From a virus (taxonomy: Duplodnaviria > Caudoviricetes): a stretch of 64,000 bases of DNA. The notes under the pieces were generated by a model. It was not told where the DNA came from, made no database searches, and saw nothing but the letters and a program-made list of their open reading frames with translations. How positions within the stretch are numbered: position 1 is the first letter of the stretch; every line of letters begins with the position of its first letter. The position numbers and the translations under genes are program-made. The DNA lies in the IMG/VR virus record IMGVR_UViG_3300014204_000111, positions 128,001-192,000 of that record. One strand, written 5' to 3'. Below, piece by piece: positions 1 through 64,000 of the stretch.

Positions 1-3
1 ATT

Positions 4-468
4 ATGAAGTTTCAAAATATTACAGCAGAACAACAAACAGAAATTGATACCTTTTTTAAGGATGTAAAAAAGATTGTAAATGATGCTATTAAAGAAATTA
101 CAAAAGAAACAGATGAAAAATTAAAGATTAGAAATACTTGTTTCGTTATGTCTACTATAGCTCAGAATAGAAAGGTATTATATTCAAATCCTATTATGAA
201 GAGTCTAAATGAGAAAGAAATTAAATCTATCTCCTCTTTATTTGATAAGCATATGGACTCTTTACGAAAAGTGTGTGGTTCTGACATTATGAAGAATGAT
301 GAATTTACTGGCGACCCAAAAATGGATTATGCTCTTTTAACCGGGGTAGCAAAACGAGTGTCACAAGAGGAGTATGATGCTAATATGAAAATAATCATAG
401 ATAAAAAACGTGCTACATTAACTCCTCGTTGTAGAAATGTAGAACAATCTATAGATTTGGAGTTTTAA
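4..468 (+). CDS. hypothetical protein (C-terminus IDLEF)
   Basis: 154-aa ORF abutting the next gene; no recognisable motif. Confidence 0.7.
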   Translation: MKFQNITAEQQTEIDTFFKDVKKIVNDAIKEITKETDEKLKIRNTCFVMSTIAQNRKVLYSNPIMKSLNEKEIKSISSLFDKHMDSLRKVCGSDIMKNDEFTGDPKMDYALLTGVAKRVSQEEYDANMKIIIDKKRATLTPRCRNVEQSIDLEF

Positions 469-915
469 ATGAAATTAGAAATTAATAGTAATCCTTCTTT
501 GTCAGATATGGCAGATGTTATAGATAAAAGAGGGACTGTATCTATAAAAAGAACGCAAGGTTCAACAATAAAATTTGCGCAACATTGTTTAGAGGTTTCT
601 TTACGAAGTGTCGATAAAGATACATTAGAAGTTATAAAGGCGTGTTTTGGAGGAACCGTTACTGTTCATGATGCAAGAAATTCTAAAAATATCATGTATG
701 AGTGGAAATTATTGTCACATAAAGCAGCAGACTTTTTAAAAAATATTAGAACTTATATCAAAGAAAAATTAGGTCAAATAGACATTGCTCTTAAATTTGC
801 GGAGTCAATAGTTTTAAATAAGAGAAAAATGATTAGTCAGTTAGAATATGATACTAGAGAACAATATCGTTTAGATTTAATCAAACTAAATAAATCTCAA
901 AGAGAAAGTAAATGA
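469..915 (+). CDS. single-domain LAGLIDADG-like protein, degenerate motif
   Basis: MADVIDKRGTVSI in the LAGLIDADG position, then FGG-V, YEWKL, FLKNIRTYIKEK-GQ as in phage LAGLIDADG proteins; parallels ORF 36320-37324. Confidence 0.65.
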   Translation: MKLEINSNPSLSDMADVIDKRGTVSIKRTQGSTIKFAQHCLEVSLRSVDKDTLEVIKACFGGTVTVHDARNSKNIMYEWKLLSHKAADFLKNIRTYIKEKLGQIDIALKFAESIVLNKRKMISQLEYDTREQYRLDLIKLNKSQRESK

Positions 916-1151
916 CTGCTCTAATTATTATAGGATATTTTATTATAGGAATTATTTGTGCTATTTTTGGAAATATATATGTGACAATAAATAAATTTGA
1001 ATCATATAGCAGTTCAGGAATAGTCTTTGCTTTGATAGTAATATGGCCTGTACTAATCTTTATCGTTACTATGGTTTATTGTTCTAAAGTTATATTTAAT
1101 TTTATTTCATTTATTTCTGATTTAATTATAGACAAATGGGAGAAAAAATGA
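912..1151 (+). CDS. small membrane protein
   Basis: two hydrophobic stretches, IWPV motif. Confidence 0.65.
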   Translation: MTALIIIGYFIIGIICAIFGNIYVTINKFESYSSSGIVFALIVIWPVLIFIVTMVYCSKVIFNFISFISDLIIDKWEKK

Positions 1152-1381
1152 TATTTATTATAATTTGGCTAATTGGATGGCTTTGGACTTCTATATTCTT
1201 TTACCTAGGAACCATAGATACTGCTAAAAGAGAAAATGTCTTATATGGACAAGAAAAGGTTTTAATTATATCTCTTATTGTGTGCTCTTTATTCTGGCCT
1301 ATTGTAGCATTAACGATGGCTACTTCTTTCTTTATAATGTTTTTTAGAAAGATGTTTAAGCACCCGCAAGACGGGGTATAA
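1148..1381 (+). CDS. small membrane protein, similar layout to the previous gene
   Basis: two hydrophobic stretches, FWPI motif; ATGA overlap favours start at 1148. Confidence 0.6.
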   Translation: MIFIIIWLIGWLWTSIFFYLGTIDTAKRENVLYGQEKVLIISLIVCSLFWPIVALTMATSFFIMFFRKMFKHPQDGV

Positions 1382-1382
1382 T
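1373..1382 (+). promoter_or_regulatory. GGG-TATAAT promoter (-10), leadered transcript
   Basis: GGGGTATAAT followed by GAGGTG RBS and ATG 1400. Confidence 0.55.
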
Positions 1383-1399
1383 ATTCTCAGAGGTGCATT

Positions 1400-1876
1400 A
1401 TGGATAAAATAACTGTCAAGGTGGGAGACAAAGAAATTGAAATTGAGACTAAACCCATCACATTAATATGCAAAGATAAACATATGATTGAAGATGTTAA
1501 AATGCCCAATGATATTTATGTAATTGATGCAGAAAAGACTCTTAATCATAGTCGTAATATTAGTATATTACAGTCTAAAACTATCGATTTTGTTTCTATA
1601 GTTTTCAGAAACGAAAAAGGGAAAGAACAATTTGATAGAAAAAAATTGATGGATGATACACATAATTATCTTGCTCTACAAGGTATTGGATTTCAACATG
1701 TGGTTGGTATGATAGATTTAATGTTAACAAATTTATATGCAGGTAAGAGATTTTCTTTAAAATATCCAGAATCTTATCTTCATCCAGCTTTTCAGGCTAA
1801 TTTAGCTGATATGATAATAGCATTTCAAAAATTTACAACAACATTACCTGATATTGGAAGTGATTTAAATGTCTAA
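1400..1876 (+). CDS. protein resembling the C-terminal half of an ABC/AAA_21-type ATPase
   Basis: GIGFQHVV then KYPESYLHPAFQANLADMI resembles signature plus Walker B/D-loop (EEPE-HLHP--Q--LAD); no Walker A. Confidence 0.45.
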   Translation: MDKITVKVGDKEIEIETKPITLICKDKHMIEDVKMPNDIYVIDAEKTLNHSRNISILQSKTIDFVSIVFRNEKGKEQFDRKKLMDDTHNYLALQGIGFQHVVGMIDLMLTNLYAGKRFSLKYPESYLHPAFQANLADMIIAFQKFTTTLPDIGSDLNV

Positions 1877-2126
1877 TTCGTTATCAAGAGTTTTTCGTCT
1901 CTTTTTTGATAAACTAGGTGGAACAATAGAAATAGCGCCTAGTACAGATGAAACAATGATAAGTTTAGTAGTTAAGGATTCTTCAGGAGCAGTAATCAAG
2001 TTTCCTGATTTAGATGAAAATGATTTGACAGATATTCTGTTACTCTTTAGTAAAGTAGAAACAGATATGGCTCAGAGGGTATATAAGAAAGTTAACCCTC
2101 AAACTAACACTGACGTAAAAGTTTAA
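1869..2126 (+). CDS. hypothetical protein
   Basis: 85-aa ORF overlapping the upstream gene. Confidence 0.6.
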   Translation: MSNSLSRVFRLFFDKLGGTIEIAPSTDETMISLVVKDSSGAVIKFPDLDENDLTDILLLFSKVETDMAQRVYKKVNPQTNTDVKV

Positions 2127-2156
2127 CGAATTCGTTAAATATTACTATATTATAAT
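2122..2156 (+). promoter_or_regulatory. perfect 18-bp palindrome (operator-like) upstream of TATAAT
   Basis: TTTAACGAATTCGTTAAA at 2122-2139; TATAAT 2151-2156; AGGAGG RBS before 2174. Confidence 0.5.
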
Positions 2157-2173
2157 TTTAGGAGGGCATCATT

Positions 2174-2608
2174 ATGTCTTACCACGAAGAATTGAAAGGA
2201 AGAGAGTTGGCTCTTTTCCATTTTGACAGAATCAATCGGATTCCTATTAATAGTAGAGCGCATCCGTTCTTGGTTCCACGACACGTTCCTGTTCTTACCA
2301 CAGACACAATTTGTGTAAAGAAAGAGGGAGAAAAGTATCGAATCGGAGTTGCTATTCAATCTTATTTGGATATGCCTTGGCGTAAGAAGGGAAATCAAGA
2401 AGCTTATGAACGAGTTACTGAGAAACATGAATCTACCGTACTCGTCTCTCTTGATGAAATTCCAGATACAATTGTTAATATTCTTAATTCTCCTCCTGTT
2501 TGTAAGTTAGACTATCAAAGTATCATCATCGGTAGATTGGGCTATGACCTTGCAAACACTCTTGAATTTGTTGGTAGAATTACTGCAAATCTTGTGGAGA
2601 AAGTATAA
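2174..2608 (+). CDS. hypothetical protein
   Basis: strong AGGAGG RBS; 144 aa. Confidence 0.75.
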   Translation: MSYHEELKGRELALFHFDRINRIPINSRAHPFLVPRHVPVLTTDTICVKKEGEKYRIGVAIQSYLDMPWRKKGNQEAYERVTEKHESTVLVSLDEIPDTIVNILNSPPVCKLDYQSIIIGRLGYDLANTLEFVGRITANLVEKV

Positions 2609-2892
2609 TGGAAGAATTTATCATTGATTTTAAAGAGACTAAGCAGGTTGCATTTATCTTTAAATGTCCTTCTACGTTCAATTTAGCACAAGCTGACATT
2701 GTTCTAAAGGGACTCCAAAGAAAAGGTGCATATATTCAGTCCGGCTATATGGCCGGACAAAATCCTCCTGCATTATGGTTTATTTGTTTCGAACATGAAG
2801 CTGAAGATTTTAAGAAAATAGCTCAGGAACTTGTTAAACAAGTAATACAACAAAAAGAATATGAAAGATTAAAAAGACAATTGGGAGTGTAA
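2608..2892 (+). CDS. hypothetical protein
   Basis: TAATG coupling, GGAG RBS. Confidence 0.7.
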   Translation: MEEFIIDFKETKQVAFIFKCPSTFNLAQADIVLKGLQRKGAYIQSGYMAGQNPPALWFICFEHEAEDFKKIAQELVKQVIQQKEYERLKRQLGV

Positions 2893-3627
2893 ATGAATAT
2901 TATTGCAGTAATGGGAGGGGCAGGAAGTGGAAAGTCAACATTTTCTACTATAGGTACATTATATCAATGGAATACAGAACAAGTAGGCGTTGGGCTAAAA
3001 AAGATAGATAAATATATTTATAAAACCTTTACAGATATTCCTTCATTAACAGAAACTTTTATTAATAATCCTGTTGAAATTTTAGAAAGTGGAGTTGTTA
3101 CTTCCTCTTTATCTCAAGAACAGATTAAAGTAATGAAAGATTGGTTCGAAGAAATCAAAATGTTTTATCCTAAAATGTATTTTCGAGATTTTATAAACAT
3201 TGTTTCTGAAGGATTGAATTGGTATAATAATACTCCAATTATTGTTCATAACGGGAAAAGAAGGAATGCTCTTCAATATATTGGAACATATATGAGAGAC
3301 AAGTATTCTCCAGATATTCATATTGATGGGGTAGTTAATTATATATATCAAACAAATTATCAAAATTGGGTGATTAGTAGTGTAAGATATTTGAATGAAA
3401 TTGAGGCTTTACAACGAGCCTCTCAATCATTTAAAGTAGTATTAATTAATGGTTCTAGAGAACCTTTGACAGAAGAAGCATCTCAACATCCAAGTGAAAC
3501 AGAATGGAAATCTTGGATAACAAATCATCCAGGTGAATATATTATAATTGATAATGACTCAACTCTTCATAATTTTATCATTAAATGTAGTAATTATTTT
3601 GGAGGACTTAATGCAAATTCGGACTAA
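2893..3627 (+). CDS. deoxynucleoside monophosphate kinase (T4 gp1-like)
   Basis: P-loop GGAGSGKST, RNALQYIGT-MR, ISSVRYLNE, HPSETE, IDNDST. Confidence 0.8.
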   Translation: MNIIAVMGGAGSGKSTFSTIGTLYQWNTEQVGVGLKKIDKYIYKTFTDIPSLTETFINNPVEILESGVVTSSLSQEQIKVMKDWFEEIKMFYPKMYFRDFINIVSEGLNWYNNTPIIVHNGKRRNALQYIGTYMRDKYSPDIHIDGVVNYIYQTNYQNWVISSVRYLNEIEALQRASQSFKVVLINGSREPLTEEASQHPSETEWKSWITNHPGEYIIIDNDSTLHNFIIKCSNYFGGLNANSD

Positions 3628-3841
3628 AGATTTTAATGGTAAGCCATTACGTACTTTTAGTGTTACTTATTCTTCAGACCAAGACGGTTATGTTATTGAA
3701 ATGATTGATTTAGAATCAAGAGTAGAGGTACAAGCTGTTTTTGATAAACGACAAATTATGGATTTAATTTTGGGTATGGCTCAACAATTACCCTTAATTG
3801 GAGAGGGTGTGGAAGCTGCTCCTCAAGAAATAGAGATATGA
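3611..3841 (+). CDS. hypothetical protein
   Basis: GGAGG RBS directly upstream of ATG 3611, preferred over 3548. Confidence 0.65.
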   Translation: MQIRTKDFNGKPLRTFSVTYSSDQDGYVIEMIDLESRVEVQAVFDKRQIMDLILGMAQQLPLIGEGVEAAPQEIEI

Positions 3842-4182
3842 TAACTATATTGTTTACTGGTAAATTAAAATATACTAGACCTGTTATATTAGATATGATT
3901 AAAGAGAAAAATGCAGAACTTCTGAATAAAGGTGATTCCAATGTATTTAATTACCATCACACTAAAATATCTTCTCTTTATGATTTTGGTTACATTGATT
4001 ATCTCGTAGAGGGAAGTAATAATAGAGGAGTAATATCCTCTAAATCTAAGTTAGCAAGAGCTTATAATAGTTTGATGTCTCGACATAAAGTAAATATAAT
4101 AGGAGAAGAAGAATTTTGGCAATTATTTAAGTATAATACCTCTAAACTTTTTATGCCAGAAAACGTAGATTTAGAAATATGA
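3838..4182 (+). CDS. stand-alone BRCT-domain protein
   Basis: ILFTGKL-YTR...DYLVEG...SK-KLA...NIIGEEEF matches the ligase-type BRCT pattern. Confidence 0.7.
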   Translation: MITILFTGKLKYTRPVILDMIKEKNAELLNKGDSNVFNYHHTKISSLYDFGYIDYLVEGSNNRGVISSKSKLARAYNSLMSRHKVNIIGEEEFWQLFKYNTSKLFMPENVDLEI

Positions 4183-4625
4183 TTTATTTAAAAGAAAAAA
4201 AAATAGTATTAGTAGGAAAATTGTTTACTACACAGACTGAGATAAAACAGTTATTTCGTAATCAACAATCAGATATTTATAGTAAATTATCCAATTTTCA
4301 TAATCGACACGAATTATCGTGGGCTAGTCCTTATAATTTGAAAAAATTACGGCCAGAAGATAAAGTTATAGATTTTTATACTATACAAGGTAGTTTGCCA
4401 ACAGTAATATTAAGATATCACCTTAATCATACGGCATATGTTGCTCTTGGCAAGAATCCTAAAACTTTATTATTTAACAAGTGGGATACTATTATCAACA
4501 AAACATGTTATAAAAATCAGTGGAATGAGCCTCTTAGTTTTATAAATGATATACAATTAAAAAATTTACTTTTTAAAGGGGCAATAATATCGGATATTCC
4601 TTCTTCTTCTGATTTAGATATTTAA
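4179..4625 (+). CDS. divergent BRCT-like protein
   Basis: KKIVLVGKL-TT...TAYVALGKNP...FINDIQL. Confidence 0.5.
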   Translation: MIYLKEKKIVLVGKLFTTQTEIKQLFRNQQSDIYSKLSNFHNRHELSWASPYNLKKLRPEDKVIDFYTIQGSLPTVILRYHLNHTAYVALGKNPKTLLFNKWDTIINKTCYKNQWNEPLSFINDIQLKNLLFKGAIISDIPSSSDLDI

Positions 4626-4646
4626 GTTATTATTATTTTTAATTTT

Positions 4647-4671
4647 AGGACGCTGAGGCGTCCTTTTTTTT
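4647..4671 (+). terminator. intrinsic terminator
   Basis: AGGACGC-TGAG-GCGTCCT followed by a T run. Confidence 0.85.
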
Positions 4672-4688
4672 GGGTAAAATACAATATG
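4672..4688 (+). promoter_or_regulatory. leaderless promoter GGG-TAAAAT-N5-ATG
   Basis: recurrent motif, directly after a terminator. Confidence 0.7.
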
Positions 4689-4829
4689 CATAATATAAAT
4701 TCAAAACCAACTATGATTGTTGAAGCTAAGATTATAAGAGCAAACGGAAAAATAGAAAATCTTGGGGTTATTTCTGGCCCTTGGTATCTTAGATTTTGGT
4801 CTAAAATCAAACATATATTTGGGAGATAA
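4686..4829 (+). CDS. 47-aa protein missing from the ORF track (MHNINSKPTMIVEAKIIRANGKIENLGVISGPW...)
   Basis: starts at the promoter-defined ATG and ends 3 nt before the next gene. Confidence 0.65.
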   Translation: MHNINSKPTMIVEAKIIRANGKIENLGVISGPWYLRFWSKIKHIFGR

Positions 4830-4832
4830 TAA

Positions 4833-5228
4833 ATGGCAACTGTTACAGTATTTACAGATTCTGGTAAAACGGTAGTTACAACAGCTCTTGTTTCAGGAGT
4901 AACTCCATATATTCATTGGGGAACTGGTACTAATGGTGGAGCAACTGTGGATGATTCAGCTTTAGAAACTCCAGGTAACGAAGATAGAGTATTAGGAACA
5001 GAATCTTTGGTTAATGGAGGTGTAGCAGATGACACATATCAAGTAGTTGGAACATTAACTTGTGACTCTACTGCTAAGGCTATTACTGAAGCAGGAATAT
5101 TTACAACTGCTGGTTCAGGTGGCCCACCTAAAACTGGTGGAGTATTATTTCTCTATTCTACATTTAGCGCTATTAACGTAGCAGAAAATGACCAAATTGA
5201 ATTTACATTTAAAATGAGATTTACTTAA
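4833..5228 (+). CDS. putative virion structural protein
   Basis: TDSGK...IHWGTG...ITEAGIF...FSAINV...IEFTFK pattern seen in tail/baseplate-associated beta proteins. Confidence 0.6.
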   Translation: MATVTVFTDSGKTVVTTALVSGVTPYIHWGTGTNGGATVDDSALETPGNEDRVLGTESLVNGGVADDTYQVVGTLTCDSTAKAITEAGIFTTAGSGGPPKTGGVLFLYSTFSAINVAENDQIEFTFKMRFT

Positions 5229-5262
5229 AAACAATGGACATAACATAATGTTCATTCCTACC

Positions 5263-5294
5263 TCTCTTGAGATGATTTTGTTCATCTCAAGAGA
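5263..5294. terminator. 13-bp perfect hairpin, probable terminator or processing site
   Basis: TCTCTTGAGATGA-TTTTGT-TCATCTCAAGAGA, intergenic; no long U-tract. Confidence 0.55.
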
Positions 5295-5324
5295 ATTAAT
5301 ACGTACAATTGGGTGGAATATTTT

Positions 5325-6836
5325 ATGTTAGTACAATCTGTTCAATCTGTTACTGTAGAGACTAATAAAGATAGTATTAATACAAGTATCTCTTTAGATA
5401 TGTCCTTGGATGGTAGTCCTTGGTGTAAAGTTTCAACTACAAGTATTTTAGACCCTTATACCCTAGATTTATCTTTAGATGGTACTCCTTGGACAGGAGT
5501 TGTAGGTACTCAATTTCAAGCACTTATAAAATTTACAAAAATATATAATAATGTTACTTCTAATATTGTTAATAATATTATACGTAAAATTGCAGCTATT
5601 AAAGATATTAACATTCTTATTCTACTAAGTATTATTACTACACTAATTAAAGTTGGTGGAGAACTTTTCTATCAAATTTGTGACGTAGTATCTACAAGTT
5701 TAGAATCTCTACTAAATAAAACAAAAACTTCAAAAATTTTGACTATAAGTACGATACAGTCTTTATCGAAAAATATCTCCGTATCTCGCGCTATTAATTT
5801 AATTATCATCAATACTCTTCACAATTATATAGCAATTTCAAAACTTTGTACATTGTTTGTTTCTCAAAATATCACCAATAATATCAAAAATATCAAAGAT
5901 ATTACTTGTAATATATTGACAACATCTAATAAATTAAATAAAATAATTAGAACAATAACTAATATCATAACAATTTCTCGTCAACTGTTTGTGACAACAT
6001 CTCTTCTAACAATAGTAAATACATCTACAATATTTAATATATTAGTAAAAACTTCTAAAGATATTATCGTTAATATTTCCAAAAAAGTACAAACAAAAAT
6101 TAATAAAATATGTTTGGTTATTTTAATAACTCTAAATGATATTTTATACAATGCCGTTCATACTCTATCTCAACTTTGTAGTGTTGATATTATTATTGAA
6201 TTAGTTAGTTTAAAATTAATTTGTAAAAAATCTTTAGAAACATTATCTATTGTGTACTCTATCGTAATAAAAAATATAAGTAAACTTATTCTTTTGCCAG
6301 TTATTTTATCTATGATATTAATTAAACATACATTCTTTCATTTAATTATAAACAGTAGCATAGCTATTTCAAGTTTTAGTCGTCAATTTGGAGAATTTAC
6401 CGTAACTTTAGTCGGTACTTTTATATCAAACTTAAAAATTCAAAAAATTCTTTCTGCCATTGTTAATTCTGTTGTGTCATTTAATAAATTTGTTAAAGTT
6501 ATAAGAGTAATCGTCGAAAGAATTGCTACAATGAGTTTTACTTGGATTATTGGAAGAGTTATTCCAGTCTCTTTATCTTTTAAATTACGTTATGACGATA
6601 AAAATGAAACTTGGAAGGGACAATCGGGTAAATATAGATTAATGGTTTTCAGAGTTGGGCCAATGAATATGCCTATCTCTTTAACTGGATATAAATGGTA
6701 CTTATATTATAACGGAGATTTTTTAAGGTCAGGCAAAGCTTTAACTCTTGACTCTTCACGTTTGGCTGCTCAAAGAATTGTTGATTATATTAGAAAAGCT
6801 GGATTAGAAGGTACAATAGAAGAATATAGGAAGTAA
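5325..6836 (+). CDS. Ile/Thr/Ser/Lys-rich putative virion protein
   Basis: GGG-TGGAAT-N5-ATG start; duplicated LD-SLDG-PW near the N-terminus; long biased central region. Confidence 0.6.
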   Translation: MLVQSVQSVTVETNKDSINTSISLDMSLDGSPWCKVSTTSILDPYTLDLSLDGTPWTGVVGTQFQALIKFTKIYNNVTSNIVNNIIRKIAAIKDINILILLSIITTLIKVGGELFYQICDVVSTSLESLLNKTKTSKILTISTIQSLSKNISVSRAINLIIINTLHNYIAISKLCTLFVSQNITNNIKNIKDITCNILTTSNKLNKIIRTITNIITISRQLFVTTSLLTIVNTSTIFNILVKTSKDIIVNISKKVQTKINKICLVILITLNDILYNAVHTLSQLCSVDIIIELVSLKLICKKSLETLSIVYSIVIKNISKLILLPVILSMILIKHTFFHLIINSSIAISSFSRQFGEFTVTLVGTFISNLKIQKILSAIVNSVVSFNKFVKVIRVIVERIATMSFTWIIGRVIPVSLSFKLRYDDKNETWKGQSGKYRLMVFRVGPMNMPISLTGYKWYLYYNGDFLRSGKALTLDSSRLAAQRIVDYIRKAGLEGTIEEYRK

Positions 6837-6838
6837 CT

Positions 6839-9664
6839 ATGGCTTATACAAATGCTGTCTATTTTTTAGATTATGAATTAGGTTCTGATGCAGCTCGCGC
6901 TGATTTAGTTCCATCATCTTATTCTAATAATGGAAGTGGATTAGTTCGTGTTACAGTAGGTAGCTTAGGTACACCAAATATAGTTACAGATGCAGTAGTA
7001 ACTATTGCTGGTACTACTGGAAGTATATATGCTGGTTCATGGAAAGTTACAGTTATTAATTCTACTACAATAGATTTACAAAACTCTACTTATACATCTA
7101 ATCCAGCTACTAAAGGAACCTGTGTCCCATTTGGAGGTGATTCATGGGCTAATGCATGGAAAACTATCACTACAGGTGCAACATCAACAAGAATAGCGGC
7201 TGGTGATACTGTACGTATTGCTAAATCTCCAGCTCCAATAAATACTGGAGTTACAGGAAAATGGACAGCAGGCCCAGTAGGTGCTTCTGTTTATATAACT
7301 GGGACAAGTAATAATGCGGGGTCAATTAGAATCACGGCTGCTGGACATGGATTAGTTACTGGTGATGTAGTTTATATTACTGGTGTGTATGGTACATTAG
7401 AAGCAAATGGTGCATGGCTAGTAACTTATGACAGTGCTACTCAATTTACCTTACAAAATTCTGTTTATACTAACGCTTGGTCATATGGTGGTACAGTAAA
7501 AAATATAAATGCTAATGCTGTAATATTATCATCTGCTTTAACCACTACTATTGATAATTGTGAATCTCCTGCTGGTTTAGATGATTGGGTTTCAAAAAAT
7601 AGCTCAGCAGTTGCTCATGTACACGTTCCTGCAACAGACGGAAAACAAGGTGATACATGTATGCAAATTACCTCTCCACTTATACCAGCAAAAAATACTC
7701 TTTATGCTTATAAAACTGTAAATTCATTAGATTTATCATCAAAACAAAAAATTACATTTTGGTTTAAAAATGCCGTAACTGTACTTGCTGACCAATGGAG
7801 AATATGTCTTTGTTCTGATACTGCTGGAGCTACTATTGTAGATTCGTTTATTATACCAGCGGTTGCATGTTATGATGGTTATACAATGCGTTGGCAACCA
7901 CTTACTTTATCTCAAACTGTTACTACACTTACTGGTGTAGTTTTTAGCGATGGTGGAGGTGGAAGCTCAGTTATTGGAACTTATGCTTCACATGGATTAA
8001 GAAGTGGACAATCTATTACTATTTCTGGTACTACAGATTATAATAATACTTATACTATTACGGTCACAGGTGCTGATACCTTTACTATAGCTACAGCCTG
8101 GATAGGTGGAGCTGATAATATTGGTAATATTAGATTAAACTTAGGCGCAAACATAAAGAGTGTTGCTCTTTATAGTGGTAATAATGCGACTGTACCTACA
8201 ACTAATAAATATGTTAGATTAGATAATATCCAAGCTACTACAACTAATGGAATAAATTTACAAAGTTTAATTAGTAAAAATAGTGCTGAACAAGGAGGAA
8301 CTGAAGGTTGGTATGGTATTCAATCGATTAATGGGACAGTTGTACTATTAGACCAATCTACCGCAACAAAATCAGACTCTACTTATATTAGTGGTTACTT
8401 TGGAGCTAGTGCTGCTGCTGATGCAGTATATATTAGAGAAACAATTAAAACTTCAATGGCAGCTTCTAATGGAGCTATAATACAAGCTGTACAAAATAGC
8501 GGTTCTCTTGCGGGAGGTAATATTAGTTTCTTAGGAGGTTATAATACTTCCAGTGCCAATAACTGTGATGGAGAAACTTATTTTGATGGATTAAATGGTA
8601 TGGGATATGGGATATATGCTACTGCTAAATCCTATATAACATTTAGCAATATTAATACTTATAGGTATGATACTGGTTATTATTTAACTTCTGCATCACA
8701 TTATTGTACTATTCAAAGTAGTAGTAATATAAATAATAATAGCACTACAGGATTATATGTTAATAGTTGTAATTATTTTACAATTACTGCGCTCGCTAAT
8801 ACTAATAGTAATGGAGGCGGTGGAATAGGATTTACATCTTCTCTTTATGGAACTTTTACTACTATAGGTAATGTTACAAATAATGCTGGAATAGGAATTG
8901 ATATTTACGGCATGTCATTTAGTACATTTAATACTATTACTAATGCAAGTGGTAATCAGGGAGGATTTGGAGTTTGTCTTCGTCCATTCTCTTCTTCTTT
9001 TTCTGTCAGAAATAAAATTATGAATCTTACTGCTAATTATAATTCTAACTATGGTATTCGTTTATATGACCAAGCAGATAATAATTTAATTTGCAATCTA
9101 AGTACTACCGGAAATATTACTGGTGGAGTTTATTGTGATGGACAAAATAATTATTTTCGTAATTCATTAATTAATGAATCTTCAGAAATAGTACAATTAT
9201 CATCTCAATATGATTATTATATATATTCTTGGAATCATGACCGTGTAGCTGGACATCATAAAATATTTACAGATGGCGGAACTATTGATTGTCAAGATGA
9301 TGTTGTTTATACTGCTGGAGGATTTGCTTGGAGATTTATTCCTGCGGCAACTAGAATTGCAGCATATCCATTAAAATTAAAAATTGCAGAAATTGCCGTT
9401 GTTTCTGGAAGAACTTATACAATATCAGCTTATTTAAAATTAGACCATAGCACAAATGTTGCAGCAAAACTAGTTATTCCTGGTGGATATTTAAGTGGAA
9501 TTTCTACTGATGTAACAGCAAATACTCCTACTAACACTAATTGGAATAAAGTCTCTTTAGCCGCTATTACACCAACAGAAACAGGAATATTACCAGTAGA
9601 AGTATGGGCTTGGTATGTGGCTGGATTATCGAATATTTATGTAGATACACTCTCCATAGAATAA
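6839..9664 (+). CDS. tail fibre/spike-like protein with repeated HGL-G--V-I-G modules and a beta-helix region
   Basis: three FCCH-like repeats (e.g. HGLVTGDVVYITGV), N/G-rich parallel beta-helix repeats, C-terminal beta-sandwich-like region. Confidence 0.65.
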   Translation: MAYTNAVYFLDYELGSDAARADLVPSSYSNNGSGLVRVTVGSLGTPNIVTDAVVTIAGTTGSIYAGSWKVTVINSTTIDLQNSTYTSNPATKGTCVPFGGDSWANAWKTITTGATSTRIAAGDTVRIAKSPAPINTGVTGKWTAGPVGASVYITGTSNNAGSIRITAAGHGLVTGDVVYITGVYGTLEANGAWLVTYDSATQFTLQNSVYTNAWSYGGTVKNINANAVILSSALTTTIDNCESPAGLDDWVSKNSSAVAHVHVPATDGKQGDTCMQITSPLIPAKNTLYAYKTVNSLDLSSKQKITFWFKNAVTVLADQWRICLCSDTAGATIVDSFIIPAVACYDGYTMRWQPLTLSQTVTTLTGVVFSDGGGGSSVIGTYASHGLRSGQSITISGTTDYNNTYTITVTGADTFTIATAWIGGADNIGNIRLNLGANIKSVALYSGNNATVPTTNKYVRLDNIQATTTNGINLQSLISKNSAEQGGTEGWYGIQSINGTVVLLDQSTATKSDSTYISGYFGASAAADAVYIRETIKTSMAASNGAIIQAVQNSGSLAGGNISFLGGYNTSSANNCDGETYFDGLNGMGYGIYATAKSYITFSNINTYRYDTGYYLTSASHYCTIQSSSNINNNSTTGLYVNSCNYFTITALANTNSNGGGGIGFTSSLYGTFTTIGNVTNNAGIGIDIYGMSFSTFNTITNASGNQGGFGVCLRPFSSSFSVRNKIMNLTANYNSNYGIRLYDQADNNLICNLSTTGNITGGVYCDGQNNYFRNSLINESSEIVQLSSQYDYYIYSWNHDRVAGHHKIFTDGGTIDCQDDVVYTAGGFAWRFIPAATRIAAYPLKLKIAEIAVVSGRTYTISAYLKLDHSTNVAAKLVIPGGYLSGISTDVTANTPTNTNWNKVSLAAITPTETGILPVEVWAWYVAGLSNIYVDTLSIE

Positions 9665-9667
9665 TAA

Positions 9668-9676
9668 GGGTAAAAT
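9668..9676 (+). promoter_or_regulatory. GGG-TAAAAT promoter, leadered
   Basis: same motif; GAGG RBS before ATG 9693. Confidence 0.6.
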
Positions 9677-9692
9677 AAAATAGAGGTTTTCA

Positions 9693-9926
9693 ATGAGACA
9701 ACAAAGAATGATTAACTTTACTGCATCTGACTACTTGTTAGTCGATGTTGATGAAGTCAATGATGATACATATGATTATTATGGTTATGTTAAAGCCGCT
9801 GCTAATGATTGGTATATTGTAAGAGTAGACAAATATGGTGCTACTTTGAGATATGCTAAAGAGTCTTCTGGTTATGCTATTGCTTGGGAAGCTAGAGTCA
9901 GTCAAAGTTATGGATACCCAGGCTAG
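9693..9926 (+). CDS. small aromatic-rich protein, possibly structural
   Basis: YYGY...WYIVRV...RYA...AWEAR. Confidence 0.6.
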   Translation: MRQQRMINFTASDYLLVDVDEVNDDTYDYYGYVKAAANDWYIVRVDKYGATLRYAKESSGYAIAWEARVSQSYGYPG

Positions 9927-9929
9927 TAT

Positions 9930-10847
9930 ATGAAAGATTGTTTACTTGTTGGGTCAATTGGAAGTTTAAAAGCTGCTGCTTTAACAATAGGAACGTTTTA
10001 TGCCCTTCAAAGTGAGGGATATAATATCATTGGAATGACTGGAGCAAGTGGAGGTTCTTTACCTTTACCATTGCTAGGTCAAAACTTACCAATGAATCAG
10101 GTAATCGATATTTTTAAGAAAATTCCTGGTGACTCTATACTTGATATGGATATCACTCAACAAGGGATAGATTGGATACGAAAAAAGTTTGGTATTCCTC
10201 GTAAAGGAGATAAGCCTTTTACTGGTTTATATAGAGGTAATGCATTAAGACAAACACTTTTGAAGATGTATAAAGAGAATAATGCACAAACATTTGAAAG
10301 CGCTAAAATACCGTTTCTTGTTGTTGCGACAAAAATTGCAGTAGCCAGAGATAGAGTAACAAACGACTCTTCAGTGTTTTTGAATGCAGTTACTCATCCT
10401 AGACATACAATTTTTAAACAAGGAGATGTTGTTAGTCCAATAAGAGGCTCTACCGCTATCCCTCTAGTCTTCAAAGAAGAAGAGATAAATGGAGAATTGT
10501 ATTTAGACGGAGGTATTGTAGACGCTATACCAATTTTACCTGCATTGCAACATTTTGGCCCTTATGATGTATTTATAGCAGATGCTGCTTCAACTATTTC
10601 AGAAGAACCACTATATGCAGACGAAGTAGATTCAGTCATTGAAATTATGATTGCTACTATCTATACGATGTTTAGAGACGCAACTTTAACGAAGATTGAG
10701 GACGCCCTCAAAATCTTAAGTCTTCACAATAAAAATATGTATAGAATTAGAGCAAATATTAAAATCAAAATGACAGAAACTGAAAAAATGAGTGAAGCAA
10801 TATTAGAAAGTTATTATACTGCTAAGGCAACAATTAAGGCGATATAA
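9930..10847 (+). CDS. patatin-like phospholipase
   Basis: GASGG (GxSxG), STAIP, YLDGGI catalytic Asp motif. Confidence 0.85.
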   Translation: MKDCLLVGSIGSLKAAALTIGTFYALQSEGYNIIGMTGASGGSLPLPLLGQNLPMNQVIDIFKKIPGDSILDMDITQQGIDWIRKKFGIPRKGDKPFTGLYRGNALRQTLLKMYKENNAQTFESAKIPFLVVATKIAVARDRVTNDSSVFLNAVTHPRHTIFKQGDVVSPIRGSTAIPLVFKEEEINGELYLDGGIVDAIPILPALQHFGPYDVFIADAASTISEEPLYADEVDSVIEIMIATIYTMFRDATLTKIEDALKILSLHNKNMYRIRANIKIKMTETEKMSEAILESYYTAKATIKAI

Positions 10848-10904
10848 TATATATCGAGATAAATTTACGCATTTTATTGATAATAATAGTACTAAGGAAT
10901 AATT

Positions 10905-11729
10905 TTGCAAGATATAGTTTTAACTGACCAAGAGATAGAATCTTTGATGTCTAGTAATTACGTCAAAGTTAATAATTATGAACAGTATTTTGAAAATGAA
11001 TATATTAAAACAGACAATTATTTATTAAAATATAGTAATGATGAACTTAAAATATGTCCTATCCAATTTAAAACTAAATTTCCAATCAAAATTCCCCAAA
11101 ATAACTATCCTTATTTAGCTGTAGTTAACGCTTGTATTGACCCAGCTATCCCGCTTGTTTGTATAGAAGGAAAAGCGGGAACAGGAAAAAGTTCTTCCGC
11201 CGTTGCTTCACTAATGTATTTATGGGATAAAACTCCTGAATTAAGAGCTATTTTAGTAAAAGAAAATATCTTATCTACAGCTAATGGATTAGGATATTTA
11301 AAAGGTACACTTGATGAAAAAAAGAAACCTATTTTTGAATATATTAATTCTGTATTAGAATTTACTAATAATACTAAATCTAAGTCATCTATTAAAGTAG
11401 ATGATTTTGAGCTACAAACTTTAGCATTTTTATTAGGTACAACTTTTTATAAATCTTATATTATTGTAGATGAGGCCCAAAACTTAACTCCTCAAAATAT
11501 AGATTTATTAGTTACAAGAGTTGGAAAAGGAAGCAAAATGATATTATTAGGAGATAGTGACCAAAATTATAATAAAACATATAAGGGAGATAATGGTTTA
11601 GTCTATCTTCGTAAAGTTATGCAAGGAAGTAAGCTTTTTGCTTCTATCGAATTAACCGATTGTTCTTTACGTTCTGCTTTGGTGGAAGAATTTTTAACAA
11701 GAAAAAATAATTACCAACAATATGGGTAA
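10905..11729 (+). CDS. phoH: PhoH-family ATPase
   Basis: GKAGTGKS, LGYLKG, IIVDEAQN, TRVGKGSK, GDSDQ, RSALV. Confidence 0.9.
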   Translation: MQDIVLTDQEIESLMSSNYVKVNNYEQYFENEYIKTDNYLLKYSNDELKICPIQFKTKFPIKIPQNNYPYLAVVNACIDPAIPLVCIEGKAGTGKSSSAVASLMYLWDKTPELRAILVKENILSTANGLGYLKGTLDEKKKPIFEYINSVLEFTNNTKSKSSIKVDDFELQTLAFLLGTTFYKSYIIVDEAQNLTPQNIDLLVTRVGKGSKMILLGDSDQNYNKTYKGDNGLVYLRKVMQGSKLFASIELTDCSLRSALVEEFLTRKNNYQQYG

Positions 11730-11740
11730 CATATTACATG
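11724..11740 (+). promoter_or_regulatory. leaderless promoter GGG-TAACAT-N5-ATG
   Basis: recurrent motif, no RBS. Confidence 0.65.
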
Positions 11741-12454
11741 TTACAAAATTCTACCATAGATAGTGCAACAAATAATATTCAAGATTTAACTCAGAGTACT
11801 GACCAACAAGTTACTCAGAATACTGCTGAAGTAACTAAAGAATATGGATTACAGTGGATTCAAAATGAATCTTTTGCAGTTGCAACTGCTGCGGTATTTG
11901 TGTGTTTAATTGTAACAATTGTACTTATTCTTTTAACAACAACTATTTCTGGAATTTCAGGAAGATTAAATAGTATTACTGCTGAAATAAAAAAGCTTAA
12001 AGAAACAGATTTAGAATTTTTAAAACAGACTTTTAATAATACAGCAGACCAACTTAAAACTATTATCAGTCAATTTACTCAAACTACTTTATCTTCTGCC
12101 TCTACAGAACATGCAAGAGTAGAAACTATTTTAACTAAAAAAGTTGATGATATTAATTTATTAACACAAAAGTTAATAGATAGCAAAGATGAGGCGATGA
12201 AAGGGGCTGGAGAAAGAGAATCAAGAATTATTAAAGCTATTACTGATAATCATAATTATACAATGGAAAGTAATGCTCAAATTGCTTCACATTTAGCAGC
12301 TACTACATCTAAAGTTGCTGCTGATTTAGCAAGCTACAATGCTTCAACCCTTGTGGAACTTGGAGAGTTGGGTAAAGATATCGCTAAAACCTTAACTGTC
12401 TTAAATATATTAGTTAAAAAGCAGCTTAATGGAGATACTGATAATGTCAAATAA
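11738..12454 (+). CDS. single-pass membrane protein with coiled coil
   Basis: one hydrophobic helix then a heptad-rich region. Confidence 0.65.
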   Translation: MLQNSTIDSATNNIQDLTQSTDQQVTQNTAEVTKEYGLQWIQNESFAVATAAVFVCLIVTIVLILLTTTISGISGRLNSITAEIKKLKETDLEFLKQTFNNTADQLKTIISQFTQTTLSSASTEHARVETILTKKVDDINLLTQKLIDSKDEAMKGAGERESRIIKAITDNHNYTMESNAQIASHLAATTSKVAADLASYNASTLVELGELGKDIAKTLTVLNILVKKQLNGDTDNVK

Positions 12455-12620
12455 AGTCCTTGATGATAGCAAAAAGGCTCTTAAAAAAGCTTTAGTAGAA
12501 CTGCAAATCACAGCAGCTCAGTTATATTTATTTCAACAAGGTAAAACTAAAGAAGAAGCAAAGAAATTAGTTAGAACTATTAAAGATGCTGAACTAATTT
12601 TGTTACAAGCTGAAAAATAA
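12444..12620 (+). CDS. small helical protein
   Basis: GGAG RBS favours ATG 12444. Confidence 0.55.
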   Translation: MSNKVLDDSKKALKKALVELQITAAQLYLFQQGKTKEEAKKLVRTIKDAELILLQAEK

Positions 12621-13127
12621 ATGTTATTGGCACTTGACCCTAGTTTAAAAGGTTTTGGCTATTGTTATAAATTAAATAATGAATTGATTTATGGTACGTT
12701 AAAGTCAACCAGTTTATCTTGTATTAGAGATTTTTTGGTATCTTTAAATAGTATTACATATATTGTTCGTGAAGGTTATGCTTTTGGTTTTCATAACTCA
12801 GGATTTACAAAAATAGTTGAAATTGGTGGAGTAATTAAATTAATTGCTTCTGATAAGAATGTTCCGGTTCTCGATATTGCTCCTACAACTTTAAAATCAC
12901 TTATTACTGGAAATGGGAAAGCTTCAAAAAATGATGTTATAAATATAACGAGTAAAGTAACACAAAGCGTTATAATAGATGATAACATAAGTGACGCAAT
13001 AGCTCTTTATCTTTGCGGTGAAGCTTATATAGATTATATACAAAAAATGCAAATTAAATTTGGTTCTATTACTGTTGCTTCAGTAAATAAAGAGCTTAGA
13101 TACATATTACAAACAAAAGGAGTATAA
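12621..13127 (+). CDS. ruvC: RuvC-like Holliday junction resolvase
   Basis: LALDPSL-GFG, VREGY, PTTLKSLITGNGKASK, DNISDAIA. Confidence 0.85.
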   Translation: MLLALDPSLKGFGYCYKLNNELIYGTLKSTSLSCIRDFLVSLNSITYIVREGYAFGFHNSGFTKIVEIGGVIKLIASDKNVPVLDIAPTTLKSLITGNGKASKNDVINITSKVTQSVIIDDNISDAIALYLCGEAYIDYIQKMQIKFGSITVASVNKELRYILQTKGV

Positions 13128-13128
13128 A

Positions 13129-13371
13129 TTGGCCTGCAATAGCTGTGGAAGTTCTAAATCTAAATTTGAAATATATTTGACTGTTGATGGAAGAGAATTT
13201 TATGTCGGGCCAAGACCTCTTTATACATTTTTACGTTCTATAGCTCATCTTTTTGAAGAGAATATTGAGTATGAATTTATCCACGAGAACAAACAAACTG
13301 GTGGAAAAATGAATGGTAAATTACATTTTTTGAATAAAATTCCATATATTAATAATCGTAGGTTAATTTAA
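13129..13371 (+). CDS. hypothetical protein with N-terminal CxxC
   Basis: TTG start after GGAG; MACNSCG. Confidence 0.65.
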   Translation: MACNSCGSSKSKFEIYLTVDGREFYVGPRPLYTFLRSIAHLFEENIEYEFIHENKQTGGKMNGKLHFLNKIPYINNRRLI

Positions 13372-13949
13372 TGGCTCATAAAGCTTCGTCCTTTCAAATT
13401 TTGCCTATTAATGAATATAAAACAGTACTGAAACCAGAAATTAGTGCTCATCAAAATTATAGAATTTTTCCTACATTTATGAATGTTAGGGAACTTCCTG
13501 TTTCAGATTATGACTCTGCTATTGCTGGAGGAGATATGATTGTTAATCCACTTCAGCCAACCACTCTACAACATACTATTAACGCTTATTATTTTAGCCC
13601 TGTTTTTACTTATAATGGACTTGAATTTAGATTTTATTTTTCTCATGGACAAAAACTCTTATATAAAAGAGGTTTAACTAGACATGAGACATATCAATAT
13701 AGATTATTATCTGAACCTAAATACGAGATATGGGAAGTAGATGCAAATGGTTCTATATATATATTAGCAAATGTTTTAGATAAATTAGAGATACAAGTAG
13801 CATTAGACAATTACGAAATAACAGTAAAAGTACCTAATAATAATTTGCATTATTATTGTATTGATGATATTCCTTTTGCATTTCCATTTTCAAACTATAC
13901 TGCCACTGTTAAATGGCATCTTCCTGATATGGGAGGAACTATTAAATAA
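13371..13949 (+). CDS. hypothetical protein
   Basis: coupled ORF, 192 aa. Confidence 0.7.
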   Translation: MAHKASSFQILPINEYKTVLKPEISAHQNYRIFPTFMNVRELPVSDYDSAIAGGDMIVNPLQPTTLQHTINAYYFSPVFTYNGLEFRFYFSHGQKLLYKRGLTRHETYQYRLLSEPKYEIWEVDANGSIYILANVLDKLEIQVALDNYEITVKVPNNNLHYYCIDDIPFAFPFSNYTATVKWHLPDMGGTIK

Positions 13950-15565
13950 TGCTATGTCGAAAAACACAAAGATTAACTTCAATTGGTGGATTAACTTCTA
14001 GAACAACAACTCCTACATTAGGAGTTCTTGATGTTTTAAATCAGAGAGACGCTAAAAGTTACGAATCTTTACCCACAATTAGTATTGGTAATAATCCGTG
14101 GCAACTACCATTTGTTTTGCCTCATTTAGATTTATTTGAAGTAACTTTAGATTTAGGAAAATCTCGTATTATCTATTCTTTAGAATATGATTCTGCATCT
14201 AAAACTTCCACAGGAAGTACTATAGGGTCTTTACCTGACCAACAATCTTTGTCAACTTCTGGGGGTTCTTGTCCAATAGATAGTCCAATGCCTTTGCCTC
14301 AAAGTGAATATTATGGACGTGACCCAATTATTCGTGTAAAAAAGAAAATTTCTATTGATTGTGATACTTTTCCTGAATTATATGCGGAATTTTTAACAGG
14401 AGGAGATAGTCAATCTGTTTTATTAGGATATCCTACTAATTTTACTGGCAAATATTTAGAAACATTTTTTATGACATATATTATTGGAGATAGTATTCCA
14501 AGAGATGTTCCTGAAATTAATTTTTGTTATAAAAATATTCCATTATGTATGACATCAGCTCAACAAGAACAAGGAATTAATACCGATATAACTAGTGGCC
14601 CTTATTCTATGAGTGGCTATCCCTCTGCTAGATATCCCGTTGCTCTTCAGGGAGTAACAATAACTCAAGATAGAGTTAAATATAATATAACTATAGATGG
14701 TAAACCTTATTCTTATACTGATAGTAGAACTGATGATGATATTCCTTTAACATCCAATAAGATTAAACCTTTACACTTTCCAGTTGTCCATCCTGAAATG
14801 TTAGAAGATTTAGATAGATTAACAGAAGTAGTGCAAAGAATAGGTTCTTCACAACCATCTGGTTCTACTTTAGTCGAAAGTCCTCATATTAATGAACCAG
14901 GAGGAAAAGAGTCTGAGGGTGGAGGTATTTGTGGATTTAATCCAGATATTAGTGTAGATGATATTATCAAAGTATTAAGCATTAATTATTCTTTCTTTTC
15001 TGAAAAATTATTAGATATTTTATTTGTTAGACTTTGGTTAGCAATTGAATTTATTCTCTTTTTCTTTTGGAATATTTTTCCTTTATGTAAAGAATGGGAC
15101 TATGTAGAAGATATGGTTCTAAGAATTTTTTCTATAGACCCATTTAAAGGTGGAGGAGATTGTGTTCCAAAACCTCTTAAAACATTACTTAAATTAGTAA
15201 TAAAAGTATATAAGGTTTCAACTTGCTGTAGTATTGCAGGATTTTTAACACAACCTTTATTAAAATTAATTCCTTGTGCTATTTATCATATCGTTTGTTT
15301 TTTAAGGAAGCTAAGATATCTTTTAGTATATCTCTTTTTAATGGTTATGGCTTTTCTATATTATATCTTAATTCACGGAATTGAGGCTATATGTAATATT
15401 ATAGCTAATTTAGGTTCACCTCCTAATAATCCTCCAAAAGACGCAAACCAAGGTGATAAACAAGGTATTGATATAGCATTAAAAAAGAAAGATGCCACTC
15501 CTGTAGCTACAAATGAAAATAACGGTCTTTCTCCCAGCGCTACTAAACCAAAGTCAGATGGTTAA
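13949..15565 (+). CDS. hypothetical protein with Cys-rich hydrophobic C-terminal segments
   Basis: 538 aa; probable membrane helices near the C-terminus. Confidence 0.7.
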   Translation: MLCRKTQRLTSIGGLTSRTTTPTLGVLDVLNQRDAKSYESLPTISIGNNPWQLPFVLPHLDLFEVTLDLGKSRIIYSLEYDSASKTSTGSTIGSLPDQQSLSTSGGSCPIDSPMPLPQSEYYGRDPIIRVKKKISIDCDTFPELYAEFLTGGDSQSVLLGYPTNFTGKYLETFFMTYIIGDSIPRDVPEINFCYKNIPLCMTSAQQEQGINTDITSGPYSMSGYPSARYPVALQGVTITQDRVKYNITIDGKPYSYTDSRTDDDIPLTSNKIKPLHFPVVHPEMLEDLDRLTEVVQRIGSSQPSGSTLVESPHINEPGGKESEGGGICGFNPDISVDDIIKVLSINYSFFSEKLLDILFVRLWLAIEFILFFFWNIFPLCKEWDYVEDMVLRIFSIDPFKGGGDCVPKPLKTLLKLVIKVYKVSTCCSIAGFLTQPLLKLIPCAIYHIVCFLRKLRYLLVYLFLMVMAFLYYILIHGIEAICNIIANLGSPPNNPPKDANQGDKQGIDIALKKKDATPVATNENNGLSPSATKPKSDG

Positions 15566-15571
15566 AGAAAA

Positions 15572-15588
15572 GGGTAAACTATGATATG
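15572..15588 (+). promoter_or_regulatory. leaderless promoter GGG-TAAACT-N5-ATG
   Basis: recurrent motif heading the polyprotein operon. Confidence 0.7.
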
Positions 15589-16776
15589 CCTATCAGACAA
15601 ATTGTATCAGCAGGAACTAGATATAACCCAGGAGATTATTTTTCTCCATCTCTGAACACGCCAGAAGTTATCAATTCTATTCAACAAGTTCATAATAATG
15701 CCTTACAATCTCAAGGTAAAGTAGATTCTATAAGAAATTCTACTTTTACAGTTCCAGAAGAACACTTAAATAGAGTGAGAACTTTAATGTCTCTTCAAAA
15801 TCATTGGAGAGAAGCTGTACAGAGAATTGCTAGAAACTCTAAAAATGGTCAAATAGACCCAAGATATTTACATGCTATAGGCAAAGTATTAAATGGTTCC
15901 TTGGAGCAAAAATTAATGAATCCTGGCGAACAATTAGCTAAAACGCCTGGTTATAATTCTATTTATAATCATATGTTTGGTGTCTTTGCTGGTAAAGGTC
16001 AAATGTTAAGAGACGAGGGACATATGGCGAAAGTTTTAGATGATGAAATTAAGACATACAAACCACAACAAGTAACAGTACAACAAGCTTTTGGTGGACA
16101 ACATCCATTTCCAGAGTTTGCTCATTTAGAATCAACACCCGAAGCTAAAGTTGGTAAAGATTTTTTGAATCTTTTATCTACTCCTGTTTCTCCAGAGGCG
16201 GCAGAACTAATGAATGTAAGACGCTCAGATATGCAATCAATAGGAACTACTAGCAAAACTCTTGCTAATATGGGACTTTCTGCTTTTGGTAATGTTGCTA
16301 AACCAGGCCAATTTGCTAAAAGTGTAAGATTAGTTAGACGTTCACTCTTTACTATTAATGATTTGATGTTATATGACCCAAATAGAGCTATGGTAGAAAT
16401 TAAAAAATTGTGTGATGAAAATATTCCTCAAGAATTACATAGTCAATTTAAATTAAAAGAAATTCGTCAATTAAAAAAGGCTATTCAAGCAATATATGCT
16501 TTTAAAAATAGTACTGTACCAGTTGACCTTTTAAAAGCATGGGTAACAACTCAAACACCTATAGATATTAATGCATTACCTGAAAAAAAATATAATGAAC
16601 TTAATTCTCCTTGGAATGATGACCACGAACATTCTGCTATTAAAACTTATGTAGAAAAATTTCCAGATAGTGCTTTTATTGATGTTCTTTTATTTAGACT
16701 AGCTCTTGATGATTATGTCTCAAATAAAAAACAAGTATCAGAAGCTAATATGGAAGTTGGAGGATTAGATGAATAA
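15586..16776 (+). CDS. hypothetical protein, possibly internal virion protein
   Basis: 396 aa; FAKS, LKKA, LLKA motifs. Confidence 0.65.
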   Translation: MPIRQIVSAGTRYNPGDYFSPSLNTPEVINSIQQVHNNALQSQGKVDSIRNSTFTVPEEHLNRVRTLMSLQNHWREAVQRIARNSKNGQIDPRYLHAIGKVLNGSLEQKLMNPGEQLAKTPGYNSIYNHMFGVFAGKGQMLRDEGHMAKVLDDEIKTYKPQQVTVQQAFGGQHPFPEFAHLESTPEAKVGKDFLNLLSTPVSPEAAELMNVRRSDMQSIGTTSKTLANMGLSAFGNVAKPGQFAKSVRLVRRSLFTINDLMLYDPNRAMVEIKKLCDENIPQELHSQFKLKEIRQLKKAIQAIYAFKNSTVPVDLLKAWVTTQTPIDINALPEKKYNELNSPWNDDHEHSAIKTYVEKFPDSAFIDVLLFRLALDDYVSNKKQVSEANMEVGGLDE

Positions 16777-17170
16777 TCTTATTCTGCTCTATAGGAAACC
16801 ATTTGGTGACGAGTATGTTTCTGCGGATAGTCTTTTTGATGGTAAGTATAATATATATGAATTATTAGATATGTTTCCTGAAGCTTATCTTTTATTGGTT
16901 AATGATACAACAGAATATAACTTAGAACAAGTAATTAATAGAACTCGTTTAAATCAATATTTTAAAGTTGACGATAAAAATGAAATGCCTTGTGTTAATT
17001 GTAAGGCTGGAAATCCTGTAGATAGAGAATATTGCTATAAATGTGGTTATAAAAATAAATATTATAGTGTTACTAAATTTCTTAGTGACTCTTTTAGTAA
17101 AGCAATGTCTACAAAATATTATGTACTTTATGAATTTTGGGAAGACCAAAGACACAGAAGTATAATCTAA
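16769..17170 (+). CDS. zinc-ribbon protein
   Basis: CVNC...CYKCG. Confidence 0.65.
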   Translation: MNNLILLYRKPFGDEYVSADSLFDGKYNIYELLDMFPEAYLLLVNDTTEYNLEQVINRTRLNQYFKVDDKNEMPCVNCKAGNPVDREYCYKCGYKNKYYSVTKFLSDSFSKAMSTKYYVLYEFWEDQRHRSII

Positions 17171-17181
17171 GAGGATTGATA

Positions 17182-20100
17182 ATGACTCCAGAAGAATTAA
17201 TTGCTGCTAGACAATCTGTTCTTGACTCTTTACAAACATTTAGAAAAGAGAATAATCTTAGTCCGGTTTTAGACCCTAGGGGAGAGACTCCAGAAACTAG
17301 AAACACGCATAATATACAAAATATTTACCAACAAACACGTTATGGGCAAGAATATAGACATCCAGATAATCCATTTTTCCCTCCTGCTAATGAAGAAGAT
17401 TTTGGTCATGGAGGATTTGCTCCAGCATTAACACCAGAAGAAGAAGAGAAAATAAATATAAATGATACTTCTGAAACAGATTTACCTAATAATAATAGTA
17501 ATTTTTTATTTCCACAAGAATCTGTCAATCCTGAGATAAATAAAAAATGGAACGAGTACCAAAATAATATAAAAACAAGTAATATAGCTAAAATACATCG
17601 TTTAAACAAAAAACCATATGAACATCCTGATGAAACAATGTATCTAGGTGGAGAAAACTGGTCTCATGGAGGAATAAAAGATTTTATTCAACCATTAGAT
17701 GAAGGTATTTCCTCTTTATTTGATAAAATTACTTTTTCTAGAGATAATATAGAGAGAAACAAAGCAATAACAGAAAAATCTCCTCGATTTAATTCTAAAA
17801 AATTAATGCCAGAAACAGCTAATGCCTGGAGTAATTTTATAACTTCTCTTAAAATTCCTCATGGCGGAGATAATAATATTAATTTAAAAGAATTATTGAA
17901 AGAGACGGGATATGTTCACGGTCAATTAAATCCTGAAACAAAAGAAATATCTTGGAATGCAATACCTGAAAAAAAAGCGTGGACTCATAGTGATTTAACT
18001 AGAGAAATACCAGGAATAGTTTTAGGTGGTATACAAGGTATTGTACATCCTAAAACAAAAAAAGAACATTTAAATATTTCTTGGGTTGGTACTCCAGAAC
18101 ATTTAAGAAATCAAGGATTTGCTACTACATTAGAAACAGAAGCACATAAATTAGCAAAACAATCTGGATATGGAGGGCTATATTCTGATGAACAATTACA
18201 TCCTGAATTTACAAAACCAATTCATCAAAAACTAGGTAAACCATATACTCATTGGGGTAAAGAAGAATATTTCGGACATGGCGGAATGAAAGAAGATTAC
18301 ACTCATGTAGGTAATTATATAGGAGAAGTATTCAAACAACATCCAGATAGGAATATAGCTATTACACGCTTAAAAGATGAAGGTGTTATTAGTGGTAATC
18401 CTTCTTCTGGAAAAGATAAACAAGTATACTCTTTAAATACATTTTTACATCCTGAAACAGGCGATATTCAGCGTTTTAGAGGTGGAGTGCTTAAAGTAGT
18501 TCATCCTAATCAAGGTAGATATGCACAAGATGCTATGTTGGAAGAAGTTACTTCTTCTCAATTATATCCTAATGTAACTGTACCTGTTCATGCATATGAT
18601 AATCATAATTATAATTGGGCAATTGCGGATAAAGTAAAGCCTTTAATTTCTGGGTCAAGAGAGTATATTTTTGGGCAAGACCCAGATATGACAAGTTCAC
18701 AAAAATATGATGCAAATCGAAGAATAGAAGAAGGACAATCAAAATTAGAGGATTATTTAAATCGTTCTAGTCCAGAATTTTTACAAGAAATTTCTAAGAT
18801 AGGTGTTAAACCAGCAGAAACAGAGTGGGCTGCTAATTGGGGTATAACACCTGTTAGAAATGAACAAGGAAATGTTGTTAGAGACCCAAGAACCAAAAGA
18901 ACTCTTAAGAAGTTAGTCTTATTAGATTCTTCAAGAGCTGGACTAAATAAAGCTGTTCCTACTCCAGAAGAGATGATGAACACTATGTATGGACAAACTT
19001 TTGAAAAACTCCAAGAATTACAATTAATTGGTAAAAAACCTCTTGGAGAAGGAATGAGAAGAGTAGTATATCCTACTGCTAATCCAGGTATTGTTGCTAA
19101 AAGAGCAAAAATAAGTCCATCTGGTAAGGCTCATGTAGGAATGAACAATAATGGTGATGAAAGAAATAAATATTTAACTTTAAAAAATCAAGGATTAGAT
19201 AAACATGTAGCCGAAGTTTATGGATTAGTTCCTATTAAAGATAATAACATTCTTTTGCAAGAAAGAGTGCGTCCAATAGATATGGGAATTAAAGATGACG
19301 ATAAAATTTATGAAAAATATAACAAGCTTATTTCACCAGATATGCAAGATTTTTTTACTAATAGATTAGGAATTAATGATATTCATCCAGGAAATATGGG
19401 GATTAAAAAAGATAAAGAGACTGGAGAAAAATATCCTGTAGCTATTGATATTCCTAATAATATGGGTCATGGTGGAGAGAAATATGTTGGTCGAGATTAT
19501 GATAAAGTTTTAGAATGGCTAGAGAATACTCCGCGTGATGAAGTTACGGCACAATTAAAACCATTAGGTAGTGGTAGACATAGAGCAGTATATGCTTTTC
19601 CTAATAAATTTGCTAAAGAGCAATTTGGAGATATTTATCCAGAAATTGTATATAAAGACCCTGTGGCGTATCAAGGAACTCCTGCTAACGAAAGAGAAAT
19701 GAGAAATTGGCAACAATTAAAAGAACAGGGGAAGGCAGAATTAGCCGCTCCTGTTGTTGCACAAGCAAGATTAAAAGGTGGATATAGAGTAGGTATTTTA
19801 CAGAGAAGAATTAATCCTTTTCATGGTGATAAAGCCTTTGGTCAAAATACTCCGTGGGAAAGAGATGAAGAATTCACAAACGCAGGACTTAAAGATAGAG
19901 TTGGTTTTAATTTTGGTTTAACTAGAGTAATGCCAGATGGTTCATTAGGACAAAAAAGAACAGTGCAACATGATATAGCAGGTGCTCTTAACAAGGCAAT
20001 TAATGATTATGATGAAGTTGGAAATTTAATTAGAAATTCTAAACTAGAACAATTCAGTTCAATGCTCAAATTTATGGGACGAGAAGGTAAAGATAGAAGG

Positions 20101-23064
20101 GTTGGAACTTTAGACCATAAAATTGCTCAAAATTTATTAGGCAAAACTTATGCAGATTTTCTTAAAGTTAAACCAATAGTATTTAAAATTCCTATGGCAA
20201 ATAGTTGGGAACCTAACGCGAACAACATGGAGTATGAAAATTTTATGAATAAATATAAGGGACAAGAACTTGTTGTTCCAACTTTAGCTTCTTTTCATAC
20301 AAATGATAATAAGGTTATCAATATTCAACCTAAAGTAAATCCATTTAGGTCAGAAAAACAAATGATGCGGACTTTAACTTCTGATAGAGAGAATGAACTT
20401 TATGGAAAAACTGGATTACATGATTTAGGTTATCATAATTTAGCTAATACTAAAATAACAGATAATGGAGTATTAACCGACCATAATTCTGTAAGACCGT
20501 TTGATTATGTACATGGTGGAGATAAAAAGATTAGTTATGATACCAAGGGGCGTTTTATAAACTCTGGTGTTATGAGAGAAGTTCATCAATCTGCATTAAA
20601 TCCAAATCATGTAGTAAAAATTCCTTATGGAAGAGATGGAGAAGAGAATAATAGGGCAGAACGTGCTAGATATTTGAAATTAAAAAAATTAGGATTAACA
20701 GGAACTGGAGATTTAGAAAAAGATTTGACTATTGATATTCATGGTTTTGACCCTGAATCAGGTAGAAGTGTTGCTGAAAAAGCATATCCTATTCCGGGTT
20801 ATTTAGCAGAGTCAATATCTAGAGATTTAAGAACTGGGGGTAAAGCTGAGAATTTCCCTGAAACACTAAAAGATAGGGTACTACAATTACGGGAAATAAC
20901 GCGCAATCCTATGAATAGAAATATAAGTGATTTACATGGAAGTAATGCAATGTTTAATTCTCCATATAAAGGAGACTTCAATAATGAAGATGAATTTGTT
21001 AATTTTGCATCAAAACATTTAGTAACTGTAGATTTCAATGCAGGACATGATGGAGATAAAAATTCTTTATCTGAATTATTAAAAACTACTAAATATGTAT
21101 ATGGAGAGTTAAATCCTAAAACTAAGGCTATTAATTGGAATTCTATTGACCCAGTTGATGCTCTACCATTTAATCAGTTTACTAAGGAAAGTCCCCGTAT
21201 ATTATTGACCAATAGGTATGGTTATATACATCCTGAAACTAAGCAAGAGCATCTTACTATTTCTTGGGTTGGAGTTCCAGAAAAAATGAGAAAAAAGGGT
21301 TTTGCTACCGCATTAGAAACTGAAGCACATAAGTTAGCCAAACAGTCTGGATATGGAGGATTGTATTCTACACATCAAAATCATCCAGAGGCTACCAATT
21401 CTATTCATCAAAAATTAGGCAAAGTTATACAAGATAAAGAAGGTGCTGAATTTTTCAATAAAAGTAGAGAATATCATTGGCCTCTTGACCCTCTTGACCC
21501 TTCTTTGCCAACTAAACAGCCAATTACGGATATTAGTGCTTTACGTCCAGAATTTGCACAAGCAATTACAGAATTATTTAAACAAGCTAAACAACACGGA
21601 TATGATTTATATATTAGAGAAACATTTAGAACTAGACCTCGCCAAGATGAACTAAATAAGGAATGGCATGCTGGTCAAACTGGTTATGCACCTGATATTT
21701 ATGATGAACGTGGTAATTTAAATATTGATGATGCTAATTTTGCTCATGGACAAGGATTAGCTGCTGACATAGGAATTAAAGGATATGAAGAGAATGAAAC
21801 ACCTATTCACCATCAATTACATAAATTGCTTTTTAATATTAATCCTCAAATTATATCAGATAAGGTAATCCAGGGCGATGAAAATCATTATGAAGCATCA
21901 GACCAATATAGACAAAGTGTTGAAGTAGATTTAACTAAATCTCCATTTTATACTGAATATGTAAAGCGTTATGCTAATCCTACTCCGCAAGAATTGGATA
22001 AACCAGGAACTCAATTGCCAGAACAAAGTATGTTAAAAAGTATATTCGAAGCATTTGGTGTCGTTAAGGCTCTTTATTCTGGCCCAGACGATTCTTATGC
22101 ATATAGAGAAGGAGAAAATCCTCATCTAGATAATTCAAGAGCAACACTAGAAGCTATTAAAAATACTAAACTAGGTAAAAGAAGTAATTTTACAATTAAA
22201 AAACAATCAACATCTCCTCAAGTGTCGTTATCTCAATCTCCAGTTGTAACTCAACCAAGCCCTACTTTGTCTCAAGTAAATTTTACGTCACCTCAGAAAA
22301 TAGCTCCTCAATTATCACCTGATTTAGCTAAAGTTGCCACTGGATATAGTGATATATTAAGTAAATTAAGAGAACAACCAACTAGAAGTATGCCTCGACA
22401 AACAGATACATCAGGTGGATATGAATCTCCTATTCTTCCTAAACCTTCTCAGTTAGGTATGAGTGTACCTATGAGTCAATCTAAATTAAGAGATACTGGT
22501 CAAGGTTATACAGATAAACCTGGGGATAGAAGTCCAATTGTTCATCAATTAGGACAGAATCTTTTTGGAGAGACAGAATCTCAACCTAAAAATCTTAATT
22601 TATTCGGAGAATCATTTCCAGAGATACCTTCAACTCAAGAAACACAACCTAATGTTGGTTCTTTATTTGATGCTTCTTCACCATCTTTATTTGACTCTAA
22701 TACTATTCAAAATATGAGATATGGAGAAGCTGATATTCAATTAAAGAGAGAGAAAGAACAAGAAGCTATAAGACAAGCTCAACTTGAAGAACAAAAACAA
22801 CAAGAACTTCAAAGTAGACAAGCTCAAATACAATCAATTTTTAATAAAAATCCTCGTGATGTTGGAGGATTTGCCTATGATAAACTTAAAGAAGAGAATA
22901 AATTAGGTGGATTTGGAGGTATTTTAGCTCAAATAGCTGATAAAATTATTGGCCCTGCAACAGCTCCTCTTGGTGGCTTCAGCTTCGAAGAACAAAGAGC
23001 TAAAAATATGCTTGCTCAAGAAAAAAGAAATTTAGCAAATGAAATTAAAAAACGTCAAATATAG
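17182..23064 (+). CDS. multi-enzyme polyprotein: GNAT, 5 kinase-fold modules, GNAT, M15 peptidase, low-complexity tail
   Basis: GAGGA RBS before ATG 17182; GNAT motif A (LRNQGFAT, MRKKGFAT); kinase motifs (GEG..VVY, VAK, DIHPGN, ID); M15 motifs (R-R-RQ, HGQGLAAD, DENH). Confidence 0.75.
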   Translation: MTPEELIAARQSVLDSLQTFRKENNLSPVLDPRGETPETRNTHNIQNIYQQTRYGQEYRHPDNPFFPPANEEDFGHGGFAPALTPEEEEKININDTSETDLPNNNSNFLFPQESVNPEINKKWNEYQNNIKTSNIAKIHRLNKKPYEHPDETMYLGGENWSHGGIKDFIQPLDEGISSLFDKITFSRDNIERNKAITEKSPRFNSKKLMPETANAWSNFITSLKIPHGGDNNINLKELLKETGYVHGQLNPETKEISWNAIPEKKAWTHSDLTREIPGIVLGGIQGIVHPKTKKEHLNISWVGTPEHLRNQGFATTLETEAHKLAKQSGYGGLYSDEQLHPEFTKPIHQKLGKPYTHWGKEEYFGHGGMKEDYTHVGNYIGEVFKQHPDRNIAITRLKDEGVISGNPSSGKDKQVYSLNTFLHPETGDIQRFRGGVLKVVHPNQGRYAQDAMLEEVTSSQLYPNVTVPVHAYDNHNYNWAIADKVKPLISGSREYIFGQDPDMTSSQKYDANRRIEEGQSKLEDYLNRSSPEFLQEISKIGVKPAETEWAANWGITPVRNEQGNVVRDPRTKRTLKKLVLLDSSRAGLNKAVPTPEEMMNTMYGQTFEKLQELQLIGKKPLGEGMRRVVYPTANPGIVAKRAKISPSGKAHVGMNNNGDERNKYLTLKNQGLDKHVAEVYGLVPIKDNNILLQERVRPIDMGIKDDDKIYEKYNKLISPDMQDFFTNRLGINDIHPGNMGIKKDKETGEKYPVAIDIPNNMGHGGEKYVGRDYDKVLEWLENTPRDEVTAQLKPLGSGRHRAVYAFPNKFAKEQFGDIYPEIVYKDPVAYQGTPANEREMRNWQQLKEQGKAELAAPVVAQARLKGGYRVGILQRRINPFHGDKAFGQNTPWERDEEFTNAGLKDRVGFNFGLTRVMPDGSLGQKRTVQHDIAGALNKAINDYDEVGNLIRNSKLEQFSSMLKFMGREGKDRRVGTLDHKIAQNLLGKTYADFLKVKPIVFKIPMANSWEPNANNMEYENFMNKYKGQELVVPTLASFHTNDNKVINIQPKVNPFRSEKQMMRTLTSDRENELYGKTGLHDLGYHNLANTKITDNGVLTDHNSVRPFDYVHGGDKKISYDTKGRFINSGVMREVHQSALNPNHVVKIPYGRDGEENNRAERARYLKLKKLGLTGTGDLEKDLTIDIHGFDPESGRSVAEKAYPIPGYLAESISRDLRTGGKAENFPETLKDRVLQLREITRNPMNRNISDLHGSNAMFNSPYKGDFNNEDEFVNFASKHLVTVDFNAGHDGDKNSLSELLKTTKYVYGELNPKTKAINWNSIDPVDALPFNQFTKESPRILLTNRYGYIHPETKQEHLTISWVGVPEKMRKKGFATALETEAHKLAKQSGYGGLYSTHQNHPEATNSIHQKLGKVIQDKEGAEFFNKSREYHWPLDPLDPSLPTKQPITDISALRPEFAQAITELFKQAKQHGYDLYIRETFRTRPRQDELNKEWHAGQTGYAPDIYDERGNLNIDDANFAHGQGLAADIGIKGYEENETPIHHQLHKLLFNINPQIISDKVIQGDENHYEASDQYRQSVEVDLTKSPFYTEYVKRYANPTPQELDKPGTQLPEQSMLKSIFEAFGVVKALYSGPDDSYAYREGENPHLDNSRATLEAIKNTKLGKRSNFTIKKQSTSPQVSLSQSPVVTQPSPTLSQVNFTSPQKIAPQLSPDLAKVATGYSDILSKLREQPTRSMPRQTDTSGGYESPILPKPSQLGMSVPMSQSKLRDTGQGYTDKPGDRSPIVHQLGQNLFGETESQPKNLNLFGESFPEIPSTQETQPNVGSLFDASSPSLFDSNTIQNMRYGEADIQLKREKEQEAIRQAQLEEQKQQELQSRQAQIQSIFNKNPRDVGGFAYDKLKEENKLGGFGGILAQIADKIIGPATAPLGGFSFEEQRAKNMLAQEKRNLANEIKKRQI
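17872..21423 (+). repeat. intragenic duplication of the GNAT module (about 17872-18240 and 21064-21423)
   Basis: shared strings such as LETEAHKLAKQSGYGGLYS, ISWVG-PE and IHQKLGK. Confidence 0.9.
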
Positions 23065-24529
23065 TATCAGAAACATGAAATGTAGATAGACAGAGAGACG
23101 ATACAATATCATCGAATCCTGTTCTTGGCTTATATTTAATATTACCACTATCTGTTGTTTCCGCTCTATAACCCTTGAGTTCTTTTTTTATCTCTGGAAT
23201 ATCCCATAATGCTAAAGCTTCTGAAGCTAATTTGACTCTTAATTTTTCAATCATTTCATTTTTATTTTGATTAGTAAATTTGAGACCTTTAATTACTATT
23301 GATACACCATATTTATCTTTTAATCTTTTAGCTACTTCTCTTGGAACAGATGAACCTTCTCCAGTTGCGTCTATAATTACTTTTAATTTTCTTTTACCAT
23401 TATGTTGTCTAAATATAAAATCAGTAATTCTCTCTATATTCTCATCGTCTCCAACTTGAGTATATCTTTGGAATCCTACCATTTTATAATCCCCAGTTAA
23501 TGCTGTACAAACTGTATAGTCATGTAATCTAGCATAGTCAATACCAATGGTAATTTCTTCGTTCGGAGCTGGGGTATAAAATTGACTTTTTGTTTCTCCG
23601 TATTCTATCCCCTTTTTGAACTCTACAGGAAACCAAATATCCTCATTAAACGAAAATACATCTCCCGCGATAGTATCAAACTTAGCTTCGTACTCTCTTG
23701 CAAAAATAGCTCTCGAATATGGAGTTCCTGTAGATTCGGCCTTTCTTTTCTCTTCATAATACTCAGAGATATCAGCAAAAGGATTCTCTAGAATATGCAT
23801 TCTAAATCCTCTCGCTCTTAATCTTGCTATCTTACTTGCTGCTTGATATGCTGTAATATCTCCAGACTTAAACATCTCTCTAATCTTATGTTCATCTTCT
23901 TCTGCTAATTGAAATCTCTCTGCAAAAAAGTTTATCTCTCTCGGAGAACTAATAGCAAACAATCTTCCCATATTATTTTCACGGGCAAGAGATGGTTTGA
24001 TTAAGTTAAAAGCGTCATCTTTAAGAATTGCAGCTTCGTCTATAACTACTAAATCAGCACTTTTACCAATTAAAGAGTCAGGATTATCTCCAGATAAACA
24101 AGTTAAAGTACTATGTTCAGAACCCATAGATGTACTTAAATGCATATCTTGTCTTGTATTTGAGCCAGAAACTTTGATGCTACGCAAGAAGTCACTTTTA
24201 ACAAAAGCAGTCCAAACTGTATCAAAAACAATTTTGGCTAACTGGTAAAAAGGAGCTACTAAAAATATCTTTCTGTTAGGTAAACAAAGTTCTTCTAATA
24301 CTCTTATAGCAGCAGTTTGAGATTTACCACTTCCACGAGAAGCAGTAATATACATTTCTTTTGCAGGACACATAAGAAGTTTTGTTTGTTTGTCAAATGG
24401 CACGTATTCTTCGCCAAATGACTCCCACAACTTCATCCTGTCCTCTCCTAGCCCTAAAGCTTCATCTCTATCTGTTAGTGGTGTTTTGTTTAAAAGTGCT
24501 CTAGGATTACTCGTCAGTGTGTTCTTCAA
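23045..24529 (-). CDS. terL: terminase large subunit
   Basis: Walker A ASRGSGKS, Walker B VVIDEAA, FAREYEAKF, nuclease IGIDYAR..D, DATGEG, DDIVSS. Confidence 0.93.
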   Translation of the reverse strand: MKNTLTSNPRALLNKTPLTDRDEALGLGEDRMKLWESFGEEYVPFDKQTKLLMCPAKEMYITASRGSGKSQTAAIRVLEELCLPNRKIFLVAPFYQLAKIVFDTVWTAFVKSDFLRSIKVSGSNTRQDMHLSTSMGSEHSTLTCLSGDNPDSLIGKSADLVVIDEAAILKDDAFNLIKPSLARENNMGRLFAISSPREINFFAERFQLAEEDEHKIREMFKSGDITAYQAASKIARLRARGFRMHILENPFADISEYYEEKRKAESTGTPYSRAIFAREYEAKFDTIAGDVFSFNEDIWFPVEFKKGIEYGETKSQFYTPAPNEEITIGIDYARLHDYTVCTALTGDYKMVGFQRYTQVGDDENIERITDFIFRQHNGKRKLKVIIDATGEGSSVPREVAKRLKDKYGVSIVIKGLKFTNQNKNEMIEKLRVKLASEALALWDIPEIKKELKGYRAETTDSGNIKYKPRTGFDDIVSSLCLSTFHVSDTIFDVF

Positions 24530-25238
24530 CTAATTCTTCCTCTAATATTAATTCATCTAATATTCCAGATTCAAAGAAAGTTATATCAATTTCTTGATTT
24601 TCTTCACTGTTAATATCTGTATTACTATCTATTTCTGCTTCATAACCTTCTTGGTTAACATCAAAATTATTTCTAAACTTTTCTCTTAAATTTTTATTAA
24701 GAGAGTCCATATATTTTAATTGTCCACTCTTTTGATGTTGTACAAGAATAGTTTTATCTTGTTTAAAACCATGTAATTCACTCTGAGAACCAATTGATTG
24801 TAAAACTACTTGTTTACATTTACTTACTACACCAAAAAATTTGTCTATAGGTAATGCAAGAACTTCTTTTTGCTCAAAAGGCAAAGAATCGTATATAGCT
24901 CCCTCTTTTAGTCTCTTTATTCCTTCTGCTCTAGTTCCTAATAAATATTCTATAGTAGCCCATTCCGAAGAGGCAACAGCTTCTGCTCTAGATAAAAGAA
25001 TTTGTCTTTGGTCAACACTTTCCTTCATTGTAGCTTCTTTTGAAGTTAACTCTAACGCTGCTTTATAATATCTTTTAACTTTGTTATAATCCCATTTAAT
25101 ATTTTTAGATTCTAAATTTTTTTGAATTTCAATAATACTACTGCAACCGTGAGAAATTGCGTCTACAATGAGACGAATATTCTTAGAAGTCTCTTCAATT
25201 GAAGGATTTCTGCTAACTAATTGGTTATTATCACTCAT
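24507..25238 (-). CDS. probable terminase small subunit
   Basis: directly upstream of terL, N-terminal HTH-like helices, acidic C-terminus. Confidence 0.55.
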   Translation of the reverse strand: MSDNNQLVSRNPSIEETSKNIRLIVDAISHGCSSIIEIQKNLESKNIKWDYNKVKRYYKAALELTSKEATMKESVDQRQILLSRAEAVASSEWATIEYLLGTRAEGIKRLKEGAIYDSLPFEQKEVLALPIDKFFGVVSKCKQVVLQSIGSQSELHGFKQDKTILVQHQKSGQLKYMDSLNKNLREKFRNNFDVNQEGYEAEIDSNTDINSEENQEIDITFFESGILDELILEEELVEEHTDE

Positions 25239-25280
25239 AAACTTATGTTACCCACTTAGAAAGGGTAAGATATGATGTTG
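25236..25280. promoter_or_regulatory. back-to-back divergent promoters (minus GGG-TAACAT-N6-ATG; plus GGG-TAAGAT)
   Basis: motifs at 25245-25253 (-) and 25263-25271 (+). Confidence 0.7.
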
Positions 25281-25344
25281 ATAATAAACTTACTTACGAG
25301 ACAACAAGAATTGTTAACAAAAAATACGATGGAGCTAGCATTAA

Positions 25345-28197
25345 ATGAGAAATTTTAACATCTTAGACATTTTTAAACTAGATTATATATCTGACCGTAA
25401 ATTACGTCAAATGGATAAGGTCATTAGGACTCCCGTTAAAACACGTTCATTAACAACAGAGTTTAGACCTCACGACCGAGACCGTGGGCAGGAAATATCT
25501 GGAGAATATTCATTTCAAATACCTTTTAGACAACAAAAACAGTTATATCAAAGAAATCCGTGGGTTAAGCGTTGTATTGACCATATTTCTTCTGCTGCTG
25601 CTGGATTAAATTGGCATATTATACCAAAAGAAAAATACAGAGAAGAAATGGAAACTGACCAACATATGCAAACAGCTAAGGTATTGGCAGAAGAATTGTT
25701 TAATCGCCCAAATACTTTTAAACAATCATTTAGCGACTTAATTAAAATGATTGTTAGAGATGTTAAAATTATGGATGCTGCTGCGATTGAGAAAGGGAGA
25801 GATTCATTTGGAAGATTAATTACTCTTAAGGTAATTGATGCTTCTACACTTAAAATTGATATTGATGAACGAGGACAAATAATAAAATACGTACAAGAAT
25901 TTAGAGGTAATCAACTTCATGGTATGTATACTATTCCTAATGAACTAGCAAATGCGAGAGACCCACATGGAAGTAGAGGAATTGATTTTGACCCTACTGA
26001 AGTAATATATCTTAGGCTTAATCCTCGCTCAGAAGGGCCATATGGTTCTTCTCCTATAGCATCTTTAGTAGAAGCAATTTATGCTGATTTAGCAACTGAT
26101 ATTAATCTTTATCATTTTCTTAATACTGGTGGTGTTAATACTGGTTATATGAGTGTTGGCCCAAATATTGACAATGACCAAATTGAAAGAATCAAGATTA
26201 AGTTTCGTCGCTCTTTATCTCCTGGTATGAGATATGAATTTCCTATTATATCATCAGAAGATGAAGTTAAATGGGAATCAATGCAAGTTACTAATGTTGA
26301 AGCACAAATGGCTGAATTACAAGGAGAACTAAGAAATAAAATTTTAGCAGTTCTTTCTATTCCACCTAATGAATTAGGTTTATCTGGAAATACTAGAGGT
26401 CAAGTTTATAGTCAGCAAGATGTGTTCTGGGGTAATGCTATTATTCCTATGATGAAATCTATTGCTGAAAAATTTACAAATGAAATTTTAGCGGAATTTG
26501 ACGATAGATTAATGTTTGAATTTTTACCTCCTTCTGAGTATCAATATGAAGCAATTATGGCTAGAATTACAACTCTTGAACAAGAAGGACTAATTGAAGA
26601 TGATTTAAAGTATCAATGGTTAGGCTTAACTCCTCCAAAAGAACCCACTTATGTTCAAAAGAAAAAAGAACTAGAACTTAGAAAATTAGCTGTTGATGTC
26701 TATATGGTAGAAATGCAAGCACTTGCTCAGTATAAGAATAAAAAATACATCTTAGATGAACCTCGTTTGCAATATCAACAATTACAAGCTGAAACTCAGC
26801 AAATGATGGGTGGAGGACAAGCCTCTCAAGGTGAATTAGACATTCAAAATGCTCAAATAGATGTTCAGAAAAAACAAATAGAGCTTGAAAAACTGAGAAT
26901 TATGTCTGACCAGAAGATGTTTCCAGATGAGATGGAACTAAAGAAACTTCAAATTCAAGCACAAATTCTTGAAGCTCAAAGCATGATGGCTCAGAATGGA
27001 AGTAGTTCAAATACTCCTCAAGCTCCATTAACAATGGGCGAAATTGTACATGGTATACAAAGTGGAGAAATAAATACACAAACTCTAGCAGTTATGATTG
27101 AAAAACATTTGGTTGACCCTGAACAGTTAAAACTCATTAATGTTGCAGATAGAACTGTCTCAGGTATAATAAAGGATGCAGAAGAAGTTGCTACTCAAAA
27201 ACAAGCTATTCAATTTAAGAAAGAAAAAATAAATATGGATAGACAAAAAGAGCAAATGAAATATCAGCAAGCTGGCGCTCAACATCAAAACAAAATGGCA
27301 GATGCTCAATTTGACCAACAAAAGATGGGAATTCAAAATCAAGGTGAGTTACAAAATGTTATTGCTCAGCAAGAATTAGCTAGAAATCAGTTAGGTATGA
27401 GACAACAACAAATGGAACAACGTGGACGCTTGCAACAGCAAAATATGCAAGCTCAACAAGCTCTTGGACAACAAAAGACCCAAGTTCAACAACAACAGTT
27501 GTCTCTTCAGCAACAGCAAATGCAACAAATGGCCCAAAATCCTCAAATGGCTCAACAAGGAATGCAACCTCAGCAACAAAATTCTGCTAATTCTCAACAA
27601 CAATTACAGGAATTAAGACAATTAACTATGAATAAATCTATTTCAGATAGATTAAATTTCTTTAAAACCTTACCTAATATTTTAGGAAATGGACAAATTA
27701 CTGATTCTAAAATAAGTGAACCTCATAAATCTAGAATAAGTCCAGATATTACTCATTTTGAGAATGATGTACATGATTTTGATTTAAGTAAACATGTAGA
27801 GAATAAAATAGAATCATTAGAATCTAGAAATCCTGCTGTGTCTATGTCTACTCCTTCTTTAATAAAAAATCAAGCTATGGGTGTTGATGTCAAAGATAAC
27901 AATCCTGTAGATATGGCTATTAAACAAATTTCCGAAGTTGGAGAAATGGATGCTATTCATCCTAATACAGGGATAAAGAGCAATCAGAATGTTTTAGGTC
28001 AACATACAACTGGAGATGGAGCGCATAGTGCAACAACTATTTCTAGTCCATCTCAAGAAGGAATTGCTGCAATTAGACCTCTTAATATAAAGAAGCCTTT
28101 ATCATTCCAAGCAACTGACCCTCAACCAGGACATGCCAAGCTTGATATAGATTCAGCGCAAAAGAAGCATAATACTAAACCAAAAAGTGAAATATAA
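25345..28197 (+). CDS. portal protein (HK97-like) with a long Q-rich C-terminal extension
   Basis: WVKRCIDHIS, LFNRPN, EVIYLR..P...YGSSPI, ILAVLSIPP..LG, AIIPM; position before protease and capsid genes. Confidence 0.88.
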   Translation: MRNFNILDIFKLDYISDRKLRQMDKVIRTPVKTRSLTTEFRPHDRDRGQEISGEYSFQIPFRQQKQLYQRNPWVKRCIDHISSAAAGLNWHIIPKEKYREEMETDQHMQTAKVLAEELFNRPNTFKQSFSDLIKMIVRDVKIMDAAAIEKGRDSFGRLITLKVIDASTLKIDIDERGQIIKYVQEFRGNQLHGMYTIPNELANARDPHGSRGIDFDPTEVIYLRLNPRSEGPYGSSPIASLVEAIYADLATDINLYHFLNTGGVNTGYMSVGPNIDNDQIERIKIKFRRSLSPGMRYEFPIISSEDEVKWESMQVTNVEAQMAELQGELRNKILAVLSIPPNELGLSGNTRGQVYSQQDVFWGNAIIPMMKSIAEKFTNEILAEFDDRLMFEFLPPSEYQYEAIMARITTLEQEGLIEDDLKYQWLGLTPPKEPTYVQKKKELELRKLAVDVYMVEMQALAQYKNKKYILDEPRLQYQQLQAETQQMMGGGQASQGELDIQNAQIDVQKKQIELEKLRIMSDQKMFPDEMELKKLQIQAQILEAQSMMAQNGSSSNTPQAPLTMGEIVHGIQSGEINTQTLAVMIEKHLVDPEQLKLINVADRTVSGIIKDAEEVATQKQAIQFKKEKINMDRQKEQMKYQQAGAQHQNKMADAQFDQQKMGIQNQGELQNVIAQQELARNQLGMRQQQMEQRGRLQQQNMQAQQALGQQKTQVQQQQLSLQQQQMQQMAQNPQMAQQGMQPQQQNSANSQQQLQELRQLTMNKSISDRLNFFKTLPNILGNGQITDSKISEPHKSRISPDITHFENDVHDFDLSKHVENKIESLESRNPAVSMSTPSLIKNQAMGVDVKDNNPVDMAIKQISEVGEMDAIHPNTGIKSNQNVLGQHTTGDGAHSATTISSPSQEGIAAIRPLNIKKPLSFQATDPQPGHAKLDIDSAQKKHNTKPKSEI

Positions 28198-28208
28198 GGA
28201 ATAAATAA

Positions 28209-28412
28209 ATGGAGAAAAGCACGGAAGAAATTTTAAAAGAAGATGATACTTCTATGGGAACTGGAGAAGTTAATCCTCATAGTCCAACTAGAAGATTTAC
28301 TTGTTTTAAAAGAAAGCAAGAATTTAATATGTCAATGCAAGTTGGCTCTTTAACTCCACCAATTTGCGGAGTTCCTGAAAATGTGCCTACAGAAGTTATT
28401 CCAAGTGAATAA
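28209..28412 (+). CDS. 67-aa protein containing a copy of a capsid N-terminal segment
   Basis: AGGA RBS; QEFNMSMQVGSLTPPICGVP versus capsid QGFNVSAQVGSLTAPIIGSP. Confidence 0.75.
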   Translation: MEKSTEEILKEDDTSMGTGEVNPHSPTRRFTCFKRKQEFNMSMQVGSLTPPICGVPENVPTEVIPSE

Positions 28413-28417
28413 AAATG

Positions 28418-28434
28418 GGGTAAAATAGGATATG
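28418..28434 (+). promoter_or_regulatory. leaderless promoter GGG-TAAAAT-N5-ATG
   Basis: recurrent motif. Confidence 0.7.
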
Positions 28435-29040
28435 ACCGAAGTATATAACGAACAAGATTTAGGGCATGGAGATAATTTTTATTGGCCTAAATTACATAGA
28501 TTTTTACATCAAGTTAAATGGTGCAAACAAACACACGGAGAAGATTCGTTTGATTACGAACAACAAATTGTAAAACTTGCACAATTAGTAGCTGCTATGG
28601 GTGATATGAGAGATTTACCTATAGAAGAGTTATATCATTATTTCCACGGTCATCACAAAGCTGATATTAATAATGCTGTTGAACTAATTCAAACTCAAGA
28701 TAAGATGATGTCTCCTAGAGAAGGAAATCTTGAAGAAAGATATAATAATAAATGGGTTGTTAGAGATACAGAGAATTATATGGATGGATTTGGTAGACCT
28801 TGGTTATCTCAAGGATATAACCAATCTACTGATTTAAAAAGAGAACAAGTATTAGATTATAACACCCCTGTAGGTCTTCATAGACCAGATGCAGATACAT
28901 ATATTGAAAGTTATCCCGAACATCCTCATAATGAAAAATGGGAAGAGAAATTAAAGCAGAATAGCTACCTCCGTATGTTGTTCACCAAAGAAGAACGTGC
29001 CGAGGCTAAACGTAATATGGAAAAATACGGAGAACAATAA
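28432..29040 (+). CDS. putative internal head protein
   Basis: between portal and protease; LGHG motif at residues 10-13. Confidence 0.6.
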   Translation: MTEVYNEQDLGHGDNFYWPKLHRFLHQVKWCKQTHGEDSFDYEQQIVKLAQLVAAMGDMRDLPIEELYHYFHGHHKADINNAVELIQTQDKMMSPREGNLEERYNNKWVVRDTENYMDGFGRPWLSQGYNQSTDLKREQVLDYNTPVGLHRPDADTYIESYPEHPHNEKWEEKLKQNSYLRMLFTKEERAEAKRNMEKYGEQ

Positions 29041-29921
29041 TGTCAACAGCAGAGCAAGTGATGCAACAAGCCGAAACCTATAAGTTATTCAAAGGTATTA
29101 TTAATAATTTTGAAGAAGATTTGGTACAACATGGTTATGAGCTTGATGAACAAGATAAAGTAAGAGTAATTAACTTGGTTATTGATACGACCCAGAAGCT
29201 TTTTAAAGGGTCTACAGATGAAGAGTTAATTGATTTTCTTGGTCGTTATGATAGAAATATTAGAGCAACTGCTCTTAATACATTAAATAATGAATATGAA
29301 CAAGAAGCTTTAACTAAATCTATGCAAGAATTGACATATCACCCAGACCATGTTTACGCTCATCAAGTAGAAGAGTCTGGAAAAGATGTTTATCCAGAAA
29401 TGCTTAAGAGCAGATGGAATGAGTTGCCTGACGAACTTAAAAACCATATGGAACAATATCATATGGAAAATAGATTATGGCACACTCATACAGATAATTT
29501 GGCTGACCCATTGATTTTTGGTAAATCAGTTGAAACTAATATGGTTGAACGTAACTATATTCATGAAATCGCTCACCGTCTTGACGAAAAAGCTGTAAGA
29601 GGCGAAGAGGCAGATGATGAAGAGATTTCAGTATATTCTGAGCTTTATAAAGCTGAAATTTATCCTGGTATGGTTGCCAGTGATGGTGTGGTTATTACTC
29701 CTGAGTTAGCTGAACATATGAATGGTATTCACGGCCCAAGATATCAAGCTCATCCTTTAGAACTTCCTATGATTGGCCCTTCTGGTTCATTTGTTGAATT
29801 TGAGCATTTAAAGAAATCAATGCCTGATAGACCTACATCATTTAAAACTGAGAATGAAGTTTCTATTTTGAAGCAAGAACTTTTTAATCTCGGCTACGAG
29901 ACTCAAAAAAAAAATAGCTAA
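29040..29921 (+). CDS. putative internal head/core protein, acidic
   Basis: repeated LFKG, LTKS, MLKS, FGKS, LYKA, LKKS; ends just after an A10 run. Confidence 0.65.
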   Translation: MSTAEQVMQQAETYKLFKGIINNFEEDLVQHGYELDEQDKVRVINLVIDTTQKLFKGSTDEELIDFLGRYDRNIRATALNTLNNEYEQEALTKSMQELTYHPDHVYAHQVEESGKDVYPEMLKSRWNELPDELKNHMEQYHMENRLWHTHTDNLADPLIFGKSVETNMVERNYIHEIAHRLDEKAVRGEEADDEEISVYSELYKAEIYPGMVASDGVVITPELAEHMNGIHGPRYQAHPLELPMIGPSGSFVEFEHLKKSMPDRPTSFKTENEVSILKQELFNLGYETQKKNS

Positions 29922-31050
29922 ATCCAGTCCTAATCCTGGCTGGTCAGATGATACTTACGAAGAAGACGATGATTCTGCACGTCAAGAGGCAGAAGAGTTA
30001 AGTTTAGGTCAAGATACTCCTTCTCAAGCAACTAAAAGATTTCTTCCAGCAGAAGGTCATGCTGATGGACAACATCCATATTTAAGTAACCCAATTCATT
30101 CTTCATTCTCTCATTTACAACAATATCTTCCTGAACTTAATCAGCATTTAAATGCATACTTACAGCAAAATCCTAATTTTGACCCAAAGAATATACTTGC
30201 AGTTAGAGGAGCGGCATTAGAAGCTCTTCATCATCATCATACTCTAAATCACCTAAATCCTACGCCTCCTCCGAATATACCTCAAATAGTTCAACAAGCA
30301 GGAGCGCTTATCCAAGGTCATCTTGATTCAGAAAAGAAAAATGTACAACAATCTTCACAATCTTCATTAAGTAATCAAACTTGGGATAAGAATGATACAA
30401 CAGATATTTTCGGTAAACCTACTTGGTTCCCACAACAAAAAGGTCACGGAGGTATGGGAGAATTTTCTTCAAACTATATAGCTCCTTCAATGAATAAGTC
30501 TCTTAATTCTTTTGTCCAAATATCTATGCTTAAAGGTATGCTAGATAATTTACACACTAAACATAATTACGGACACGGAGGAGAAATAGATGTATTAAGC
30601 GGAAAAACTGTTAATCCAAAAGATTTACCACAACCTGTTCAACCAATGCCATCTTCTCCTATTGCTGTACCTAATGACCCTTGGAAAGAGGATAGGGAAG
30701 CACAAAAGTATGAGAAAAAGACTTTGCCACCTCATTCAGGAGATGGTTGGGGTTTAGCAGATGATATTAGAGGAAATTTAACTGATGAACAAGAGATGGA
30801 TGATGCTAATAATGACCCTAATAATGGACTAGCTCCAGAATTTAGGACAAAAACTGTTCAATCAGACCCTAAGCAATCTCAAAGAATACAATCATTTCCT
30901 GGCAATTTATATCCTAGTAATCCATCTATGGTTCCTTCGACTCCTGCACCACAAGTATATAATCCCAATGTTAAACCAAGTAATGTAGATATACTCCCCG
31001 GATTAAGAGCAATGATAGAAAGTGCTAAAGTAGGACAGGCTGGTAAATAA
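29915..31050 (+). CDS. probable frameshifted extension of 29040-29921 (includes track ORF 30454-31050)
   Basis: +1 frame open from 29872 with no ATG/GTG/TTG before 30454; coding-like sequence with IAKS, KGHG, MNKS, YGHG. Confidence 0.6.
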
Positions 31051-32309
31051 TGCAATTATTTAATGAAATTATTCAGGACTTAATCGGAGAACATGTATTT
31101 AATTGTTCTTGTGTTTCTGTGGAAACTAAGAAAACACTCATAACCTTATATTCAGATATGGTTGATAGCTTTGTAATGGGTGAACTTGGTAAATTTAAAA
31201 TAACACAACAGATTTTTAAAGAATTTTTAAAAAATCAACTTCCCGAAGTTTTTGAAAAAGCTGACGCTCTTAGATTTGAAAGAGAAGCACAAGAAGATGT
31301 TGCTCAAATTATAAATAAATCTATTATTCAGCAGAAAATTCCTCAATTTGAACAAACACATCAAGCATATTCTAAATGTTTATATATGAACCCATTTATT
31401 TTTGAAATGAAAGAAGGTTTTTACTTTAATAAACAAGGAGAACCATATATATATTTAGAAATTCCTGATATTAAAGAACATATTCTCCATATAATAGATG
31501 ATAGAAATAAATTTCCTAAAATTAAAGCAAGTTGGTTATTTTGTGATGATATAACTCCAGAACTGGTACATAGATTTCATATGACAACTTATTCAATTGC
31601 GCTTATGATTAGGGACATTACGCATCATTTACAAGTAATGCATCCAGAAGATATTATTGCTAAACTATCTTCTGTGTTTATTCCAATTCCCCAAGGATTA
31701 AGTGTTTATTATCAAAATGAACAAGGACAATTATCTTTGCCATCATCACTTTACGCTACAGAATTAAAAGAAAGAGGTTTAGATAAAATTCCTTCGATTG
31801 GTGTATACGACCAATTAGTTAATGATAAAAATGCATTTTTTGATTTTATTAAACAAAACAAATTAGCATCAGGTATTAAACTAGATTTAATTGGAGGAAG
31901 TTTATTTGGAGACTTTGGGTTATTAGGACACCCAAGTTATTTAGACCAAAAATTACCATATATTCATAATATACTATTACCTATGTTTTTAAATACTTAT
32001 AAAAGAGAATCAATTAAACCTCAAATGTTACAAGCTCTAGAATCTAAATATCAAGAGTGTTTAGCAGAAATTCCGCCAGGATTACTAGAAAATGATAAAG
32101 TAGTATCTGTTCTTATCTCTTTATTACAAGAGGTTCAAGCTTTAGTTGTTTCTGGTGTAGGAGCAGCATTATATGCTATTACTCAGTATGGTGGATTTAA
32201 CGAAATAACAGCAAGAATAGGTTTGTGTAGTAATACGACTTTATATGAATCTTTATCAGATACAGGAGTTAAAACACTATGTTATCTTAAAGGAGTAAGT
32301 CGTGATTAA
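31050..32309 (+). CDS. hypothetical head-module protein
   Basis: 419 aa, coupled. Confidence 0.7.
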   Translation: MQLFNEIIQDLIGEHVFNCSCVSVETKKTLITLYSDMVDSFVMGELGKFKITQQIFKEFLKNQLPEVFEKADALRFEREAQEDVAQIINKSIIQQKIPQFEQTHQAYSKCLYMNPFIFEMKEGFYFNKQGEPYIYLEIPDIKEHILHIIDDRNKFPKIKASWLFCDDITPELVHRFHMTTYSIALMIRDITHHLQVMHPEDIIAKLSSVFIPIPQGLSVYYQNEQGQLSLPSSLYATELKERGLDKIPSIGVYDQLVNDKNAFFDFIKQNKLASGIKLDLIGGSLFGDFGLLGHPSYLDQKLPYIHNILLPMFLNTYKRESIKPQMLQALESKYQECLAEIPPGLLENDKVVSVLISLLQEVQALVVSGVGAALYAITQYGGFNEITARIGLCSNTTLYESLSDTGVKTLCYLKGVSRD

Positions 32310-32922
32310 TCTACAGGGAATCAAAATTCTTCCTATAAAAGAAAAACCATCTACTTTAATTATTTCATCAAGTATATATGTAGATAAATTAATTGCTCTT
32401 CATCTTGGTTTTGAAGAGGTAATTAAACAATATGGTAATTTAACAAACTTAATAAGACTAGAAGTAGAACAATACAGAAGTGATTTAGGTCATTCTAATT
32501 TAATTTCAATTGACTTACCTTTATCAGTATATCATGCAAATTTCTCTTTACTCTCTGTTTTACAAGTTGCTACGCTAATTATCGAACAAGATGAACATGA
32601 TTTTGCTTCTCTTAATCCTTGTACGATGCAACAAATTAAAGAGAATAAAAGAATAATGGCTGATTTATATGCATTAATGCATTTACCAGATATTAATTTT
32701 ATTTATTTTAGTGAAGGTTCTAACCATATGTTAACTACTCCTATTAAGCCAGTTAATGCTCCTGCAAATTGGGTAGATAAATTAGATAAAATTTTAGAAG
32801 AATATGAAGAATGGCAAAGTTCACAAGACCAAGAAACAAAACAATTATTTGGCGTAGAAACAAGTAATGGATTTTTTGATAATATAGCAAAACAAGAAGT
32901 ACAATTCTATCAAAATAAATAA
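32302..32922 (+). CDS. hypothetical head-module protein
   Basis: GTG start after AAGGAG. Confidence 0.7.
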   Translation: MINLQGIKILPIKEKPSTLIISSSIYVDKLIALHLGFEEVIKQYGNLTNLIRLEVEQYRSDLGHSNLISIDLPLSVYHANFSLLSVLQVATLIIEQDEHDFASLNPCTMQQIKENKRIMADLYALMHLPDINFIYFSEGSNHMLTTPIKPVNAPANWVDKLDKILEEYEEWQSSQDQETKQLFGVETSNGFFDNIAKQEVQFYQNK

Positions 32923-32928
32923 AAGTGT

Positions 32929-32945
32929 GGGTAAAATACTGTATG
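32929..32945 (+). promoter_or_regulatory. leaderless promoter GGG-TAAAAT-N5-ATG
   Basis: recurrent motif; moves the protease start to 32943. Confidence 0.7.
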
Positions 32946-34922
32946 GCTAATAAAACCTTTATAACTGGTGAAAATGTTAAAAGTCTTGTAAAGATGGAAT
33001 ATGACGGAGATGTTATCTTTGAAGGTATATTCGCATCTAATGATAGAGATATTCAAGGCGATATTATTGATAAAACAATGCTTAAGCAAATGAATAATAA
33101 TCTTAACACTGGTGCGCCTGTTTTCTTAAATCACTTTTATCATAGACCGGCTGTTGGTAAAGTTTTAAAATCAGAATATATGGAAGACCCAAATACAGGA
33201 AGAGCTTGGATTTGGGGGCGTGGTGTTGTTGATTCTGCTGATGCTGATTTTAAAAGACAAGTAGCAGATGGTAGATATAAATATATCTCGGTTGGTGGAC
33301 ATTTAGATGATTATGAAATGGAAAAGTCTGCCGATGGGAAATCTACTCGTCGTTGTAAAAGTGGAAAAGCTCTTGAGATATCTTTAACCGCAGTTCCTAT
33401 TAATATATCTGCTGGTATGACATTAGCAAAAGGTCAAATTAACGATGAAATTACAGACCAAATTATAGAAAATAATAACTTAATGAAAGCAATCTTCTCA
33501 ATGGACGAGGATGAGCAAGGTAAATTAACTAAACTAAATTATCACGAAGTAGAATTTATCCCCATATCGGAGCAAAGTATGTTGCAAAAAGGTGAAGTTG
33601 GAGAATTCAAGAAGTTAGACGAAAAACCTAGCAAATCAAGTATTGAATTCGGACATGGTACAAAAGTTGGAGAAGAAGACTTAGAAAAGTATTATAATCC
33701 AAAGGTTTCTGGCTTTATAACCAGCAAAGACGTAGACCCTCTTAATGTTTCTGACGAACATTCTCAAGAATTCTTAAGCAAACATAAGACAAGTGTTATT
33801 GAATCAAATGAAAAACATGATGATTTTGGTTTTGTTGATAAAAACAGCGAATCTTTCTTAAATAAAACTTCGATTTCTGACCCCGCTGCTCCTAACAAGT
33901 ATGACCCAGGTAACTCTGTAGATAAAAATTCTAACTCTTGGATTCTTTCTCAGGCTAAAACATTTGTTTCTGGTTTAGATTCTATGCAAAAAGCAGTATT
34001 AGTTGATTTAATTTTCCACGATTTTAATACTGATAAATTATATGCAACATCTGGAGAAAGCCAGCCAAACGTCATTCACCGTTTATTACATCAAAAGAAT
34101 TCTTATGCTAAAGCTGGTGGATTTTCTAATATTATTGGTCAAGAACTTACAGCATTATTAAAGTCTCTTGATTGGCGTAATTCTGATAACAATATGTATG
34201 ATAGATTAGTATTAGACCATATTCTTGGCCCAAATCATATTGAAGAGGTAAAAGATTATTTAACTAAGTCTATGTATGGTTTTGCTGGAGACAAAGACCC
34301 TAATGAACCAGATGGCGATGAAATGGGACAAGACCCTTCAATGGGTGGTTCTCCTATGGGACAAGACCCAAGTATGGGTGGAGCACCTATGGGACAAGAC
34401 CCTTCAATGGGTGGAGCACCTGCAATGCCCGCTCCTGGTGCAGAAGGTACTGACCCAAGTATGGGCGGTGGCGAAGACCCAACAATAGGCGCAGTTTCTC
34501 AAATTGTTGAAAAATATGCTCAGCAAGCAGGAATTGACCCCAATTCTATTCAACAACTATTACAAGGTGGAGATGTAACTGGCGCAGCTAAGGCCGTTAT
34601 TCAAGCATTACAGCAATCTAATCCTGACTTAGCTAATCAAATGTTAGATGAACTAAACCAAACCCTACAGGGTGGTGGTTCTGAACAAGCAACACCTGGA
34701 GGTGGTGAAGCACCTGGCGCAGCTCCCCAATCAATGATGATGGGTAAATCAATTAATCCAGAAGAAGCTGTTGCTGCATATAGAGAAGCGAGAAAAGAAC
34801 AGTTTACAAAGTCAAGAGTTTTCTCTGAACAACCTGCTCAATCTCGATATAATAGTAAACCAGCCAGCGGCGCTGACTTGGCAATGGCCTCTTGGATAGG
34901 TCAGTATAATATCGAAAGATAA
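32943..34922 (+). CDS. HK97-type prohead protease fused to a scaffold-like region
   Basis: FEGIFAS..RDIQGDII, FLNH (His), AVGKV, YISVGG (Ser), LEISLTAVP-N; long acidic low-complexity C-terminal part. Confidence 0.88.
   Translation: MANKTFITGENVKSLVKMEYDGDVIFEGIFASNDRDIQGDIIDKTMLKQMNNNLNTGAPVFLNHFYHRPAVGKVLKSEYMEDPNTGRAWIWGRGVVDSADADFKRQVADGRYKYISVGGHLDDYEMEKSADGKSTRRCKSGKALEISLTAVPINISAGMTLAKGQINDEITDQIIENNNLMKAIFSMDEDEQGKLTKLNYHEVEFIPISEQSMLQKGEVGEFKKLDEKPSKSSIEFGHGTKVGEEDLEKYYNPKVSGFITSKDVDPLNVSDEHSQEFLSKHKTSVIESNEKHDDFGFVDKNSESFLNKTSISDPAAPNKYDPGNSVDKNSNSWILSQAKTFVSGLDSMQKAVLVDLIFHDFNTDKLYATSGESQPNVIHRLLHQKNSYAKAGGFSNIIGQELTALLKSLDWRNSDNNMYDRLVLDHILGPNHIEEVKDYLTKSMYGFAGDKDPNEPDGDEMGQDPSMGGSPMGQDPSMGGAPMGQDPSMGGAPAMPAPGAEGTDPSMGGGEDPTIGAVSQIVEKYAQQAGIDPNSIQQLLQGGDVTGAAKAVIQALQQSNPDLANQMLDELNQTLQGGGSEQATPGGGEAPGAAPQSMMMGKSINPEEAVAAYREARKEQFTKSRVFSEQPAQSRYNSKPASGADLAMASWIGQYNIER
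34323..34421 (+). repeat. three tandem 33-bp repeats encoding MGQDPSMGG(S/A)P
   Basis: units start at 34323, 34356, 34389; looser copies follow. Confidence 0.9.
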
Positions 34923-34933
34923 GGAACTAAATA

Positions 34934-36214
34934 ATGAATCGTAGACAACCATTTGTGAAGAGCAATCAGAATTTCCAAAAAGCAGGAGATTTTCCTACTA
35001 CATGGGGAGATTCAGGGAGTGTTCCCGCTGATTACCAAACAGTGTATAATCCTGGGCAAGGCTTTAACGTCTCTGCTCAAGTAGGAAGTCTTACAGCTCC
35101 TATTATTGGTAGCCCTGGTGTTATCAACTCAATCGGTGGTAGAGACTTCTTATCAATTGATGTAACGCAAGAATATTTGCCTTATATCAACCAAGCGTCT
35201 TATTTGCGTAAGCACCACAGAGTCGTTCCTATGGACGGCCCAAGCAAGTATATTCCTAAGATTGCTGGCCCAGCAAAAGTGTATGCAACTGGTGAAGGTC
35301 AGGTTATGAGTCAAACCGTAATCCCAACCACAACTGTTGCGTTGATTGCAAAAGCAATGGCAGTTTCTTTCGCAATTCCTCGTGAAATCGCGGATGACTC
35401 TATCATCAATTTGCTTCCTGCAATTAGAGAACACTTAGTTGACCGTTTCGTTCTTGCAGAAGAAGAAGCCTTCTTATTAGGTGATGAAAACACTTTCGCT
35501 GGTAGTGGTAGCGTTCGTTCTATGTTTAACGGATTGAGTGTCGGTGGTGAGTATAACTCCCTTGGCTCTTCAGATGTTATGGCAAATAACGGTGCTGAAT
35601 TAATTAACGCCGCTGGAAACCCATTCTCAACTGAGCATGTTAACGAAGCTCTTGAGAAGTTGGACTTGCTAGGACAAAATCCTGACCATATTCTAGGTAT
35701 TATTTCTCGTAAGCATGCAAGAACCCTACGTGGTGACTCTACGCTTTTACGTCAATTAACTAACTTTGGCCCAAGCCCAACCTTTAGAACTGGTCGTATA
35801 GGCCAAATCTTTGGTGTTAACTTGGTTCAAACTAACTTGTTGAATCCTAATGCGATGGTTCCAAGTGATGATGGTCAATGGTGGGGCTTCTTGGGCTTTG
35901 GTTCTGAAACTCCCGTTGAAATGACAACTCCTGGTGGAAATGACCCTGACCTTTTAAGTGATTATGGTACTGGTAACAGAATCTATTCATATTATGGTTC
36001 AGAAGCTCTTGCTAAGGCGCATCAGACAACTCTTACTGAAGCTTTGTTTGTCCATAAGGATAGCGCAGTTATCGGTGATAGACAGAAATTGGAAATCGAA
36101 ATGTCTGCTCACACTCTATTAGCGGCTCGTTCGCTCTTGCTTGTGGCGCATGAGAGAATTGCATTTGCTTTACAATTACGTAGAGGTATTTGCAAGGTCA
36201 TCCAGTTGGGTTGA
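34934..36214 (+). CDS. major capsid protein (HK97 fold)
   Basis: GEG, IPREIADDSII, EEEAFLLGD, FNGL, GQIFGVNLV, ERIAF; follows the protease; terminator downstream. Confidence 0.92.
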   Translation: MNRRQPFVKSNQNFQKAGDFPTTWGDSGSVPADYQTVYNPGQGFNVSAQVGSLTAPIIGSPGVINSIGGRDFLSIDVTQEYLPYINQASYLRKHHRVVPMDGPSKYIPKIAGPAKVYATGEGQVMSQTVIPTTTVALIAKAMAVSFAIPREIADDSIINLLPAIREHLVDRFVLAEEEAFLLGDENTFAGSGSVRSMFNGLSVGGEYNSLGSSDVMANNGAELINAAGNPFSTEHVNEALEKLDLLGQNPDHILGIISRKHARTLRGDSTLLRQLTNFGPSPTFRTGRIGQIFGVNLVQTNLLNPNAMVPSDDGQWWGFLGFGSETPVEMTTPGGNDPDLLSDYGTGNRIYSYYGSEALAKAHQTTLTEALFVHKDSAVIGDRQKLEIEMSAHTLLAARSLLLVAHERIAFALQLRRGICKVIQLG

Positions 36215-36216
36215 TG

Positions 36217-36233
36217 CATGTATCATCTTACCC
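36217..36233 (-). promoter_or_regulatory. antisense-oriented GGG-TAAGAT-N5-ATG motif pointing into the capsid gene
   Basis: reverse complement of CATGTATCATCTTACCC. Confidence 0.4.
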
Positions 36234-36250
36234 ATTCCATCAGATTATTC

Positions 36251-36278
36251 AAGAGGCTGTTAAAAGCCTCTTTTTTTT
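36251..36278 (+). terminator. intrinsic terminator after the capsid gene
   Basis: AAGAGGCT-GTTAAA-AGCCTCTT followed by T run. Confidence 0.88.
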
Positions 36279-36319
36279 GGGTATATAGAGTATACGAAAA
36301 ATTATACAGGAGTATAACG

Positions 36320-37324
36320 ATGCAGTGGATTCAACAAGAAGACGATTTGCTTAAAGCAAAATTTGCGACAACAGGTACATATGATTTACTACCCTTATTT
36401 CCTGGCAGAACTTGGAAATCTTTGGTACATCGTGCAACAAAATTGGGATTATCTAAAACTAAAGAATGTAGAACTAATTTAACTAGAAAAGCCTCATCAT
36501 TGTCTCAAAATGATATTCTTTTAATGAAAGATAAGTATTCTAAAATTGAACAATATAAATGGCAATATTTAGCAGGAATGATAGATTCAGATGGTTGTAT
36601 TCGTTTATACAAAAATACAGCAAATTATTCTCCAGTTATATATGTGACAAATATATCAGAATCACTTATAGATTGGTTAGTAAATAATTTTGGTGGTTCT
36701 AAAAATAATATCAGACATAAAACGGGAGATTCAATTAATGGTATTACAGTGAAGAGCAGAAGACAGGCTTTTAGTTGGAAACTAACAGGTTTAGAAAATG
36801 TGGTAGAATTACTTAAATATCTAAAAAGTGAATTAATTATAAAGAGACAGCAAGCAGAAATTATTCTTGATGCTCACTCTCAAGGCTGGTATTCTATTAA
36901 TTTAGAACCTGTTTATACAAAATTAATTCAATCTAAAAAAGAATATGACATTAATAATTCTTGCTCTTCAGTTATTACAGATGCTTATCTAGCGGGAATG
37001 ATTGATGGAGATGGATGTATTATATTAAGATACAATAATTATGACTTTATTAATGCTATGTTAGATATATCCAATGAAAGTATAATTTTAAATAAAAAAT
37101 TATTAGATTTAGGATGGAATCAATTTATGAATAGAGGATTAATACATAATACAATTTATAAACAAAAAGACTGTCTTTCTTTGCTCTTAAACATTAGCCC
37201 TTATCTCATCATCAAAAAAGAGCAAGCGGAATTAGTTATTGAATTCTTACAAAACAAAAAAACCCTTGATAAAGAAGGTCAAGAGGATTATAAAAATCGT
37301 CTATCTCTTCTAAAACAAGGGTAA
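36320..37324 (+). CDS. free-standing double-motif LAGLIDADG homing endonuclease with N-terminal Myb/HTH-like region
   Basis: YLAGMIDSDG and YLAGMIDGDG; AGGAG RBS before ATG 36320. Confidence 0.9.
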   Translation: MQWIQQEDDLLKAKFATTGTYDLLPLFPGRTWKSLVHRATKLGLSKTKECRTNLTRKASSLSQNDILLMKDKYSKIEQYKWQYLAGMIDSDGCIRLYKNTANYSPVIYVTNISESLIDWLVNNFGGSKNNIRHKTGDSINGITVKSRRQAFSWKLTGLENVVELLKYLKSELIIKRQQAEIILDAHSQGWYSINLEPVYTKLIQSKKEYDINNSCSSVITDAYLAGMIDGDGCIILRYNNYDFINAMLDISNESIILNKKLLDLGWNQFMNRGLIHNTIYKQKDCLSLLLNISPYLIIKKEQAELVIEFLQNKKTLDKEGQEDYKNRLSLLKQG

Positions 37325-37344
37325 ATTAAATTGGTCAAACTCTA

Positions 37345-37364
37345 AAGGCGGCATTAGCCGCCTT
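37345..37364. terminator. GC-rich hairpin between convergent genes
   Basis: AAGGCGGC-ATTA-GCCGCCTT. Confidence 0.65.
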
Positions 37365-37629
37365 CTCCATAATATTTTATATAGCTTGTCGCATCTATTA
37401 TGGCTAATTTCATTAAACGAATATAATAATTAAATGGTTGTATAAAACCATCATACTCTATTCCACACGTAGGTTTATATCCATGTTTTGAAATATGAAG
37501 TGATAAATTAGTAAAATTAGGATAATTGTTACGGAAAAAACAATATAATTTTGGTTCTTGGCTTATTCTTTTATATGTTAACTTAAAAGGAACAAGATAT
37601 TTCAAAATAATTTGCAGTGAATTAGTCAT
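37354..37629 (-). CDS. hypothetical protein
   Basis: overlapping minus-strand cassette. Confidence 0.55.
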   Translation of the reverse strand: MTNSLQIILKYLVPFKLTYKRISQEPKLYCFFRNNYPNFTNLSLHISKHGYKPTCGIEYDGFIQPFNYYIRLMKLAIIDATSYIKYYGEGG

Positions 37630-37871
37630 ATTTTATGAACAGTATCAAGAACTTCTTCTTTGAATTTTGCAACTTCAATTGCTAACATTGCTGGGAGTCC
37701 TCCTAAAAAGCTTTTATGCAAATATCCAAATATTTTTATTCTCTTTTGAAATTTACCTAAAGTAAGTGTTATAGAAGAATCTTCTGCTATATTAGATGTA
37801 TTATAAACATGAACATTTTCAATTATATATTCATTACAATGAGTATTTGGCAATGTATCACAATCAGACAT
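37626..37871 (-). CDS. hypothetical protein
   Basis: overlapping minus-strand cassette. Confidence 0.55.
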   Translation of the reverse strand: MSDCDTLPNTHCNEYIIENVHVYNTSNIAEDSSITLTLGKFQKRIKIFGYLHKSFLGGLPAMLAIEVAKFKEEVLDTVHKI

Positions 37872-38091
37872 TATCTACCTTCTTTATAAAATCATCAAGA
37901 ATTATTTGAAGTACTTCTATATGAGTTGAAGGAAAAATATCACAAGGAAAAACATGAGAACTAATCCTTCCTTTATATTTTATATGATATAAAACATCTT
38001 TTACTCCAGTTTTTATTGACACATTGACTCCATTTGACATACAAAGTCTATAAATAGCAATTTTTCCCCATATTTTATTTATAAATTTCAC
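37864..38091 (-). CDS. hypothetical protein
   Basis: overlapping minus-strand cassette. Confidence 0.55.
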   Translation of the reverse strand: MKFINKIWGKIAIYRLCMSNGVNVSIKTGVKDVLYHIKYKGRISSHVFPCDIFPSTHIEVLQIILDDFIKKVDNV

Positions 38092-39191
38092 TTAATTCTA
38101 TTAACCTCAATAAATTCTGCTTTTTTCTGAAATTCTTTGATTGTTTTTGCTCCAACATACGTCATTGAACTCTTTAGTCCTCCAAGAAGTTTTTTAACAA
38201 CATCGAGAGCAGAACCAGAATAAGGAACATATTTAGTTTCACCTTCTGCAACAATTCCTTCCTTCATTCCTCCATACCATTCTTGTTGGAAGTCTTCCGA
38301 AGATTGTCCCCAATATTGTCTATATAAATCTTGTGGATATTGTCTTTTTTCAAACATTCTTTTATATTCGGGTCTTATTGTTGGATTAGATTCTTCTAAG
38401 TCAATCATTTTTTGAATATCAATCATATGGTTAACTTTATCAATACCTAACTCTGAAGCCATAACTCTTTGAGTGAACCATCTTCCTCCTGCTTCTTCTG
38501 TTCCTGCAAGTAAAGAACCAATCATAACTATATTTGCTCCTGCTGCAATAGCTTTAGCGATATCTCCAGAGGTTTTAATTCCACCGTCAGCGATAACAGG
38601 AACTTTAAATTGTTTGGCTACCTTAGAAACCCAATGAATAGCAGTGATTTGAGGAACACCACAACCTGTTACCATTCTAGTAGTACAAGAATATCCTGGG
38701 CCAATACCAACCTTAAGAGCAGAAGCTCCTTCATTGCAAAAATCTCTTGCTGCTTCACCTGTTGCTATATTACTAACAATAATTTTGCCAGTATGATTAT
38801 AACTTCTAATAAACTTAAGAGCATTTAAAACCATCTTAGAATGAGCGTGAGCAATATCGATACACAATTCAGCTCCTATATCATTAGTAATCTTACAAAC
38901 TCTATCTTTCCATTCACTTGAAAGACAATCTCTCATTCCTATAGTAACAAACTCTCCAGGTTTTACATCTTCTAAATCAACAAATCTATGATGAATAAAA
39001 GGCCCACCATTATTAATAAATATATCTCTCATTGATAAAGTAGCAATACAATCCATATTTGCTGGAATAATAGGAATTTGAGTTATCATATCTTGAGCGA
39101 TATAAGAACTTACATCTGGTTCAGTTCTACTTTCAACATTTGAAAACTGAGGAATAATCAAAACATCATCAAAATCTAGTCCCTTGGTCAT
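38088..39191 (-). CDS. IMP dehydrogenase/GMP reductase family protein without CBS domains
   Basis: [63 protein letters not shown]. Confidence 0.92.
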
Positions 39192-39219
39192 AACGGCTCC
39201 TTCAAATTTGTACCCATTA

Positions 39220-39271
39220 ATGATACCCTAGTTTACAGCAATATAAGATAAACGGGTAAATTAGATGTATG
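39220..39271. promoter_or_regulatory. second divergent promoter pair (minus GGG-TATCAT; plus GGG-TAAATT-N6-ATG)
   Basis: motifs at 39220-39228 (-) and 39254-39262 (+). Confidence 0.65.
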
Positions 39272-39802
39272 AAAAAGATTTCGACAGATTTAAGACTTCC
39301 GACATTAGATATGAGTTATGAAGAAATTGTTCAATGGCTCTTTAATATTAGAGAAATTTGGGTAATTAAAGGTATTCCGAGACGTGTTTTTTCAGATTTT
39401 AAAAAACCTAAAAGCGGAAATGGATTAACTAAACGAGAAATCTTAGAATATATTCAAGAGACTTTTGAGAGTAGTATAGAACTTAAAGAGGAACAAGAAT
39501 CTCAAGTTTTCAATGCGGATTTAGAAGATAAATATTATGTATTTGAAATAGAGTATCTTGGCCCAGGTGGTCTTATTAGTTTAGAAACTGCTGATGGAGA
39601 TATTGTTTTAGCAAAAGGAATTCCAATTGCTCTTTATGATAAGGGAGCACACCTCCTCCAAATAGCAAGAGAAAGACCAGAAGAATTCACTGTTATAGCC
39701 AGAGATTATTACACTCATGAAGCCCAAATGTTAGATACTTATCGTAAAGTTAGAGATAAAAACAAGAGTGTTCCAAACAAACCATTTTTTAATGTTTGGT
39801 AA
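39269..39802 (+). CDS. hypothetical protein, possible HeH/LEM-like N-terminal motif
   Basis: MSYEEI...GLTKREILEYI; leaderless start. Confidence 0.6.
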   Translation: MKKISTDLRLPTLDMSYEEIVQWLFNIREIWVIKGIPRRVFSDFKKPKSGNGLTKREILEYIQETFESSIELKEEQESQVFNADLEDKYYVFEIEYLGPGGLISLETADGDIVLAKGIPIALYDKGAHLLQIARERPEEFTVIARDYYTHEAQMLDTYRKVRDKNKSVPNKPFFNVW

Positions 39803-39868
39803 GTCCGAAGATAAAGAGATTTAGGATAAGACAGGAAATTAGAGCGCCTCGCATATTGGGCCAAAATT

Positions 39869-39885
39869 GGGTAATATAGATTATG
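39869..39885 (+). promoter_or_regulatory. leaderless promoter GGG-TAATAT-N5-ATG
   Basis: recurrent motif. Confidence 0.7.
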
Positions 39886-40458
39886 AGTAAAATATGTACA
39901 AAATGCGGTATCGAAAAGTCGTTAGAAGAATTCCATAAGAGTTCTGCCTCAAAAGATGGTCATAAGCCAATCTGCGTAGAATGTCGTTCTAGATGTACTA
40001 CTCACCCTTTCACCCCAAAAGGAATGAAGTGGTGTGGTGGTTGTAAACAAAATTTGCCCAGAGACAAGTTTGATAAAAATGGTAATTGTTTGAGAAGTCT
40101 TTGTAAAGAATGTAGAAGTGACTATAGAAAAGGAACTCCTATGAGTGATAATGCTAAGAAAAATGCTAGAACTAAATATGAAGAGAATATGACTGTTTAC
40201 TATGATTATTTATCAACTCAAAAATGCGCTGATTGCGGAGACACAGATATTAGAGTTTTAGAATTTGACCATTTACCTGAATATGAAAAGAGTTTTAATA
40301 TTGCTCACAGAGCAGGTTATTTTTCTTGGGATAAAACTTCAGAAGAAATTAAGAAGTGCGAAGTAGTATGTAGAAACTGTCACGCTAAAAGAACAATTGA
40401 CAGACGAGAGAATGCTTTTATAACTAAATATATAAAAGCCCAAAATAGTGAGGTGTAG
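39883..40458 (+). CDS. HNH endonuclease with N-terminal zinc fingers
   Basis: four N-terminal CxxC; CADCG...LEFDHL...CEVVCRNCHAKRT. Confidence 0.88.
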   Translation: MSKICTKCGIEKSLEEFHKSSASKDGHKPICVECRSRCTTHPFTPKGMKWCGGCKQNLPRDKFDKNGNCLRSLCKECRSDYRKGTPMSDNAKKNARTKYEENMTVYYDYLSTQKCADCGDTDIRVLEFDHLPEYEKSFNIAHRAGYFSWDKTSEEIKKCEVVCRNCHAKRTIDRRENAFITKYIKAQNSEV

Positions 40459-40460
40459 TC

Positions 40461-41186
40461 ATTTTACTTCCCATTGGCCCTGTACTTGGTTTATCTTTTG
40501 GCGTCGATAGCATCTTAGAAAGAAGTCCTATTGACTATTGTGATATTGAACAAATCAAAACTTGGCTTTACAGATTGGACATAGATTTACATGGCATTGA
40601 CGGTGACGTTGACGGTGAAATTCGTAATGCTCTTTTATCAGTAAAGAGACAAGTAAATGGTCTTGTTCATACAGAATACGATTATGTTCGTCGTTTAGAA
40701 TGGTATTCAGGAGAAGCCCAGAATACTATTGTTGTTAGATATTATCCAGTTGTTGAACTAGAATATGTTCGAATGTATAACATTGATTATAATAGATTTT
40801 TTCAATATGCTGGTTCTGAAATGATTGTTAATAATCGTATTGGAACAGTCACATTTCCACCTTTATATATTGTTTCTAACCCATATAGAGCAATCGGAGC
40901 CTCTTTATCTGGGTTCTCATTCTTTCCTGGTAGAAGTAATGTACAATTAGTATATACTACTGGATTTTTAAATGATTCTATTCCTACGGACTTTAGTGAA
41001 GCAGTTGCTCAATTAACTGCTGCGAGATTGCTAGAAACAGCTTATTTGAGAATCACTGATGGTACTAAGTCGAGAATTATTAGCGGAGTCCAAGAGAATT
41101 ATGCAACTTTTTTTGAAGTAGCACAAGTCTGGAAAGATGAGGCTAAAAAAGCCTTAAGTAGATATCGTCGTATCAGCATTGAATAA
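40461..41186 (+). CDS. head-tail connector/adaptor-like protein, probable ATT start
   Basis: DYCDIEQIKTWL, YPVVEL, NVQLVYTTGF..IPTDFSEAVAQL, LSRYRR; GAGGTG RBS 5 nt before ATT 40461. Confidence 0.7.
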   Translation: MLLPIGPVLGLSFGVDSILERSPIDYCDIEQIKTWLYRLDIDLHGIDGDVDGEIRNALLSVKRQVNGLVHTEYDYVRRLEWYSGEAQNTIVVRYYPVVELEYVRMYNIDYNRFFQYAGSEMIVNNRIGTVTFPPLYIVSNPYRAIGASLSGFSFFPGRSNVQLVYTTGFLNDSIPTDFSEAVAQLTAARLLETAYLRITDGTKSRIISGVQENYATFFEVAQVWKDEAKKALSRYRRISIE

Positions 41187-41195
41187 AGAGATAAA

Positions 41196-41801
41196 ATGCC
41201 AATTAGAGATATAATAGAAATTCCCTTTCAATTCAAATATTTACATACAGAATATGGTATAACTATTGACCCATATCCATTTGAAAATACAATGGAAACT
41301 CAAGTAGGGTCAATAGTTAGATATTTTTCGACTAAAATATTTGATGTTAGATGGGCTGCTAGAAGATTTATGAGGATGGTACATAGAAGTGGTATTCCTG
41401 TTAATTATTATGAGGCATTTTATCTCAATGAAGGACAAAAAGATAGTTTAACTGGAACTCAAAATTTTTCTGGTGTTGTAGCAGAACAAACATTTGATAC
41501 AGGAAGAAGTGAAAGTGAGCCAAATATAGAAATTGGATATTTTAGTCCTAAACTTATTAAGGTATTACAACCTAATTTTAAAGGTGAAGTTACTAAAGAA
41601 GAAAAAGGACTTATTTATGAACAAGAAGCAGAAATTACTGCTCCTGCTTATTTCTTATTCCATAGATGGGATATACTTCAAATTCAAGATTCTAAATGGG
41701 TCATTATTAATGAACCAAAAATTATATATGATAATAAAGGATTTGTTGAAGGATTTTCGCTTCGTGTTCGTTTATTAAGACCAGGAATTGTAGGTTTTTA
41801 A
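41196..41801 (+). CDS. putative neck/head-closure protein
   Basis: position after the adaptor; WDILQIQDSKWVII beta pattern. Confidence 0.5.
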   Translation: MPIRDIIEIPFQFKYLHTEYGITIDPYPFENTMETQVGSIVRYFSTKIFDVRWAARRFMRMVHRSGIPVNYYEAFYLNEGQKDSLTGTQNFSGVVAEQTFDTGRSESEPNIEIGYFSPKLIKVLQPNFKGEVTKEEKGLIYEQEAEITAPAYFLFHRWDILQIQDSKWVIINEPKIIYDNKGFVEGFSLRVRLLRPGIVGF

Positions 41802-42349
41802 TGATAGATTTTATGTATTCTGTGGAAAGAAATATAAAAATTGCTTATCAAATTCAAAATATAGCACAATCTTTGCAGCAAGATTTTTTAATGCAAGGAT
41901 TTGAACAATATTTAAAAACAAATAAATTTAAAAGATACTTAGATTATATGTCTGATTTATTAAGAATAACAGTTGAGTCATATGTTCACCATAAATATCA
42001 TCAATCAGATATTAGAGTGTTCAAAAATCCTGAAACAGGAGTACTCCCAGATTTGAACTTCTCTTTATATGGAAATGACGAATATGAACAACTCCTTAAA
42101 GATAGATATGTAGAAAAGGGTAATATAATAAGTAGTCGTGAACAATTATCTATTATAGCCAAACCGAGGGAAGCGGCTAGAGCACAAGAATTACTCTTTA
42201 GAACATCTAAGGGTGAAACTATTAAAGCCGATTCTTATATAGGAGAGTTAATACGCTCTTTTATGCTTGCTCATTCTCCTGTAATACAGCAAAATTATGA
42301 TAATGATGTCCACAGTTATATTAGCAGAATCACTGCTTTTAGGATATAA
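41801..42349 (+). CDS. hypothetical protein, possibly neck/tail completion
   Basis: position only. Confidence 0.55.
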   Translation: MIDFMYSVERNIKIAYQIQNIAQSLQQDFLMQGFEQYLKTNKFKRYLDYMSDLLRITVESYVHHKYHQSDIRVFKNPETGVLPDLNFSLYGNDEYEQLLKDRYVEKGNIISSREQLSIIAKPREAARAQELLFRTSKGETIKADSYIGELIRSFMLAHSPVIQQNYDNDVHSYISRITAFRI

Positions 42350-42352
42350 AAT

Positions 42353-45300
42353 ATGCCATTGAATAAAGTCAATTTCGCTCAAGGTGCTAATTTAAGCTCT
42401 GAGTGCTTACAAAATATACAAACAAATTTTGATAGATATCTAAGTTCACATCAACATGATGGAGTTAATAGTCCCTTTATAGATGCCTCTGAGGTGCATT
42501 TAGAGGGCCAAGACGCAGGTAATCCACTTAATCGCACATTATATGACCATGTAAGAGATTACGCTATCCACGGGTTTGGAAATCGTTATGCTGTTACTAG
42601 TCCATATAGTGATACATTAAGTGAAAGTGATTATGTTGAGATAGATATTATCGAAGACTGTAAACAATGGACATTTAACGGGACTTATTGGGAAACTATC
42701 GTTCAACTAGCTAAGCCTATTGAAAGCGATTATACTGTTCAAATTCAGCCAGTATACAGTAATCATTATGTAGATTTTTTTACAAAATTAAATCCAGATA
42801 CAAACTTTGCTAATTTAGAAGGTGTTGTTCCTCTTAATAATACTCTTTTAAATTTACATATTATTCCTACAAACTTAACTTCTTCTAGTTTTGGAGTAAG
42901 ATTATACGCAATTGGTAAGGGGACTAGACATCAATTAGTATCATATGATGAATCTTTATTTGCAAATAAAAATAAAATTTATTTTGCTGAAAGATTAACG
43001 CTTCCTATTACAGGAAATAGTGAGTTAAATACATTTAAAATTCCTTATGCTGGAGGATTTAATTATCTTCCTAAGAAAGGAAAATGTTCTTTTCCTGTTG
43101 ATATATTTTTGGCAGTTAATGCTATTGTTACTCCTAATAGTACTAAACTTATTGTTGGGGATAGCGTTAAGCCTCTACCATTTAATATAGCAGATAATAA
43201 CACTTATGCATTCAGAGATATTAGCGAAGATATAGCTGGATTTCAAGCTCCAACAGATGCTGCTAATTTTGGTTTTATTACCGAAGAAGATGCAAAAAGT
43301 TTAGAAATTTTAAATCTTAGTTCTTTTAGTCAGGCACAACTAGCTAATATAGTTATTTCAGGAGATAATATTGAATATAAAACTAGAACTTTTCATTATA
43401 TAGACCAGCAAGGAAATACTGTAGATACTATTCCTGATGAAATACTACCAGGAATGATGTATTATGTTATTATTGTTGATACAGTTCATCATTTAAATGG
43501 AGACCCTGATTCTACTAGTACTATTATGAAGCCTCTATCAGAAATATTAATTATTTCTAGCGATAAAAATATCATAGAATATCAAGCTTCAATAGGAACT
43601 TTGACTCCTAGAACAGTAGATAGTTATGGAAATATAGCCGAAACAAATGTATTTTTAAGTGGCGACTATCAAGTTTTAGATAATGAATATATTCTTTTAA
43701 ATAATGTAACTTATAATGGAAGACAAGCTGATGATTTATATTATCAACCACCAAAAAATACAGAGGTATCAATTGCTTCTCAAGATTTTTCTGACGCTCA
43801 TTCCGATAATGCATCTCGTATATTTTATGATAATCATAATTTATTAACTGATATATTTCCTGGTTTAACACCAGAAACTTCTGTGGCACTTTATTATAAA
43901 GGATTCAATTCTGTTGATTCTCAAGCTCTTTATCCTGATATGAAAGTAGATTTACGAAATACTTCTACATATAATAAAACAGTGTACTTTTCTAATAAAG
44001 AATACTTAATTGATAGTAAATTTATTCCTATTAGAATTCGTCCTAAGTCAATAGTTGTTAATGCTAAATCTGTTCTTACCACAGAATATAATGCTATTTT
44101 TGTTAGACCAAAAACTATTATCTTAAGACCAGAAGATGTATTTTATCCTTTAACTGGTGCTCAAAATACATTTAATTTCCCACAAGGTGTAGCTATTGGT
44201 TTAAACAAAACTTTAGCCTTTAAAGCACTTAATTTGGATAATTTTTCTGATAACTTCAATTCATATCATTTCTACGCTTATCTTAAATGTCCTACTAATG
44301 ATGGCAAATATGTCACTGGATATGCTGAATTTTTTAATAATAACTTGTTAGACTATATTAATGATGCAGATGCAGAGTCGATTGATTATCAAACTATTCA
44401 AGGAAATGCTGAAAGTAGAATCTTTACTGGAGAATTTTCCACATATGTTCCAGTATCAGGTAAACTAGTTAGTGAATTAATTGACAATTTAAGAAATTAT
44501 TATATTGAAACAGATAAAGAGCCTTCTGAGGCTATTATTCCAGGTATAACAAAAGTTTTTATTAATAAATCTGATATTCAACCACTGAATTATTTAAACA
44601 GATTCTATACTGGGTCAGACTTGTCTGCTAAATTTTTGGCACATAGTTCTACCACTCCGCTAGATTCACATATTGGTATAGTTAAGAATGTAGAAAAAAC
44701 TAATTCAGAAACATGGAGAGTAAATCTTTACAGTCCAGTTCATCAAAATTCAGAAGCTACTTATTTACAAAAAATATTTGATGGATTAGATTTTATACCA
44801 CAAGATGTAGTTAATATTAACGGAGAACCAGTCTTCTTATCCAAGACTCCTACAGAACCATTATTATACAAGAGAATAACCGCTGAGGTTGTCAGTACAA
44901 ACAAAATTATTTTGGATAAAAATGATATCATTAATACTAATAGATATCAAGATAATTTATTTAGCTTTGATGTTTACTCAGAAGACGATTCAAAAGTTGT
45001 TACTAATACAAAATATATTGCTAATAATAATGATGTAGAATTTACACACTATCTATATGTTGGGTCAGAATTACCATTTAATACTATTGATTGTATATTA
45101 GATGACCCTATTAATGCTTCTTTAGGAGCAACAGTTACTTACCAATTTTTAGACCAAGAAAGTGAATGGATTGACCTTACTTTATTAAACAATACAACAA
45201 CTCAAAATTTAGATTTTTATGGATTAGGAGATTTTTCAGAATTTCCTAATTCTGTTGCTATTTTTGAGCGTCCTAATATTGCCACTATTAACGAAAGATA

Positions 45301-48300
45301 TTCTTCTCAACCTTATACTACAAGCAGATGGACAAAAAGCTCTTTACCTGATTTTAAATCTACATCTAAATATTGGGTTAGAATTAAGGTAGATGTTCCA
45401 ACTCATAATTCACTACCTTCTAGTGATACTCGTAAAGGGTATTTTCCTGTTATTAGAAGCGTTTCTGTATATTCAACCTCTCCTGCAAATATTAGGATTA
45501 ATAACTGGTCTTGTACGGCTACACAAGATGTAAATCAAAAATACATAGTTACTCTTACTAAGGTAAGTAATGCCTCAACAGATATCAGTTATTTAAGAAA
45601 GGGAGATTTTGTTTCTTGGAGACAAATAATAGATAGTGTTACACACTATTTCCAAGGGACACTTATAAGCGCAGCTAAAGACGGAAGTAATAATATTACT
45701 TTAATAATTAATAGTCCTAAATGGGCTGGAGAAGAATCTACGGTATCTATGGTTACGTCATGTAGAAATCCTCTCTCATATATTCGTAATATTCGAGTGC
45801 CAATCGATAAAGATATACATGTTAATATTAGTAGAAGAACAAATCAACAAAATCCTATTCCTCCATTAGGAACTTCTGGATTTTATGATTCTATTGCTTA
45901 TGGAGCGTTAAAACAACAATTTTTCTTAATCTCTGAAGACCATGAAACACCATTGACATTAAACGAAGATTTTGATAATATTCGTAATTGTTATGATGAA
46001 TATGACGATAATGAGACTCCAGACAAAGGAGATATACGCACTTTTTACTTTAAGGGAGATTTTGTTCTTACTGAGGTATGTCCTCGTATTATTTCTGATA
46101 CAGTTCAATATGGAATTATTTCAGACCACTCTATAGGTATCCATGATAAGTTATGGATTAATTTGCTACAATATAATTCTTCAAACTTAAATTATTATGT
46201 AGCAAAACTTTCTACTAATGACCAGTATTATTTGGTTATTCGTAGTGGAGGAACTTTACCAGTTGAAGAAGATTTGAATGATTTTAATGTTGGAGCTTTT
46301 TCTAATAAGTTCGCTTATTTATGGGATGATAATTATCCTATTTTAAGTAGAGATGGAATTGTCGAAGATATATCAGAAGATTCTCCTGGTGGAACCTATA
46401 GTTTAACAGATATTGAATTTTCTCAAAGAGTGTCCAAATTTTATAAAGGAGATGCTTTATCTTTTGGTGCTAGAAATCTTATCGGTATAGTTTTTGATAC
46501 CGATGATATTTATACATCTTATAATCCAGATAGACCTTCTTTTACAAATGTAAATGGTATTGATGATATTTCTAATACATTTGAACTAGTTCTTCCAATT
46601 AGTGTGACTAGTTTTGGAGATAATGTTTTTGTTAATAATGGATTAACAAATACTGGAGATACTTTTGTTTACTCTGATGCTCGTACTATTTTAACAAAAG
46701 AAGCAACTTTAGATAGTTTCCCAGAATTACCTTATGAAATAGATTTATTAACCTTAGTAGAGTCTGATTCATTATATGCCAAAATTAATACTGTTAAAAA
46801 TACAGAAGACGGTTTAGAAATTATACTTGGAGATAATCCTCCAAATACTGATGAAATATTATTAGTATCAGAGGGTTATTATAGTAATATTTCCTCAACT
46901 TTAACTATTGAAGATGATGATATTAATCGTATTAAGTCCAGAATAACACAGTTAAGAACTGAAAACAAAGGACTTGGAGATGCTACAAATAATGGAGACT
47001 TCAAATACGAAAAACTTGTCCAAAGTCATAAAGCTTATGATTTTGGTAGGGCTTGGGCTGGCTTAAAAGATAAGCAAGCTAGAGTGGCTGTTAAGTTTAA
47101 TCCTACTTTAGACGATAATGTTTCTTATAATATTAAGAACTTTTCTTTTTTACCAGGATATGATGGAAATTCTATCAATGGTATTAATTCTATTGGAAAT
47201 GGAATATATTGTTTTGTAACCCCAATTCGAAATATCAAACATTATAATCCCGCTCTTGATGGGAACTATTTTGGTGTAAATATTAAATTATCTGACTCTT
47301 TTGCCTCTTTATCTAATTTGACTTATGCTCATACTCATGGTGCTGTAGATACTTATAATGTTGAATCTATTGTTGATTCTATAGGTAAAGTACCATCTGA
47401 TAGTTTATATTATTTATTATCTGATAATCCTATATCTGGTTATCTACCTTATGCAGGTAATATTGTTACAAGAACAGTTAATGGTGTTACATATACTAGA
47501 GCTGAGGCTAATGCTACTCTTTTAGATATTTCAACTGGAAGAAGGTATATTCGTGTAGCTAATAAATGGAGAGACTTATTAACAAATACTGAACCAGTAT
47601 ATGAACTAGTTTCTAAATTCAATCCGTCAAATCATGATGAATCTTTAGTTTGGCATTTAGCAAAAATAGATAACGAATATTTTATCTATGTAGGTAATTA
47701 TTCTATTATTGACCCAAGCACAATTCCTTTCTCAGTAGGAACTATTTTACAAAGTTTTGATGCTTGGCCTATGACAACTAGTATAACATATGATAATCCA
47801 TATTTTATAGTAGAAGCATCTTTTGATAGTCAGAAGAAACCACAAGACACAACTTATACTCATCAAATTTGGAAGAAAGTTAAAGAAGGAGATAATACTA
47901 CAGTTATTCCGTGGGGGCCAACTAATAATGCAGTATTTGGTGGTTCTTACTTAAATTATGCTACTTCTATTTTGCCAGTTAAGACAGGGCAAACTGTTTC
48001 AGTAGTATGCTTAAATCTTGGCGATGATGGTACAAAAGAATATATTAAAGCTAAAAGTATATCACTTGGAACTGTTGCGGAAGCTTGGTATAATCCGGTA
48101 AATATTAATCGTATTGCAAAAATACATTATACAGCGGGTGTGGTTGACAGTATAGTTTTCAATGATACTATTCCTCAATATATGGATATATGTCGAGTTA
48201 TTAATAGCAAAGATATTTATATATTTTATGGAGTATCTCCTAATGGAAGATGGACAAAATATGATTTGTCTATATTTGAAAATATTAACGATAAAAATAA

Positions 48301-51300
48301 TACATTAAATAAATATGCTTATATTTCAACACCAAATGGCGTTTATAAACAAGAAGAATATTATATTGGAAATACTAGATATTTATATTGGAAAAAATAT
48401 AATTCATCTACTCATATAGCGAATAAATTTGTTGCTATTTCTAATAGTGAAGAGCAAGGGTCTAAAATTATTTATGAAAATCCTTATATAACTGGAGATT
48501 TTGATACTTTATTCAAGGGTAAGTCTATCTATATTAGAACACAACCTATTACTAATAACTATAATACAAAGAATTCTAATTATGTTATGCCTGATTATGA
48601 TGATACTTTATATGAAACTTTCTTAGGTAAGGTTTCTGAAGTCATTACCAAAACTAGAAAACAAAGTATAACTGAACAAATAACTGGAGAAAAATCAAAA
48701 GAAACAGAAAATGACTCTACACAAAAAGATTTCTCTATTTCTGGTTCAACTATTATTACAGATATTTATTTGAGATTTGAAGACGAAGCAGGGTCATTAA
48801 ATAAAGATTTAGTTGATTTATTGTTCAAAACTCCAGTCCCAATTTACGAAGATGATTTATCATCTTATGCCGAATCTCAGATGATAAACTGGTCTAGAGT
48901 TAATGCATTAGCAATTAATAAATCTACATATCCTGCAACTATTGTTCAGAATTTTAATTTGAATGATTATGTACATACGGATACTTTGAGTAATACGGTA
49001 TTTTTCCCTGCAAGAGCGACAGATTGGGGAACAACAACTAGATTTACTGATTCATATGGAGCATCATATAATGATGCAGATTCTAAGCCATTGTTTGCTC
49101 CAACTCTCCATAGAGAGGGTAATTGGGCTTCTCAAACAAAAATTGGAGATAGAATCACATATAAGCCAAAAGAAGTAAGTCATCATGCTTATAAGAAGTT
49201 AGTTTTACGTCAGCCTAAAGATGACCTTTATGTATTATTAGATTATATGTCTGACCCTCACAGAGATTATATGACAGGTCAAGAACATACTCCTCTTATT
49301 TTCTCTGGTACTAATTCTTTATTATTTAATAGAGATATTTCTACTTACACACCTGTAACTGATGGAAATAATAATACTCTTGGTATTTCTCAGCCTGGAG
49401 AAATTATTAACTTAGTTACTGATAAATATTTAGAAAAATTTGGGCCATATAGTTATAAAACTTATAAAACTAAATTTTCAAGATTGGCAAATTTGGCTAA
49501 TAGTGGAAATGCTAATTTATTAACAGTTGTATCTAAGAATGGAAATAATGATGATTTAGTAGAGTTGTCAGAAGCAGCAAGTTATATTGAGGCAGATGGA
49601 TTAGACACCTATATTTCAATGGCATTTTTAACTTCTTTTGCAACCAATTCGATTAATACAATAAATAAAGAGAAAGGTGTAAATACTACTGTACCTAGTT
49701 ATGGAGTAAAATTAGACGGACAATATGAAATTTTAACAGGGTCTGATGAAGCTGAGCCAAAAATTGAATTCTCAAAATTTGTAACATCTTTGTCTCTTAA
49801 AAATTGGTCAATTGGTTATAGAGTTATTGTAGCTGAATCTGATGGAAGTTCTTGTACATTACCTGTAATGGTTAAGTATAAAGAAGATGTATTCGACCAT
49901 ATGAAATATTATGACCCTAATAGTACGGCAACTATTGATGTTAGGGATTATATAATATTCTATGATGGAGTAAGATATAATTTAATTACTCCTGATTATA
50001 CATATAATAATGAAGATATTGCTTGTCTTACATCTACACTAGGTAAGGTATATTATAAATATACTCTTGATGGATGGACAAGATTATCTACATTTGATGA
50101 TTCTACTACCATTCGTAGAAAAATTACTGTAAATGATAATAATACAATAGAATCTGAATACCTCAAAAATCTTTATCCAGGTATTGCTATTTTAAGTGAA
50201 AATGCTTTTAATTATAATACTATTTACGAAGATACTACAGGAGATATGATTCTTGGATATGTAAAAAGAATTAGATATGCATATTCCGAAGATGATGTAA
50301 TTGACCAATCTAGAATAATTGTTGAACAAGTGGATAATATTCACTCATTAGCTTATCCTCCAGAGATATTTGGTGTAGGAGATACTTTCATTATTCGTGA
50401 TAGAGTATTTACAGACACTATTGTTGACCCTATTGAGTTGTTTTTAGGAGATACTCCTGGGGAATGGATAGACGATAAGTATACAAGTATTTTATCATCT
50501 ATTATAGGTAATCCTCTTCAATTAGTGGATACTCCAAATGCAGTAGAAGGATTTAGTGAAGCAGATTATTATAATTTAATTCCGGCAGGAACTAAATTTC
50601 TTAACTCTCCAGTAATTTTAACTGGCCCGTGGATAGGTCATGAAAATGAAATCTCATGTTGGACAGGTTCAGAGTGGTTATTTGATGCTCCAGAAATAGG
50701 CAGAATACTAGCTATTACTAGTAGAGATACTTATGTGCGTTGGGATGGTGTTCAATGGTCTGATATAGAAGTTCCTGCTTGGTGGTGGGATGCTTCTGCT
50801 CCAGAGGGTGTTATCGCTATTGCTACTACTGGATGCATGAGTAAAAAATCTGGAGACTATATTGATAGAATAAACAATTTTGAACAAATGTGGAAATATA
50901 TCACTCCTGAAGTAGGAGATATACTTATTGCCAAAGATAAACAAAAATATGAGTTTAAACAAGGAAGTCCTCTTGATTGGCATAATATAAATAATAGAAC
51001 TTATCAAATAGAGTTAGATAATGGTAGAACATTAGATGCTGGTACTTACAGAACAGCCTTTGTATATCCTCCATTGATGACTAAGGTTCCAGAAGATAAT
51101 ACTCGTCATTCTTTCTATACGGCAGATATTGATGGAAAAGTTATCTATACTAATAACTTATTATTCGATTATGAAAATCGTGTAATGATAAAGAGCTATA
51201 ATGATAGATATTTTGGTAGAACTAGTGTATCCATTCATAAACAGTTACATAAGAATATTAATGGTCAATTTTATAATAGATTAGAAGATGAAATACACAT

Positions 51301-54300
51301 TAATACTGAAATTACAGATTTTAAAAATCCTATATCTGCAAATGCAATAGGAACAATAATAGCGTTTGTCTCTTCAACAGGAAATGATAAGGGTAATTAT
51401 TATTACAATCTTTATACGCCTAATAATCAAAATTTAGTTTCAGCACAAAAAGTTAGTAGATTCGAAATGATTGGAGATGGTAATGCTTACTTTATTTGTG
51501 TTGATGAAAAGAATCAAATTTTCGTTCTATTTGACACTAAAACACAAACATTAGTTAATGGTAGACCTAATATACTTCCTTTATCAGAATTAAATCTTTC
51601 TGGTGGAGAAGGAGATTTGTATGCTTACTTTTTATCAACAGCAAATCTTTATAAGTTTAAAACTAAAACCACTGATTCAACTAATATTAATATTCCTGCT
51701 GCTACTATCTTTGACTTTCCACCTCAAGTTCAAAAGTGGGTTGGCTCATTTAAGAGAAATAATTTTTATCTAACTAGTAAGGGAACAAAAGGATATACAT
51801 ATCTTACAGATTTAAATAATTTAACTCAATTTGACGCTCTTCATGCGAGAGATGAAAAAGCTGATTCAAAAGAAATCAAAAATACACTTACAAATACATT
51901 TTGGAGTTGGAATATTGATTCATCTCCTACATCAGAACTTTATAAAATAGGCTCTTCATATAAGCAAATTAATACTCCTGATTATGATTGTAATAGTCCT
52001 ATATTTAATAATACATATAGCTCATATCCAACGTTATATGAACCTTGTGCTATTTTACAGGATGATTTCTTCTTATTACCTCACTATAAATATGATACAG
52101 ATAATAAATCTGTTGTATTATCCTTAGTCATTAATAATCAAAGTATAAAAGAAAATACATCTGTTAAATCTGGTAATTTACCTAATTTGACATCTAAATA
52201 TGGAAAAAATAACTCTACTCAAAATATTATAAGAACAGTATTACCTTATCATACAGTAAAAGCAGTTATAGATGTACCAGAATCAGAAATGACTGTATGG
52301 GGTGATGATGGAATGACGCATCCTATTCCAGGGATACATCTTCCATTAGTTTCTAATGTTGGAGATAAATATTTTGTAAGAGTTGTTAACTACATTGTTC
52401 CTCCTGTTGTTCATATTAGACAAATGTATGATAAATACAGAGAAGATTATCTAGGATTAGATAATGCAAGTTATATTGTAGACCCAGATATTGCGTCTAT
52501 TTATCCTTCTGACCCATTAGTATTATATGCTGGATATATCGTAACATGGAATTCTGCTTCTGGAAATTTTGATGTTGTTATTCCTTCTCCATACCAAGAA
52601 GCTATAATTCAAAATACATTCGGAAAATACACTGCTGACACTTCATATTATTATGATAGTACTTATTCAACTTGGTTGACAGATAGACCTATTCAAGTTA
52701 AGTCAAGTAGTAAACCATTTAGATTGTATGAATATCAATTAGTTGAAGGAGAGGATGTTGGGGCTTCATTAGCAGCTCAATGGGTATTATGGACAACAAC
52801 AGTTATTAACGAAGGTTATCCATACGTAACTATATATGAAGAAACTCCTAATATAGCAAAATATTGGGCTTATTATGAAAATAAAGAGGTCTTTACAGAT
52901 AAGAATCTTGATAACAATCCAATTACAGCTCCATTTGAAATAGACAACTTACTTGTGCAAGGAGTCAATGCTTTACACCGTATGAAAGTTTCTAGTAATG
53001 AAATTCAAAGTGTACAAATATGTCTAAATAAAGAGGCTGTAAGAGATTTAAATATAATTGATAATAACGAAATTGCTTCAGAAGTTCTAAATATATTTGA
53101 AGTCTTAGACGAAGGACTAAGAAATACTTCTGCATATAATACAATTGTTACAGATATTTCTCCTGAAAATGATATTGACGGGTTAGAACAAGATTATAAT
53201 GATGTATTTGGTAATTACAAGAAAATGATTGATACATTATTGTGTAATAATCCCATACTTACCTTTGATACTACTGACCAAACTTTCTCAGAAGGTTCTT
53301 TATCTGTTAATAATAGCGCTGGAACTTTAACTTATAATGCTAATAAGACATTAGAAGGAATGGTAGAAGTAATAAAACAAATTACTATTACTGATATAAA
53401 TGATTTGCCAATTCCTATTCCAGAACTATCAGGACTATATTTAATTAAAAAAATATCTACAGTCACTCAAAATCATATAGAATTAGATGATGTTGTTGAG
53501 TCTATTGATGACATAATTTACATTCCTCAAGAAGCAAGAGAATTAAGAGAATATATTTATCTTTTATCCACTGGTTCTCCTGGTACTGGTTCTCCTGGCT
53601 CTGTATCAACACCTGGATATCTTGTAAAATGGATATATAATCCTAATATAGCAGACTCAGGAGAATATATACAATATGCTCCATCAGTAGGAGATACTAT
53701 CTCATTTGATGGCAAATATTATCAATGCGAAAGTGTAACAATAAGTGAGGCTATTTGGACATTAATAACTGATGTTACTCAAAATTATGATAATATTTTC
53801 TTTAAATATTATGAAGAATCAAGTCCTGATAATTACTGGACATCTGATGAAGTCCCTGCTCTTTATCCTGGGCTACCAATTAAAGATTTAAGTACTGGTA
53901 ATATATATGTATATGGTGAATCTAGGTTTAACAATGATAAAAAACTAAGAAATATTGATGGTAATAAATCTTATAATTCTTATTCTATGTTAAAAATGGC
54001 TTTACCAACTGTTCATGAAAATATTAAATATCTTAATACACTACAAAAAGCTCTTAATATTGATTTATCACCATTTATCAGTATTTCTGCTGTTACCAAA
54101 AAGAGCGAGTTAGAACATAAATTTGGTGCAGAATATTTTGAGAATGTATTTCCTCCAAGAGAAGATGGTAAAACTAATGAGTTAATATCTATTTCAACTA
54201 ATATTGAAACTAAAATTAATTCTGGAGCAAAAAGATTAGTAGGTACTAAAGATTTTGGATATTATGTTAAAATATCTTACAACTCTGGTACTACATTGGG

Positions 54301-56005
54301 TAGTGATTCAAGTACAACTTATATAGAAAAATGGCAGTTAGGGCCAACTTGTCCTCCTGTTATAACATCTGACTCAAATATTGTAACAGCACTAGGAACA
54401 ACCGATATCTCTTCATTATTAATTCCTTCAGAATTAGTAGCTCCTAATATTTATTGGGAAATTACAAATAGAAGTAATGTAACTAGTACAGTTACTCCTG
54501 AAAAATTAGACCTTTGGGCTGATGGATTAGGTACTTCTGAATTTATTGCTGCTAAAATACCAAGAGCGATATTTAACTATACTAATTATGAGAGTGGATT
54601 AATAGCCCTAGCATTAACCGGACAAGTTCTTGGTGATGTTAATACTGGTGTATGGATTTATTTAGGAGAAGTATCAGTATCTATGTATACAAATGTAGAG
54701 GATAACGTAGCTCCTCTTATACTAGACCAGATACATTTTCTTGAAGAAAAAGTTACTTTATTTAGTGCATTTGATTATAACAAGGCTCTTCAAAAATATG
54801 ATATAGTAACTGATACTGATTGGTTAAATCAAGATGGAGTAAATAGACAAAAATACCATTCATTAATAGGTTCTGGAAATCGTATTTCATTTGCTCACGA
54901 TTGGGAAACTTATAATCTTAATAGTCAAGGAAATCCTCTTCCAGGTTCTATTAATACAACTGTTTTATTTAATGGACTAACTTCATCTGCCGCTCATGAG
55001 GGAGTAGATGTAGATACCTATAGAACATTAGTATCTGAAAAATTGACATCTAATGCGTCTGTAAGTAGTTATGGTTATATCACTAGTTTAATTAGAGGAC
55101 AAAAAGGTGTATTTTATGGATTCCAGCCTAATGCAGTATTTGATAATACTGTAGATGCAGGACAATTTATCTCAAGAGGTTGGTACTACTTCTGTGTTCC
55201 ATCGTTATTTGATTATATTAAATTACCAGATGATTTCTTTGTTGAGTATAGTCAGTCTAATAATTTAACATCTGTTACAGGAAATATTTCTGAGAAAGAA
55301 ATTTGGATGGAATCATATTCTGGTACTGGTAAATGGGAAAGAGTTCCAATGCAAGTAATTGGTAAAAAAGAAACTATTTTAGTTCCTGACCAATTTTATA
55401 CAAGAACAAATACTCATGATTTAAACTCAAATACATCTGACTTTGTTAAAGAAAGAGTTTATACTCAATATTTACCAATTTTTGCTTCTACTATGAAGAG
55501 ACATGGGCCTCCGTTTACACATGATTATCCTAGAGAATTTGGGTATATTAATTCTAACAGTGCGTTTTATCAGTTAAATAATATGCCAATTCCTAATGAC
55601 TTAAGAAGTTGGCGTGATGCTGGGCCTGCATGGAGCACTAATGTTCTAGATTGGACAGTACGACCTATTGGTGGATATTGGTTTAGAGTTCTTACAAATA
55701 TTGGAAGAACATATGATGAAACTGCGACATTAGAGTTAGGAAAAACTACTAGAGATAATGATTCGTTTGTTTTAGGTTCTAAATCTCAATATACTGAAGA
55801 AGATGGTACATTAGCCGACCCTGTAAAGAGATTAGATATTATTAATTTATTACATAATTGTCCTCCAATGTTCTTAAATATTGTTCGTAACGAATGTTGG
55901 ATTGAAGATGCTACTATTTCTAATGGAAAATTAAACTTATTACTTGCAGGAAAAATAGAAGGCAAGGTACATATGGAGGTTTATACAATCGATGTTAATC
56001 AATAA
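42353..56005 (+). CDS. giant 4550-aa putative virion protein with DUF2793-like modules
   Basis: uninterrupted ORF; TGPWIGHENEISCWTGSEWLFDAPEIG...WDGVQW at about 50621-50764; N-terminal HQHDG. Confidence 0.7.
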   Translation: MPLNKVNFAQGANLSSECLQNIQTNFDRYLSSHQHDGVNSPFIDASEVHLEGQDAGNPLNRTLYDHVRDYAIHGFGNRYAVTSPYSDTLSESDYVEIDIIEDCKQWTFNGTYWETIVQLAKPIESDYTVQIQPVYSNHYVDFFTKLNPDTNFANLEGVVPLNNTLLNLHIIPTNLTSSSFGVRLYAIGKGTRHQLVSYDESLFANKNKIYFAERLTLPITGNSELNTFKIPYAGGFNYLPKKGKCSFPVDIFLAVNAIVTPNSTKLIVGDSVKPLPFNIADNNTYAFRDISEDIAGFQAPTDAANFGFITEEDAKSLEILNLSSFSQAQLANIVISGDNIEYKTRTFHYIDQQGNTVDTIPDEILPGMMYYVIIVDTVHHLNGDPDSTSTIMKPLSEILIISSDKNIIEYQASIGTLTPRTVDSYGNIAETNVFLSGDYQVLDNEYILLNNVTYNGRQADDLYYQPPKNTEVSIASQDFSDAHSDNASRIFYDNHNLLTDIFPGLTPETSVALYYKGFNSVDSQALYPDMKVDLRNTSTYNKTVYFSNKEYLIDSKFIPIRIRPKSIVVNAKSVLTTEYNAIFVRPKTIILRPEDVFYPLTGAQNTFNFPQGVAIGLNKTLAFKALNLDNFSDNFNSYHFYAYLKCPTNDGKYVTGYAEFFNNNLLDYINDADAESIDYQTIQGNAESRIFTGEFSTYVPVSGKLVSELIDNLRNYYIETDKEPSEAIIPGITKVFINKSDIQPLNYLNRFYTGSDLSAKFLAHSSTTPLDSHIGIVKNVEKTNSETWRVNLYSPVHQNSEATYLQKIFDGLDFIPQDVVNINGEPVFLSKTPTEPLLYKRITAEVVSTNKIILDKNDIINTNRYQDNLFSFDVYSEDDSKVVTNTKYIANNNDVEFTHYLYVGSELPFNTIDCILDDPINASLGATVTYQFLDQESEWIDLTLLNNTTTQNLDFYGLGDFSEFPNSVAIFERPNIATINERYSSQPYTTSRWTKSSLPDFKSTSKYWVRIKVDVPTHNSLPSSDTRKGYFPVIRSVSVYSTSPANIRINNWSCTATQDVNQKYIVTLTKVSNASTDISYLRKGDFVSWRQIIDSVTHYFQGTLISAAKDGSNNITLIINSPKWAGEESTVSMVTSCRNPLSYIRNIRVPIDKDIHVNISRRTNQQNPIPPLGTSGFYDSIAYGALKQQFFLISEDHETPLTLNEDFDNIRNCYDEYDDNETPDKGDIRTFYFKGDFVLTEVCPRIISDTVQYGIISDHSIGIHDKLWINLLQYNSSNLNYYVAKLSTNDQYYLVIRSGGTLPVEEDLNDFNVGAFSNKFAYLWDDNYPILSRDGIVEDISEDSPGGTYSLTDIEFSQRVSKFYKGDALSFGARNLIGIVFDTDDIYTSYNPDRPSFTNVNGIDDISNTFELVLPISVTSFGDNVFVNNGLTNTGDTFVYSDARTILTKEATLDSFPELPYEIDLLTLVESDSLYAKINTVKNTEDGLEIILGDNPPNTDEILLVSEGYYSNISSTLTIEDDDINRIKSRITQLRTENKGLGDATNNGDFKYEKLVQSHKAYDFGRAWAGLKDKQARVAVKFNPTLDDNVSYNIKNFSFLPGYDGNSINGINSIGNGIYCFVTPIRNIKHYNPALDGNYFGVNIKLSDSFASLSNLTYAHTHGAVDTYNVESIVDSIGKVPSDSLYYLLSDNPISGYLPYAGNIVTRTVNGVTYTRAEANATLLDISTGRRYIRVANKWRDLLTNTEPVYELVSKFNPSNHDESLVWHLAKIDNEYFIYVGNYSIIDPSTIPFSVGTILQSFDAWPMTTSITYDNPYFIVEASFDSQKKPQDTTYTHQIWKKVKEGDNTTVIPWGPTNNAVFGGSYLNYATSILPVKTGQTVSVVCLNLGDDGTKEYIKAKSISLGTVAEAWYNPVNINRIAKIHYTAGVVDSIVFNDTIPQYMDICRVINSKDIYIFYGVSPNGRWTKYDLSIFENINDKNNTLNKYAYISTPNGVYKQEEYYIGNTRYLYWKKYNSSTHIANKFVAISNSEEQGSKIIYENPYITGDFDTLFKGKSIYIRTQPITNNYNTKNSNYVMPDYDDTLYETFLGKVSEVITKTRKQSITEQITGEKSKETENDSTQKDFSISGSTIITDIYLRFEDEAGSLNKDLVDLLFKTPVPIYEDDLSSYAESQMINWSRVNALAINKSTYPATIVQNFNLNDYVHTDTLSNTVFFPARATDWGTTTRFTDSYGASYNDADSKPLFAPTLHREGNWASQTKIGDRITYKPKEVSHHAYKKLVLRQPKDDLYVLLDYMSDPHRDYMTGQEHTPLIFSGTNSLLFNRDISTYTPVTDGNNNTLGISQPGEIINLVTDKYLEKFGPYSYKTYKTKFSRLANLANSGNANLLTVVSKNGNNDDLVELSEAASYIEADGLDTYISMAFLTSFATNSINTINKEKGVNTTVPSYGVKLDGQYEILTGSDEAEPKIEFSKFVTSLSLKNWSIGYRVIVAESDGSSCTLPVMVKYKEDVFDHMKYYDPNSTATIDVRDYIIFYDGVRYNLITPDYTYNNEDIACLTSTLGKVYYKYTLDGWTRLSTFDDSTTIRRKITVNDNNTIESEYLKNLYPGIAILSENAFNYNTIYEDTTGDMILGYVKRIRYAYSEDDVIDQSRIIVEQVDNIHSLAYPPEIFGVGDTFIIRDRVFTDTIVDPIELFLGDTPGEWIDDKYTSILSSIIGNPLQLVDTPNAVEGFSEADYYNLIPAGTKFLNSPVILTGPWIGHENEISCWTGSEWLFDAPEIGRILAITSRDTYVRWDGVQWSDIEVPAWWWDASAPEGVIAIATTGCMSKKSGDYIDRINNFEQMWKYITPEVGDILIAKDKQKYEFKQGSPLDWHNINNRTYQIELDNGRTLDAGTYRTAFVYPPLMTKVPEDNTRHSFYTADIDGKVIYTNNLLFDYENRVMIKSYNDRYFGRTSVSIHKQLHKNINGQFYNRLEDEIHINTEITDFKNPISANAIGTIIAFVSSTGNDKGNYYYNLYTPNNQNLVSAQKVSRFEMIGDGNAYFICVDEKNQIFVLFDTKTQTLVNGRPNILPLSELNLSGGEGDLYAYFLSTANLYKFKTKTTDSTNINIPAATIFDFPPQVQKWVGSFKRNNFYLTSKGTKGYTYLTDLNNLTQFDALHARDEKADSKEIKNTLTNTFWSWNIDSSPTSELYKIGSSYKQINTPDYDCNSPIFNNTYSSYPTLYEPCAILQDDFFLLPHYKYDTDNKSVVLSLVINNQSIKENTSVKSGNLPNLTSKYGKNNSTQNIIRTVLPYHTVKAVIDVPESEMTVWGDDGMTHPIPGIHLPLVSNVGDKYFVRVVNYIVPPVVHIRQMYDKYREDYLGLDNASYIVDPDIASIYPSDPLVLYAGYIVTWNSASGNFDVVIPSPYQEAIIQNTFGKYTADTSYYYDSTYSTWLTDRPIQVKSSSKPFRLYEYQLVEGEDVGASLAAQWVLWTTTVINEGYPYVTIYEETPNIAKYWAYYENKEVFTDKNLDNNPITAPFEIDNLLVQGVNALHRMKVSSNEIQSVQICLNKEAVRDLNIIDNNEIASEVLNIFEVLDEGLRNTSAYNTIVTDISPENDIDGLEQDYNDVFGNYKKMIDTLLCNNPILTFDTTDQTFSEGSLSVNNSAGTLTYNANKTLEGMVEVIKQITITDINDLPIPIPELSGLYLIKKISTVTQNHIELDDVVESIDDIIYIPQEARELREYIYLLSTGSPGTGSPGSVSTPGYLVKWIYNPNIADSGEYIQYAPSVGDTISFDGKYYQCESVTISEAIWTLITDVTQNYDNIFFKYYEESSPDNYWTSDEVPALYPGLPIKDLSTGNIYVYGESRFNNDKKLRNIDGNKSYNSYSMLKMALPTVHENIKYLNTLQKALNIDLSPFISISAVTKKSELEHKFGAEYFENVFPPREDGKTNELISISTNIETKINSGAKRLVGTKDFGYYVKISYNSGTTLGSDSSTTYIEKWQLGPTCPPVITSDSNIVTALGTTDISSLLIPSELVAPNIYWEITNRSNVTSTVTPEKLDLWADGLGTSEFIAAKIPRAIFNYTNYESGLIALALTGQVLGDVNTGVWIYLGEVSVSMYTNVEDNVAPLILDQIHFLEEKVTLFSAFDYNKALQKYDIVTDTDWLNQDGVNRQKYHSLIGSGNRISFAHDWETYNLNSQGNPLPGSINTTVLFNGLTSSAAHEGVDVDTYRTLVSEKLTSNASVSSYGYITSLIRGQKGVFYGFQPNAVFDNTVDAGQFISRGWYYFCVPSLFDYIKLPDDFFVEYSQSNNLTSVTGNISEKEIWMESYSGTGKWERVPMQVIGKKETILVPDQFYTRTNTHDLNSNTSDFVKERVYTQYLPIFASTMKRHGPPFTHDYPREFGYINSNSAFYQLNNMPIPNDLRSWRDAGPAWSTNVLDWTVRPIGGYWFRVLTNIGRTYDETATLELGKTTRDNDSFVLGSKSQYTEEDGTLADPVKRLDIINLLHNCPPMFLNIVRNECWIEDATISNGKLNLLLAGKIEGKVHMEVYTIDVNQ

Positions 56006-59000
56006 TGAATTTATTCCTGTAATACAAAAAACATCACAAACATATAGAACTATTCGAACCAAAAATTATGGTAATTTTTTGGGATTTGAAACTAATACGT
56101 TAATTTGGGATAAAAATATAGACCAAGGTATACGTTATTTTAATTATTCACAACAACCGTGGTGGAGAGGTACTTATTACAATAATTTAGATGGAAAATT
56201 TCCATTTCTTCCTATGGGTGGTAATAATTTTATTGATGACCTAGGTATTTATACTATTAATGAAGGAACAAATTTTGCTCAGAGAGAAATGCTTTATCAA
56301 AAGGGAGACGAAGATAAAGGTCTAGATAAAAGCATTTGTCTAAAATGGCAAAAATCTTTATCATCAGAAAAAATTACTCAGGTTCAAGATATAATTCCTA
56401 CTGATATTCCATTGGTAGGTGGAGTATTGCCCTATGGTACTCAGAATGATTTATATAAAGATACGTATATTGATATAAGTAATAATACTTCTCCTATTAA
56501 ACCTATTACTTATTCTAAAACATCAACCTCAGAAGCAATATCTTATCAAGATATGTATCGTATTGAGAATAGTTCTTTGTTACCTAACAATGCTTTTGTA
56601 GATAATAAAAATATAAATATAGAAAAAAGATTTTCTGATGAATATGGAACACCAGCAATACTTCGCTTATTACCTGAATATATAACTCCTGTAGTTACTG
56701 ATGAACCTCAACATCCTGCACAATTTTATAGCTCATTATACGGAAGATTAGATGGGGACACTGTTATATTCTTATTACATAAAAATGACATAGTTTATGT
56801 TGGTAATAATAATACTTTGGGAATTGAATTAGCTGATGCTGCGAGAACTTTAAAACAAGGAACACAAGAAGTTCCATCTCAAGGAACAGCATATGCCGCA
56901 GAACAAGGTGCTTGGTTAACTTTAGGCTCTGGTAATAGTGGTGGAGCAAAATATCATGCTAATGATATAGTTGTTATTACTAATGATATTTCTGGGCCTT
57001 TGGCTGGAACATTTAAGAGTGATACATATTCTACGCCAGCTATTGTTAGACAAACATTAGCTACAGATAGATTTTCTTCTCCATATAATGCAACTGTATA
57101 TCTAAAGGGAGCAGATTATTTATATTTTAATTACGATGCAATAAGAGAGCAAAAATATTCAAATCCTATTGCTCAAAGTAAGGCATTAAGTATTGGTTCA
57201 GTTTATTATATTCAACCAGTTGGTTTAAAAAATAAAAATGTTAGTACTGGAGTTTACACTGATTTAAATAATGATTTGTATCATATAGGATTATTTCCAG
57301 GTATGCAATTATACTCCTATGCAACAAAAGACAAAGTTTATCCTCAAACTATTCTAGACTATAAAGATGCAACTCGATATAATATCGTTACTAGTTGTAG
57401 CGATATTAATGCTGATTTTAACACTTCAGAATATCACTATCTAAATATAATCTTAGACTCTATAGAAAAAAATAATGCACAATTATTTTCAGGCTCTTTA
57501 CTGGGATGTTCTACATTAGACGATACTATACAGTATATTTATACAGATAAGGCGAATACACTAGACACTATTCTCTCTTTAGACTTATTAGGAAAAAGTA
57601 TTTTTAATACAGATACTGACCTATCTAGTAATAATAGAGCTATTATAATAGGATACGGATTAGGTTCTGCATGTGGTCATGTTATTACAGATTTTAATAA
57701 TGATGCTATAAATTTTAATGATAATATAGATAAAATTAATTACAAAAAATATATTTTAATTATCAAGTGGTTAATTGATGATGACGGAGTATATTATCTA
57801 AACTCTAGTTCTGATATGTCATCAGTTGCTTTTTCTCCATCAAGTTTGACTTTTAAAACTTATGATGCTATAGATTTTACTGGAGAAGTTAAAGATGAAA
57901 ATTCTCTTGCTACTATAAAGAAAGACTTTGTAGTATTAGAAGCTTCTCATCCAGTATACGAAACTGATTCTAATGGAGTATTATATGGTGGATTACAAGC
58001 TATTTATATTAAAGAATTAAATAGTCTTCCAAGCGAAGAAATTCCTTATACTATACCTGATGTTAAAACAGCAAACGCTATAGAATCTGGTATCCGACCA
58101 GGAGTGATATTAAATGTAGGACAAGATATACAATGTTCAGAGTCAGCTTCTGCTGATATTATCAATTTAGGAATATCACCCTCTGTCACTTGTTCTACAA
58201 GAAGAGTTCATTCACCTGTAGAATTAATTACTGCTATAGTAGATTATGATGACTTAGGAACCTTATCAGAATTAACCTGGAAAGATACTAATAGACCAGA
58301 ATATGATGACCCTTATGGTGCGGAATCTATGATTCCTACTGTACTTGCTGGTTATACACATAATTATCAATCTTTAGCAAAAGGAGATAGTTGGAGACTA
58401 TATAGCGAAAATATATTTATGGATAATTATATTGAAAATTATTTAGATAGTTTTCCTGATGATAATTATTATGATGATATATTTGCCATAGATATTTATG
58501 AATGGCTTGTAGACAATAATAAGCTTATTCCTTCTACACAAAGAGCAGTCTCTAGTATTAGAGATTTTATAGAAAAAATTTCTGATGGAGAAATATCATT
58601 TTTAATTGAAGGTAGAAATGAACTACCATATATGACACTTACTGATGACATTTTATGTTATCAGGTTAATGGTACTTATATTTGGCCTGCTAGTAATGTA
58701 GGTTATTGGTCAAATGGCGGATTTAATACTACTACATCAGTTGTTAATCCTTGGTATTTTGGAACAAATGACCCATCTCTTATAAATGAAGAGAAGGGAG
58801 GAATACACGTATTTGATTATGAACCCGTAAGTAGTTGGAGATTAGTGAATTTAAATGATGATATATCTTCCGGTGGTCTTTATCAAGGTTATTATAATTC
58901 GACTTATATGAATAGCTTTACTGGTCAATGGTATGATTCAAATCATAGTCTAAAAAATACGGTAGGCTCTTCATTTAGTCCATATGTTGTTGAGCATACT

Positions 59001-62000
59001 ATATTATCATCTCGTTTGCATGAAGTGCCTTCTATTGCTGATTGTCCTGAAAATCTACAGTTTGTTGTCAAATACGATAATACTGAAGAATATATGTCTA
59101 TGTGTGGCTTAAAAGCACTATTAAGAGAAAAGATGGGCATTGCTGTAAGAGGTGATATAGAGGTATGGGAAGAAGCTATTATTAATCCTGGCTTATTATC
59201 ATATAAAACTACAGCGAAAGTTATTAATAATCTTTCTGGTGGTTTATACGAATTTGGTCAATATATGGATAACGGAGGTACATCTCCTAAATTTTGGAAA
59301 TATCCTCTAGAAAATAGTAGAACAATTACTGCTTATGCTTATATGAATAGAAGCGCTAACTACAGCGGAGAAGTGGAAAATCCTGGGTGGGAAAATTTAC
59401 TAGAAAATAGTGGCGTAGGAGATTCATGGGAAACAGTTGATATTACTTTAGTTGGAGTAGGTACTGTTGAAGGACTTAAGGTAACTAATGAAATACCATG
59501 TAATATATCGGAAATAGATAAATATAAAGCATTATATGATACTAAAACTTTACCTCAAATACTAGAAGTAGTAAATTATTATAACAAACATGATTTATCA
59601 CCAAATGATGTAGAAATAACTCCTTCAACTGTTATTGGTGGATGGGAAGACTGGATAAGGTCTGCTGATGGAAGTTTTGAATCAGGATTTTATCAAACAA
59701 CATATTTAGAAGAGCATTTAGAATCAGCTCTAGAAGTGGCACGTAGATGTGCGTTACTAGGAGTTTCTTACGATTTTTATCTTGATGAGTTAGATGTTCC
59801 AGAGCATATCTATATTACACCTATGAATCCAAATAATATTTGGAAAGTACACGGATTAAATTACGATGTTGCTAACAATATTACTACTGGTCATAGTAAT
59901 TTTATTTATCCGTATAATTATTTATATGGCTATTATAAAGATGATAGCTCTGAAACCAATGAAAGTAGTATTATGAATTTATTAAGACGAAAGGGTATTA
60001 AAATTGAAGATGAATATTTTACCTCTGGAACTCAGCAGATAGATTGTATCGTCACACCAATTCCTTATACCTTTAGTTTTACATATAATGCTTCTGCTGT
60101 AGCTAATACTGTAGCTCGTAAGTGGTGGACTGGAGAAACAGAAATTTATAGAGCAGTTTATGCTAAATACGCCTTACCCGAAGTTTATTCGCCATTTTTA
60201 GTCCTAGACATAGTAAGAGGAGATTATACATCATTAACAGAATACGGAACTGATGTAGACCCCGACTTTTATAATAATATTGGTAACGACGTTATATTAA
60301 TTGTGAAGCCTTTTGATAATAGTTCATCTAGTGAAGTATTAAACTCTTTATCTCATTTATTAGCTAAAACTAATATTGACCCAACTAAACCTTATGATTA
60401 TTTATTTGACAAATTTTATAACAAAGATGGACAGAGAAGATATCAAACATTAAAGTGGAATCTTACTGCTTCAGTTGGATATGATGGCCCTTCACTTAAA
60501 CAAAATATTTATAGAGGTTATTCTAGTAATCAATGTCGTACTGTTGGTCTAACAGAAAATGTATATACAGATAATAATAAAAAAATAGTAGATAAAGAAA
60601 GCGAAACAGAAGAAGCTACTATTTATCATCAAAAACCATTAATTATAGAAAATATAGATGGAGTTTATACTGACCGCTTATTTAATCAAGAAATTGCAGC
60701 TACTGAAAGTTATAAATTTGTATCTATTGAACCTAAATTAGGAACTATTATTTATAATTTAAATAGGTCAGGAAATATATATTCAGAGGGTTGGTATTAC
60801 TATAATGGTTCTGAATGGATATTAGCTTCTTATATAAATGAACCTAAGAGTTTAGGATTTATTGTAGACGTTAATTATCGATATACTTTAGATGGAGTTC
60901 CTGAAAATGGAGGAATTTTTCTCACTAAGACTCTATTTAAGGGAACTGAAAGTGGTGTTTTTGCACCTAATAAAGTAACAATAATTAAACCAACTACCTT
61001 TGCAATACCAAAATTACGAAGTTCAAATACTGATGCTATATTAGAGCAAGACGATTCTGACTATAAATATGCCAAGCTCTTAATCCCTCCTACAGAATGG
61101 AAGAATAATCCTTCATATAATTTAGGTGATGGCGTTGTTGTTGCTTATAAAGAGAATGGAGAATTTGGAGTATATTCTACCGTAGAACAAACTAGTTATA
61201 ACTTTACTATTTTAAATGAAATGCTTAAGTACTTCTTTGGAGGTACAAGTACATATTTTGCTGAGAACGGAGAATATACAGTTTATACTGGACTACATCA
61301 ACCAGAGTGGCCTTTACCTAGAGATATGGAATTAATTCAAAAGAGTTCGTATGAATTAGAGTTAATTGATGATATGGTTCTTCTTGTCTTTATTGGTACT
61401 GCTTGTATTGAGATTATGTGTGGTAAAGGATTTGATATTAATAATCCTAAGAAAATTTATCACAGATATTTAACTGAAGGTTGGAAAACTCCTTGGGGCA
61501 GTAATATTGCTAAAAAATATTATACTGATATTATTTTAGGAGAAGATTCTAACAACTTTATTCAAGGTGACGAGAATAGAAATGCTGTACTATCTGCTCT
61601 TGCACCTGTAGTAATAGAAAATAGTGGATTTGATGTTGGTAATATTAGTAATGATATTTTGGAAAATCTTAAATTTTATTATTATGCAAAACCAACTAAT
61701 ATTGAAAATTTATATTCATTTAAAACAGCATATTCATTTGATGATGCTTCTGGGTCAAAGTATAAAAGTGGAGATTCTTCATCTTTATACGTCTCTAATT
61801 TAGCCTCTCTCATCAATGACCAAGATAATAAGAGTCCTATTTTATATTCTGTTTATCTTGAATTTCCTGTTGTAGATGATTTTAACTATATTAACTTTAA
61901 GTTAGATTTTAGTCATTTAATGCATTTAAAAAATGAGAATCAAAGTATTGCAGATTTTATAAATAATAAATTTACTGGTAGTGAATTTAATGTATCAGAT

Positions 62001-62684
62001 AAAGGAAGATTAACTCTGAGAGATGGAGGGGCTAGATTATTTGATTCTATTGGTCTTATTGATTTGCGTTACTATGATAGTAAAAATAATAAATGGATGA
62101 GTACTAATATAGTTGAAGAGTCAACAAGTCAAGGTTATTATAAACAAATTATAGCAGGTTATAAATCTCAATCATTAGACCCGTTTGGTATAGTAAGAAC
62201 TGCTCTTACCTTAGATGGTATGACATCTACTACAACTTTTGAAAAAAATTATAATCCATTTTTTGATTATGCTAATTCTACATTAACAATTGAAACTGGA
62301 GATAACGGAGAATTAGATTATTCTAATGTGACTATTAAATTAGCTGTCAAAGAAGGATTTAAAGAATTAGTAAAAAATGAATATATTATCGCTGATGAAA
62401 ATACTCCTCTTATCTACGCCGTCTCCTTAACTGATAATTATTTTGAAGTTAAAGATAAAGAGATAAGGACAGACAAAATTTATAATAAAAAACTTATTTG
62501 GTTTGCTTCTCCGCCAATTGTTCAACATACTGGAGGAACAGATGATGTTATTCATATGTCTCAATTCAAAATTGATGATTCTATTTTTGGCCCATCTGAC
62601 TTAACTGTTGCTCATGGAGCAGCATTACATGGACGCTATCCTCTGGATATACTAAGAGTTTTAAAAAGTTTATATCTAGAGTGA
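55992..62684 (+). CDS. 2230-aa putative virion protein
   Basis: GGAGG RBS, overlaps the upstream gene; EPKLG...WYYYNGSEW module. Confidence 0.7.
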   Translation: MLINNEFIPVIQKTSQTYRTIRTKNYGNFLGFETNTLIWDKNIDQGIRYFNYSQQPWWRGTYYNNLDGKFPFLPMGGNNFIDDLGIYTINEGTNFAQREMLYQKGDEDKGLDKSICLKWQKSLSSEKITQVQDIIPTDIPLVGGVLPYGTQNDLYKDTYIDISNNTSPIKPITYSKTSTSEAISYQDMYRIENSSLLPNNAFVDNKNINIEKRFSDEYGTPAILRLLPEYITPVVTDEPQHPAQFYSSLYGRLDGDTVIFLLHKNDIVYVGNNNTLGIELADAARTLKQGTQEVPSQGTAYAAEQGAWLTLGSGNSGGAKYHANDIVVITNDISGPLAGTFKSDTYSTPAIVRQTLATDRFSSPYNATVYLKGADYLYFNYDAIREQKYSNPIAQSKALSIGSVYYIQPVGLKNKNVSTGVYTDLNNDLYHIGLFPGMQLYSYATKDKVYPQTILDYKDATRYNIVTSCSDINADFNTSEYHYLNIILDSIEKNNAQLFSGSLLGCSTLDDTIQYIYTDKANTLDTILSLDLLGKSIFNTDTDLSSNNRAIIIGYGLGSACGHVITDFNNDAINFNDNIDKINYKKYILIIKWLIDDDGVYYLNSSSDMSSVAFSPSSLTFKTYDAIDFTGEVKDENSLATIKKDFVVLEASHPVYETDSNGVLYGGLQAIYIKELNSLPSEEIPYTIPDVKTANAIESGIRPGVILNVGQDIQCSESASADIINLGISPSVTCSTRRVHSPVELITAIVDYDDLGTLSELTWKDTNRPEYDDPYGAESMIPTVLAGYTHNYQSLAKGDSWRLYSENIFMDNYIENYLDSFPDDNYYDDIFAIDIYEWLVDNNKLIPSTQRAVSSIRDFIEKISDGEISFLIEGRNELPYMTLTDDILCYQVNGTYIWPASNVGYWSNGGFNTTTSVVNPWYFGTNDPSLINEEKGGIHVFDYEPVSSWRLVNLNDDISSGGLYQGYYNSTYMNSFTGQWYDSNHSLKNTVGSSFSPYVVEHTILSSRLHEVPSIADCPENLQFVVKYDNTEEYMSMCGLKALLREKMGIAVRGDIEVWEEAIINPGLLSYKTTAKVINNLSGGLYEFGQYMDNGGTSPKFWKYPLENSRTITAYAYMNRSANYSGEVENPGWENLLENSGVGDSWETVDITLVGVGTVEGLKVTNEIPCNISEIDKYKALYDTKTLPQILEVVNYYNKHDLSPNDVEITPSTVIGGWEDWIRSADGSFESGFYQTTYLEEHLESALEVARRCALLGVSYDFYLDELDVPEHIYITPMNPNNIWKVHGLNYDVANNITTGHSNFIYPYNYLYGYYKDDSSETNESSIMNLLRRKGIKIEDEYFTSGTQQIDCIVTPIPYTFSFTYNASAVANTVARKWWTGETEIYRAVYAKYALPEVYSPFLVLDIVRGDYTSLTEYGTDVDPDFYNNIGNDVILIVKPFDNSSSSEVLNSLSHLLAKTNIDPTKPYDYLFDKFYNKDGQRRYQTLKWNLTASVGYDGPSLKQNIYRGYSSNQCRTVGLTENVYTDNNKKIVDKESETEEATIYHQKPLIIENIDGVYTDRLFNQEIAATESYKFVSIEPKLGTIIYNLNRSGNIYSEGWYYYNGSEWILASYINEPKSLGFIVDVNYRYTLDGVPENGGIFLTKTLFKGTESGVFAPNKVTIIKPTTFAIPKLRSSNTDAILEQDDSDYKYAKLLIPPTEWKNNPSYNLGDGVVVAYKENGEFGVYSTVEQTSYNFTILNEMLKYFFGGTSTYFAENGEYTVYTGLHQPEWPLPRDMELIQKSSYELELIDDMVLLVFIGTACIEIMCGKGFDINNPKKIYHRYLTEGWKTPWGSNIAKKYYTDIILGEDSNNFIQGDENRNAVLSALAPVVIENSGFDVGNISNDILENLKFYYYAKPTNIENLYSFKTAYSFDDASGSKYKSGDSSSLYVSNLASLINDQDNKSPILYSVYLEFPVVDDFNYINFKLDFSHLMHLKNENQSIADFINNKFTGSEFNVSDKGRLTLRDGGARLFDSIGLIDLRYYDSKNNKWMSTNIVEESTSQGYYKQIIAGYKSQSLDPFGIVRTALTLDGMTSTTTFEKNYNPFFDYANSTLTIETGDNGELDYSNVTIKLAVKEGFKELVKNEYIIADENTPLIYAVSLTDNYFEVKDKEIRTDKIYNKKLIWFASPPIVQHTGGTDDVIHMSQFKIDDSIFGPSDLTVAHGAALHGRYPLDILRVLKSLYLE

Positions 62685-62713
62685 TAATAATGAACAAAAG
62701 AGGTGTTTAAACA

Positions 62714-64000
62714 ATGTGGAAAGAATATAATATAACCAATGCTAATTCAGAATTTACTGCGGAAGATTTTACTTTATTACAAAATCATTATCTTAAGCAA
62801 ATAATTCGTCATAATCATCCGGTTATTAAAGCAGATAATATAAAAATTAGTGAAATGAGCGAGGAGCAAAATCCAGTTGGATTAGTAACTCCTATAGATG
62901 ATTCTGTTTTAACTTGGCAAGACCATGTAAATTTAGCTCATACAAAAACTTTGACTGGAGGAAGATTGTTAGCAAGGGGTTATACTGTACCAATAAAGGC
63001 GAGATTTGTTATTACAACACCAATTATGGATTCTACTGCCAACTTACCATTTCCAACCTATAATATGTCCACCGAAACTATTAACAAAAGTATTGCTTCT
63101 TCGGATGTTATGGAACAAGTTCCTCCGAATAGACATGACCATTCAGCTTACACTAATTACAGACATTATTTATGGATATTACCTATGAACAGTGTATGCC
63201 AAATACATCCATCACATAAGACTCTTATATCAGGTGATATTGGTAGTCTTGTTTTTTCCCATATTCCTTTATATATACATCCATCTAATACAGATTTACT
63301 AAAGTCTATAATGGATTCGACTAATACACCTAATTATCGAGGATTAACATATATTCCTGATTATGCTGAAGAAAAAATTTGGTCTTTGACTGATGATTCG
63401 ACATGTTGGATGACGGGGTATAAGCCAATTGTAGCTAATAATAATAAAGATATTATGCTATTTTTTAATGATTATTATAACGAATTTAACCAAATTTTAT
63501 CTATTTTGAATTATGAAGAACAATTTAGAGAGTATATGTTTAGATTGGAAAAATCGGTAGGTAATGTAACACGACTAGAAAATACAGATATATCAGATAT
63601 TACAAAGTTGATGGAATCAAAAAGAATTGATGTTTTAGATGCTCCAGAGCACAGTGGAATTATTTTTGATAGTATTAAGAAAAAATATTCTCCTTTCTCT
63701 TTATTTGAATATAATTTTAAAACTGACAGAGTAAGTGATAGACTGAAAGATACACTAATAGAATCGTGTATGGAGAAACAAGCTAAAAATGTTACTTTCT
63801 ATACTAAGGGATTATCTAATTTCACTAGCGTAATAGAAGAAAGTGAATTTTTACACGATTTATATATTCCCTCATATTTTGAAGATGGATATAGACAATG
63901 TTTAATTTTAACAGGAGAATTAGGAGTTTCGTCTCGTTCTTTTAAAAAATTACACAAAGGAAGAGTTATGTTAGCTTATCAAATTATTGATGGCTTTATT
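62714..64000 (+). CDS. large protein truncated by the window end; N-terminus resembles the 4550-aa protein
   Basis: GAGGTG RBS, ATG 62714, no stop seen on manual reading; LQ..HNH...I-A..I...DHV pattern. Confidence 0.7.
   Translation, partial: MWKEYNITNANSEFTAEDFTLLQNHYLKQIIRHNHPVIKADNIKISEMSEEQNPVGLVTPIDDSVLTWQDHVNLAHTKTLTGGRLLARGYTVPIKARFVITTPIMDSTANLPFPTYNMSTETINKSIASSDVMEQVPPNRHDHSAYTNYRHYLWILPMNSVCQIHPSHKTLISGDIGSLVFSHIPLYIHPSNTDLLKSIMDSTNTPNYRGLTYIPDYAEEKIWSLTDDSTCWMTGYKPIVANNNKDIMLFFNDYYNEFNQILSILNYEEQFREYMFRLEKSVGNVTRLENTDISDITKLMESKRIDVLDAPEHSGIIFDSIKKKYSPFSLFEYNFKTDRVSDRLKDTLIESCMEKQAKNVTFYTKGLSNFTSVIEESEFLHDLYIPSYFEDGYRQCLILTGELGVSSRSFKKLHKGRVMLAYQIIDGFI

Follow-up and report, generated by a model that had tools for sequence, protein, structure and literature searches.

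We identified a short signal on the head proteins of an uncultured phage of the 221-kb scale, and this signal is most likely cut by the head-maturation protease of the phage. It consists of a hydrophobic residue (PHI), any residue, Lys, and then Gly, Ser or Ala (PHI-x-K-[G/S/A], the Lys form). The window, i.e., the whole stretch of 64,000 nucleotides that was analysed, is the head-assembly region of the 220,861-bp genome, which has terminal repeats. A related signal carries His in place of Lys, and is considered here as a generic His form (PHI-x-H-[G/S/A]) and as a strict His form (PHI-x-H-G-G). Our overall reading, to which we assign a probability of roughly 55%, is that an S78-type protease cuts the Lys form, and also the His form, both in head proteins and in the 1975-residue multi-module protein that starts at 17137 (the 17137 protein).

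Relatives were gathered via capsid homologues and a full HMMER profile search. Three of them (L002, L004 and L006) were compared with the window phage in columns of orthologs (four phages in all). When capsid and scaffold were used as tblastn queries, 50,697 phage records gave no match, nothing was found by a scan of IMG/VR with the capsid protein, and word-index homolog searches with the 17137 protein and the scaffold returned only the queries themselves.

Capsids of A511/K-like phages mature at K-S sites, and the sequence-only reading had proposed a processing code shared across the head module from a list of tetrapeptides, every one of which was located in the sequence. As it had suggested, sites were counted in head-module and other proteins against 300 shuffles of each protein, which keep composition and not local structure; enrichment of the Lys form was found in the head module only. 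The portal-to-capsid proteins contain 32 sites (13.3 expected, z 5.2, reached by 0/300 shuffles), and the remaining 326 proteins of the genome contain 282 (280 expected). The Lys form on head proteins is not due to chance. When 336 proteins are ranked by Lys-form excess, the top two are the 29040 protein (protein X; 7 sites, 0.8 expected) and the protease-scaffold fusion (11 sites, 3.5 expected). Both families are likewise enriched in each of the three related phages (p 5e-6 to 5e-4).

Lys-form sites also coincide in alignments of the orthologs, with 8 shared columns for the scaffold, 7 for protein X (common to at least 3 of the 4 phages) and 4 for the capsid protein, and with 0-2 for decoy motifs. 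In an alignment of 9 scaffold sequences, P3, P2 and P1' vary but stay within the motif, and Arg replaces Lys at some conserved sites (VVRS, ILRS). No strong preference was detected at positions P6-P4, P2 and P2'-P5' of 67 conserved sites. Given the enrichment, its recurrence in relatives, the shared columns and the S78-type protease, the shared code is upheld for PHI-x-K-[G/S/A]. The further claim that the motif lists the substrates of the protease goes too far, as the four-residue pattern is too loose. For example, the 39883 protein scores high by chance (5 Lys-form sites, 0.9 expected), yet is an HNH endonuclease and was rejected as a substrate.

Table 1. Features of the head-assembly region. 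Positions are those of the window; a slash within a motif marks the predicted scissile bond.
Feature	Position	Strand	Remark
396-residue protein	15586..16776	+	three Lys-form sites retained in relatives
FAKS (15586 protein)	16312-16323	+	
LKKA (15586 protein)	16471-16482	+	
LLKA (15586 protein)	16528-16539	+	
133-residue protein	16769..17170	+	
FSK/A (16769 protein)	17093-17104	+	conserved
1975-residue protein	17137..23064	+	five minimal kinases, two GNAT acetyltransferases, VanY-type wall peptidase
FGH/G (17137 protein)	17401-17412	+	predicted joint
WSH/G (17137 protein)	17659-17670	+	predicted joint
IPH/G (17137 protein)	17854-17865	+	predicted joint
FGH/G (17137 protein)	18271-18282	+	predicted joint
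LNK/A (17137 protein)	18943-18954	+	predicted joint
MGH/G (17137 protein)	19462-19473	+	predicted joint
LNK/A (17137 protein)	19987-19998	+	predicted joint
YVH/G (17137 protein)	20506-20517	+	predicted joint
AGH/D (17137 protein)	~21040-21051	+	predicted joint
FNK/S (17137 protein)	21454-21465	+	predicted joint
MLK/S (17137 protein)	22030-22041	+	predicted joint
VVK/A (17137 protein)	22060-22071	+	predicted joint
Portal protein	25345..28197	+	PF04860
IIKD (portal)	27166-27177	+	position homologous to relatives' portal site
MNK/S (portal)	27628-27639	+	residue 762; after Gln-rich insertion
202-residue His-rich protein	28432..29040	+	
LGHG (28432 protein)	28459-28470	+	residues 10-13
Protein X	29040..29921	+	no known family; richest in Lys-form sites genome-wide
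+1-frame continuation of protein X	29872..31050	+	IAKS, MNKS, MLKG, YGHG-G, K-GHGG
Run of ten A	29905..29914	+	overlap of the two protein X frames; read directly
K-GHGG (X extension)	30442-30456	+	
YGHG-G (X extension)	30568-30579	+	
419-residue head-module protein	31050..32309	+	
INK/S (31050 protein)	31311-31322	+	
Protease-scaffold fusion	32925..34922	+	prohead protease (residues ~1-165) and ~480-residue scaffold-like tail; PHROG head-protease matches
LAK/G (protease-scaffold)	33423-33434	+	end of protease fold; inside pLDDT<50 linker 156-166
FGHG (scaffold)	33648..33659	+	named in the sequence-only reading; unsupported as Lys/His site
Major capsid protein	34934..36214	+	HK97 fold; PF05065
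FVK/S (capsid)	34952-34963	+	residues 7-10; predicted propeptide site
FQK/A (capsid)	34973-34984	+	residues 14-17; predicted propeptide site

The enzyme is an HK97/S78-type serine prohead protease. Among 26 relatives found with a profile of the window protein, 21 match PF04586 (Peptidase_S78; best E 6.7e-17). The window protein itself scores 17.2-17.5 bits against PF14550 (cut-off 24) and has no match to PF04586. The top three PDB matches of its AF2 model (pLDDT 86.4) are chains of T4 gp21 (5JBL; probability 1.00, TM 0.54-0.62). None of His64, Ser116, Asp36 and Glu145 (numbered as in P0010; add 6 for the window ORF) varies among 26 protease sequences, and His64 and Ser116, assigned by position, are the putative catalytic residues. 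The protease gene is located in the portal-capsid interval, and in each of the four phages it immediately precedes the capsid gene.

The HK97 capsid protein is cleaved at K103/S104 (PMC10275583) by an enzyme of the same family. Thus, the Lys form is a further instance of a kind already known. Shared with HK97 gp4 are the protease superfamily (via relatives and fold), a gene placed between portal and capsid, and a C-terminal tail on the enzyme; shared with gp5 is the cut after Lys and before a small residue, which is predicted here. In contrast to HK97, the scaffold is fused to the protease rather than to the capsid protein, the capsid propeptide would be 9-16 residues rather than 103, the window protease falls below the Pfam thresholds of the family, and there are many more predicted substrates and possibly His at P1.

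The codes of T4 gp21 (L/I-x-E) and of phiKZ/SPN3US gp175/gp245 (S/A/G-x-E) likewise span three positions with defined P3 and P1, can be detected by motif counting, and recur in capsid, scaffold and portal and in numerous head proteins that are internal or ejected. The T4 enzyme also has the same fold, and 5JBL is the best structural match. However, P1 is Glu in those systems and Lys here, and their many separate substrate genes differ from a set that includes one very long multi-enzyme chain. A Glu-P1 code of their type was sought in the four scaffolds, where PHI-x-E-[GSA] has 3, 8, 2 and 7 sites and at most 2 shared columns, versus 8 for the Lys form. Herpesvirus assemblin, with a distantly related protease fold, cuts V/L/I-x-A/S sites, in which P3 is hydrophobic and P1' is small, as here, but P1 is Ala rather than Lys (or possibly His).

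In the 17137 protein, two GNAT domains and one VanY domain were identified with Pfam, and five further modules are kinase-like. Sites lie at the boundaries of these folds. The GNAT duplication spans joint to joint exactly, with FGHG and FNKS in register, and the L004 ortholog is a single module that starts at the FNK/S joint. The VanY module is preceded by FNK/S in the window phage and by LQK/A or YNK/A in relatives. The AF2 fold of residues 605-775 matches OspG/NleH-type kinases, and its disordered flanks hold LNK/A and MGH/GG. There are 6 Lys-form sites in the protein (8.2 expected at random), all outside recognised domain cores: three are at joints and three follow the VanY domain. A FAHG at residue 1535 was rejected, as it is inside the VanY match and fits the SxHxxGxAxD zinc motif of that family.

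The ends of the five kinase modules carry K, H, K, H and H, and the orthologous modules of relatives all carry K. The sequence-only reading had taken the Lys and His forms as one shape, with His accepted at P1. As a generic code the His form was rejected, with 8 sites in the head module where shuffles give 5.8. Narrower versions are in excess: PHI-G-H-G occurs 3 times in the head module and 3 times in the 17137 protein (0.1 expected in each), and HGG 6 times in the 17137 protein (0.3 expected from shuffles). The strict form sits at joints whose counterparts in related modules, both paralogs and orthologs, bear the Lys form, and for this reason cleavage after His is plausible at these putative sites, at odds somewhat better than even. 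PHI-x-H-G-G, which is rarer, may be a second and unusual form of the Lys-form signal. In favour of His at P1 are the replacement of K-[A/S/G] by H-G-G at 17137 joints and column 205 of the 31050 family, which reads K, K, H in relatives (ISK/G in L004, ISK/A in L006, VSH/S in L002; LQVM in the window phage). The scaffold FGHG and the LGHG of the 28432 protein speak against it, being unlike Lys-form sites. The scaffold column reads FGEG, FTGD, FGHG, FGEN, VHSQ, FGSG and KGPG in homologues, i.e., an FG-x-G motif in which the middle residue is free, and was rejected as a cleavage site. No S78-type protease is known to cut after His, and none was found in the literature searched.

Alternatively, the Lys (Arg) form alone may be the code, and the H-G-G joints may be flexible hinges through which adjacent modules stay fused, metal-binding or docking elements, or sites of another enzyme, left uncut by the prohead protease. 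This would fit the flat generic His count, the FG-x-G nature of the scaffold FGHG, and conserved scaffold, X and capsid sites, at which no His was found in place of Lys although Arg does occur. It would also fit the absence of the His form from relatives (no HGG in 3767 residues of their 17137 orthologs). The window protease has only three conservative differences from those of relatives (F/Y, S/A, I/V), among which no specificity-changing substitution is visible. In addition, the His form is much stricter than the Lys form (P1' Gly, P2' mostly Gly), which could reflect a different recogniser or a hinge. We nevertheless consider this alternative less likely. If Lys sites were lost at random, a single motif would not be expected to arise independently at 6-8 joints, and the His form retains the hydrophobic P3 and small P1' of the Lys form. 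It also follows the last kinase strand at the distance seen for the Lys form and aligns exactly with FNKS in the two GNAT copies, and PHI-G-H-G occurs 10 times genome-wide where about 1.5 are expected.

Polyvalent phage proteins (Iyer et al., 2017, PMC5512222) are large, are encoded beside structural genes and carry effector domains (GNAT, kinase, wall peptidase); packing into the capsid and injection have been suggested for them, and processing via built-in metallopeptidase domains has been proposed (PMC5512222). The 17137 protein similarly strings unrelated effector domains and is encoded beside virion genes. Unlike in polyvalent proteins, every joint bears the prohead-protease motif, and Pfam searches of ten fragments (E<=1) gave no match to a processing peptidase domain (zincin-like MPTase). 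Therefore, it would qualify as a genuine polyprotein, with the head protease as its processing enzyme. We infer its packaging into the head from gene position and motif. A different possibility is that the code is real for scaffold, X and capsid, and that the 17137 protein is not head cargo, its joints being left intact or cut elsewhere (e.g., by a different, trypsin-like enzyme of host or phage, either in the cytoplasm or once delivered). The protein shows no targeting signal, and its Lys-form count is below random. However, its gene adjoins terminase and portal in all four phages, its wall peptidase is typical of injected proteins, its joints share the three-position motif of the scaffold, and its sites avoid folded cores. 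This possibility thus appears improbable.

That the composition or helical periodicity of scaffold-like proteins produces the enrichment, without any link to cleavage, is very improbable: such proteins are helical and rich in Lys and Ala, and the shuffles preserve composition rather than local structure, but decoys of the same spacing are flat (PHI-x-K-[DEN], the reversed motif and PHI-x-R-[GSA] unenriched in head-module shuffles; PHI-x-K-[LIV], PHI-x-E-[GSA], reversed and PHI-x-K-[DEN] neither enriched nor conserved), for which reason helical periodicity was rejected. In addition, P1' is frequently Gly, a helix breaker, and sites are located in disordered linkers and at the capsid N-terminus.

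In the preferred reading, the S78-type protease would act inside the assembled prohead, cutting after a basic residue in hydrophobic(P3)-x-Lys(P1)/Gly, Ser or Ala(P1'), with Arg sometimes at P1. We infer each cleavage event from predicted sites. A cut at LAK/G would free the protease domain from the scaffold tail, and the tail and protein X would be chopped into pieces able to exit the shell. The capsid protein would lose a propeptide of 9 or 16 residues and the C-terminal tail of the portal would probably be trimmed. The 17137 protein would be cut at its joints, so that kinases, acetyltransferases and wall peptidase are packed as separate cargo. At many of these joints the same enzyme would also cut hydrophobic-x-His/Gly-Gly, with protonated His as a weaker basic P1; this is the least certain step, and the His form might mean slower or pH-dependent cutting. 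That one protease with two basic-P1 forms dissects a capsid-packed 1975-residue polyprotein into about a dozen injected modules, among them five OspG-like minimal kinases, is a tentative proposal, to which we give somewhat less than even odds.

With a cutting code that can be read from sequence, the termini of mature capsid proteins, the removal of the scaffold and the cargo of the head become predictable across a clade of uncultured jumbo phages, and the motif offers a means of bringing foreign proteins into capsids. If the 17137 joints are cut, many host-modifying enzymes would be delivered from one gene, which is the logic of RNA-virus polyproteins and is unlike the self-processing suggested for the polyvalent proteins of phages. 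Acceptance of His at P1, if true, would be new for the prohead protease family, and could allow timed or pH-gated release.

The protease-scaffold fusion has 11 Lys-form sites (MEKS, LAKG, LMKA, LQKG, MQKA, LLKS, LTKS, MGKS, FTKS, VLKS and YAKA), and sites of this protein are conserved across 9 homologues. In the capsid protein, F-x-K-[S/A/G] is present in 8/8 homologues (7 with N-termini in alignment A1, plus L006) and PHI-Q-K-A in 5/8. One homologue (P0002, 81% identity) lacks precisely the 7-residue stretch that separates the predicted scissile bonds. P0002, P0003 and P0017 come from short contigs and have 58-81% identity. The predicted mature N-terminus is Ala17 or Ser10. Cleavage at the capsid IAKA is unlikely because this motif is in the interior of the mature protein, in a conserved region.

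Protein X carries LFKG twice, LTKS, MLKS, FGKS, LKKS and LYKA, and its orthologs have 11, 10 and 10 Lys-form sites. Orthologs of 775 and 665 residues are single ORFs. The frame of the X extension is open from 29872, and ATG, GTG and TTG are absent before 30454. The run of ten A is likely the point of frame change, through slippage or a homopolymer assembly error. The extension has no alignable similarity to relatives, and its sites are candidates.

The portal as a whole has no Lys-form excess (3 sites, 3.5 expected). Portals of relatives (n=3) have [L/M/I]-x-K-S-I about 100 residues before the C-terminus. In the 28432 protein, L10 and H12 are invariant in the four phages (LGHG, LDHL, LAHG, LDHG), and the LGHG may be either a candidate N-terminal site of the His form or a His with a structural or metal-binding role. 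Column 94 of the 31050 family reads INKS, FRKN, FRKG and IFKG. The sites of the 15586 protein are retained in a three-phage alignment with a mere 34 identical columns, and the site column of the 16769 protein reads FSKA, FEKS and FVKA in three phages.

Proteins of the head module (portal to capsid) are enriched in the motif Φ-x-K-[GSA], in which Φ is a hydrophobic residue (the Lys form). The nine portal-to-capsid proteins contain 32 such sites where 13.3 are expected from shuffles of each protein (z 5.2, 0 of 300 shuffles), and the other 326 proteins contain 282 where 280 are expected. Three decoy motifs (Φ-x-K-[DEN], the reversed motif and Φ-x-R-[GSA]) were flat in shuffle counts of the head module. 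Protein X ranks first among 336 proteins (7 sites, 0.8 expected), followed by the protease-scaffold (11 sites, 3.5 expected). The sequence-only reading had proposed Φ-x-[KH]-[GSA] as a shared processing code, and every tetrapeptide that it listed was found. Of this combined motif the Lys form is enriched and the generic His form is not (8 in head proteins against 5.8 expected by shuffling); only narrower GHG and HGG strings are. Φ-G-H-G occurs three times in the head proteins and three times in the 1975-residue protein (0.1 expected in each), which also has six HGG (0.3 expected). The motif does not, as had been suggested, serve as a list of substrates: an HNH endonuclease reaches 5 sites against 0.9 expected, so the four-residue pattern alone is insufficient.

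Genes in and around the head module (window positions; the window spans bases 128001-192000 in a record of 220,861 bp with direct terminal repeats; GC ~31%)
Feature	Position	Strand	Remark
396-residue protein	15586-16776	+	
133-residue protein	16769-17170	+	
1975-residue protein	17137-23064	+	
Large terminase	23045-24529	-	
Portal	25345-28197	+	PF04860
202-residue protein	28432-29040	+	
Protein X	29040-29921	+	goes on in +1 frame to 31050
419-residue protein	31050-32309	+	
206-residue protein	32302-32922	+	
665-residue protease-scaffold	32925-34922	+	
Capsid protein	34934-36214	+	PF05065
LAGLIDADG endonuclease	36218-37324	+	

The capsid protein and scaffold have no match among catalogued phages (tblastn, 50,697 phage records). 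Three contigs of related phages that share this module (L002/L009, L003/L004 and L006/L008) were reached through capsid homologues and by searching with a scaffold profile. The X and scaffold families are enriched in the Lys form in each of them (11, 10 and 10 sites in X; 10, 13 and 13 in the scaffold, 2-3 expected). In four-phage alignments, columns with a Lys-form site in at least three phages number 8 in the scaffold, 7 in X and 4 in the capsid protein, against 0-2 for each decoy. A nine-sequence scaffold alignment has LAKG, LAKA, IAKG, VSKG and LTKS at one site and LLKS, ILKG, LIKG, IAKA and MIKS at another. P3, P2 and P1' vary inside the allowed sets and P1 is Lys, or Arg (twice), which points to selection on the motif rather than on particular residues. 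Upstream, three Lys-form sites of the 396-residue protein and one of the 133-residue protein are kept across three phages despite low identity, and both proteins are likely further protease substrates. We consider the Lys-form code well supported (probability about 0.8).

Twenty-five relatives align to the first ~165 residues of the protease-scaffold; 21 of them are Peptidase_S78 matches, and His64, Ser116, Asp36 and Glu145 are invariant. An AF2 model (pLDDT 86) matches T4 gp21. The fold extends to about residue 155, and LAK/G (slash, predicted scissile bond) lies inside a disordered stretch at 156-166, where Φ-x-K-[SGA] is found even in distant relatives. The HK97 capsid protein is cut at K103/S104 (PMC10275583); the Lys form thus adds a member to an already known kind. 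The T4 and phiKZ/SPN3US codes are alike in working but have Glu rather than Lys at P1.

F-x-K-[SAG] occupies capsid residues 7-10 in all eight homologues seen, and Φ-Q-K-A then follows in five. In the closest homologue (81% identity) a gap of seven residues runs precisely from one predicted bond to the other, as it should if both bonds are cut and the spacer between them is not needed. The mature protein is predicted to start at Ala17, or at Ser10 if the first site alone is cut. Capsid IAKA is an unlikely cleavage site, as it sits in an internal, conserved part of the mature protein. Immediately 3' of the capsid gene is the LAGLIDADG homing endonuclease gene; this spot holds other endonucleases in relatives (LAGLIDADG in L006, HNH with a Mom-like gene in L002).

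Portals of the three relatives carry [LMI]-x-K-S-I ~100 residues from the C-terminus. In the window portal (residues ~608-765, window 27166-27640) what is left of this ancestral site is IIKD, and MNKSI has newly appeared after a Gln-rich insertion. The portal is likely a further substrate. It has 950 residues (705-714 in relatives), the surplus being the insertion plus a long C-terminal tail of its own.

The 1975-residue protein comprises two GNAT domains, five kinase-like modules and a VanY peptidase. One kinase-like module folds as an OspG/NleH-like minimal kinase (AF2); in Foldseek, these modules (window 18949-21045, residues 605-1303) match two bacterial effector kinases, OspG and NleH, best among PDB entries (probability 1.0 and 0.99, TM ~0.3-0.5). 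Its six Lys-form sites (8.2 expected at random) all lie outside recognised domain cores, three at module joints and three after the VanY domain. FAHG at residue 1535 was set aside because it is inside the VanY match and agrees with the zinc motif of that family. Just before the VanY module we found FNK/S in the window, LQK/A in L009 and YNK/A in L008, and the L004 ortholog, which is the VanY part alone, starts at the very residue of the FNK/S joint. Each kinase module of the relatives ends in Φ-x-K/[AG]. The 1784-residue L009 ortholog (L009:349-5703; matches DUF5661) has at least four kinase-like modules, each opening directly after Φ-x-K/[AGS] with a repeated V/T-P-I-x-H-I-I-R. The protein matches the 'polyvalent protein' type, for which self-processing by built-in metallopeptidases has been proposed (PMC5512222); here the joints bear the head-protease motif instead.

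The proposal that the protease also takes His at P1 fares unevenly. In its favor, the five window kinase modules end in K, H, K, H and H, 4-11 residues past an invariant V-x-x-D. The duplicated GNAT unit, in ungapped register, starts with H-G/G (H-D/G in copy 2) and ends in FGH/G in copy 1 and FNK/S in copy 2. LNK/A and MGH/GG flank the AF2 fold of residues 605-775 in disordered segments, and one column of the 419-residue protein family reads ISK/G, ISK/A and VSH/S. That many joints have arrived at a single motif, with the hydrophobic P3 and small P1' kept, speaks for function and not for decay. Against it, the scaffold FGHG position is FG-x-G in homologues, LGHG of the 202-residue protein is an invariant His within a His-rich protein, His is absent from conserved scaffold, X and capsid sites in homologue alignments, and the relatives' orthologs of the 1975-residue protein contain no HGG. 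The window protease also differs from those of relatives at only three positions, all conservative. Cutting of H/G-G by the same enzyme is plausible but unproven, and we lean slightly towards it.

A ten-A run (window 29905-29914) joins the tabulated X frame to an overlapping ORF at 29872-31050, which lacks a start codon for 194 codons; relatives have one long ORF (775 or 665 residues). Either slippage is programmed here, so that a short and a long form are made, or the homopolymer was misassembled. The 202-residue protein, small and conserved across the four phages (invariant His at 12, 22, 26, 69 and 75), is possibly a metal-binding head protein.

Downstream, two huge ORFs (42353-56005, 4550 residues; 55992-62684, 2230 residues) show no Lys-form enrichment (14 observed against 19 expected; 10 against 10.3). 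The ORF at 62714-64000 (continuing to genome position 192138; 474 residues, no known family) has 7 sites against 1.7 expected. Near the right genome end (216001-217883), of two proteins without assigned function (L010:4002-5360 and L010:5435-5884), one contains MGHGG, QHGG, FGHDGD and 7 Lys-form sites (1.8 expected), and the other contains FGHGG. Both may be further head cargo.

Follow-up and report, generated by a model that had tools for sequence, protein, structure and literature searches.

Does the very long open reading frame that lies beside the large terminase gene (terL) of this phage encode a chain of enzymes carried in the capsid, and are the short motifs that punctuate it the places at which the chain is cut? 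An earlier note on this DNA had proposed such a packaged precursor, and we examined the proposal in the window, a stretch of 64,000 nucleotides taken from the genome of an uncultivated phage (220,861 bp, or 221 kb) that was recovered from a landfill metagenome. Short contigs identical to this genome are present in a groundwater sequencing run, and they carry no informative variant. On translation the frame contains no internal stop and yields a protein of 1960 aa, labelled P0001, with a predicted precursor mass of 222 kDa; an AGAGGA Shine-Dalgarno-like site stands 8 nt upstream of the ATG, and the frame is thus borne out as described. The gene lies in the head-packaging cluster and its 3' end overlaps the convergent terL by 20 nt, in agreement with the earlier claim that the two adjoin. 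The further claim that it shares a promoter motif with the head genes found no support: the recurrent GGGTAAAATA that stands before several head genes was looked for upstream of the P0001 gene and is absent there. A sigma-70-like pair at 17137-17166 carries no weight, because matches of this kind occur at chance level (88 in the promoter scan vs. 95.7 expected).

Comparison of P0001 with itself found the two GNAT modules matching at E = 2e-52, and the kinase-like modules matching one another at E-values of 5e-14 (K3 vs. K4), 1e-4 (K2 vs. K3), 4e-3 (K2 vs. K5) and 6e-3 (K1 vs. K5). By these alignments the modules are true paralogues, and the motifs mark their limits (Table 1). The three N-terminal segments had no match in the family search; the first two (N1 and N2) share the ending Y-x-HPD...HGG, and together the segments are a candidate multi-cut propeptide or targeting region. 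At the other end, MLKS and VVKA stand after the end of the M15 module, and the tail that follows reads by eye as a P/Q/S-rich stretch, then a charged stretch and then a Gly-rich hydrophobic one. When the tails of P0001 and of P0002, P0009 and P0011 were compared, no significant similarity was found.

Table 1. Modules, junction motifs and neighboring genes of P0001, in window coordinates.
Feature	Coordinates	Strand	Remarks
Whole ORF P0001	17182..23064	+	1960 aa; polyvalent-protein / polyprotein candidate
Three short N-terminal segments (aa 1-77, 78-163, 164-228)	17182..17865	+	ends FGHGG, WSHGG, IPHGG
GNAT module 1 (aa 229-367)	17866..18282	+	acetyl-CoA loop R-x-x-G-x-A (LRNQGFAT); ends YFGHGG
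Kinase-like module K1 (aa 368-591)	18283..18954	+	N-lobe homologous to other K modules; ends GLNKA
Kinase-like module K2 (aa 592-764)	18955..19473	+	GEGMRRVVY, VAK, DIHPGN, AID; ends MGHGG; phrog_4301 match
Kinase-like module K3 (aa 765-939)	19474..19998	+	GSGRHRAVY, VYK, DRVGFN, HDI; ends ALNKA
Kinase-like module K4 (aa 940-1112)	19999..20517	+	VFK, DLGYHN, TDH; ends YVHGG
Kinase-like module K5 (aa 1113-1290)	20518..21051	+	VVK, DLHGSN, VDF; ends AGHDG
GNAT module 2 (aa 1291-1428)	21052..21465	+	59% identical to GNAT1; ends FFNKS
M15/VanY-type (LAS) metallopeptidase (aa 1429-1619)	21466..22038	+	R-x-R-x-R-Q, H-x3-G-x-A-x-D, D-x-N-H
C-terminal tail (aa 1620-1960)	22039..23064	+	340 aa; no family match
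Junction motifs, first five	17401, 17659, 17854, 18271, 18943	+	FGHG, WSHG, IPHG, FGHG, LNKA, in P0001
Junction motifs, last five	19462, 19987, 20506, 21040, 21454	+	MGHG, LNKA, YVHG, AGHDG, FNKS, in P0001
Large terminase (terL)	23045..24529	-	convergent, overlaps P0001 gene end
Portal protein	25345..28197	+	~2 kb from P0001 gene
Head-module ORF	28432..29040	+	N-terminal QDLGHGD (aa 8-14)
ORF 29040-29921 and overlapping open frame 29872-31050	29040..31050	+	carries KGHGG, SMNKS, YGHGG
Prohead protease (S78, first ~240 aa) fused to scaffold-like part	32925..34922	+	from Atlas features and PHROG
Major capsid protein (HK97 fold family)	34934..36214	+	N-terminus carries FVKS and FQKA

The domain list of the earlier note (five kinases, two GNATs and an M15 peptidase) stood, all of these modules being found, the kinases as kinase-like modules. 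One of the five, K1, matches the kinase profile over its N-lobe only (hhalign, 84%) and is probably inactive, because the Asp of the catalytic loop is missing. In the other four modules, and in the single kinase of the homologue P0002, the G-loop, the beta3 Lys, the catalytic D-x4-N and the DFG-type metal-binding Asp could all be aligned, and from these retained residues K2-K5 would be predicted to be catalytically competent. These four modules are short (173-178 aa) and end about 10 residues past the DFG-type Asp. The kinase clade described among polyvalent proteins has lost the C-terminal subdomain while keeping its active-site residues, and is marked by a Gln in the last N-lobe strand and a Glu near the G-loop (PMC5512222). 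Here the Gln is present in K2-K4 (LLQERV, ILQRRI, NIQPKV) and absent from K5 and P0002, and the Glu occurs, as GEG, in K2 and P0002 only.

Pfam gave the kinases of P0001 no sequence-level family membership, the only match being one of 16 bits to YrbL-PhoP_reg, and sequence searches of the PDB with P0001 and with the kinase profile returned nothing meaningful. The structural model of K2 was more informative, with pLDDT of 76-97 in the N-lobe and below 50 in the C-lobe. Its best Foldseek matches were IRAK4 and OspG (E = 6e-4 to 8e-4), structural comparison matched it to RIP1 (Z 8.5), HopBF1 (Z 8.3) and OspG (Z 7.9), and the cluster matches were APH, YrbL and Pkinase; the best matches were all protein-kinase-like.

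For the GNAT family (PF00583), P0001 as a whole scored 26.6 bits against a cut-off of 20.7, and the two copies scored singly fell below it (17.8 and 19.0 bits), each having an acetyl-CoA loop (RNQGFAT and RKKGFAT). For the GNAT model, whose last third towards the C-terminus is of low confidence, nearly all fold matches were to GNATs, with modest scores (Foldseek E = 1e-3; Z 5-6.7). The M15 module passed the Pfam VanY cut-off of 25 narrowly (25.7 and 25.4 bits), and a PDB search with the M15 profile gave weak VanY-type matches only (E = 0.09-0.7). The R-x-R-x-R-Q, H-x3-G-x-A-x-D and D-x-N-H motifs, with their H and D, are invariant in the three homologues (P0001, P0002 and P0010). We take the residues of H-x6-D, together with the C-terminal His after an acidic residue, to be the zinc ligands on the model of VanX and the T5 endolysin, and judged by its residues the M15/VanY peptidase of P0001 is intact.

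The ten motif positions given in the earlier note proved exact (Table 1), and we asked how much of the motif departs from chance. HGG occurs 6 times in P0001, where about 0.35 would be expected from composition, and 13 of the 15 copies in the genome, counted in every stop-to-stop frame of 100 aa or more across the 220,861 bp, fall in three loci. NK[AS] occurs 4 times with about 2 expected, a count that is not significant, and the unified motif hydrophobic-x-[HK]-small is so low in information that 1960 aa should contain about 12 matches by chance. The HGG subclass is the sole statistically secure part of the junction motif. The support for NK[AS] is one of position, in that by alignment it replaces HGG at homologous module ends: YFGHG of GNAT1 stands opposite FFNKS of GNAT2, with H aligned to K, and the K modules show this exchange at their ends too. 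The earlier note had also placed the motifs at domain edges, and in the models of K2 and of the GNAT they do appear as segments of pLDDT below 50 that flank folded cores, at the ends of duplicated units; at the kinase C-lobe and GNAT C-terminal-third ends, this predicted placement outside the fold concerns low-confidence parts of the models. Because several H-G dipeptides also occur inside domains, among them DLHGS of the catalytic loop of K5 and FAHGQ at an M15 metal ligand, accessibility would have to decide which of them are cut.

The motif is not confined to P0001. The N-terminal QDLGHGD of the head-module ORF has counterparts at the N-terminus in the related phages L003 and L004 (QELGHGM and EELDHGE), so that L-G/D-H-G is conserved there, and the product of the two overlapping frames that follow that ORF is a second candidate protease substrate or cargo. 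In the fusion of prohead protease and scaffold, EFGHGT (nt 33651-33662) stands directly after the S78 domain and FLNKT lies further along. The earlier note had invoked T4 gp21 and phiKZ gp175 as precedents; the protease here is of the HK97 type (S78), and we rejected a T4/phiKZ-type protease logic for that reason. A PDB sequence search with the protease domain found nothing meaningful, and in PHROG no match was found for a 2230-aa ORF or for the HGG-rich ORFs near 216-218 kb and the ORFs beside them.

Processing by the prohead protease is suggested because the motif is common to the head proteins and to the protease's own chain. The idea that P0001 is instead cut by something else, whether a host protease after ejection, another phage protease or P0001 itself, has a parallel in the release of domains after injection that was proposed for some polyvalent proteins (PMC5512222). 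We consider it decidedly improbable, since the shared motif points to the maturation protease and P0001 has no recognizable peptidase save the M15 module, which is of the peptidoglycan type. A search of P0001 for an HExxH peptidase found none, and autoprocessing by an internal zincin was rejected on this ground.

Relatives of P0001 were few. INPHARED phages gave no match at the protein or DNA level. IMG/VR was scanned with P0001, terL and the M15 alignment, and metagenomes with the last of these, in neither case revealing a relative, and the kinase alignment, used as a search profile, found nothing. An exhaustive phmmer search of aa 229-1428 against 1.84 billion representatives returned only the query and one GNAT-like protein, and a word-indexed search with the whole of P0001 matched only P0002. 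Our statements on conservation rest on three partial relatives. P0002 is a positional orthologue beside terL, in which one kinase is flanked on both sides by DYNKA and followed by M15. In L005 the order kinase-FVKA-M15 is followed by a stop, and the tail is a separate gene. The gain or loss of modules at the motif that the earlier note had predicted is thus seen in both. The location between conserved upstream genes and terL is kept in one relative even though its terL has only 48% identity, and the terL-side synteny recurs in L002 and L005. In L008, a solo GNAT gene adjoins a head-tail adaptor.

These arrangements bear on whether P0001 is a virion protein at all. It could be an intracellular enzyme array, made late or early, whose kinases and GNATs remodel host proteins, as T7 gp0.7 does, and whose M15 domain could serve lysis, its place beside terL being incidental. 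T7-kinase-like clusters are indeed among the nearest neighbors in language-model features, and no other common endolysin was found in the genome when Phage_lysozyme, Amidase_2 and SLT were searched, a search of three families from which nothing follows. We find this account improbable, given that the terL-side position is syntenic in so divergent a relative, that the motif is common to the head proteins and the protease, that the solo GNAT homologue of L008 lies in a head-tail connector cluster and that an endolysin inside a 222-kDa protein would be unusual.

It is also conceivable that P0001 is packaged and never cut, the motifs being conserved flexible linkers, or docking sites used on entering or leaving the capsid. 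Delivery without processing is known for the N4 vRNAP and for several polyvalent proteins of plasmids (PMC5512222), and the prohead-protease cuts documented in jumbo phages remove N-terminal propeptides and do not separate enzymes (PMC10052503). In addition, three HGG-rich proteins including P0001 begin alike, with T-[AP]-E-[EQ]-hydrophobic at the N-terminus, which suits a targeting code as well as a cleavage code; the pattern [ST][AP]E[EQ][LIVM] (3/348) was defined after seeing those three proteins, and its count is no test. We nevertheless judge an uncut protein unlikely: the motif stands where maturation cuts usually fall, its Lys variant agrees with the K/S site of HK97 (PMC10275583), and the split of the L005 gene just after M15 means that the pieces can work apart.

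On balance, we lean slightly towards P0001 being a head-packaged polyvalent protein that is cut by the S78 prohead protease at hydrophobic-x-[H/K]-small linkers. In the course of events that we infer, from packaging through cleavage, the scissile bond and ejection to the targets, P0001 would be expressed alongside the head genes and taken up into the prohead, where the HK97-type protease would cut exposed linkers such as F-G-H-G-G and L-N-K-A. This would release three N-terminal peptides, two GNATs, five minimal kinases, the M15 peptidase and the 340-aa tail, which at infection would exit the capsid together with the DNA; the peptidase would open the cell wall locally, and the kinases and acetyltransferases would alter proteins of the host or of defence systems ahead of any phage gene expression. 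A stronger version, which we regard as plausible though somewhat short of probable, is that of a true polyprotein, in which the 222-kDa precursor is targeted to the prohead and dissected by the S78 protease at the hydrophobic-x-[His/Lys]-small code into about a dozen pieces. Targeting would perhaps depend on a signal at the N-terminus (T-[AP]-E-[EQ]-hydrophobic) that P0001 has in common with the two other HGG-rich proteins. The load brought in by the capsid on DNA entry would be two acetyltransferases, a wall peptidase and four or five kinases in free form, and it is at the cleavage code that modules would be gained, dropped or turned into separate genes.

Polyvalent proteins have been widely predicted, and their packaging and activation are barely understood. 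In this phage a junction code, a candidate protease and the substrates can all be read from one genome, and the question can therefore be tested with synthetic genes and without the uncultivated phage. If the proposal is true, prohead proteases can act as polyprotein-processing enzymes for injected effectors, the cleavage specificity of an S78 protease becomes usable to predict cargo, and host or defence proteins are the likely targets of the minimal kinases and acetyltransferases within the first seconds of an infection.

Among known systems, the HK97 protease gp4 cuts its capsid protein and itself, and it is not known to us to cut cargo polyproteins. HK97 is the type S78 system, its protease belongs to the family assigned here, and the site at which its capsid protein is cut, K103/S104 (PMC10275583), matches the N-K-A / N-K-S variant, whereas a His-Gly site like the HGG junctions of P0001 was not found described for gp4 in the literature. 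In SPN3US the prohead protease acts on several motif sites in proteins of the head and of ejection, and gp53 and gp54 of SPN3US and the inner-body proteins of phiKZ carry several copies of a protease motif, as P0001 would, theirs being cut at several places during maturation (PMC10052503). The phiKZ-like protease resembles T4 gp21 and cleaves behind the Glu of A-x-E, in contrast to the S78 protease and hydrophobic-x-[H/K]-small motif here, and its cuts remove propeptides, whereas those in P0001 would separate whole enzymes.

OspG, NleH, HopBF1 and the T7 gp0.7 kinase resemble the P0001 kinases in size (~170-200 aa) and have a reduced C-lobe, as the P0001 kinases appear to have, and minimal effector kinases are among the best structural matches of the P0001 kinase model; those kinases are single proteins, whereas in P0001 they are modules of a polyprotein. 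DarB of P1 (251 kDa, with an N-terminal packaging signal and a gene next to portal and protease) is, like the P0001 candidate, a very large enzyme encoded beside head genes, and is packaged and delivered with the DNA (PMC9024508); unlike P0001, it is a methyltransferase-helicase with DNA as its substrate and not a motif-delimited chain of several enzymes.

The closest comparison is with the polyvalent proteins of phages and conjugative elements, in which C-terminally truncated kinases, GNATs and DD-peptidases are predicted to be packaged and injected, and in which a domain may be present in many copies (12 ART copies in one protein; PMC5512222). They are recognized by at least two disparate catalytic domains, which in P0001 are the kinase-like, GNAT and M15 domains, and by gene context, which here is a gene converging on terL with the portal 2 kb off. 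P0001 shares with them the many disparate enzymatic domains in one polypeptide, the portal-terminase phage and virion gene context, what appear to be C-terminally reduced kinases, the GNATs and a peptidoglycan peptidase. It differs in having no MuF, MPTase/zincin, ART or DarB-type domain, in its five tandem kinases, and in that every junction carries a short motif common to the head proteins and the S78 protease, which argues for processing by the prohead protease and not for the autoproteolysis proposed for polyvalent proteins (PMC5512222).

The viral contig from which the window was taken (its bases 128,001-192,000) is 220,861 bp long and carries direct terminal repeats. It derives from a landfill metagenome, a groundwater run contains identical short contigs, and protein and DNA searches of deposited phage genomes (INPHARED) yielded no detectable relative of this phage. 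The G+C content of the window DNA is about 31%; the capsid gene region (34001-36000) reaches 0.42, against ~0.31 elsewhere. P0001, the candidate effector polyprotein, is a real feature: on translation, the ORF at 17182-23064 is open throughout its 1960 residues, and an AGAGGA site lies 8 nt upstream of its ATG. Immediately upstream, window 13949-17170 holds three genes encoding 538, 396 and 133 aa, the last with a zinc-ribbon-like match; none received a PHROG function, and they may belong to the same module as P0001.

Genes surrounding and downstream of the P0001 ORF (window coordinates)
Feature	Position	Remark
Large terminase (terL)	23045-24529	Convergent to P0001 ORF, whose end overlaps it by 20 nt
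Portal	25345-28197	Follows terL in window order
S78 protease-scaffold fusion	32925-34922	Downstream of portal
Major capsid protein	34934-36214	Downstream of protease-scaffold fusion
HNH endonuclease	36218-37324	Directly after capsid gene
Second HNH gene	39883-40458	
Giant ORF, 4550 aa	42353-56005	Downstream of head-tail adaptor
Giant ORF, 2230 aa	55992-62684	Downstream of head-tail adaptor; no match in PHROG search

The earlier note had divided P0001 into five kinases, two acetyltransferases and a wall peptidase, and this domain list was correct, with K1 matched over its N-lobe only. Kinase-like modules K2-K5 are mutually similar on self-comparison (K3/K4, 5e-14; K2/K3, 1e-4; K2/K5, 4e-3). All four have a G-loop (GxGxxRxVY), the beta3 Lys, a late metal-binding Asp and a catalytic loop of the form D-x4-N (DIHPGN, DRVGFN, DLGYHN and DLHGSN, respectively). 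When K2 was modelled with AlphaFold2 from seven sequences, the N-lobe was confident (pLDDT 76-97) but the C-lobe was not reliable; structural matches of this model were protein kinases throughout, including IRAK4, OspG and JAK JH2 in Foldseek (E 6e-4 to 1e-3), RIP1 (Z 8.5), HopBF1 (Z 8.3) and OspG (Z 7.9) in exhaustive structural alignment, and, in the ESM Atlas, clusters of APH, YrbL and Pkinase (TM ~0.5). By language-model features, K2 likewise has T7-kinase clusters and viral "protein kinase" clusters as its neighbours. K1 is a probable pseudokinase, since its match to the family profile is confined to the N-lobe (84% probability) and no catalytic Asp is present.

GNAT1 and GNAT2 are 59% identical (E 2e-52) and contain the R-x-x-G-x-A loop. 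The Pfam GNAT profile scored 26.6 bits on whole P0001 against a cut-off of 20.7, each single copy falling just under the cut-off, and a modest model (core pLDDT 66-85) matched GNAT structures almost exclusively. The M15 domain exceeds the Pfam VanY cut-off, and its H-x3-G-x-A-x-D and D-x-N-H motifs are kept in all three homologues. Since a genome search for common lysin families (Phage_lysozyme, Amidase_2, SLT) found none besides M15, a role for this domain in lysis is possible. The first 228 and last 340 residues of P0001 had no family match, and even the relatives do not share the sequence of the C-terminal tail.

All ten motif coordinates in the earlier note are exact, and its placement of the motifs at domain edges held. 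HGG occurs six times in P0001 against ~0.35 predicted from composition, an enrichment that is statistically secure; a seventh site of this type reads HDG. Genome-wide, all stop-to-stop frames of 100 aa or longer (66,312 residues) together contain 15 HGG: six in P0001, two in frame 29872-31050, five in two paired genes at about 216-218 kb, and only two elsewhere. Both giant ORFs lack HGG; one HDG lies near the N-terminus of the 4550-aa ORF. By number, NK[AS] sites show no enrichment in P0001, and in paralogue alignments they take the place of HGG at homologous positions, as where YFGHG of one GNAT module lies opposite FFNKS of the other, H paired with K. Kinase modules end in x-G-H-G-G or x-L-N-K-A. 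Because homology between paralogous modules begins and ends at motifs, both on self-comparison and in alignments, the unit of repetition is the stretch between one motif and the next. The K2 and GNAT models place the motifs in low-confidence flanks, not in folded cores, a placement limited by the low quality of the models towards their C-termini. Judged by sequence, all sites together fit a degenerate pattern, hydrophobic-x-[His/Lys]-then-small residue, with a putative cut after His/Lys; an alternative register, HG/G, is possible.

P0001 is nearly an orphan in searches of phage, viral and protein databases, and we reached four short contigs of related phages through TerL homologues. On L002, whose terL is 48% identical, the 1121-aa P0002 is the positional orthologue, with counterparts of the three upstream genes on one side (484, 351 and 122 aa, synteny judged by position and similar size) and convergent terL on the other. 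Its parts are DUF5661, a single kinase module, M15 and a tail of considerable length; the kinase lies between DYNKA/LP and DYNKA/VP, and alignments to P0001 start exactly at NKA. In L005 the order is kinase, FEKA...FVKA/TPDPL, M15; the kinase-M15 gene stops immediately behind M15, and a gene of its own, 555 aa long, encodes the tail (both genes within L005:2150-4977). On L008, a GNAT homologue (P0003, 1857-2489) stands as a solo gene adjoining a head-tail adaptor gene 56% identical to ours. These arrangements in three partial relatives indicate that the motif is where modules are acquired, lost or separated into genes of their own, the variation that the earlier note had proposed to look for among homologues.

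The same motif is tied to the prohead protease by its occurrence in the head genes. Residues 1-242 of ORF 32925 form an S78 (HK97-type) prohead protease (Atlas features 0.96, 92 of 100 neighbours S78, PHROG in agreement); EFGHGT follows directly (residues 241-246), and FLNKT lies farther along. ORF 28432 starts MTEVYNEQDLGHGD, its orthologues having QELGHGM and EELDHGE, and frame 29872-31050 contains KGHGG, SMNKS and YGHGG. The capsid protein N-terminus carries FVKS and FQKA; HK97 is cut at K103/S104 (PMC10275583). ORF 29040-29921 overlaps frame 29872-31050, whose earliest start codon is at 30454, and the two look like a frameshift-joined second candidate substrate. At genome 216001-217883, adjacent ORFs of 452 and 149 aa, without PHROG match, and surrounding frames carry five HGG and one GHDGDK, the latter in the heptapeptide context that it also has in P0001. 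The three HGG-rich proteins begin MTPEELI (17182), MSTAEQV (29040) and MNKYITAEELL (genome 216001); [ST]-[AP]-E-[EQ]-hydrophobic, a pattern defined post hoc, occurs within the first 15 residues of exactly these three among 348 ORFs, and may be a capsid-targeting signal.

A head-gene promoter shared by P0001, also suggested earlier, was not borne out: the recurrent head-gene element is absent there, and sigma-70-like matches are at chance level. With at most one mismatch, GGGTAAAATA has 19 occurrences where 8.7 are expected (window positions 1374, 4672, 9668, 11724, 15572, 28418, 32929, 39254 and 39869), ending 4-5 nt upstream of a start codon in at least six cases (11738, 15586, 28432, 32943, 39269 and 39883). 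It is either a promoter of near-leaderless mRNAs or an RBS-like element, and it implies 32943 rather than 32925 as the start of the protease gene.

Polyvalent proteins include kinases that have lost their C-terminal subdomain, as well as GNATs and DD-peptidases, and are predicted to be packaged and injected (Iyer et al. 2017, PMC5512222); the architecture of P0001 is like theirs. In SPN3US, internal head proteins carry multiple copies of a motif at which the prohead protease cuts them (PMC10052503). Given these parallels, the shared junction code and an HExxH search of P0001 that revealed no internal zincin able to process it, we lean towards P0001 being a head-packaged, protease-dissected effector polyprotein. 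P0001 would be packaged in the head and cut by the S78 protease at the junction code, separating whole enzymes, and the pieces would be ejected to act on targets as effectors. The main rival is that P0001 is packaged and stays uncut, the motifs serving as linkers or docking sites. If dissected, P0001 offers a candidate processing code that is unusually explicit and testable. The SPN3US cuts come after Glu and serve propeptide removal only (PMC10052503), whereas P0001 presents a regular junction code between whole enzymes, proposed for an HK97-type protease and, in a further departure from known systems, found also in the protease's own chain and in other candidate cargo. P0001 is a new variant on the polyvalent-protein and ejection-protein theme, distinguished by its regular, enzyme-separating junction code.

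What the first reader, a model, noticed from the sequence alone, without database searches (positions are those of the whole stretch)
28209..28412. 67-aa gene after the portal copies a capsid N-terminal segment
Seen: QEFNMSMQVGSLTPPICGVP (28317-28376) matches capsid residues 42-61 QGFNVSAQVGSLTAPIIGSP (35057-35116) at 14 of 20 positions, with unrelated flanks. Established: HK97-fold N-arms contact neighbouring subunits. Inference: a mimic that fills N-arm sites left empty at the portal vertex, or an assembly regulator.
Basis: partly seen in the sequence, partly recalled or inferred. Interest (0 to 1): 0.7.

Follow-up and report, generated by a model that had tools for sequence, protein, structure and literature searches.

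The report
Mini-gene copying capsid N-terminal segment
A 221-kb uncultivated phage and its few known relatives keep a tiny gene right behind the portal gene whose only conserved part is a protein-level copy of a short segment near the start of the major capsid protein, so it probably works in head assembly by mimicking that segment, though its partner is unknown.

Summary
ORF67 (28209-28412) matches capsid residues 42-61 at 14 of 20 positions. BLASTP gives E=2e-7, and a profile built from capsids alone finds ORF67 at E=2e-9 among 5,786 six-frame ORFs.

It is not a decaying duplication. Synonymous sites are saturated. A small acidic ORF carrying a version of the motif sits between the portal gene and the same downstream gene in four other related jumbo-phage contigs that share no detectable DNA similarity where tested. 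The motif occurs exactly twice per genome.

In the capsid, the segment lies in a highly conserved N-terminal extension that is disordered in the monomer model. It sits just upstream of the ordered HK97-fold N-arm. In HK97 proheads the equivalent position docks as a strand on the P-domain.

My best reading (about 0.4) is a T4 gp67-like small prohead assembly protein. It would engage the partner of the capsid N-terminus, most likely the protease-scaffold core, by mimicry.

No binding partner was shown. The scan has not seen this family before. It did note analogous, non-homologous mini-copies on other DNA, and I verified one: T4 gp61.1 against gp23, E=6e-9.

The parts
28209..28412 (+). ORF67, a 67-aa acidic mini-protein and member of a five-member positional family
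   Evidence: Its ATG directly follows an in-frame stop, and an AAGGAA sequence lies 8 nt upstream. No antisense ORF of 40 aa or more overlaps it. Syntenic small ORFs occur in L002, L004, L005 and L009. These ORFs are each other's top non-self hits.
28299..28376 (+). Capsid-like motif in ORF67, residues 31-56 (TCF...FNMSMQVGSLTPPICGVP)
   Evidence: It is the only element conserved across the small-ORF family.
28377..28409 (+). Acidic C-terminal tail after G-x-P-E (ENVPTEVIPSE); capsids continue G-x-P-G...GGRDFL instead
   Evidence: Alignments. All five small ORFs are net acidic, from -2 to -8.
25345..28197 (+). Portal gene (950 aa) directly upstream
   Evidence: Pfam Phage_portal, E=6.6e-34.
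28432..29040 (+). Conserved downstream gene (ORF202 family), used as a synteny anchor
   Evidence: Alignment A3. Relatives occur in L005, L007 and L009.
32925..34922 (+). Protease-scaffold fusion (665 aa), candidate partner of the motif
   Evidence: PHROG head maturation protease hits. Weak Peptidase_S78 and S78_2 hits in three orthologues. His70/73 and Ser122 are invariant. The top fold hits are T4 gp21 and herpesvirus proteases, though weak at E about 0.03.
34934..36214 (+). Major capsid protein gene (426 aa, HK97 fold; closest solved relative is T5 pb8)
   Evidence: Pfam Phage_capsid. PDB profile search finds T5 pb8 at E=1e-34. AF2 model has pLDDT 77.5.
35039..35116 (+). Original motif in the capsid, residues 36-61 (TVYNPGQGFNVSAQVGSLTAPIIGSP)
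   Evidence: Eight positions within residues 36-61 are invariant across 8 capsids of 48-83% identity, and G62, N65 and GGRDFL 68-73 just after it are invariant too. The segment has pLDDT below 50 in the monomer model. It is absent from the 33%-identical capsid P0015.
34952..34984 (+). Candidate maturation sites FVK|S (residues 7-10) and FQK|A (residues 14-17), upstream of the motif
   Evidence: F-phi-K-[SAG] is present in 7 of 8 capsids, and P0014 has FVKK. It has the same form as the T5 pb8 site LK|A, read from precursor and mature chains. Cleavage has not been measured.

Best explanation
ORF67 is a small head-assembly protein whose only conserved element is a free-standing copy of the capsid protein's N-terminal docking segment.

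Proposed mechanism. The segment has an amphipathic strand-like core (phi-N-phi-S-phi) followed by P-phi-phi-G-x-P. It binds the same receptor that the capsid N-terminus binds in the procapsid. I think that receptor is most likely the protease-scaffold core (ORF665). ORF67 would therefore be drawn into, or act on, the portal-nucleated core. There it would tune capsid-scaffold contacts, in the way T4's small core protein gp67 affects head formation and shape, and it would be expelled or degraded at maturation.

Shown: the gene is real, conserved in position, selected at the protein level, and limited to one shared motif. The motif lies in a flexible, very conserved capsid extension next to the N-arm.

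Inferred: that it binds anything, which partner it binds, and its fate.
For: The motif match is significant and non-circular.

Five syntenic small ORFs carry the motif. They find each other and capsids as top hits among 5,786 ORFs.

Among identical residues, the same codon is used in 5 of 15 cases, against about 6.5 of 14 expected from codon usage. No DNA homology is left, so the protein sequence is under selection.

There are exactly two copies per genome, so the motif is not a general tag.

The small ORFs are as close to capsid motifs as to each other. The L009 copy carries the same 8-residue spacer as the capsids of its subclade.

The capsid segment is disordered in the monomer model, so it must act on another surface.

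N-terminal regions of capsid proteins commonly bind scaffolds in proheads (PMC9546572).

T4 gene 67 has the same position (its start overlaps the portal stop), a similar size (80 aa) and an acidic tail. It encodes a core protein that affects head shape (PMC9958956, PMC9026906).

T4 gp61.1 is an independent mini-copy of gp23 residues 57-93, E=6e-9.

A protease-scaffold fusion is encoded in the same operon.
Against: No partner has been identified.

ORF67 has no sequence similarity to gp67 or gp61.1.

ORF67 lacks the candidate cleavage motifs of this phage at conserved positions. It has no phi-x-H-G-G, and K-S occurs only in the window's copy.

A protein that binds the scaffold at the capsid's own site would compete with the capsid, so its benefit needs explaining.

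The four other small ORFs are not individually significant against the capsid-only profile.

Only five genomes are known.
Confidence: 0.4

Rival explanations
1. Portal-vertex filler. The free peptide supplies the capsid N-terminal strand at sites that have no donor subunit because the portal replaces a penton. These would be either five sites on the surrounding hexons or the portal positions left unoccupied by capsid N-termini. The peptide stays in the particle at about 5-12 copies.
For: ORF67 has only one conserved element and no cargo domain, as expected for a plug. The gene abuts or overlaps the portal gene in 4 of 5 phages. In HK97 proheads the residues just upstream of the N-arm add a strand to the P-domain sheet, and capsid N-terminal towers occupy only 10 of 12 portal positions (PMC10275583). 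P74-26 has a dedicated portal vertex protein in 5 copies, whose N-arm adds a strand to the capsid P-domain inside the shell (PMC12407722).
Against: Gene adjacency does not give copy number: T4 gp67 is coupled to the portal gene but is present at about 340 copies (PMC9958956). The small ORFs have no second conserved motif that could hold the portal. In HK97 the helix-turn-strand is also present under portal-adjacent hexons, so no vacancy is evident there.
Confidence: 0.25
2. Protease-directed decoy or timer. The motif is the handle by which the maturation protease engages the capsid N-terminus. The free copy would act as a competitive pseudo-substrate or inhibitor that delays cleavage until the shell is complete.
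For: The motif lies between conserved candidate cut sites and the N-arm. Proteases bind substrates as extended strands. T4 encodes a dedicated inhibitor of its prohead protease (Inh, annotated). In 80alpha the capsid protein, the scaffold and L27 share an N-terminal sequence because one protease cuts them all (PMC5744158).
Against: The motif has no Lys-[SAG] or His-Gly site inside or at its end, and it is not shared by other putative substrates. The conserved change from G-x-P-G to G-x-P-E has no known meaning for an S78 protease.
Confidence: 0.12
3. Anti-defence decoy. The peptide would occupy a host immune sensor that recognises the capsid N-terminus.
For: Only general knowledge that several bacterial defence systems sense major capsid proteins. 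The small ORFs evolve faster than the capsid motif while staying similar to it.
Against: The gene sits inside the late head operon between the portal and head genes in all five phages. No defence-related family matched.
Confidence: 0.05
4. Functionless relic of an old partial duplication of the capsid gene 5' end, or a chance match.
For: The ORF is very short, and no family is known in Pfam or PHROGs.
Against: The ORF stays open, has its own start, and keeps the motif in five genomes whose capsids are only 55-70% identical to the window's (no blastn hit between L002 and L009, the one pair tested). Synonymous sites are saturated while 14 of 20 residues are kept. The profile E-value is 2e-9.
Confidence: 0.03

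Closest known systems
T4 gp67 (and gp68), small prohead core proteins
   Same: The gene lies immediately after the portal gene with a coupled start. The protein is small (80 versus 67 aa) and has an acidic tail. It sits in the head operon upstream of the protease, scaffold and capsid genes. gp67 shows a faint, non-significant echo of the end of the gp23 propeptide.
   Different: There is no sequence similarity. gp67 belongs to a T4-type core with a gp21 protease that cuts at L/I-x-E. ORF67's resemblance to its own capsid is strong and specific, whereas gp67's is not significant (E=0.6).
T4 gp61.1 (uncharacterised 54-aa protein)
   Same: It is a free-standing mini-copy of the capsid protein's N-terminal region, matching gp23 residues 57-93 with 17/37 identical and E=6e-9. 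It also has a charged tail.
   Different: It is not homologous to ORF67. It lies among replication genes rather than in the head operon. Its copy spans the known E65|A66 cut. I found no paper on its function.
HK97 gp5 scaffold-domain helix-turn-strand (residues 76-103)
   Same: This is a capsid N-terminal segment just upstream of the N-arm and of the position of the maturation cut. It docks as a beta-strand on the P-domain sheet inside the prohead (PMC10275583). The motif here occupies the equivalent position, as inferred from the alignment to the closest solved capsid, T5 pb8, and from my own by-eye register against the HK97 sequence.
   Different: In HK97 it is part of the capsid chain only. 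No separate gene copy is known, and there is no sequence similarity.
P74-26 portal vertex protein (PVP, gp34)
   Different: PVP has a globular domain similar to T7 gp2, is not a copy of its capsid protein, and is added after expansion. ORF67 has no globular domain.
SaPI1 CpmB versus the 80alpha scaffolding protein
   Same: A small protein carries a copy of an assembly protein's binding motif and competes for the same site on the partner (PMC5644958).
   Different: In that case the copied motif is the scaffold C-terminus, and the mimic belongs to a parasite of the phage. Here the copied motif is the capsid N-terminus, and the mimic is the phage's own gene.

Membership tests
Paralogue of the N-terminal extension of this clade's HK97-fold capsid protein | Significant sequence match to the capsid N-terminal motif | tested here: met
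   BLASTP E=2e-7. Capsid-only profile E=2.2e-9.
Paralogue of the N-terminal extension of this clade's HK97-fold capsid protein | The match is maintained in orthologues of the small ORF | tested here: inconclusive
   The motif is visible in all five small ORFs. Only the window's copy is individually significant against capsids. The others link through small-ORF pairs.
T4 gp67-type small prohead core protein | Gene directly downstream of the portal gene, in the head operon | tested here: met
   T4 layout.
T4 gp67-type small prohead core protein | Sequence homology to gp67 | tested here: not met
   No alignment at E<=100.
T4 gp67-type small prohead core protein | Incorporated into the prohead core and degraded by the prohead protease | not testable with these tools
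   This needs prohead and virion mass spectrometry.
T4 CTS-bearing internal proteins | N-terminal capsid targeting sequence of about 10 aa, followed by an L/I-x-E cut site | not tested
   The N-termini of the five small ORFs are not conserved with one another. I made no comparison with the T4 CTS consensus, and no CTS or L/I-x-E site is apparent by eye. The protease is S78-like rather than a gp21 orthologue by sequence.
General prohead-protease substrate tag of this phage | The motif is shared by several head proteins | tested here: not met
   A profile search of the whole 221-kb genome finds only the capsid and ORF67. ORF67 lacks the phi-x-H-G-G linker motif.
P74-26 PVP-like portal vertex protein | Five copies at the portal aperture, with a strand added to the capsid P-domain | not testable with these tools
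   This needs cryo-EM.
Portal C-terminal extension by frameshift | Open frame continuous with the portal gene | tested here: not met
   In all five phages an in-frame stop lies 0-5 codons upstream of the ATG.

The most novel reading that the evidence does not exclude
Free-standing copies of the tip of the capsid protein's N-terminal arm may form a convergent class of phage mini-proteins. Candidates are this family, T4 gp61.1 and perhaps gp67. [quoted passage not shown]
Probability: 0.2. Interest if true: 0.85.

Novelty: new variant of a known kind. Interest (0 to 1): 0.58.

Why it matters
How a 12-fold portal, a scaffold core and a 5-fold shell find each other at the start of head assembly is still only partly understood. 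It is least understood in jumbo phages with very large capsids.

A phage-encoded peptide that is essentially just the capsid's N-terminal docking segment points to the functional hot spot of that segment. It also offers a natural competitor peptide for dissecting assembly.

An unrelated mini-copy exists in T4 (gp61.1, verified here). The principle can therefore be tested in a model phage with existing genetics and cryo-EM.

If the function is ordinary (a small core protein), the value is a first functional context for an orphan gene family.

Tried and rejected
Complex prediction. The capsid body (residues 62-426, two copies) was folded with ORF67, each supplied with an alignment. The result was no verdict (score 0.00), which is evidence neither way.

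Searches that found nothing:
- Capsid against the GenBank phage collection.
- Single-sequence scans of IMG/VR with the capsid and the portal.
- ORF202-family scan of IMG/VR.
- Capsid-clade scan of prokaryote genomes.
- ORF67 against 5.8 billion proteins, which found only itself. A profile of four members found only the known members.
- Pfam and PHROGs for ORF67 and its relatives.
- PDB sequence search for the protease domain.

Ideas rejected:
- Recent duplication or gene conversion, because synonymous sites are saturated.
- A frameshift fusion to the portal.
- A general capsid-targeting or cleavage tag, because there are only two copies per genome.
- A twin-arginine export signal. T-R-R-F occurs only in the window's copy, no hydrophobic stretch follows it, and other members lack RR.
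- Homology to T4 gp67 or gp61.1.

Inconclusive tests:
- The more distant L007 clade has a small ORF in the same slot, but it is basic and shows no significant echo of its own capsid.
- Strict cognate matching between a small ORF and its own capsid. In the fixed-column comparison, 2 of 3 small ORFs scored best with their own capsid. In the Smith-Waterman comparison, none of 4 did. The number of pairs is too small.
- The AF2 monomer did not dock the N-terminal segment on its own body.

A correction to my own recollection: in T4 the N-whisker that anchors portal to capsid belongs to the portal, not the capsid (PMC7136217).

Full report
**What is there**

The window is bases 128001-192000 of a 220,861-bp virus record with direct terminal repeats. 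The head module reads, all on the + strand:
- portal (25345-28197; Pfam Phage_portal E=6.6e-34)
- ORF67 (28209-28412)
- a conserved 202-aa gene
- several orphan head genes
- a 665-aa protease-scaffold fusion (32925-34922)
- the major capsid protein (34934-36214; Pfam Phage_capsid)
- a LAGLIDADG homing endonuclease

ORF67's ATG directly follows an in-frame stop. An AAGGAA sequence overlaps the portal stop 8 nt upstream. No antisense ORF of 40 aa or more overlaps it.

**Is the match real?**

The two 20-residue stretches are identical at 14 positions, at the coordinates given. The statistics are:
- BLASTP gives 16/31 identical, E=2e-7.
- Against the six-frame window, the capsid is ORF67's only non-self hit, E=1.9e-5.
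- A profile built only from the N-termini of eight capsids finds ORF67 at E=2.2e-9 among 5,786 six-frame ORFs.

It ends sharply after G-x-P. The capsid continues G-V-I-N-S-I-GGRDFL into the fold, while ORF67 continues E-N-V and an acidic tail.

**Not a decaying duplication**

The DNA of the two copies is only about 53% identical over the core. Ser and Leu switch codon families. Among 15 identical degenerate residues, 5 use the same codon. Independent draws from head-gene codon usage would give about 6.5 of 14. The resemblance is therefore held at the protein level only.

**Conservation**

ORF67 has no relative of similar length among 5.8 billion proteins. The capsid has seven relatives at 55-81% identity and one at 47%.

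Contigs or a viral genome carrying four of these lineages all have a small ORF in the same slot, directly behind the portal and before the ORF202-family gene. In L004 an inserted HNH gene lies between the portal and the small ORF.

| Locus | Coordinates | Length |
|---|---|---|
| L002 | 2372-2545 | 57 aa |
| L004 | 2400-2534 | 44 aa |
| L005 | 166-327 | 53 aa |
| L009 | 3089-3268 | 59 aa |

L002 and L009 share no blastn-detectable DNA.

Each small ORF has its own ATG within 0-5 codons of an in-frame stop. Each lies in a different frame from the upstream gene or is separated from it by a stop. All are net acidic.

All five carry a recognisable version of the motif: T-x-[YFH], then phi-[NAL]-phi-[ST]-phi, then P/D-phi-phi-G-x-P-[EQ]. 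Nothing else in them is conserved.

Individually, the four other small ORFs are not significant against the capsid-only profile. They are, however, each other's top non-self hits among 5,786 ORFs: W and L002 at E=0.003, L004 and L005 at E about 0.025, and L002's three best non-self hits are three of the other four small ORFs. With the strict synteny, I take the family as real.

A profile of both kinds of copy finds exactly two hits per genome and nothing else in the 221-kb genome. The motif is therefore not a general packaging or cleavage tag.

The small ORFs are about as close to capsid motifs as to one another. The L009 copy carries the same roughly 8-residue spacer as the capsids of its subclade. 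This suggests the capsid sequence, or a shared partner, constrains them. With four pairs, covariation cannot be proved.

**Where the segment sits in the capsid**

Residues 36-73 are among the most conserved in the clade, with 16 invariant positions. The 33%-identical capsid P0015 lacks the motif.

More distant HK97-fold capsids begin to align only at about residue 65-70. AF2 gives pLDDT below 50 for residues 1-76, and the fold starts at helix 75-88. The segment is thus a flexible, lineage-specific extension just upstream of the ordered N-arm, not the N-arm proper.

The closest solved capsid is T5 pb8. Its maturation site (LK|A, read from the precursor and mature chains) maps about 9 residues before the GG-DFL equivalent, which is the C-terminal end of the motif here. 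No Lys-[SAG] exists at that point.

Seven of the eight capsids instead conserve F-phi-K-[SAG] at residues 7-10 (P0014 has FVKK). Several have phi-Q-K-A immediately before T-V-Y. Earlier notes of this scan had proposed this cleavage code.

If the code holds, the motif is the tip of the mature capsid protein. The L004 small ORF begins M-P-T-V-Y, exactly there. If cleavage is instead at the HK97/T5-equivalent position, the motif is the end of a 61-residue propeptide. Only mass spectrometry can decide.

In HK97 Prohead I, the residues at the equivalent position (K92-G97, just before K103|S104) add a strand to the P-domain sheet on the capsomer interior. The capsid N-terminal towers contact 10 of 12 portal subunits (PMC10275583).

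In T4, the first 40 residues of mature gp23 lie inside the unexpanded head, probably on the scaffold core. They later form inter-capsomer contacts. Binding of capsid N-termini to scaffolds is described as a common feature (PMC9546572).

**Mechanism**

ORF67-family proteins have one conserved element and no cargo domain. They can only act by occupying the site that receives the capsid's N-terminal segment.

My preferred reading (0.4) is a gp67-like small prohead assembly protein that engages the protease-scaffold core through this mimicry. T4 gene 67 has the same position (start overlapping the portal stop), a similar size and an acidic tail. It encodes an essential core protein that affects head shape and is degraded at maturation (PMC9958956, PMC9026906, PMC7411985).

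ORF665 is a plausible partner. Its N-terminus matches head-maturation proteases and keeps invariant His and Ser. Its model's best fold hits are T4 gp21 and herpesvirus proteases, though weakly.

It has a genuine precedent in the P74-26 portal vertex protein, present in five copies, whose N-arm adds a strand to the capsid P-domain sheet (PMC12407722). The argument from gene position is weak, because gp67 is coupled to the portal gene yet present at about 340 copies.

A protease decoy or timer (0.12) has two precedents. T4 encodes Inh, an inhibitor of its prohead protease. In 80alpha, the capsid protein, the scaffold and L27 share a processing motif (PMC5744158).

An anti-defence decoy (0.05) and a functionless relic (0.03) are unlikely.

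**A wider pattern**

Earlier follow-ups of this scan reported non-homologous mini-copies of capsid N-termini on other DNA. I tested one. T4 gp61.1 (54 aa) matches gp23 residues 57-93 at 17/37 identical, E=6e-9. It shows no similarity to ORF67. I found no paper describing this or any capsid-N-arm mimic.

Motif mimicry among head-assembly proteins is known from the other side: SaPI1 CpmB copies the scaffold C-terminus (PMC5644958).

I therefore rate this as a new variant of a known kind. It is real, conserved and mechanistically suggestive, but it has no demonstrated partner.

Noticed in passing
window 36218-37324; L002 11443-13005; L004 1657-2400: Homing endonuclease genes flank the head genes in this clade. 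A LAGLIDADG gene follows the capsid gene in the window, an HNH gene follows the capsid gene in L002, and an HNH gene is inserted between the portal and the small ORF in L004. The small ORF survives the L004 insertion intact.
   Followed up: partly
window 35066-35074 (capsid N45-V46-S47) and 28326-28334 (ORF67 N40-M41-S42): The motif contains an N-x-S/T sequon that is invariant in all 8 capsids. It is present in 3 of 5 small ORFs (FNMS, FNLS, VNTT) and absent in two (FAMS, FLMS). Whether it is modified is unknown.
   Followed up: no
L012 1782-2021 versus L011 1946-3508 (phage T4): T4 gp67 is the small core protein encoded right after the portal gene. It shows a weak, non-significant echo of gp23 residues 51-78, which cover the propeptide end and the cleavage site: 11/28 identical, E=0.6.
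   Followed up: partly
L007 237-425: In the more distant clade (capsid 33% identical), the same slot holds a 62-aa ORF that is strongly basic rather than acidic. It contains N-P-F-I-K-K, reminiscent of the P-F-[IV]-K-[SA] start of the window-clade capsids. It has no significant similarity to its own capsid.
   Followed up: partly
window 34276-34480: The scaffold part of ORF665 contains tandem G-Q-D-P-S-M-G-G-[SA]-P repeats.
   Followed up: no
window 26900-28197: The portal is 950 aa, against about 705-755 aa in relatives. The excess is a long Gln-rich C-terminal extension.
   Followed up: no
window 17182-23064: The 1960-aa polyprotein noted by others has recurring phi-x-H-G-G linkers (FGHGG, WSHGG, IPHGG, MGHGG, YVHGG). 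The same G-H-G motif occurs near the N-terminus of the ORF202 protein. ORF67 has none.
   Followed up: partly
ORF67 family versus capsids: The length of sequence before the motif roughly tracks between each small ORF and its own capsid: 30 versus 35 in the window, 20 versus 19 in L002, 18 versus 21 in L009, and 2 versus 17 in L004. The window pair aligns weakly from K-S near the N-terminus.
   Followed up: partly
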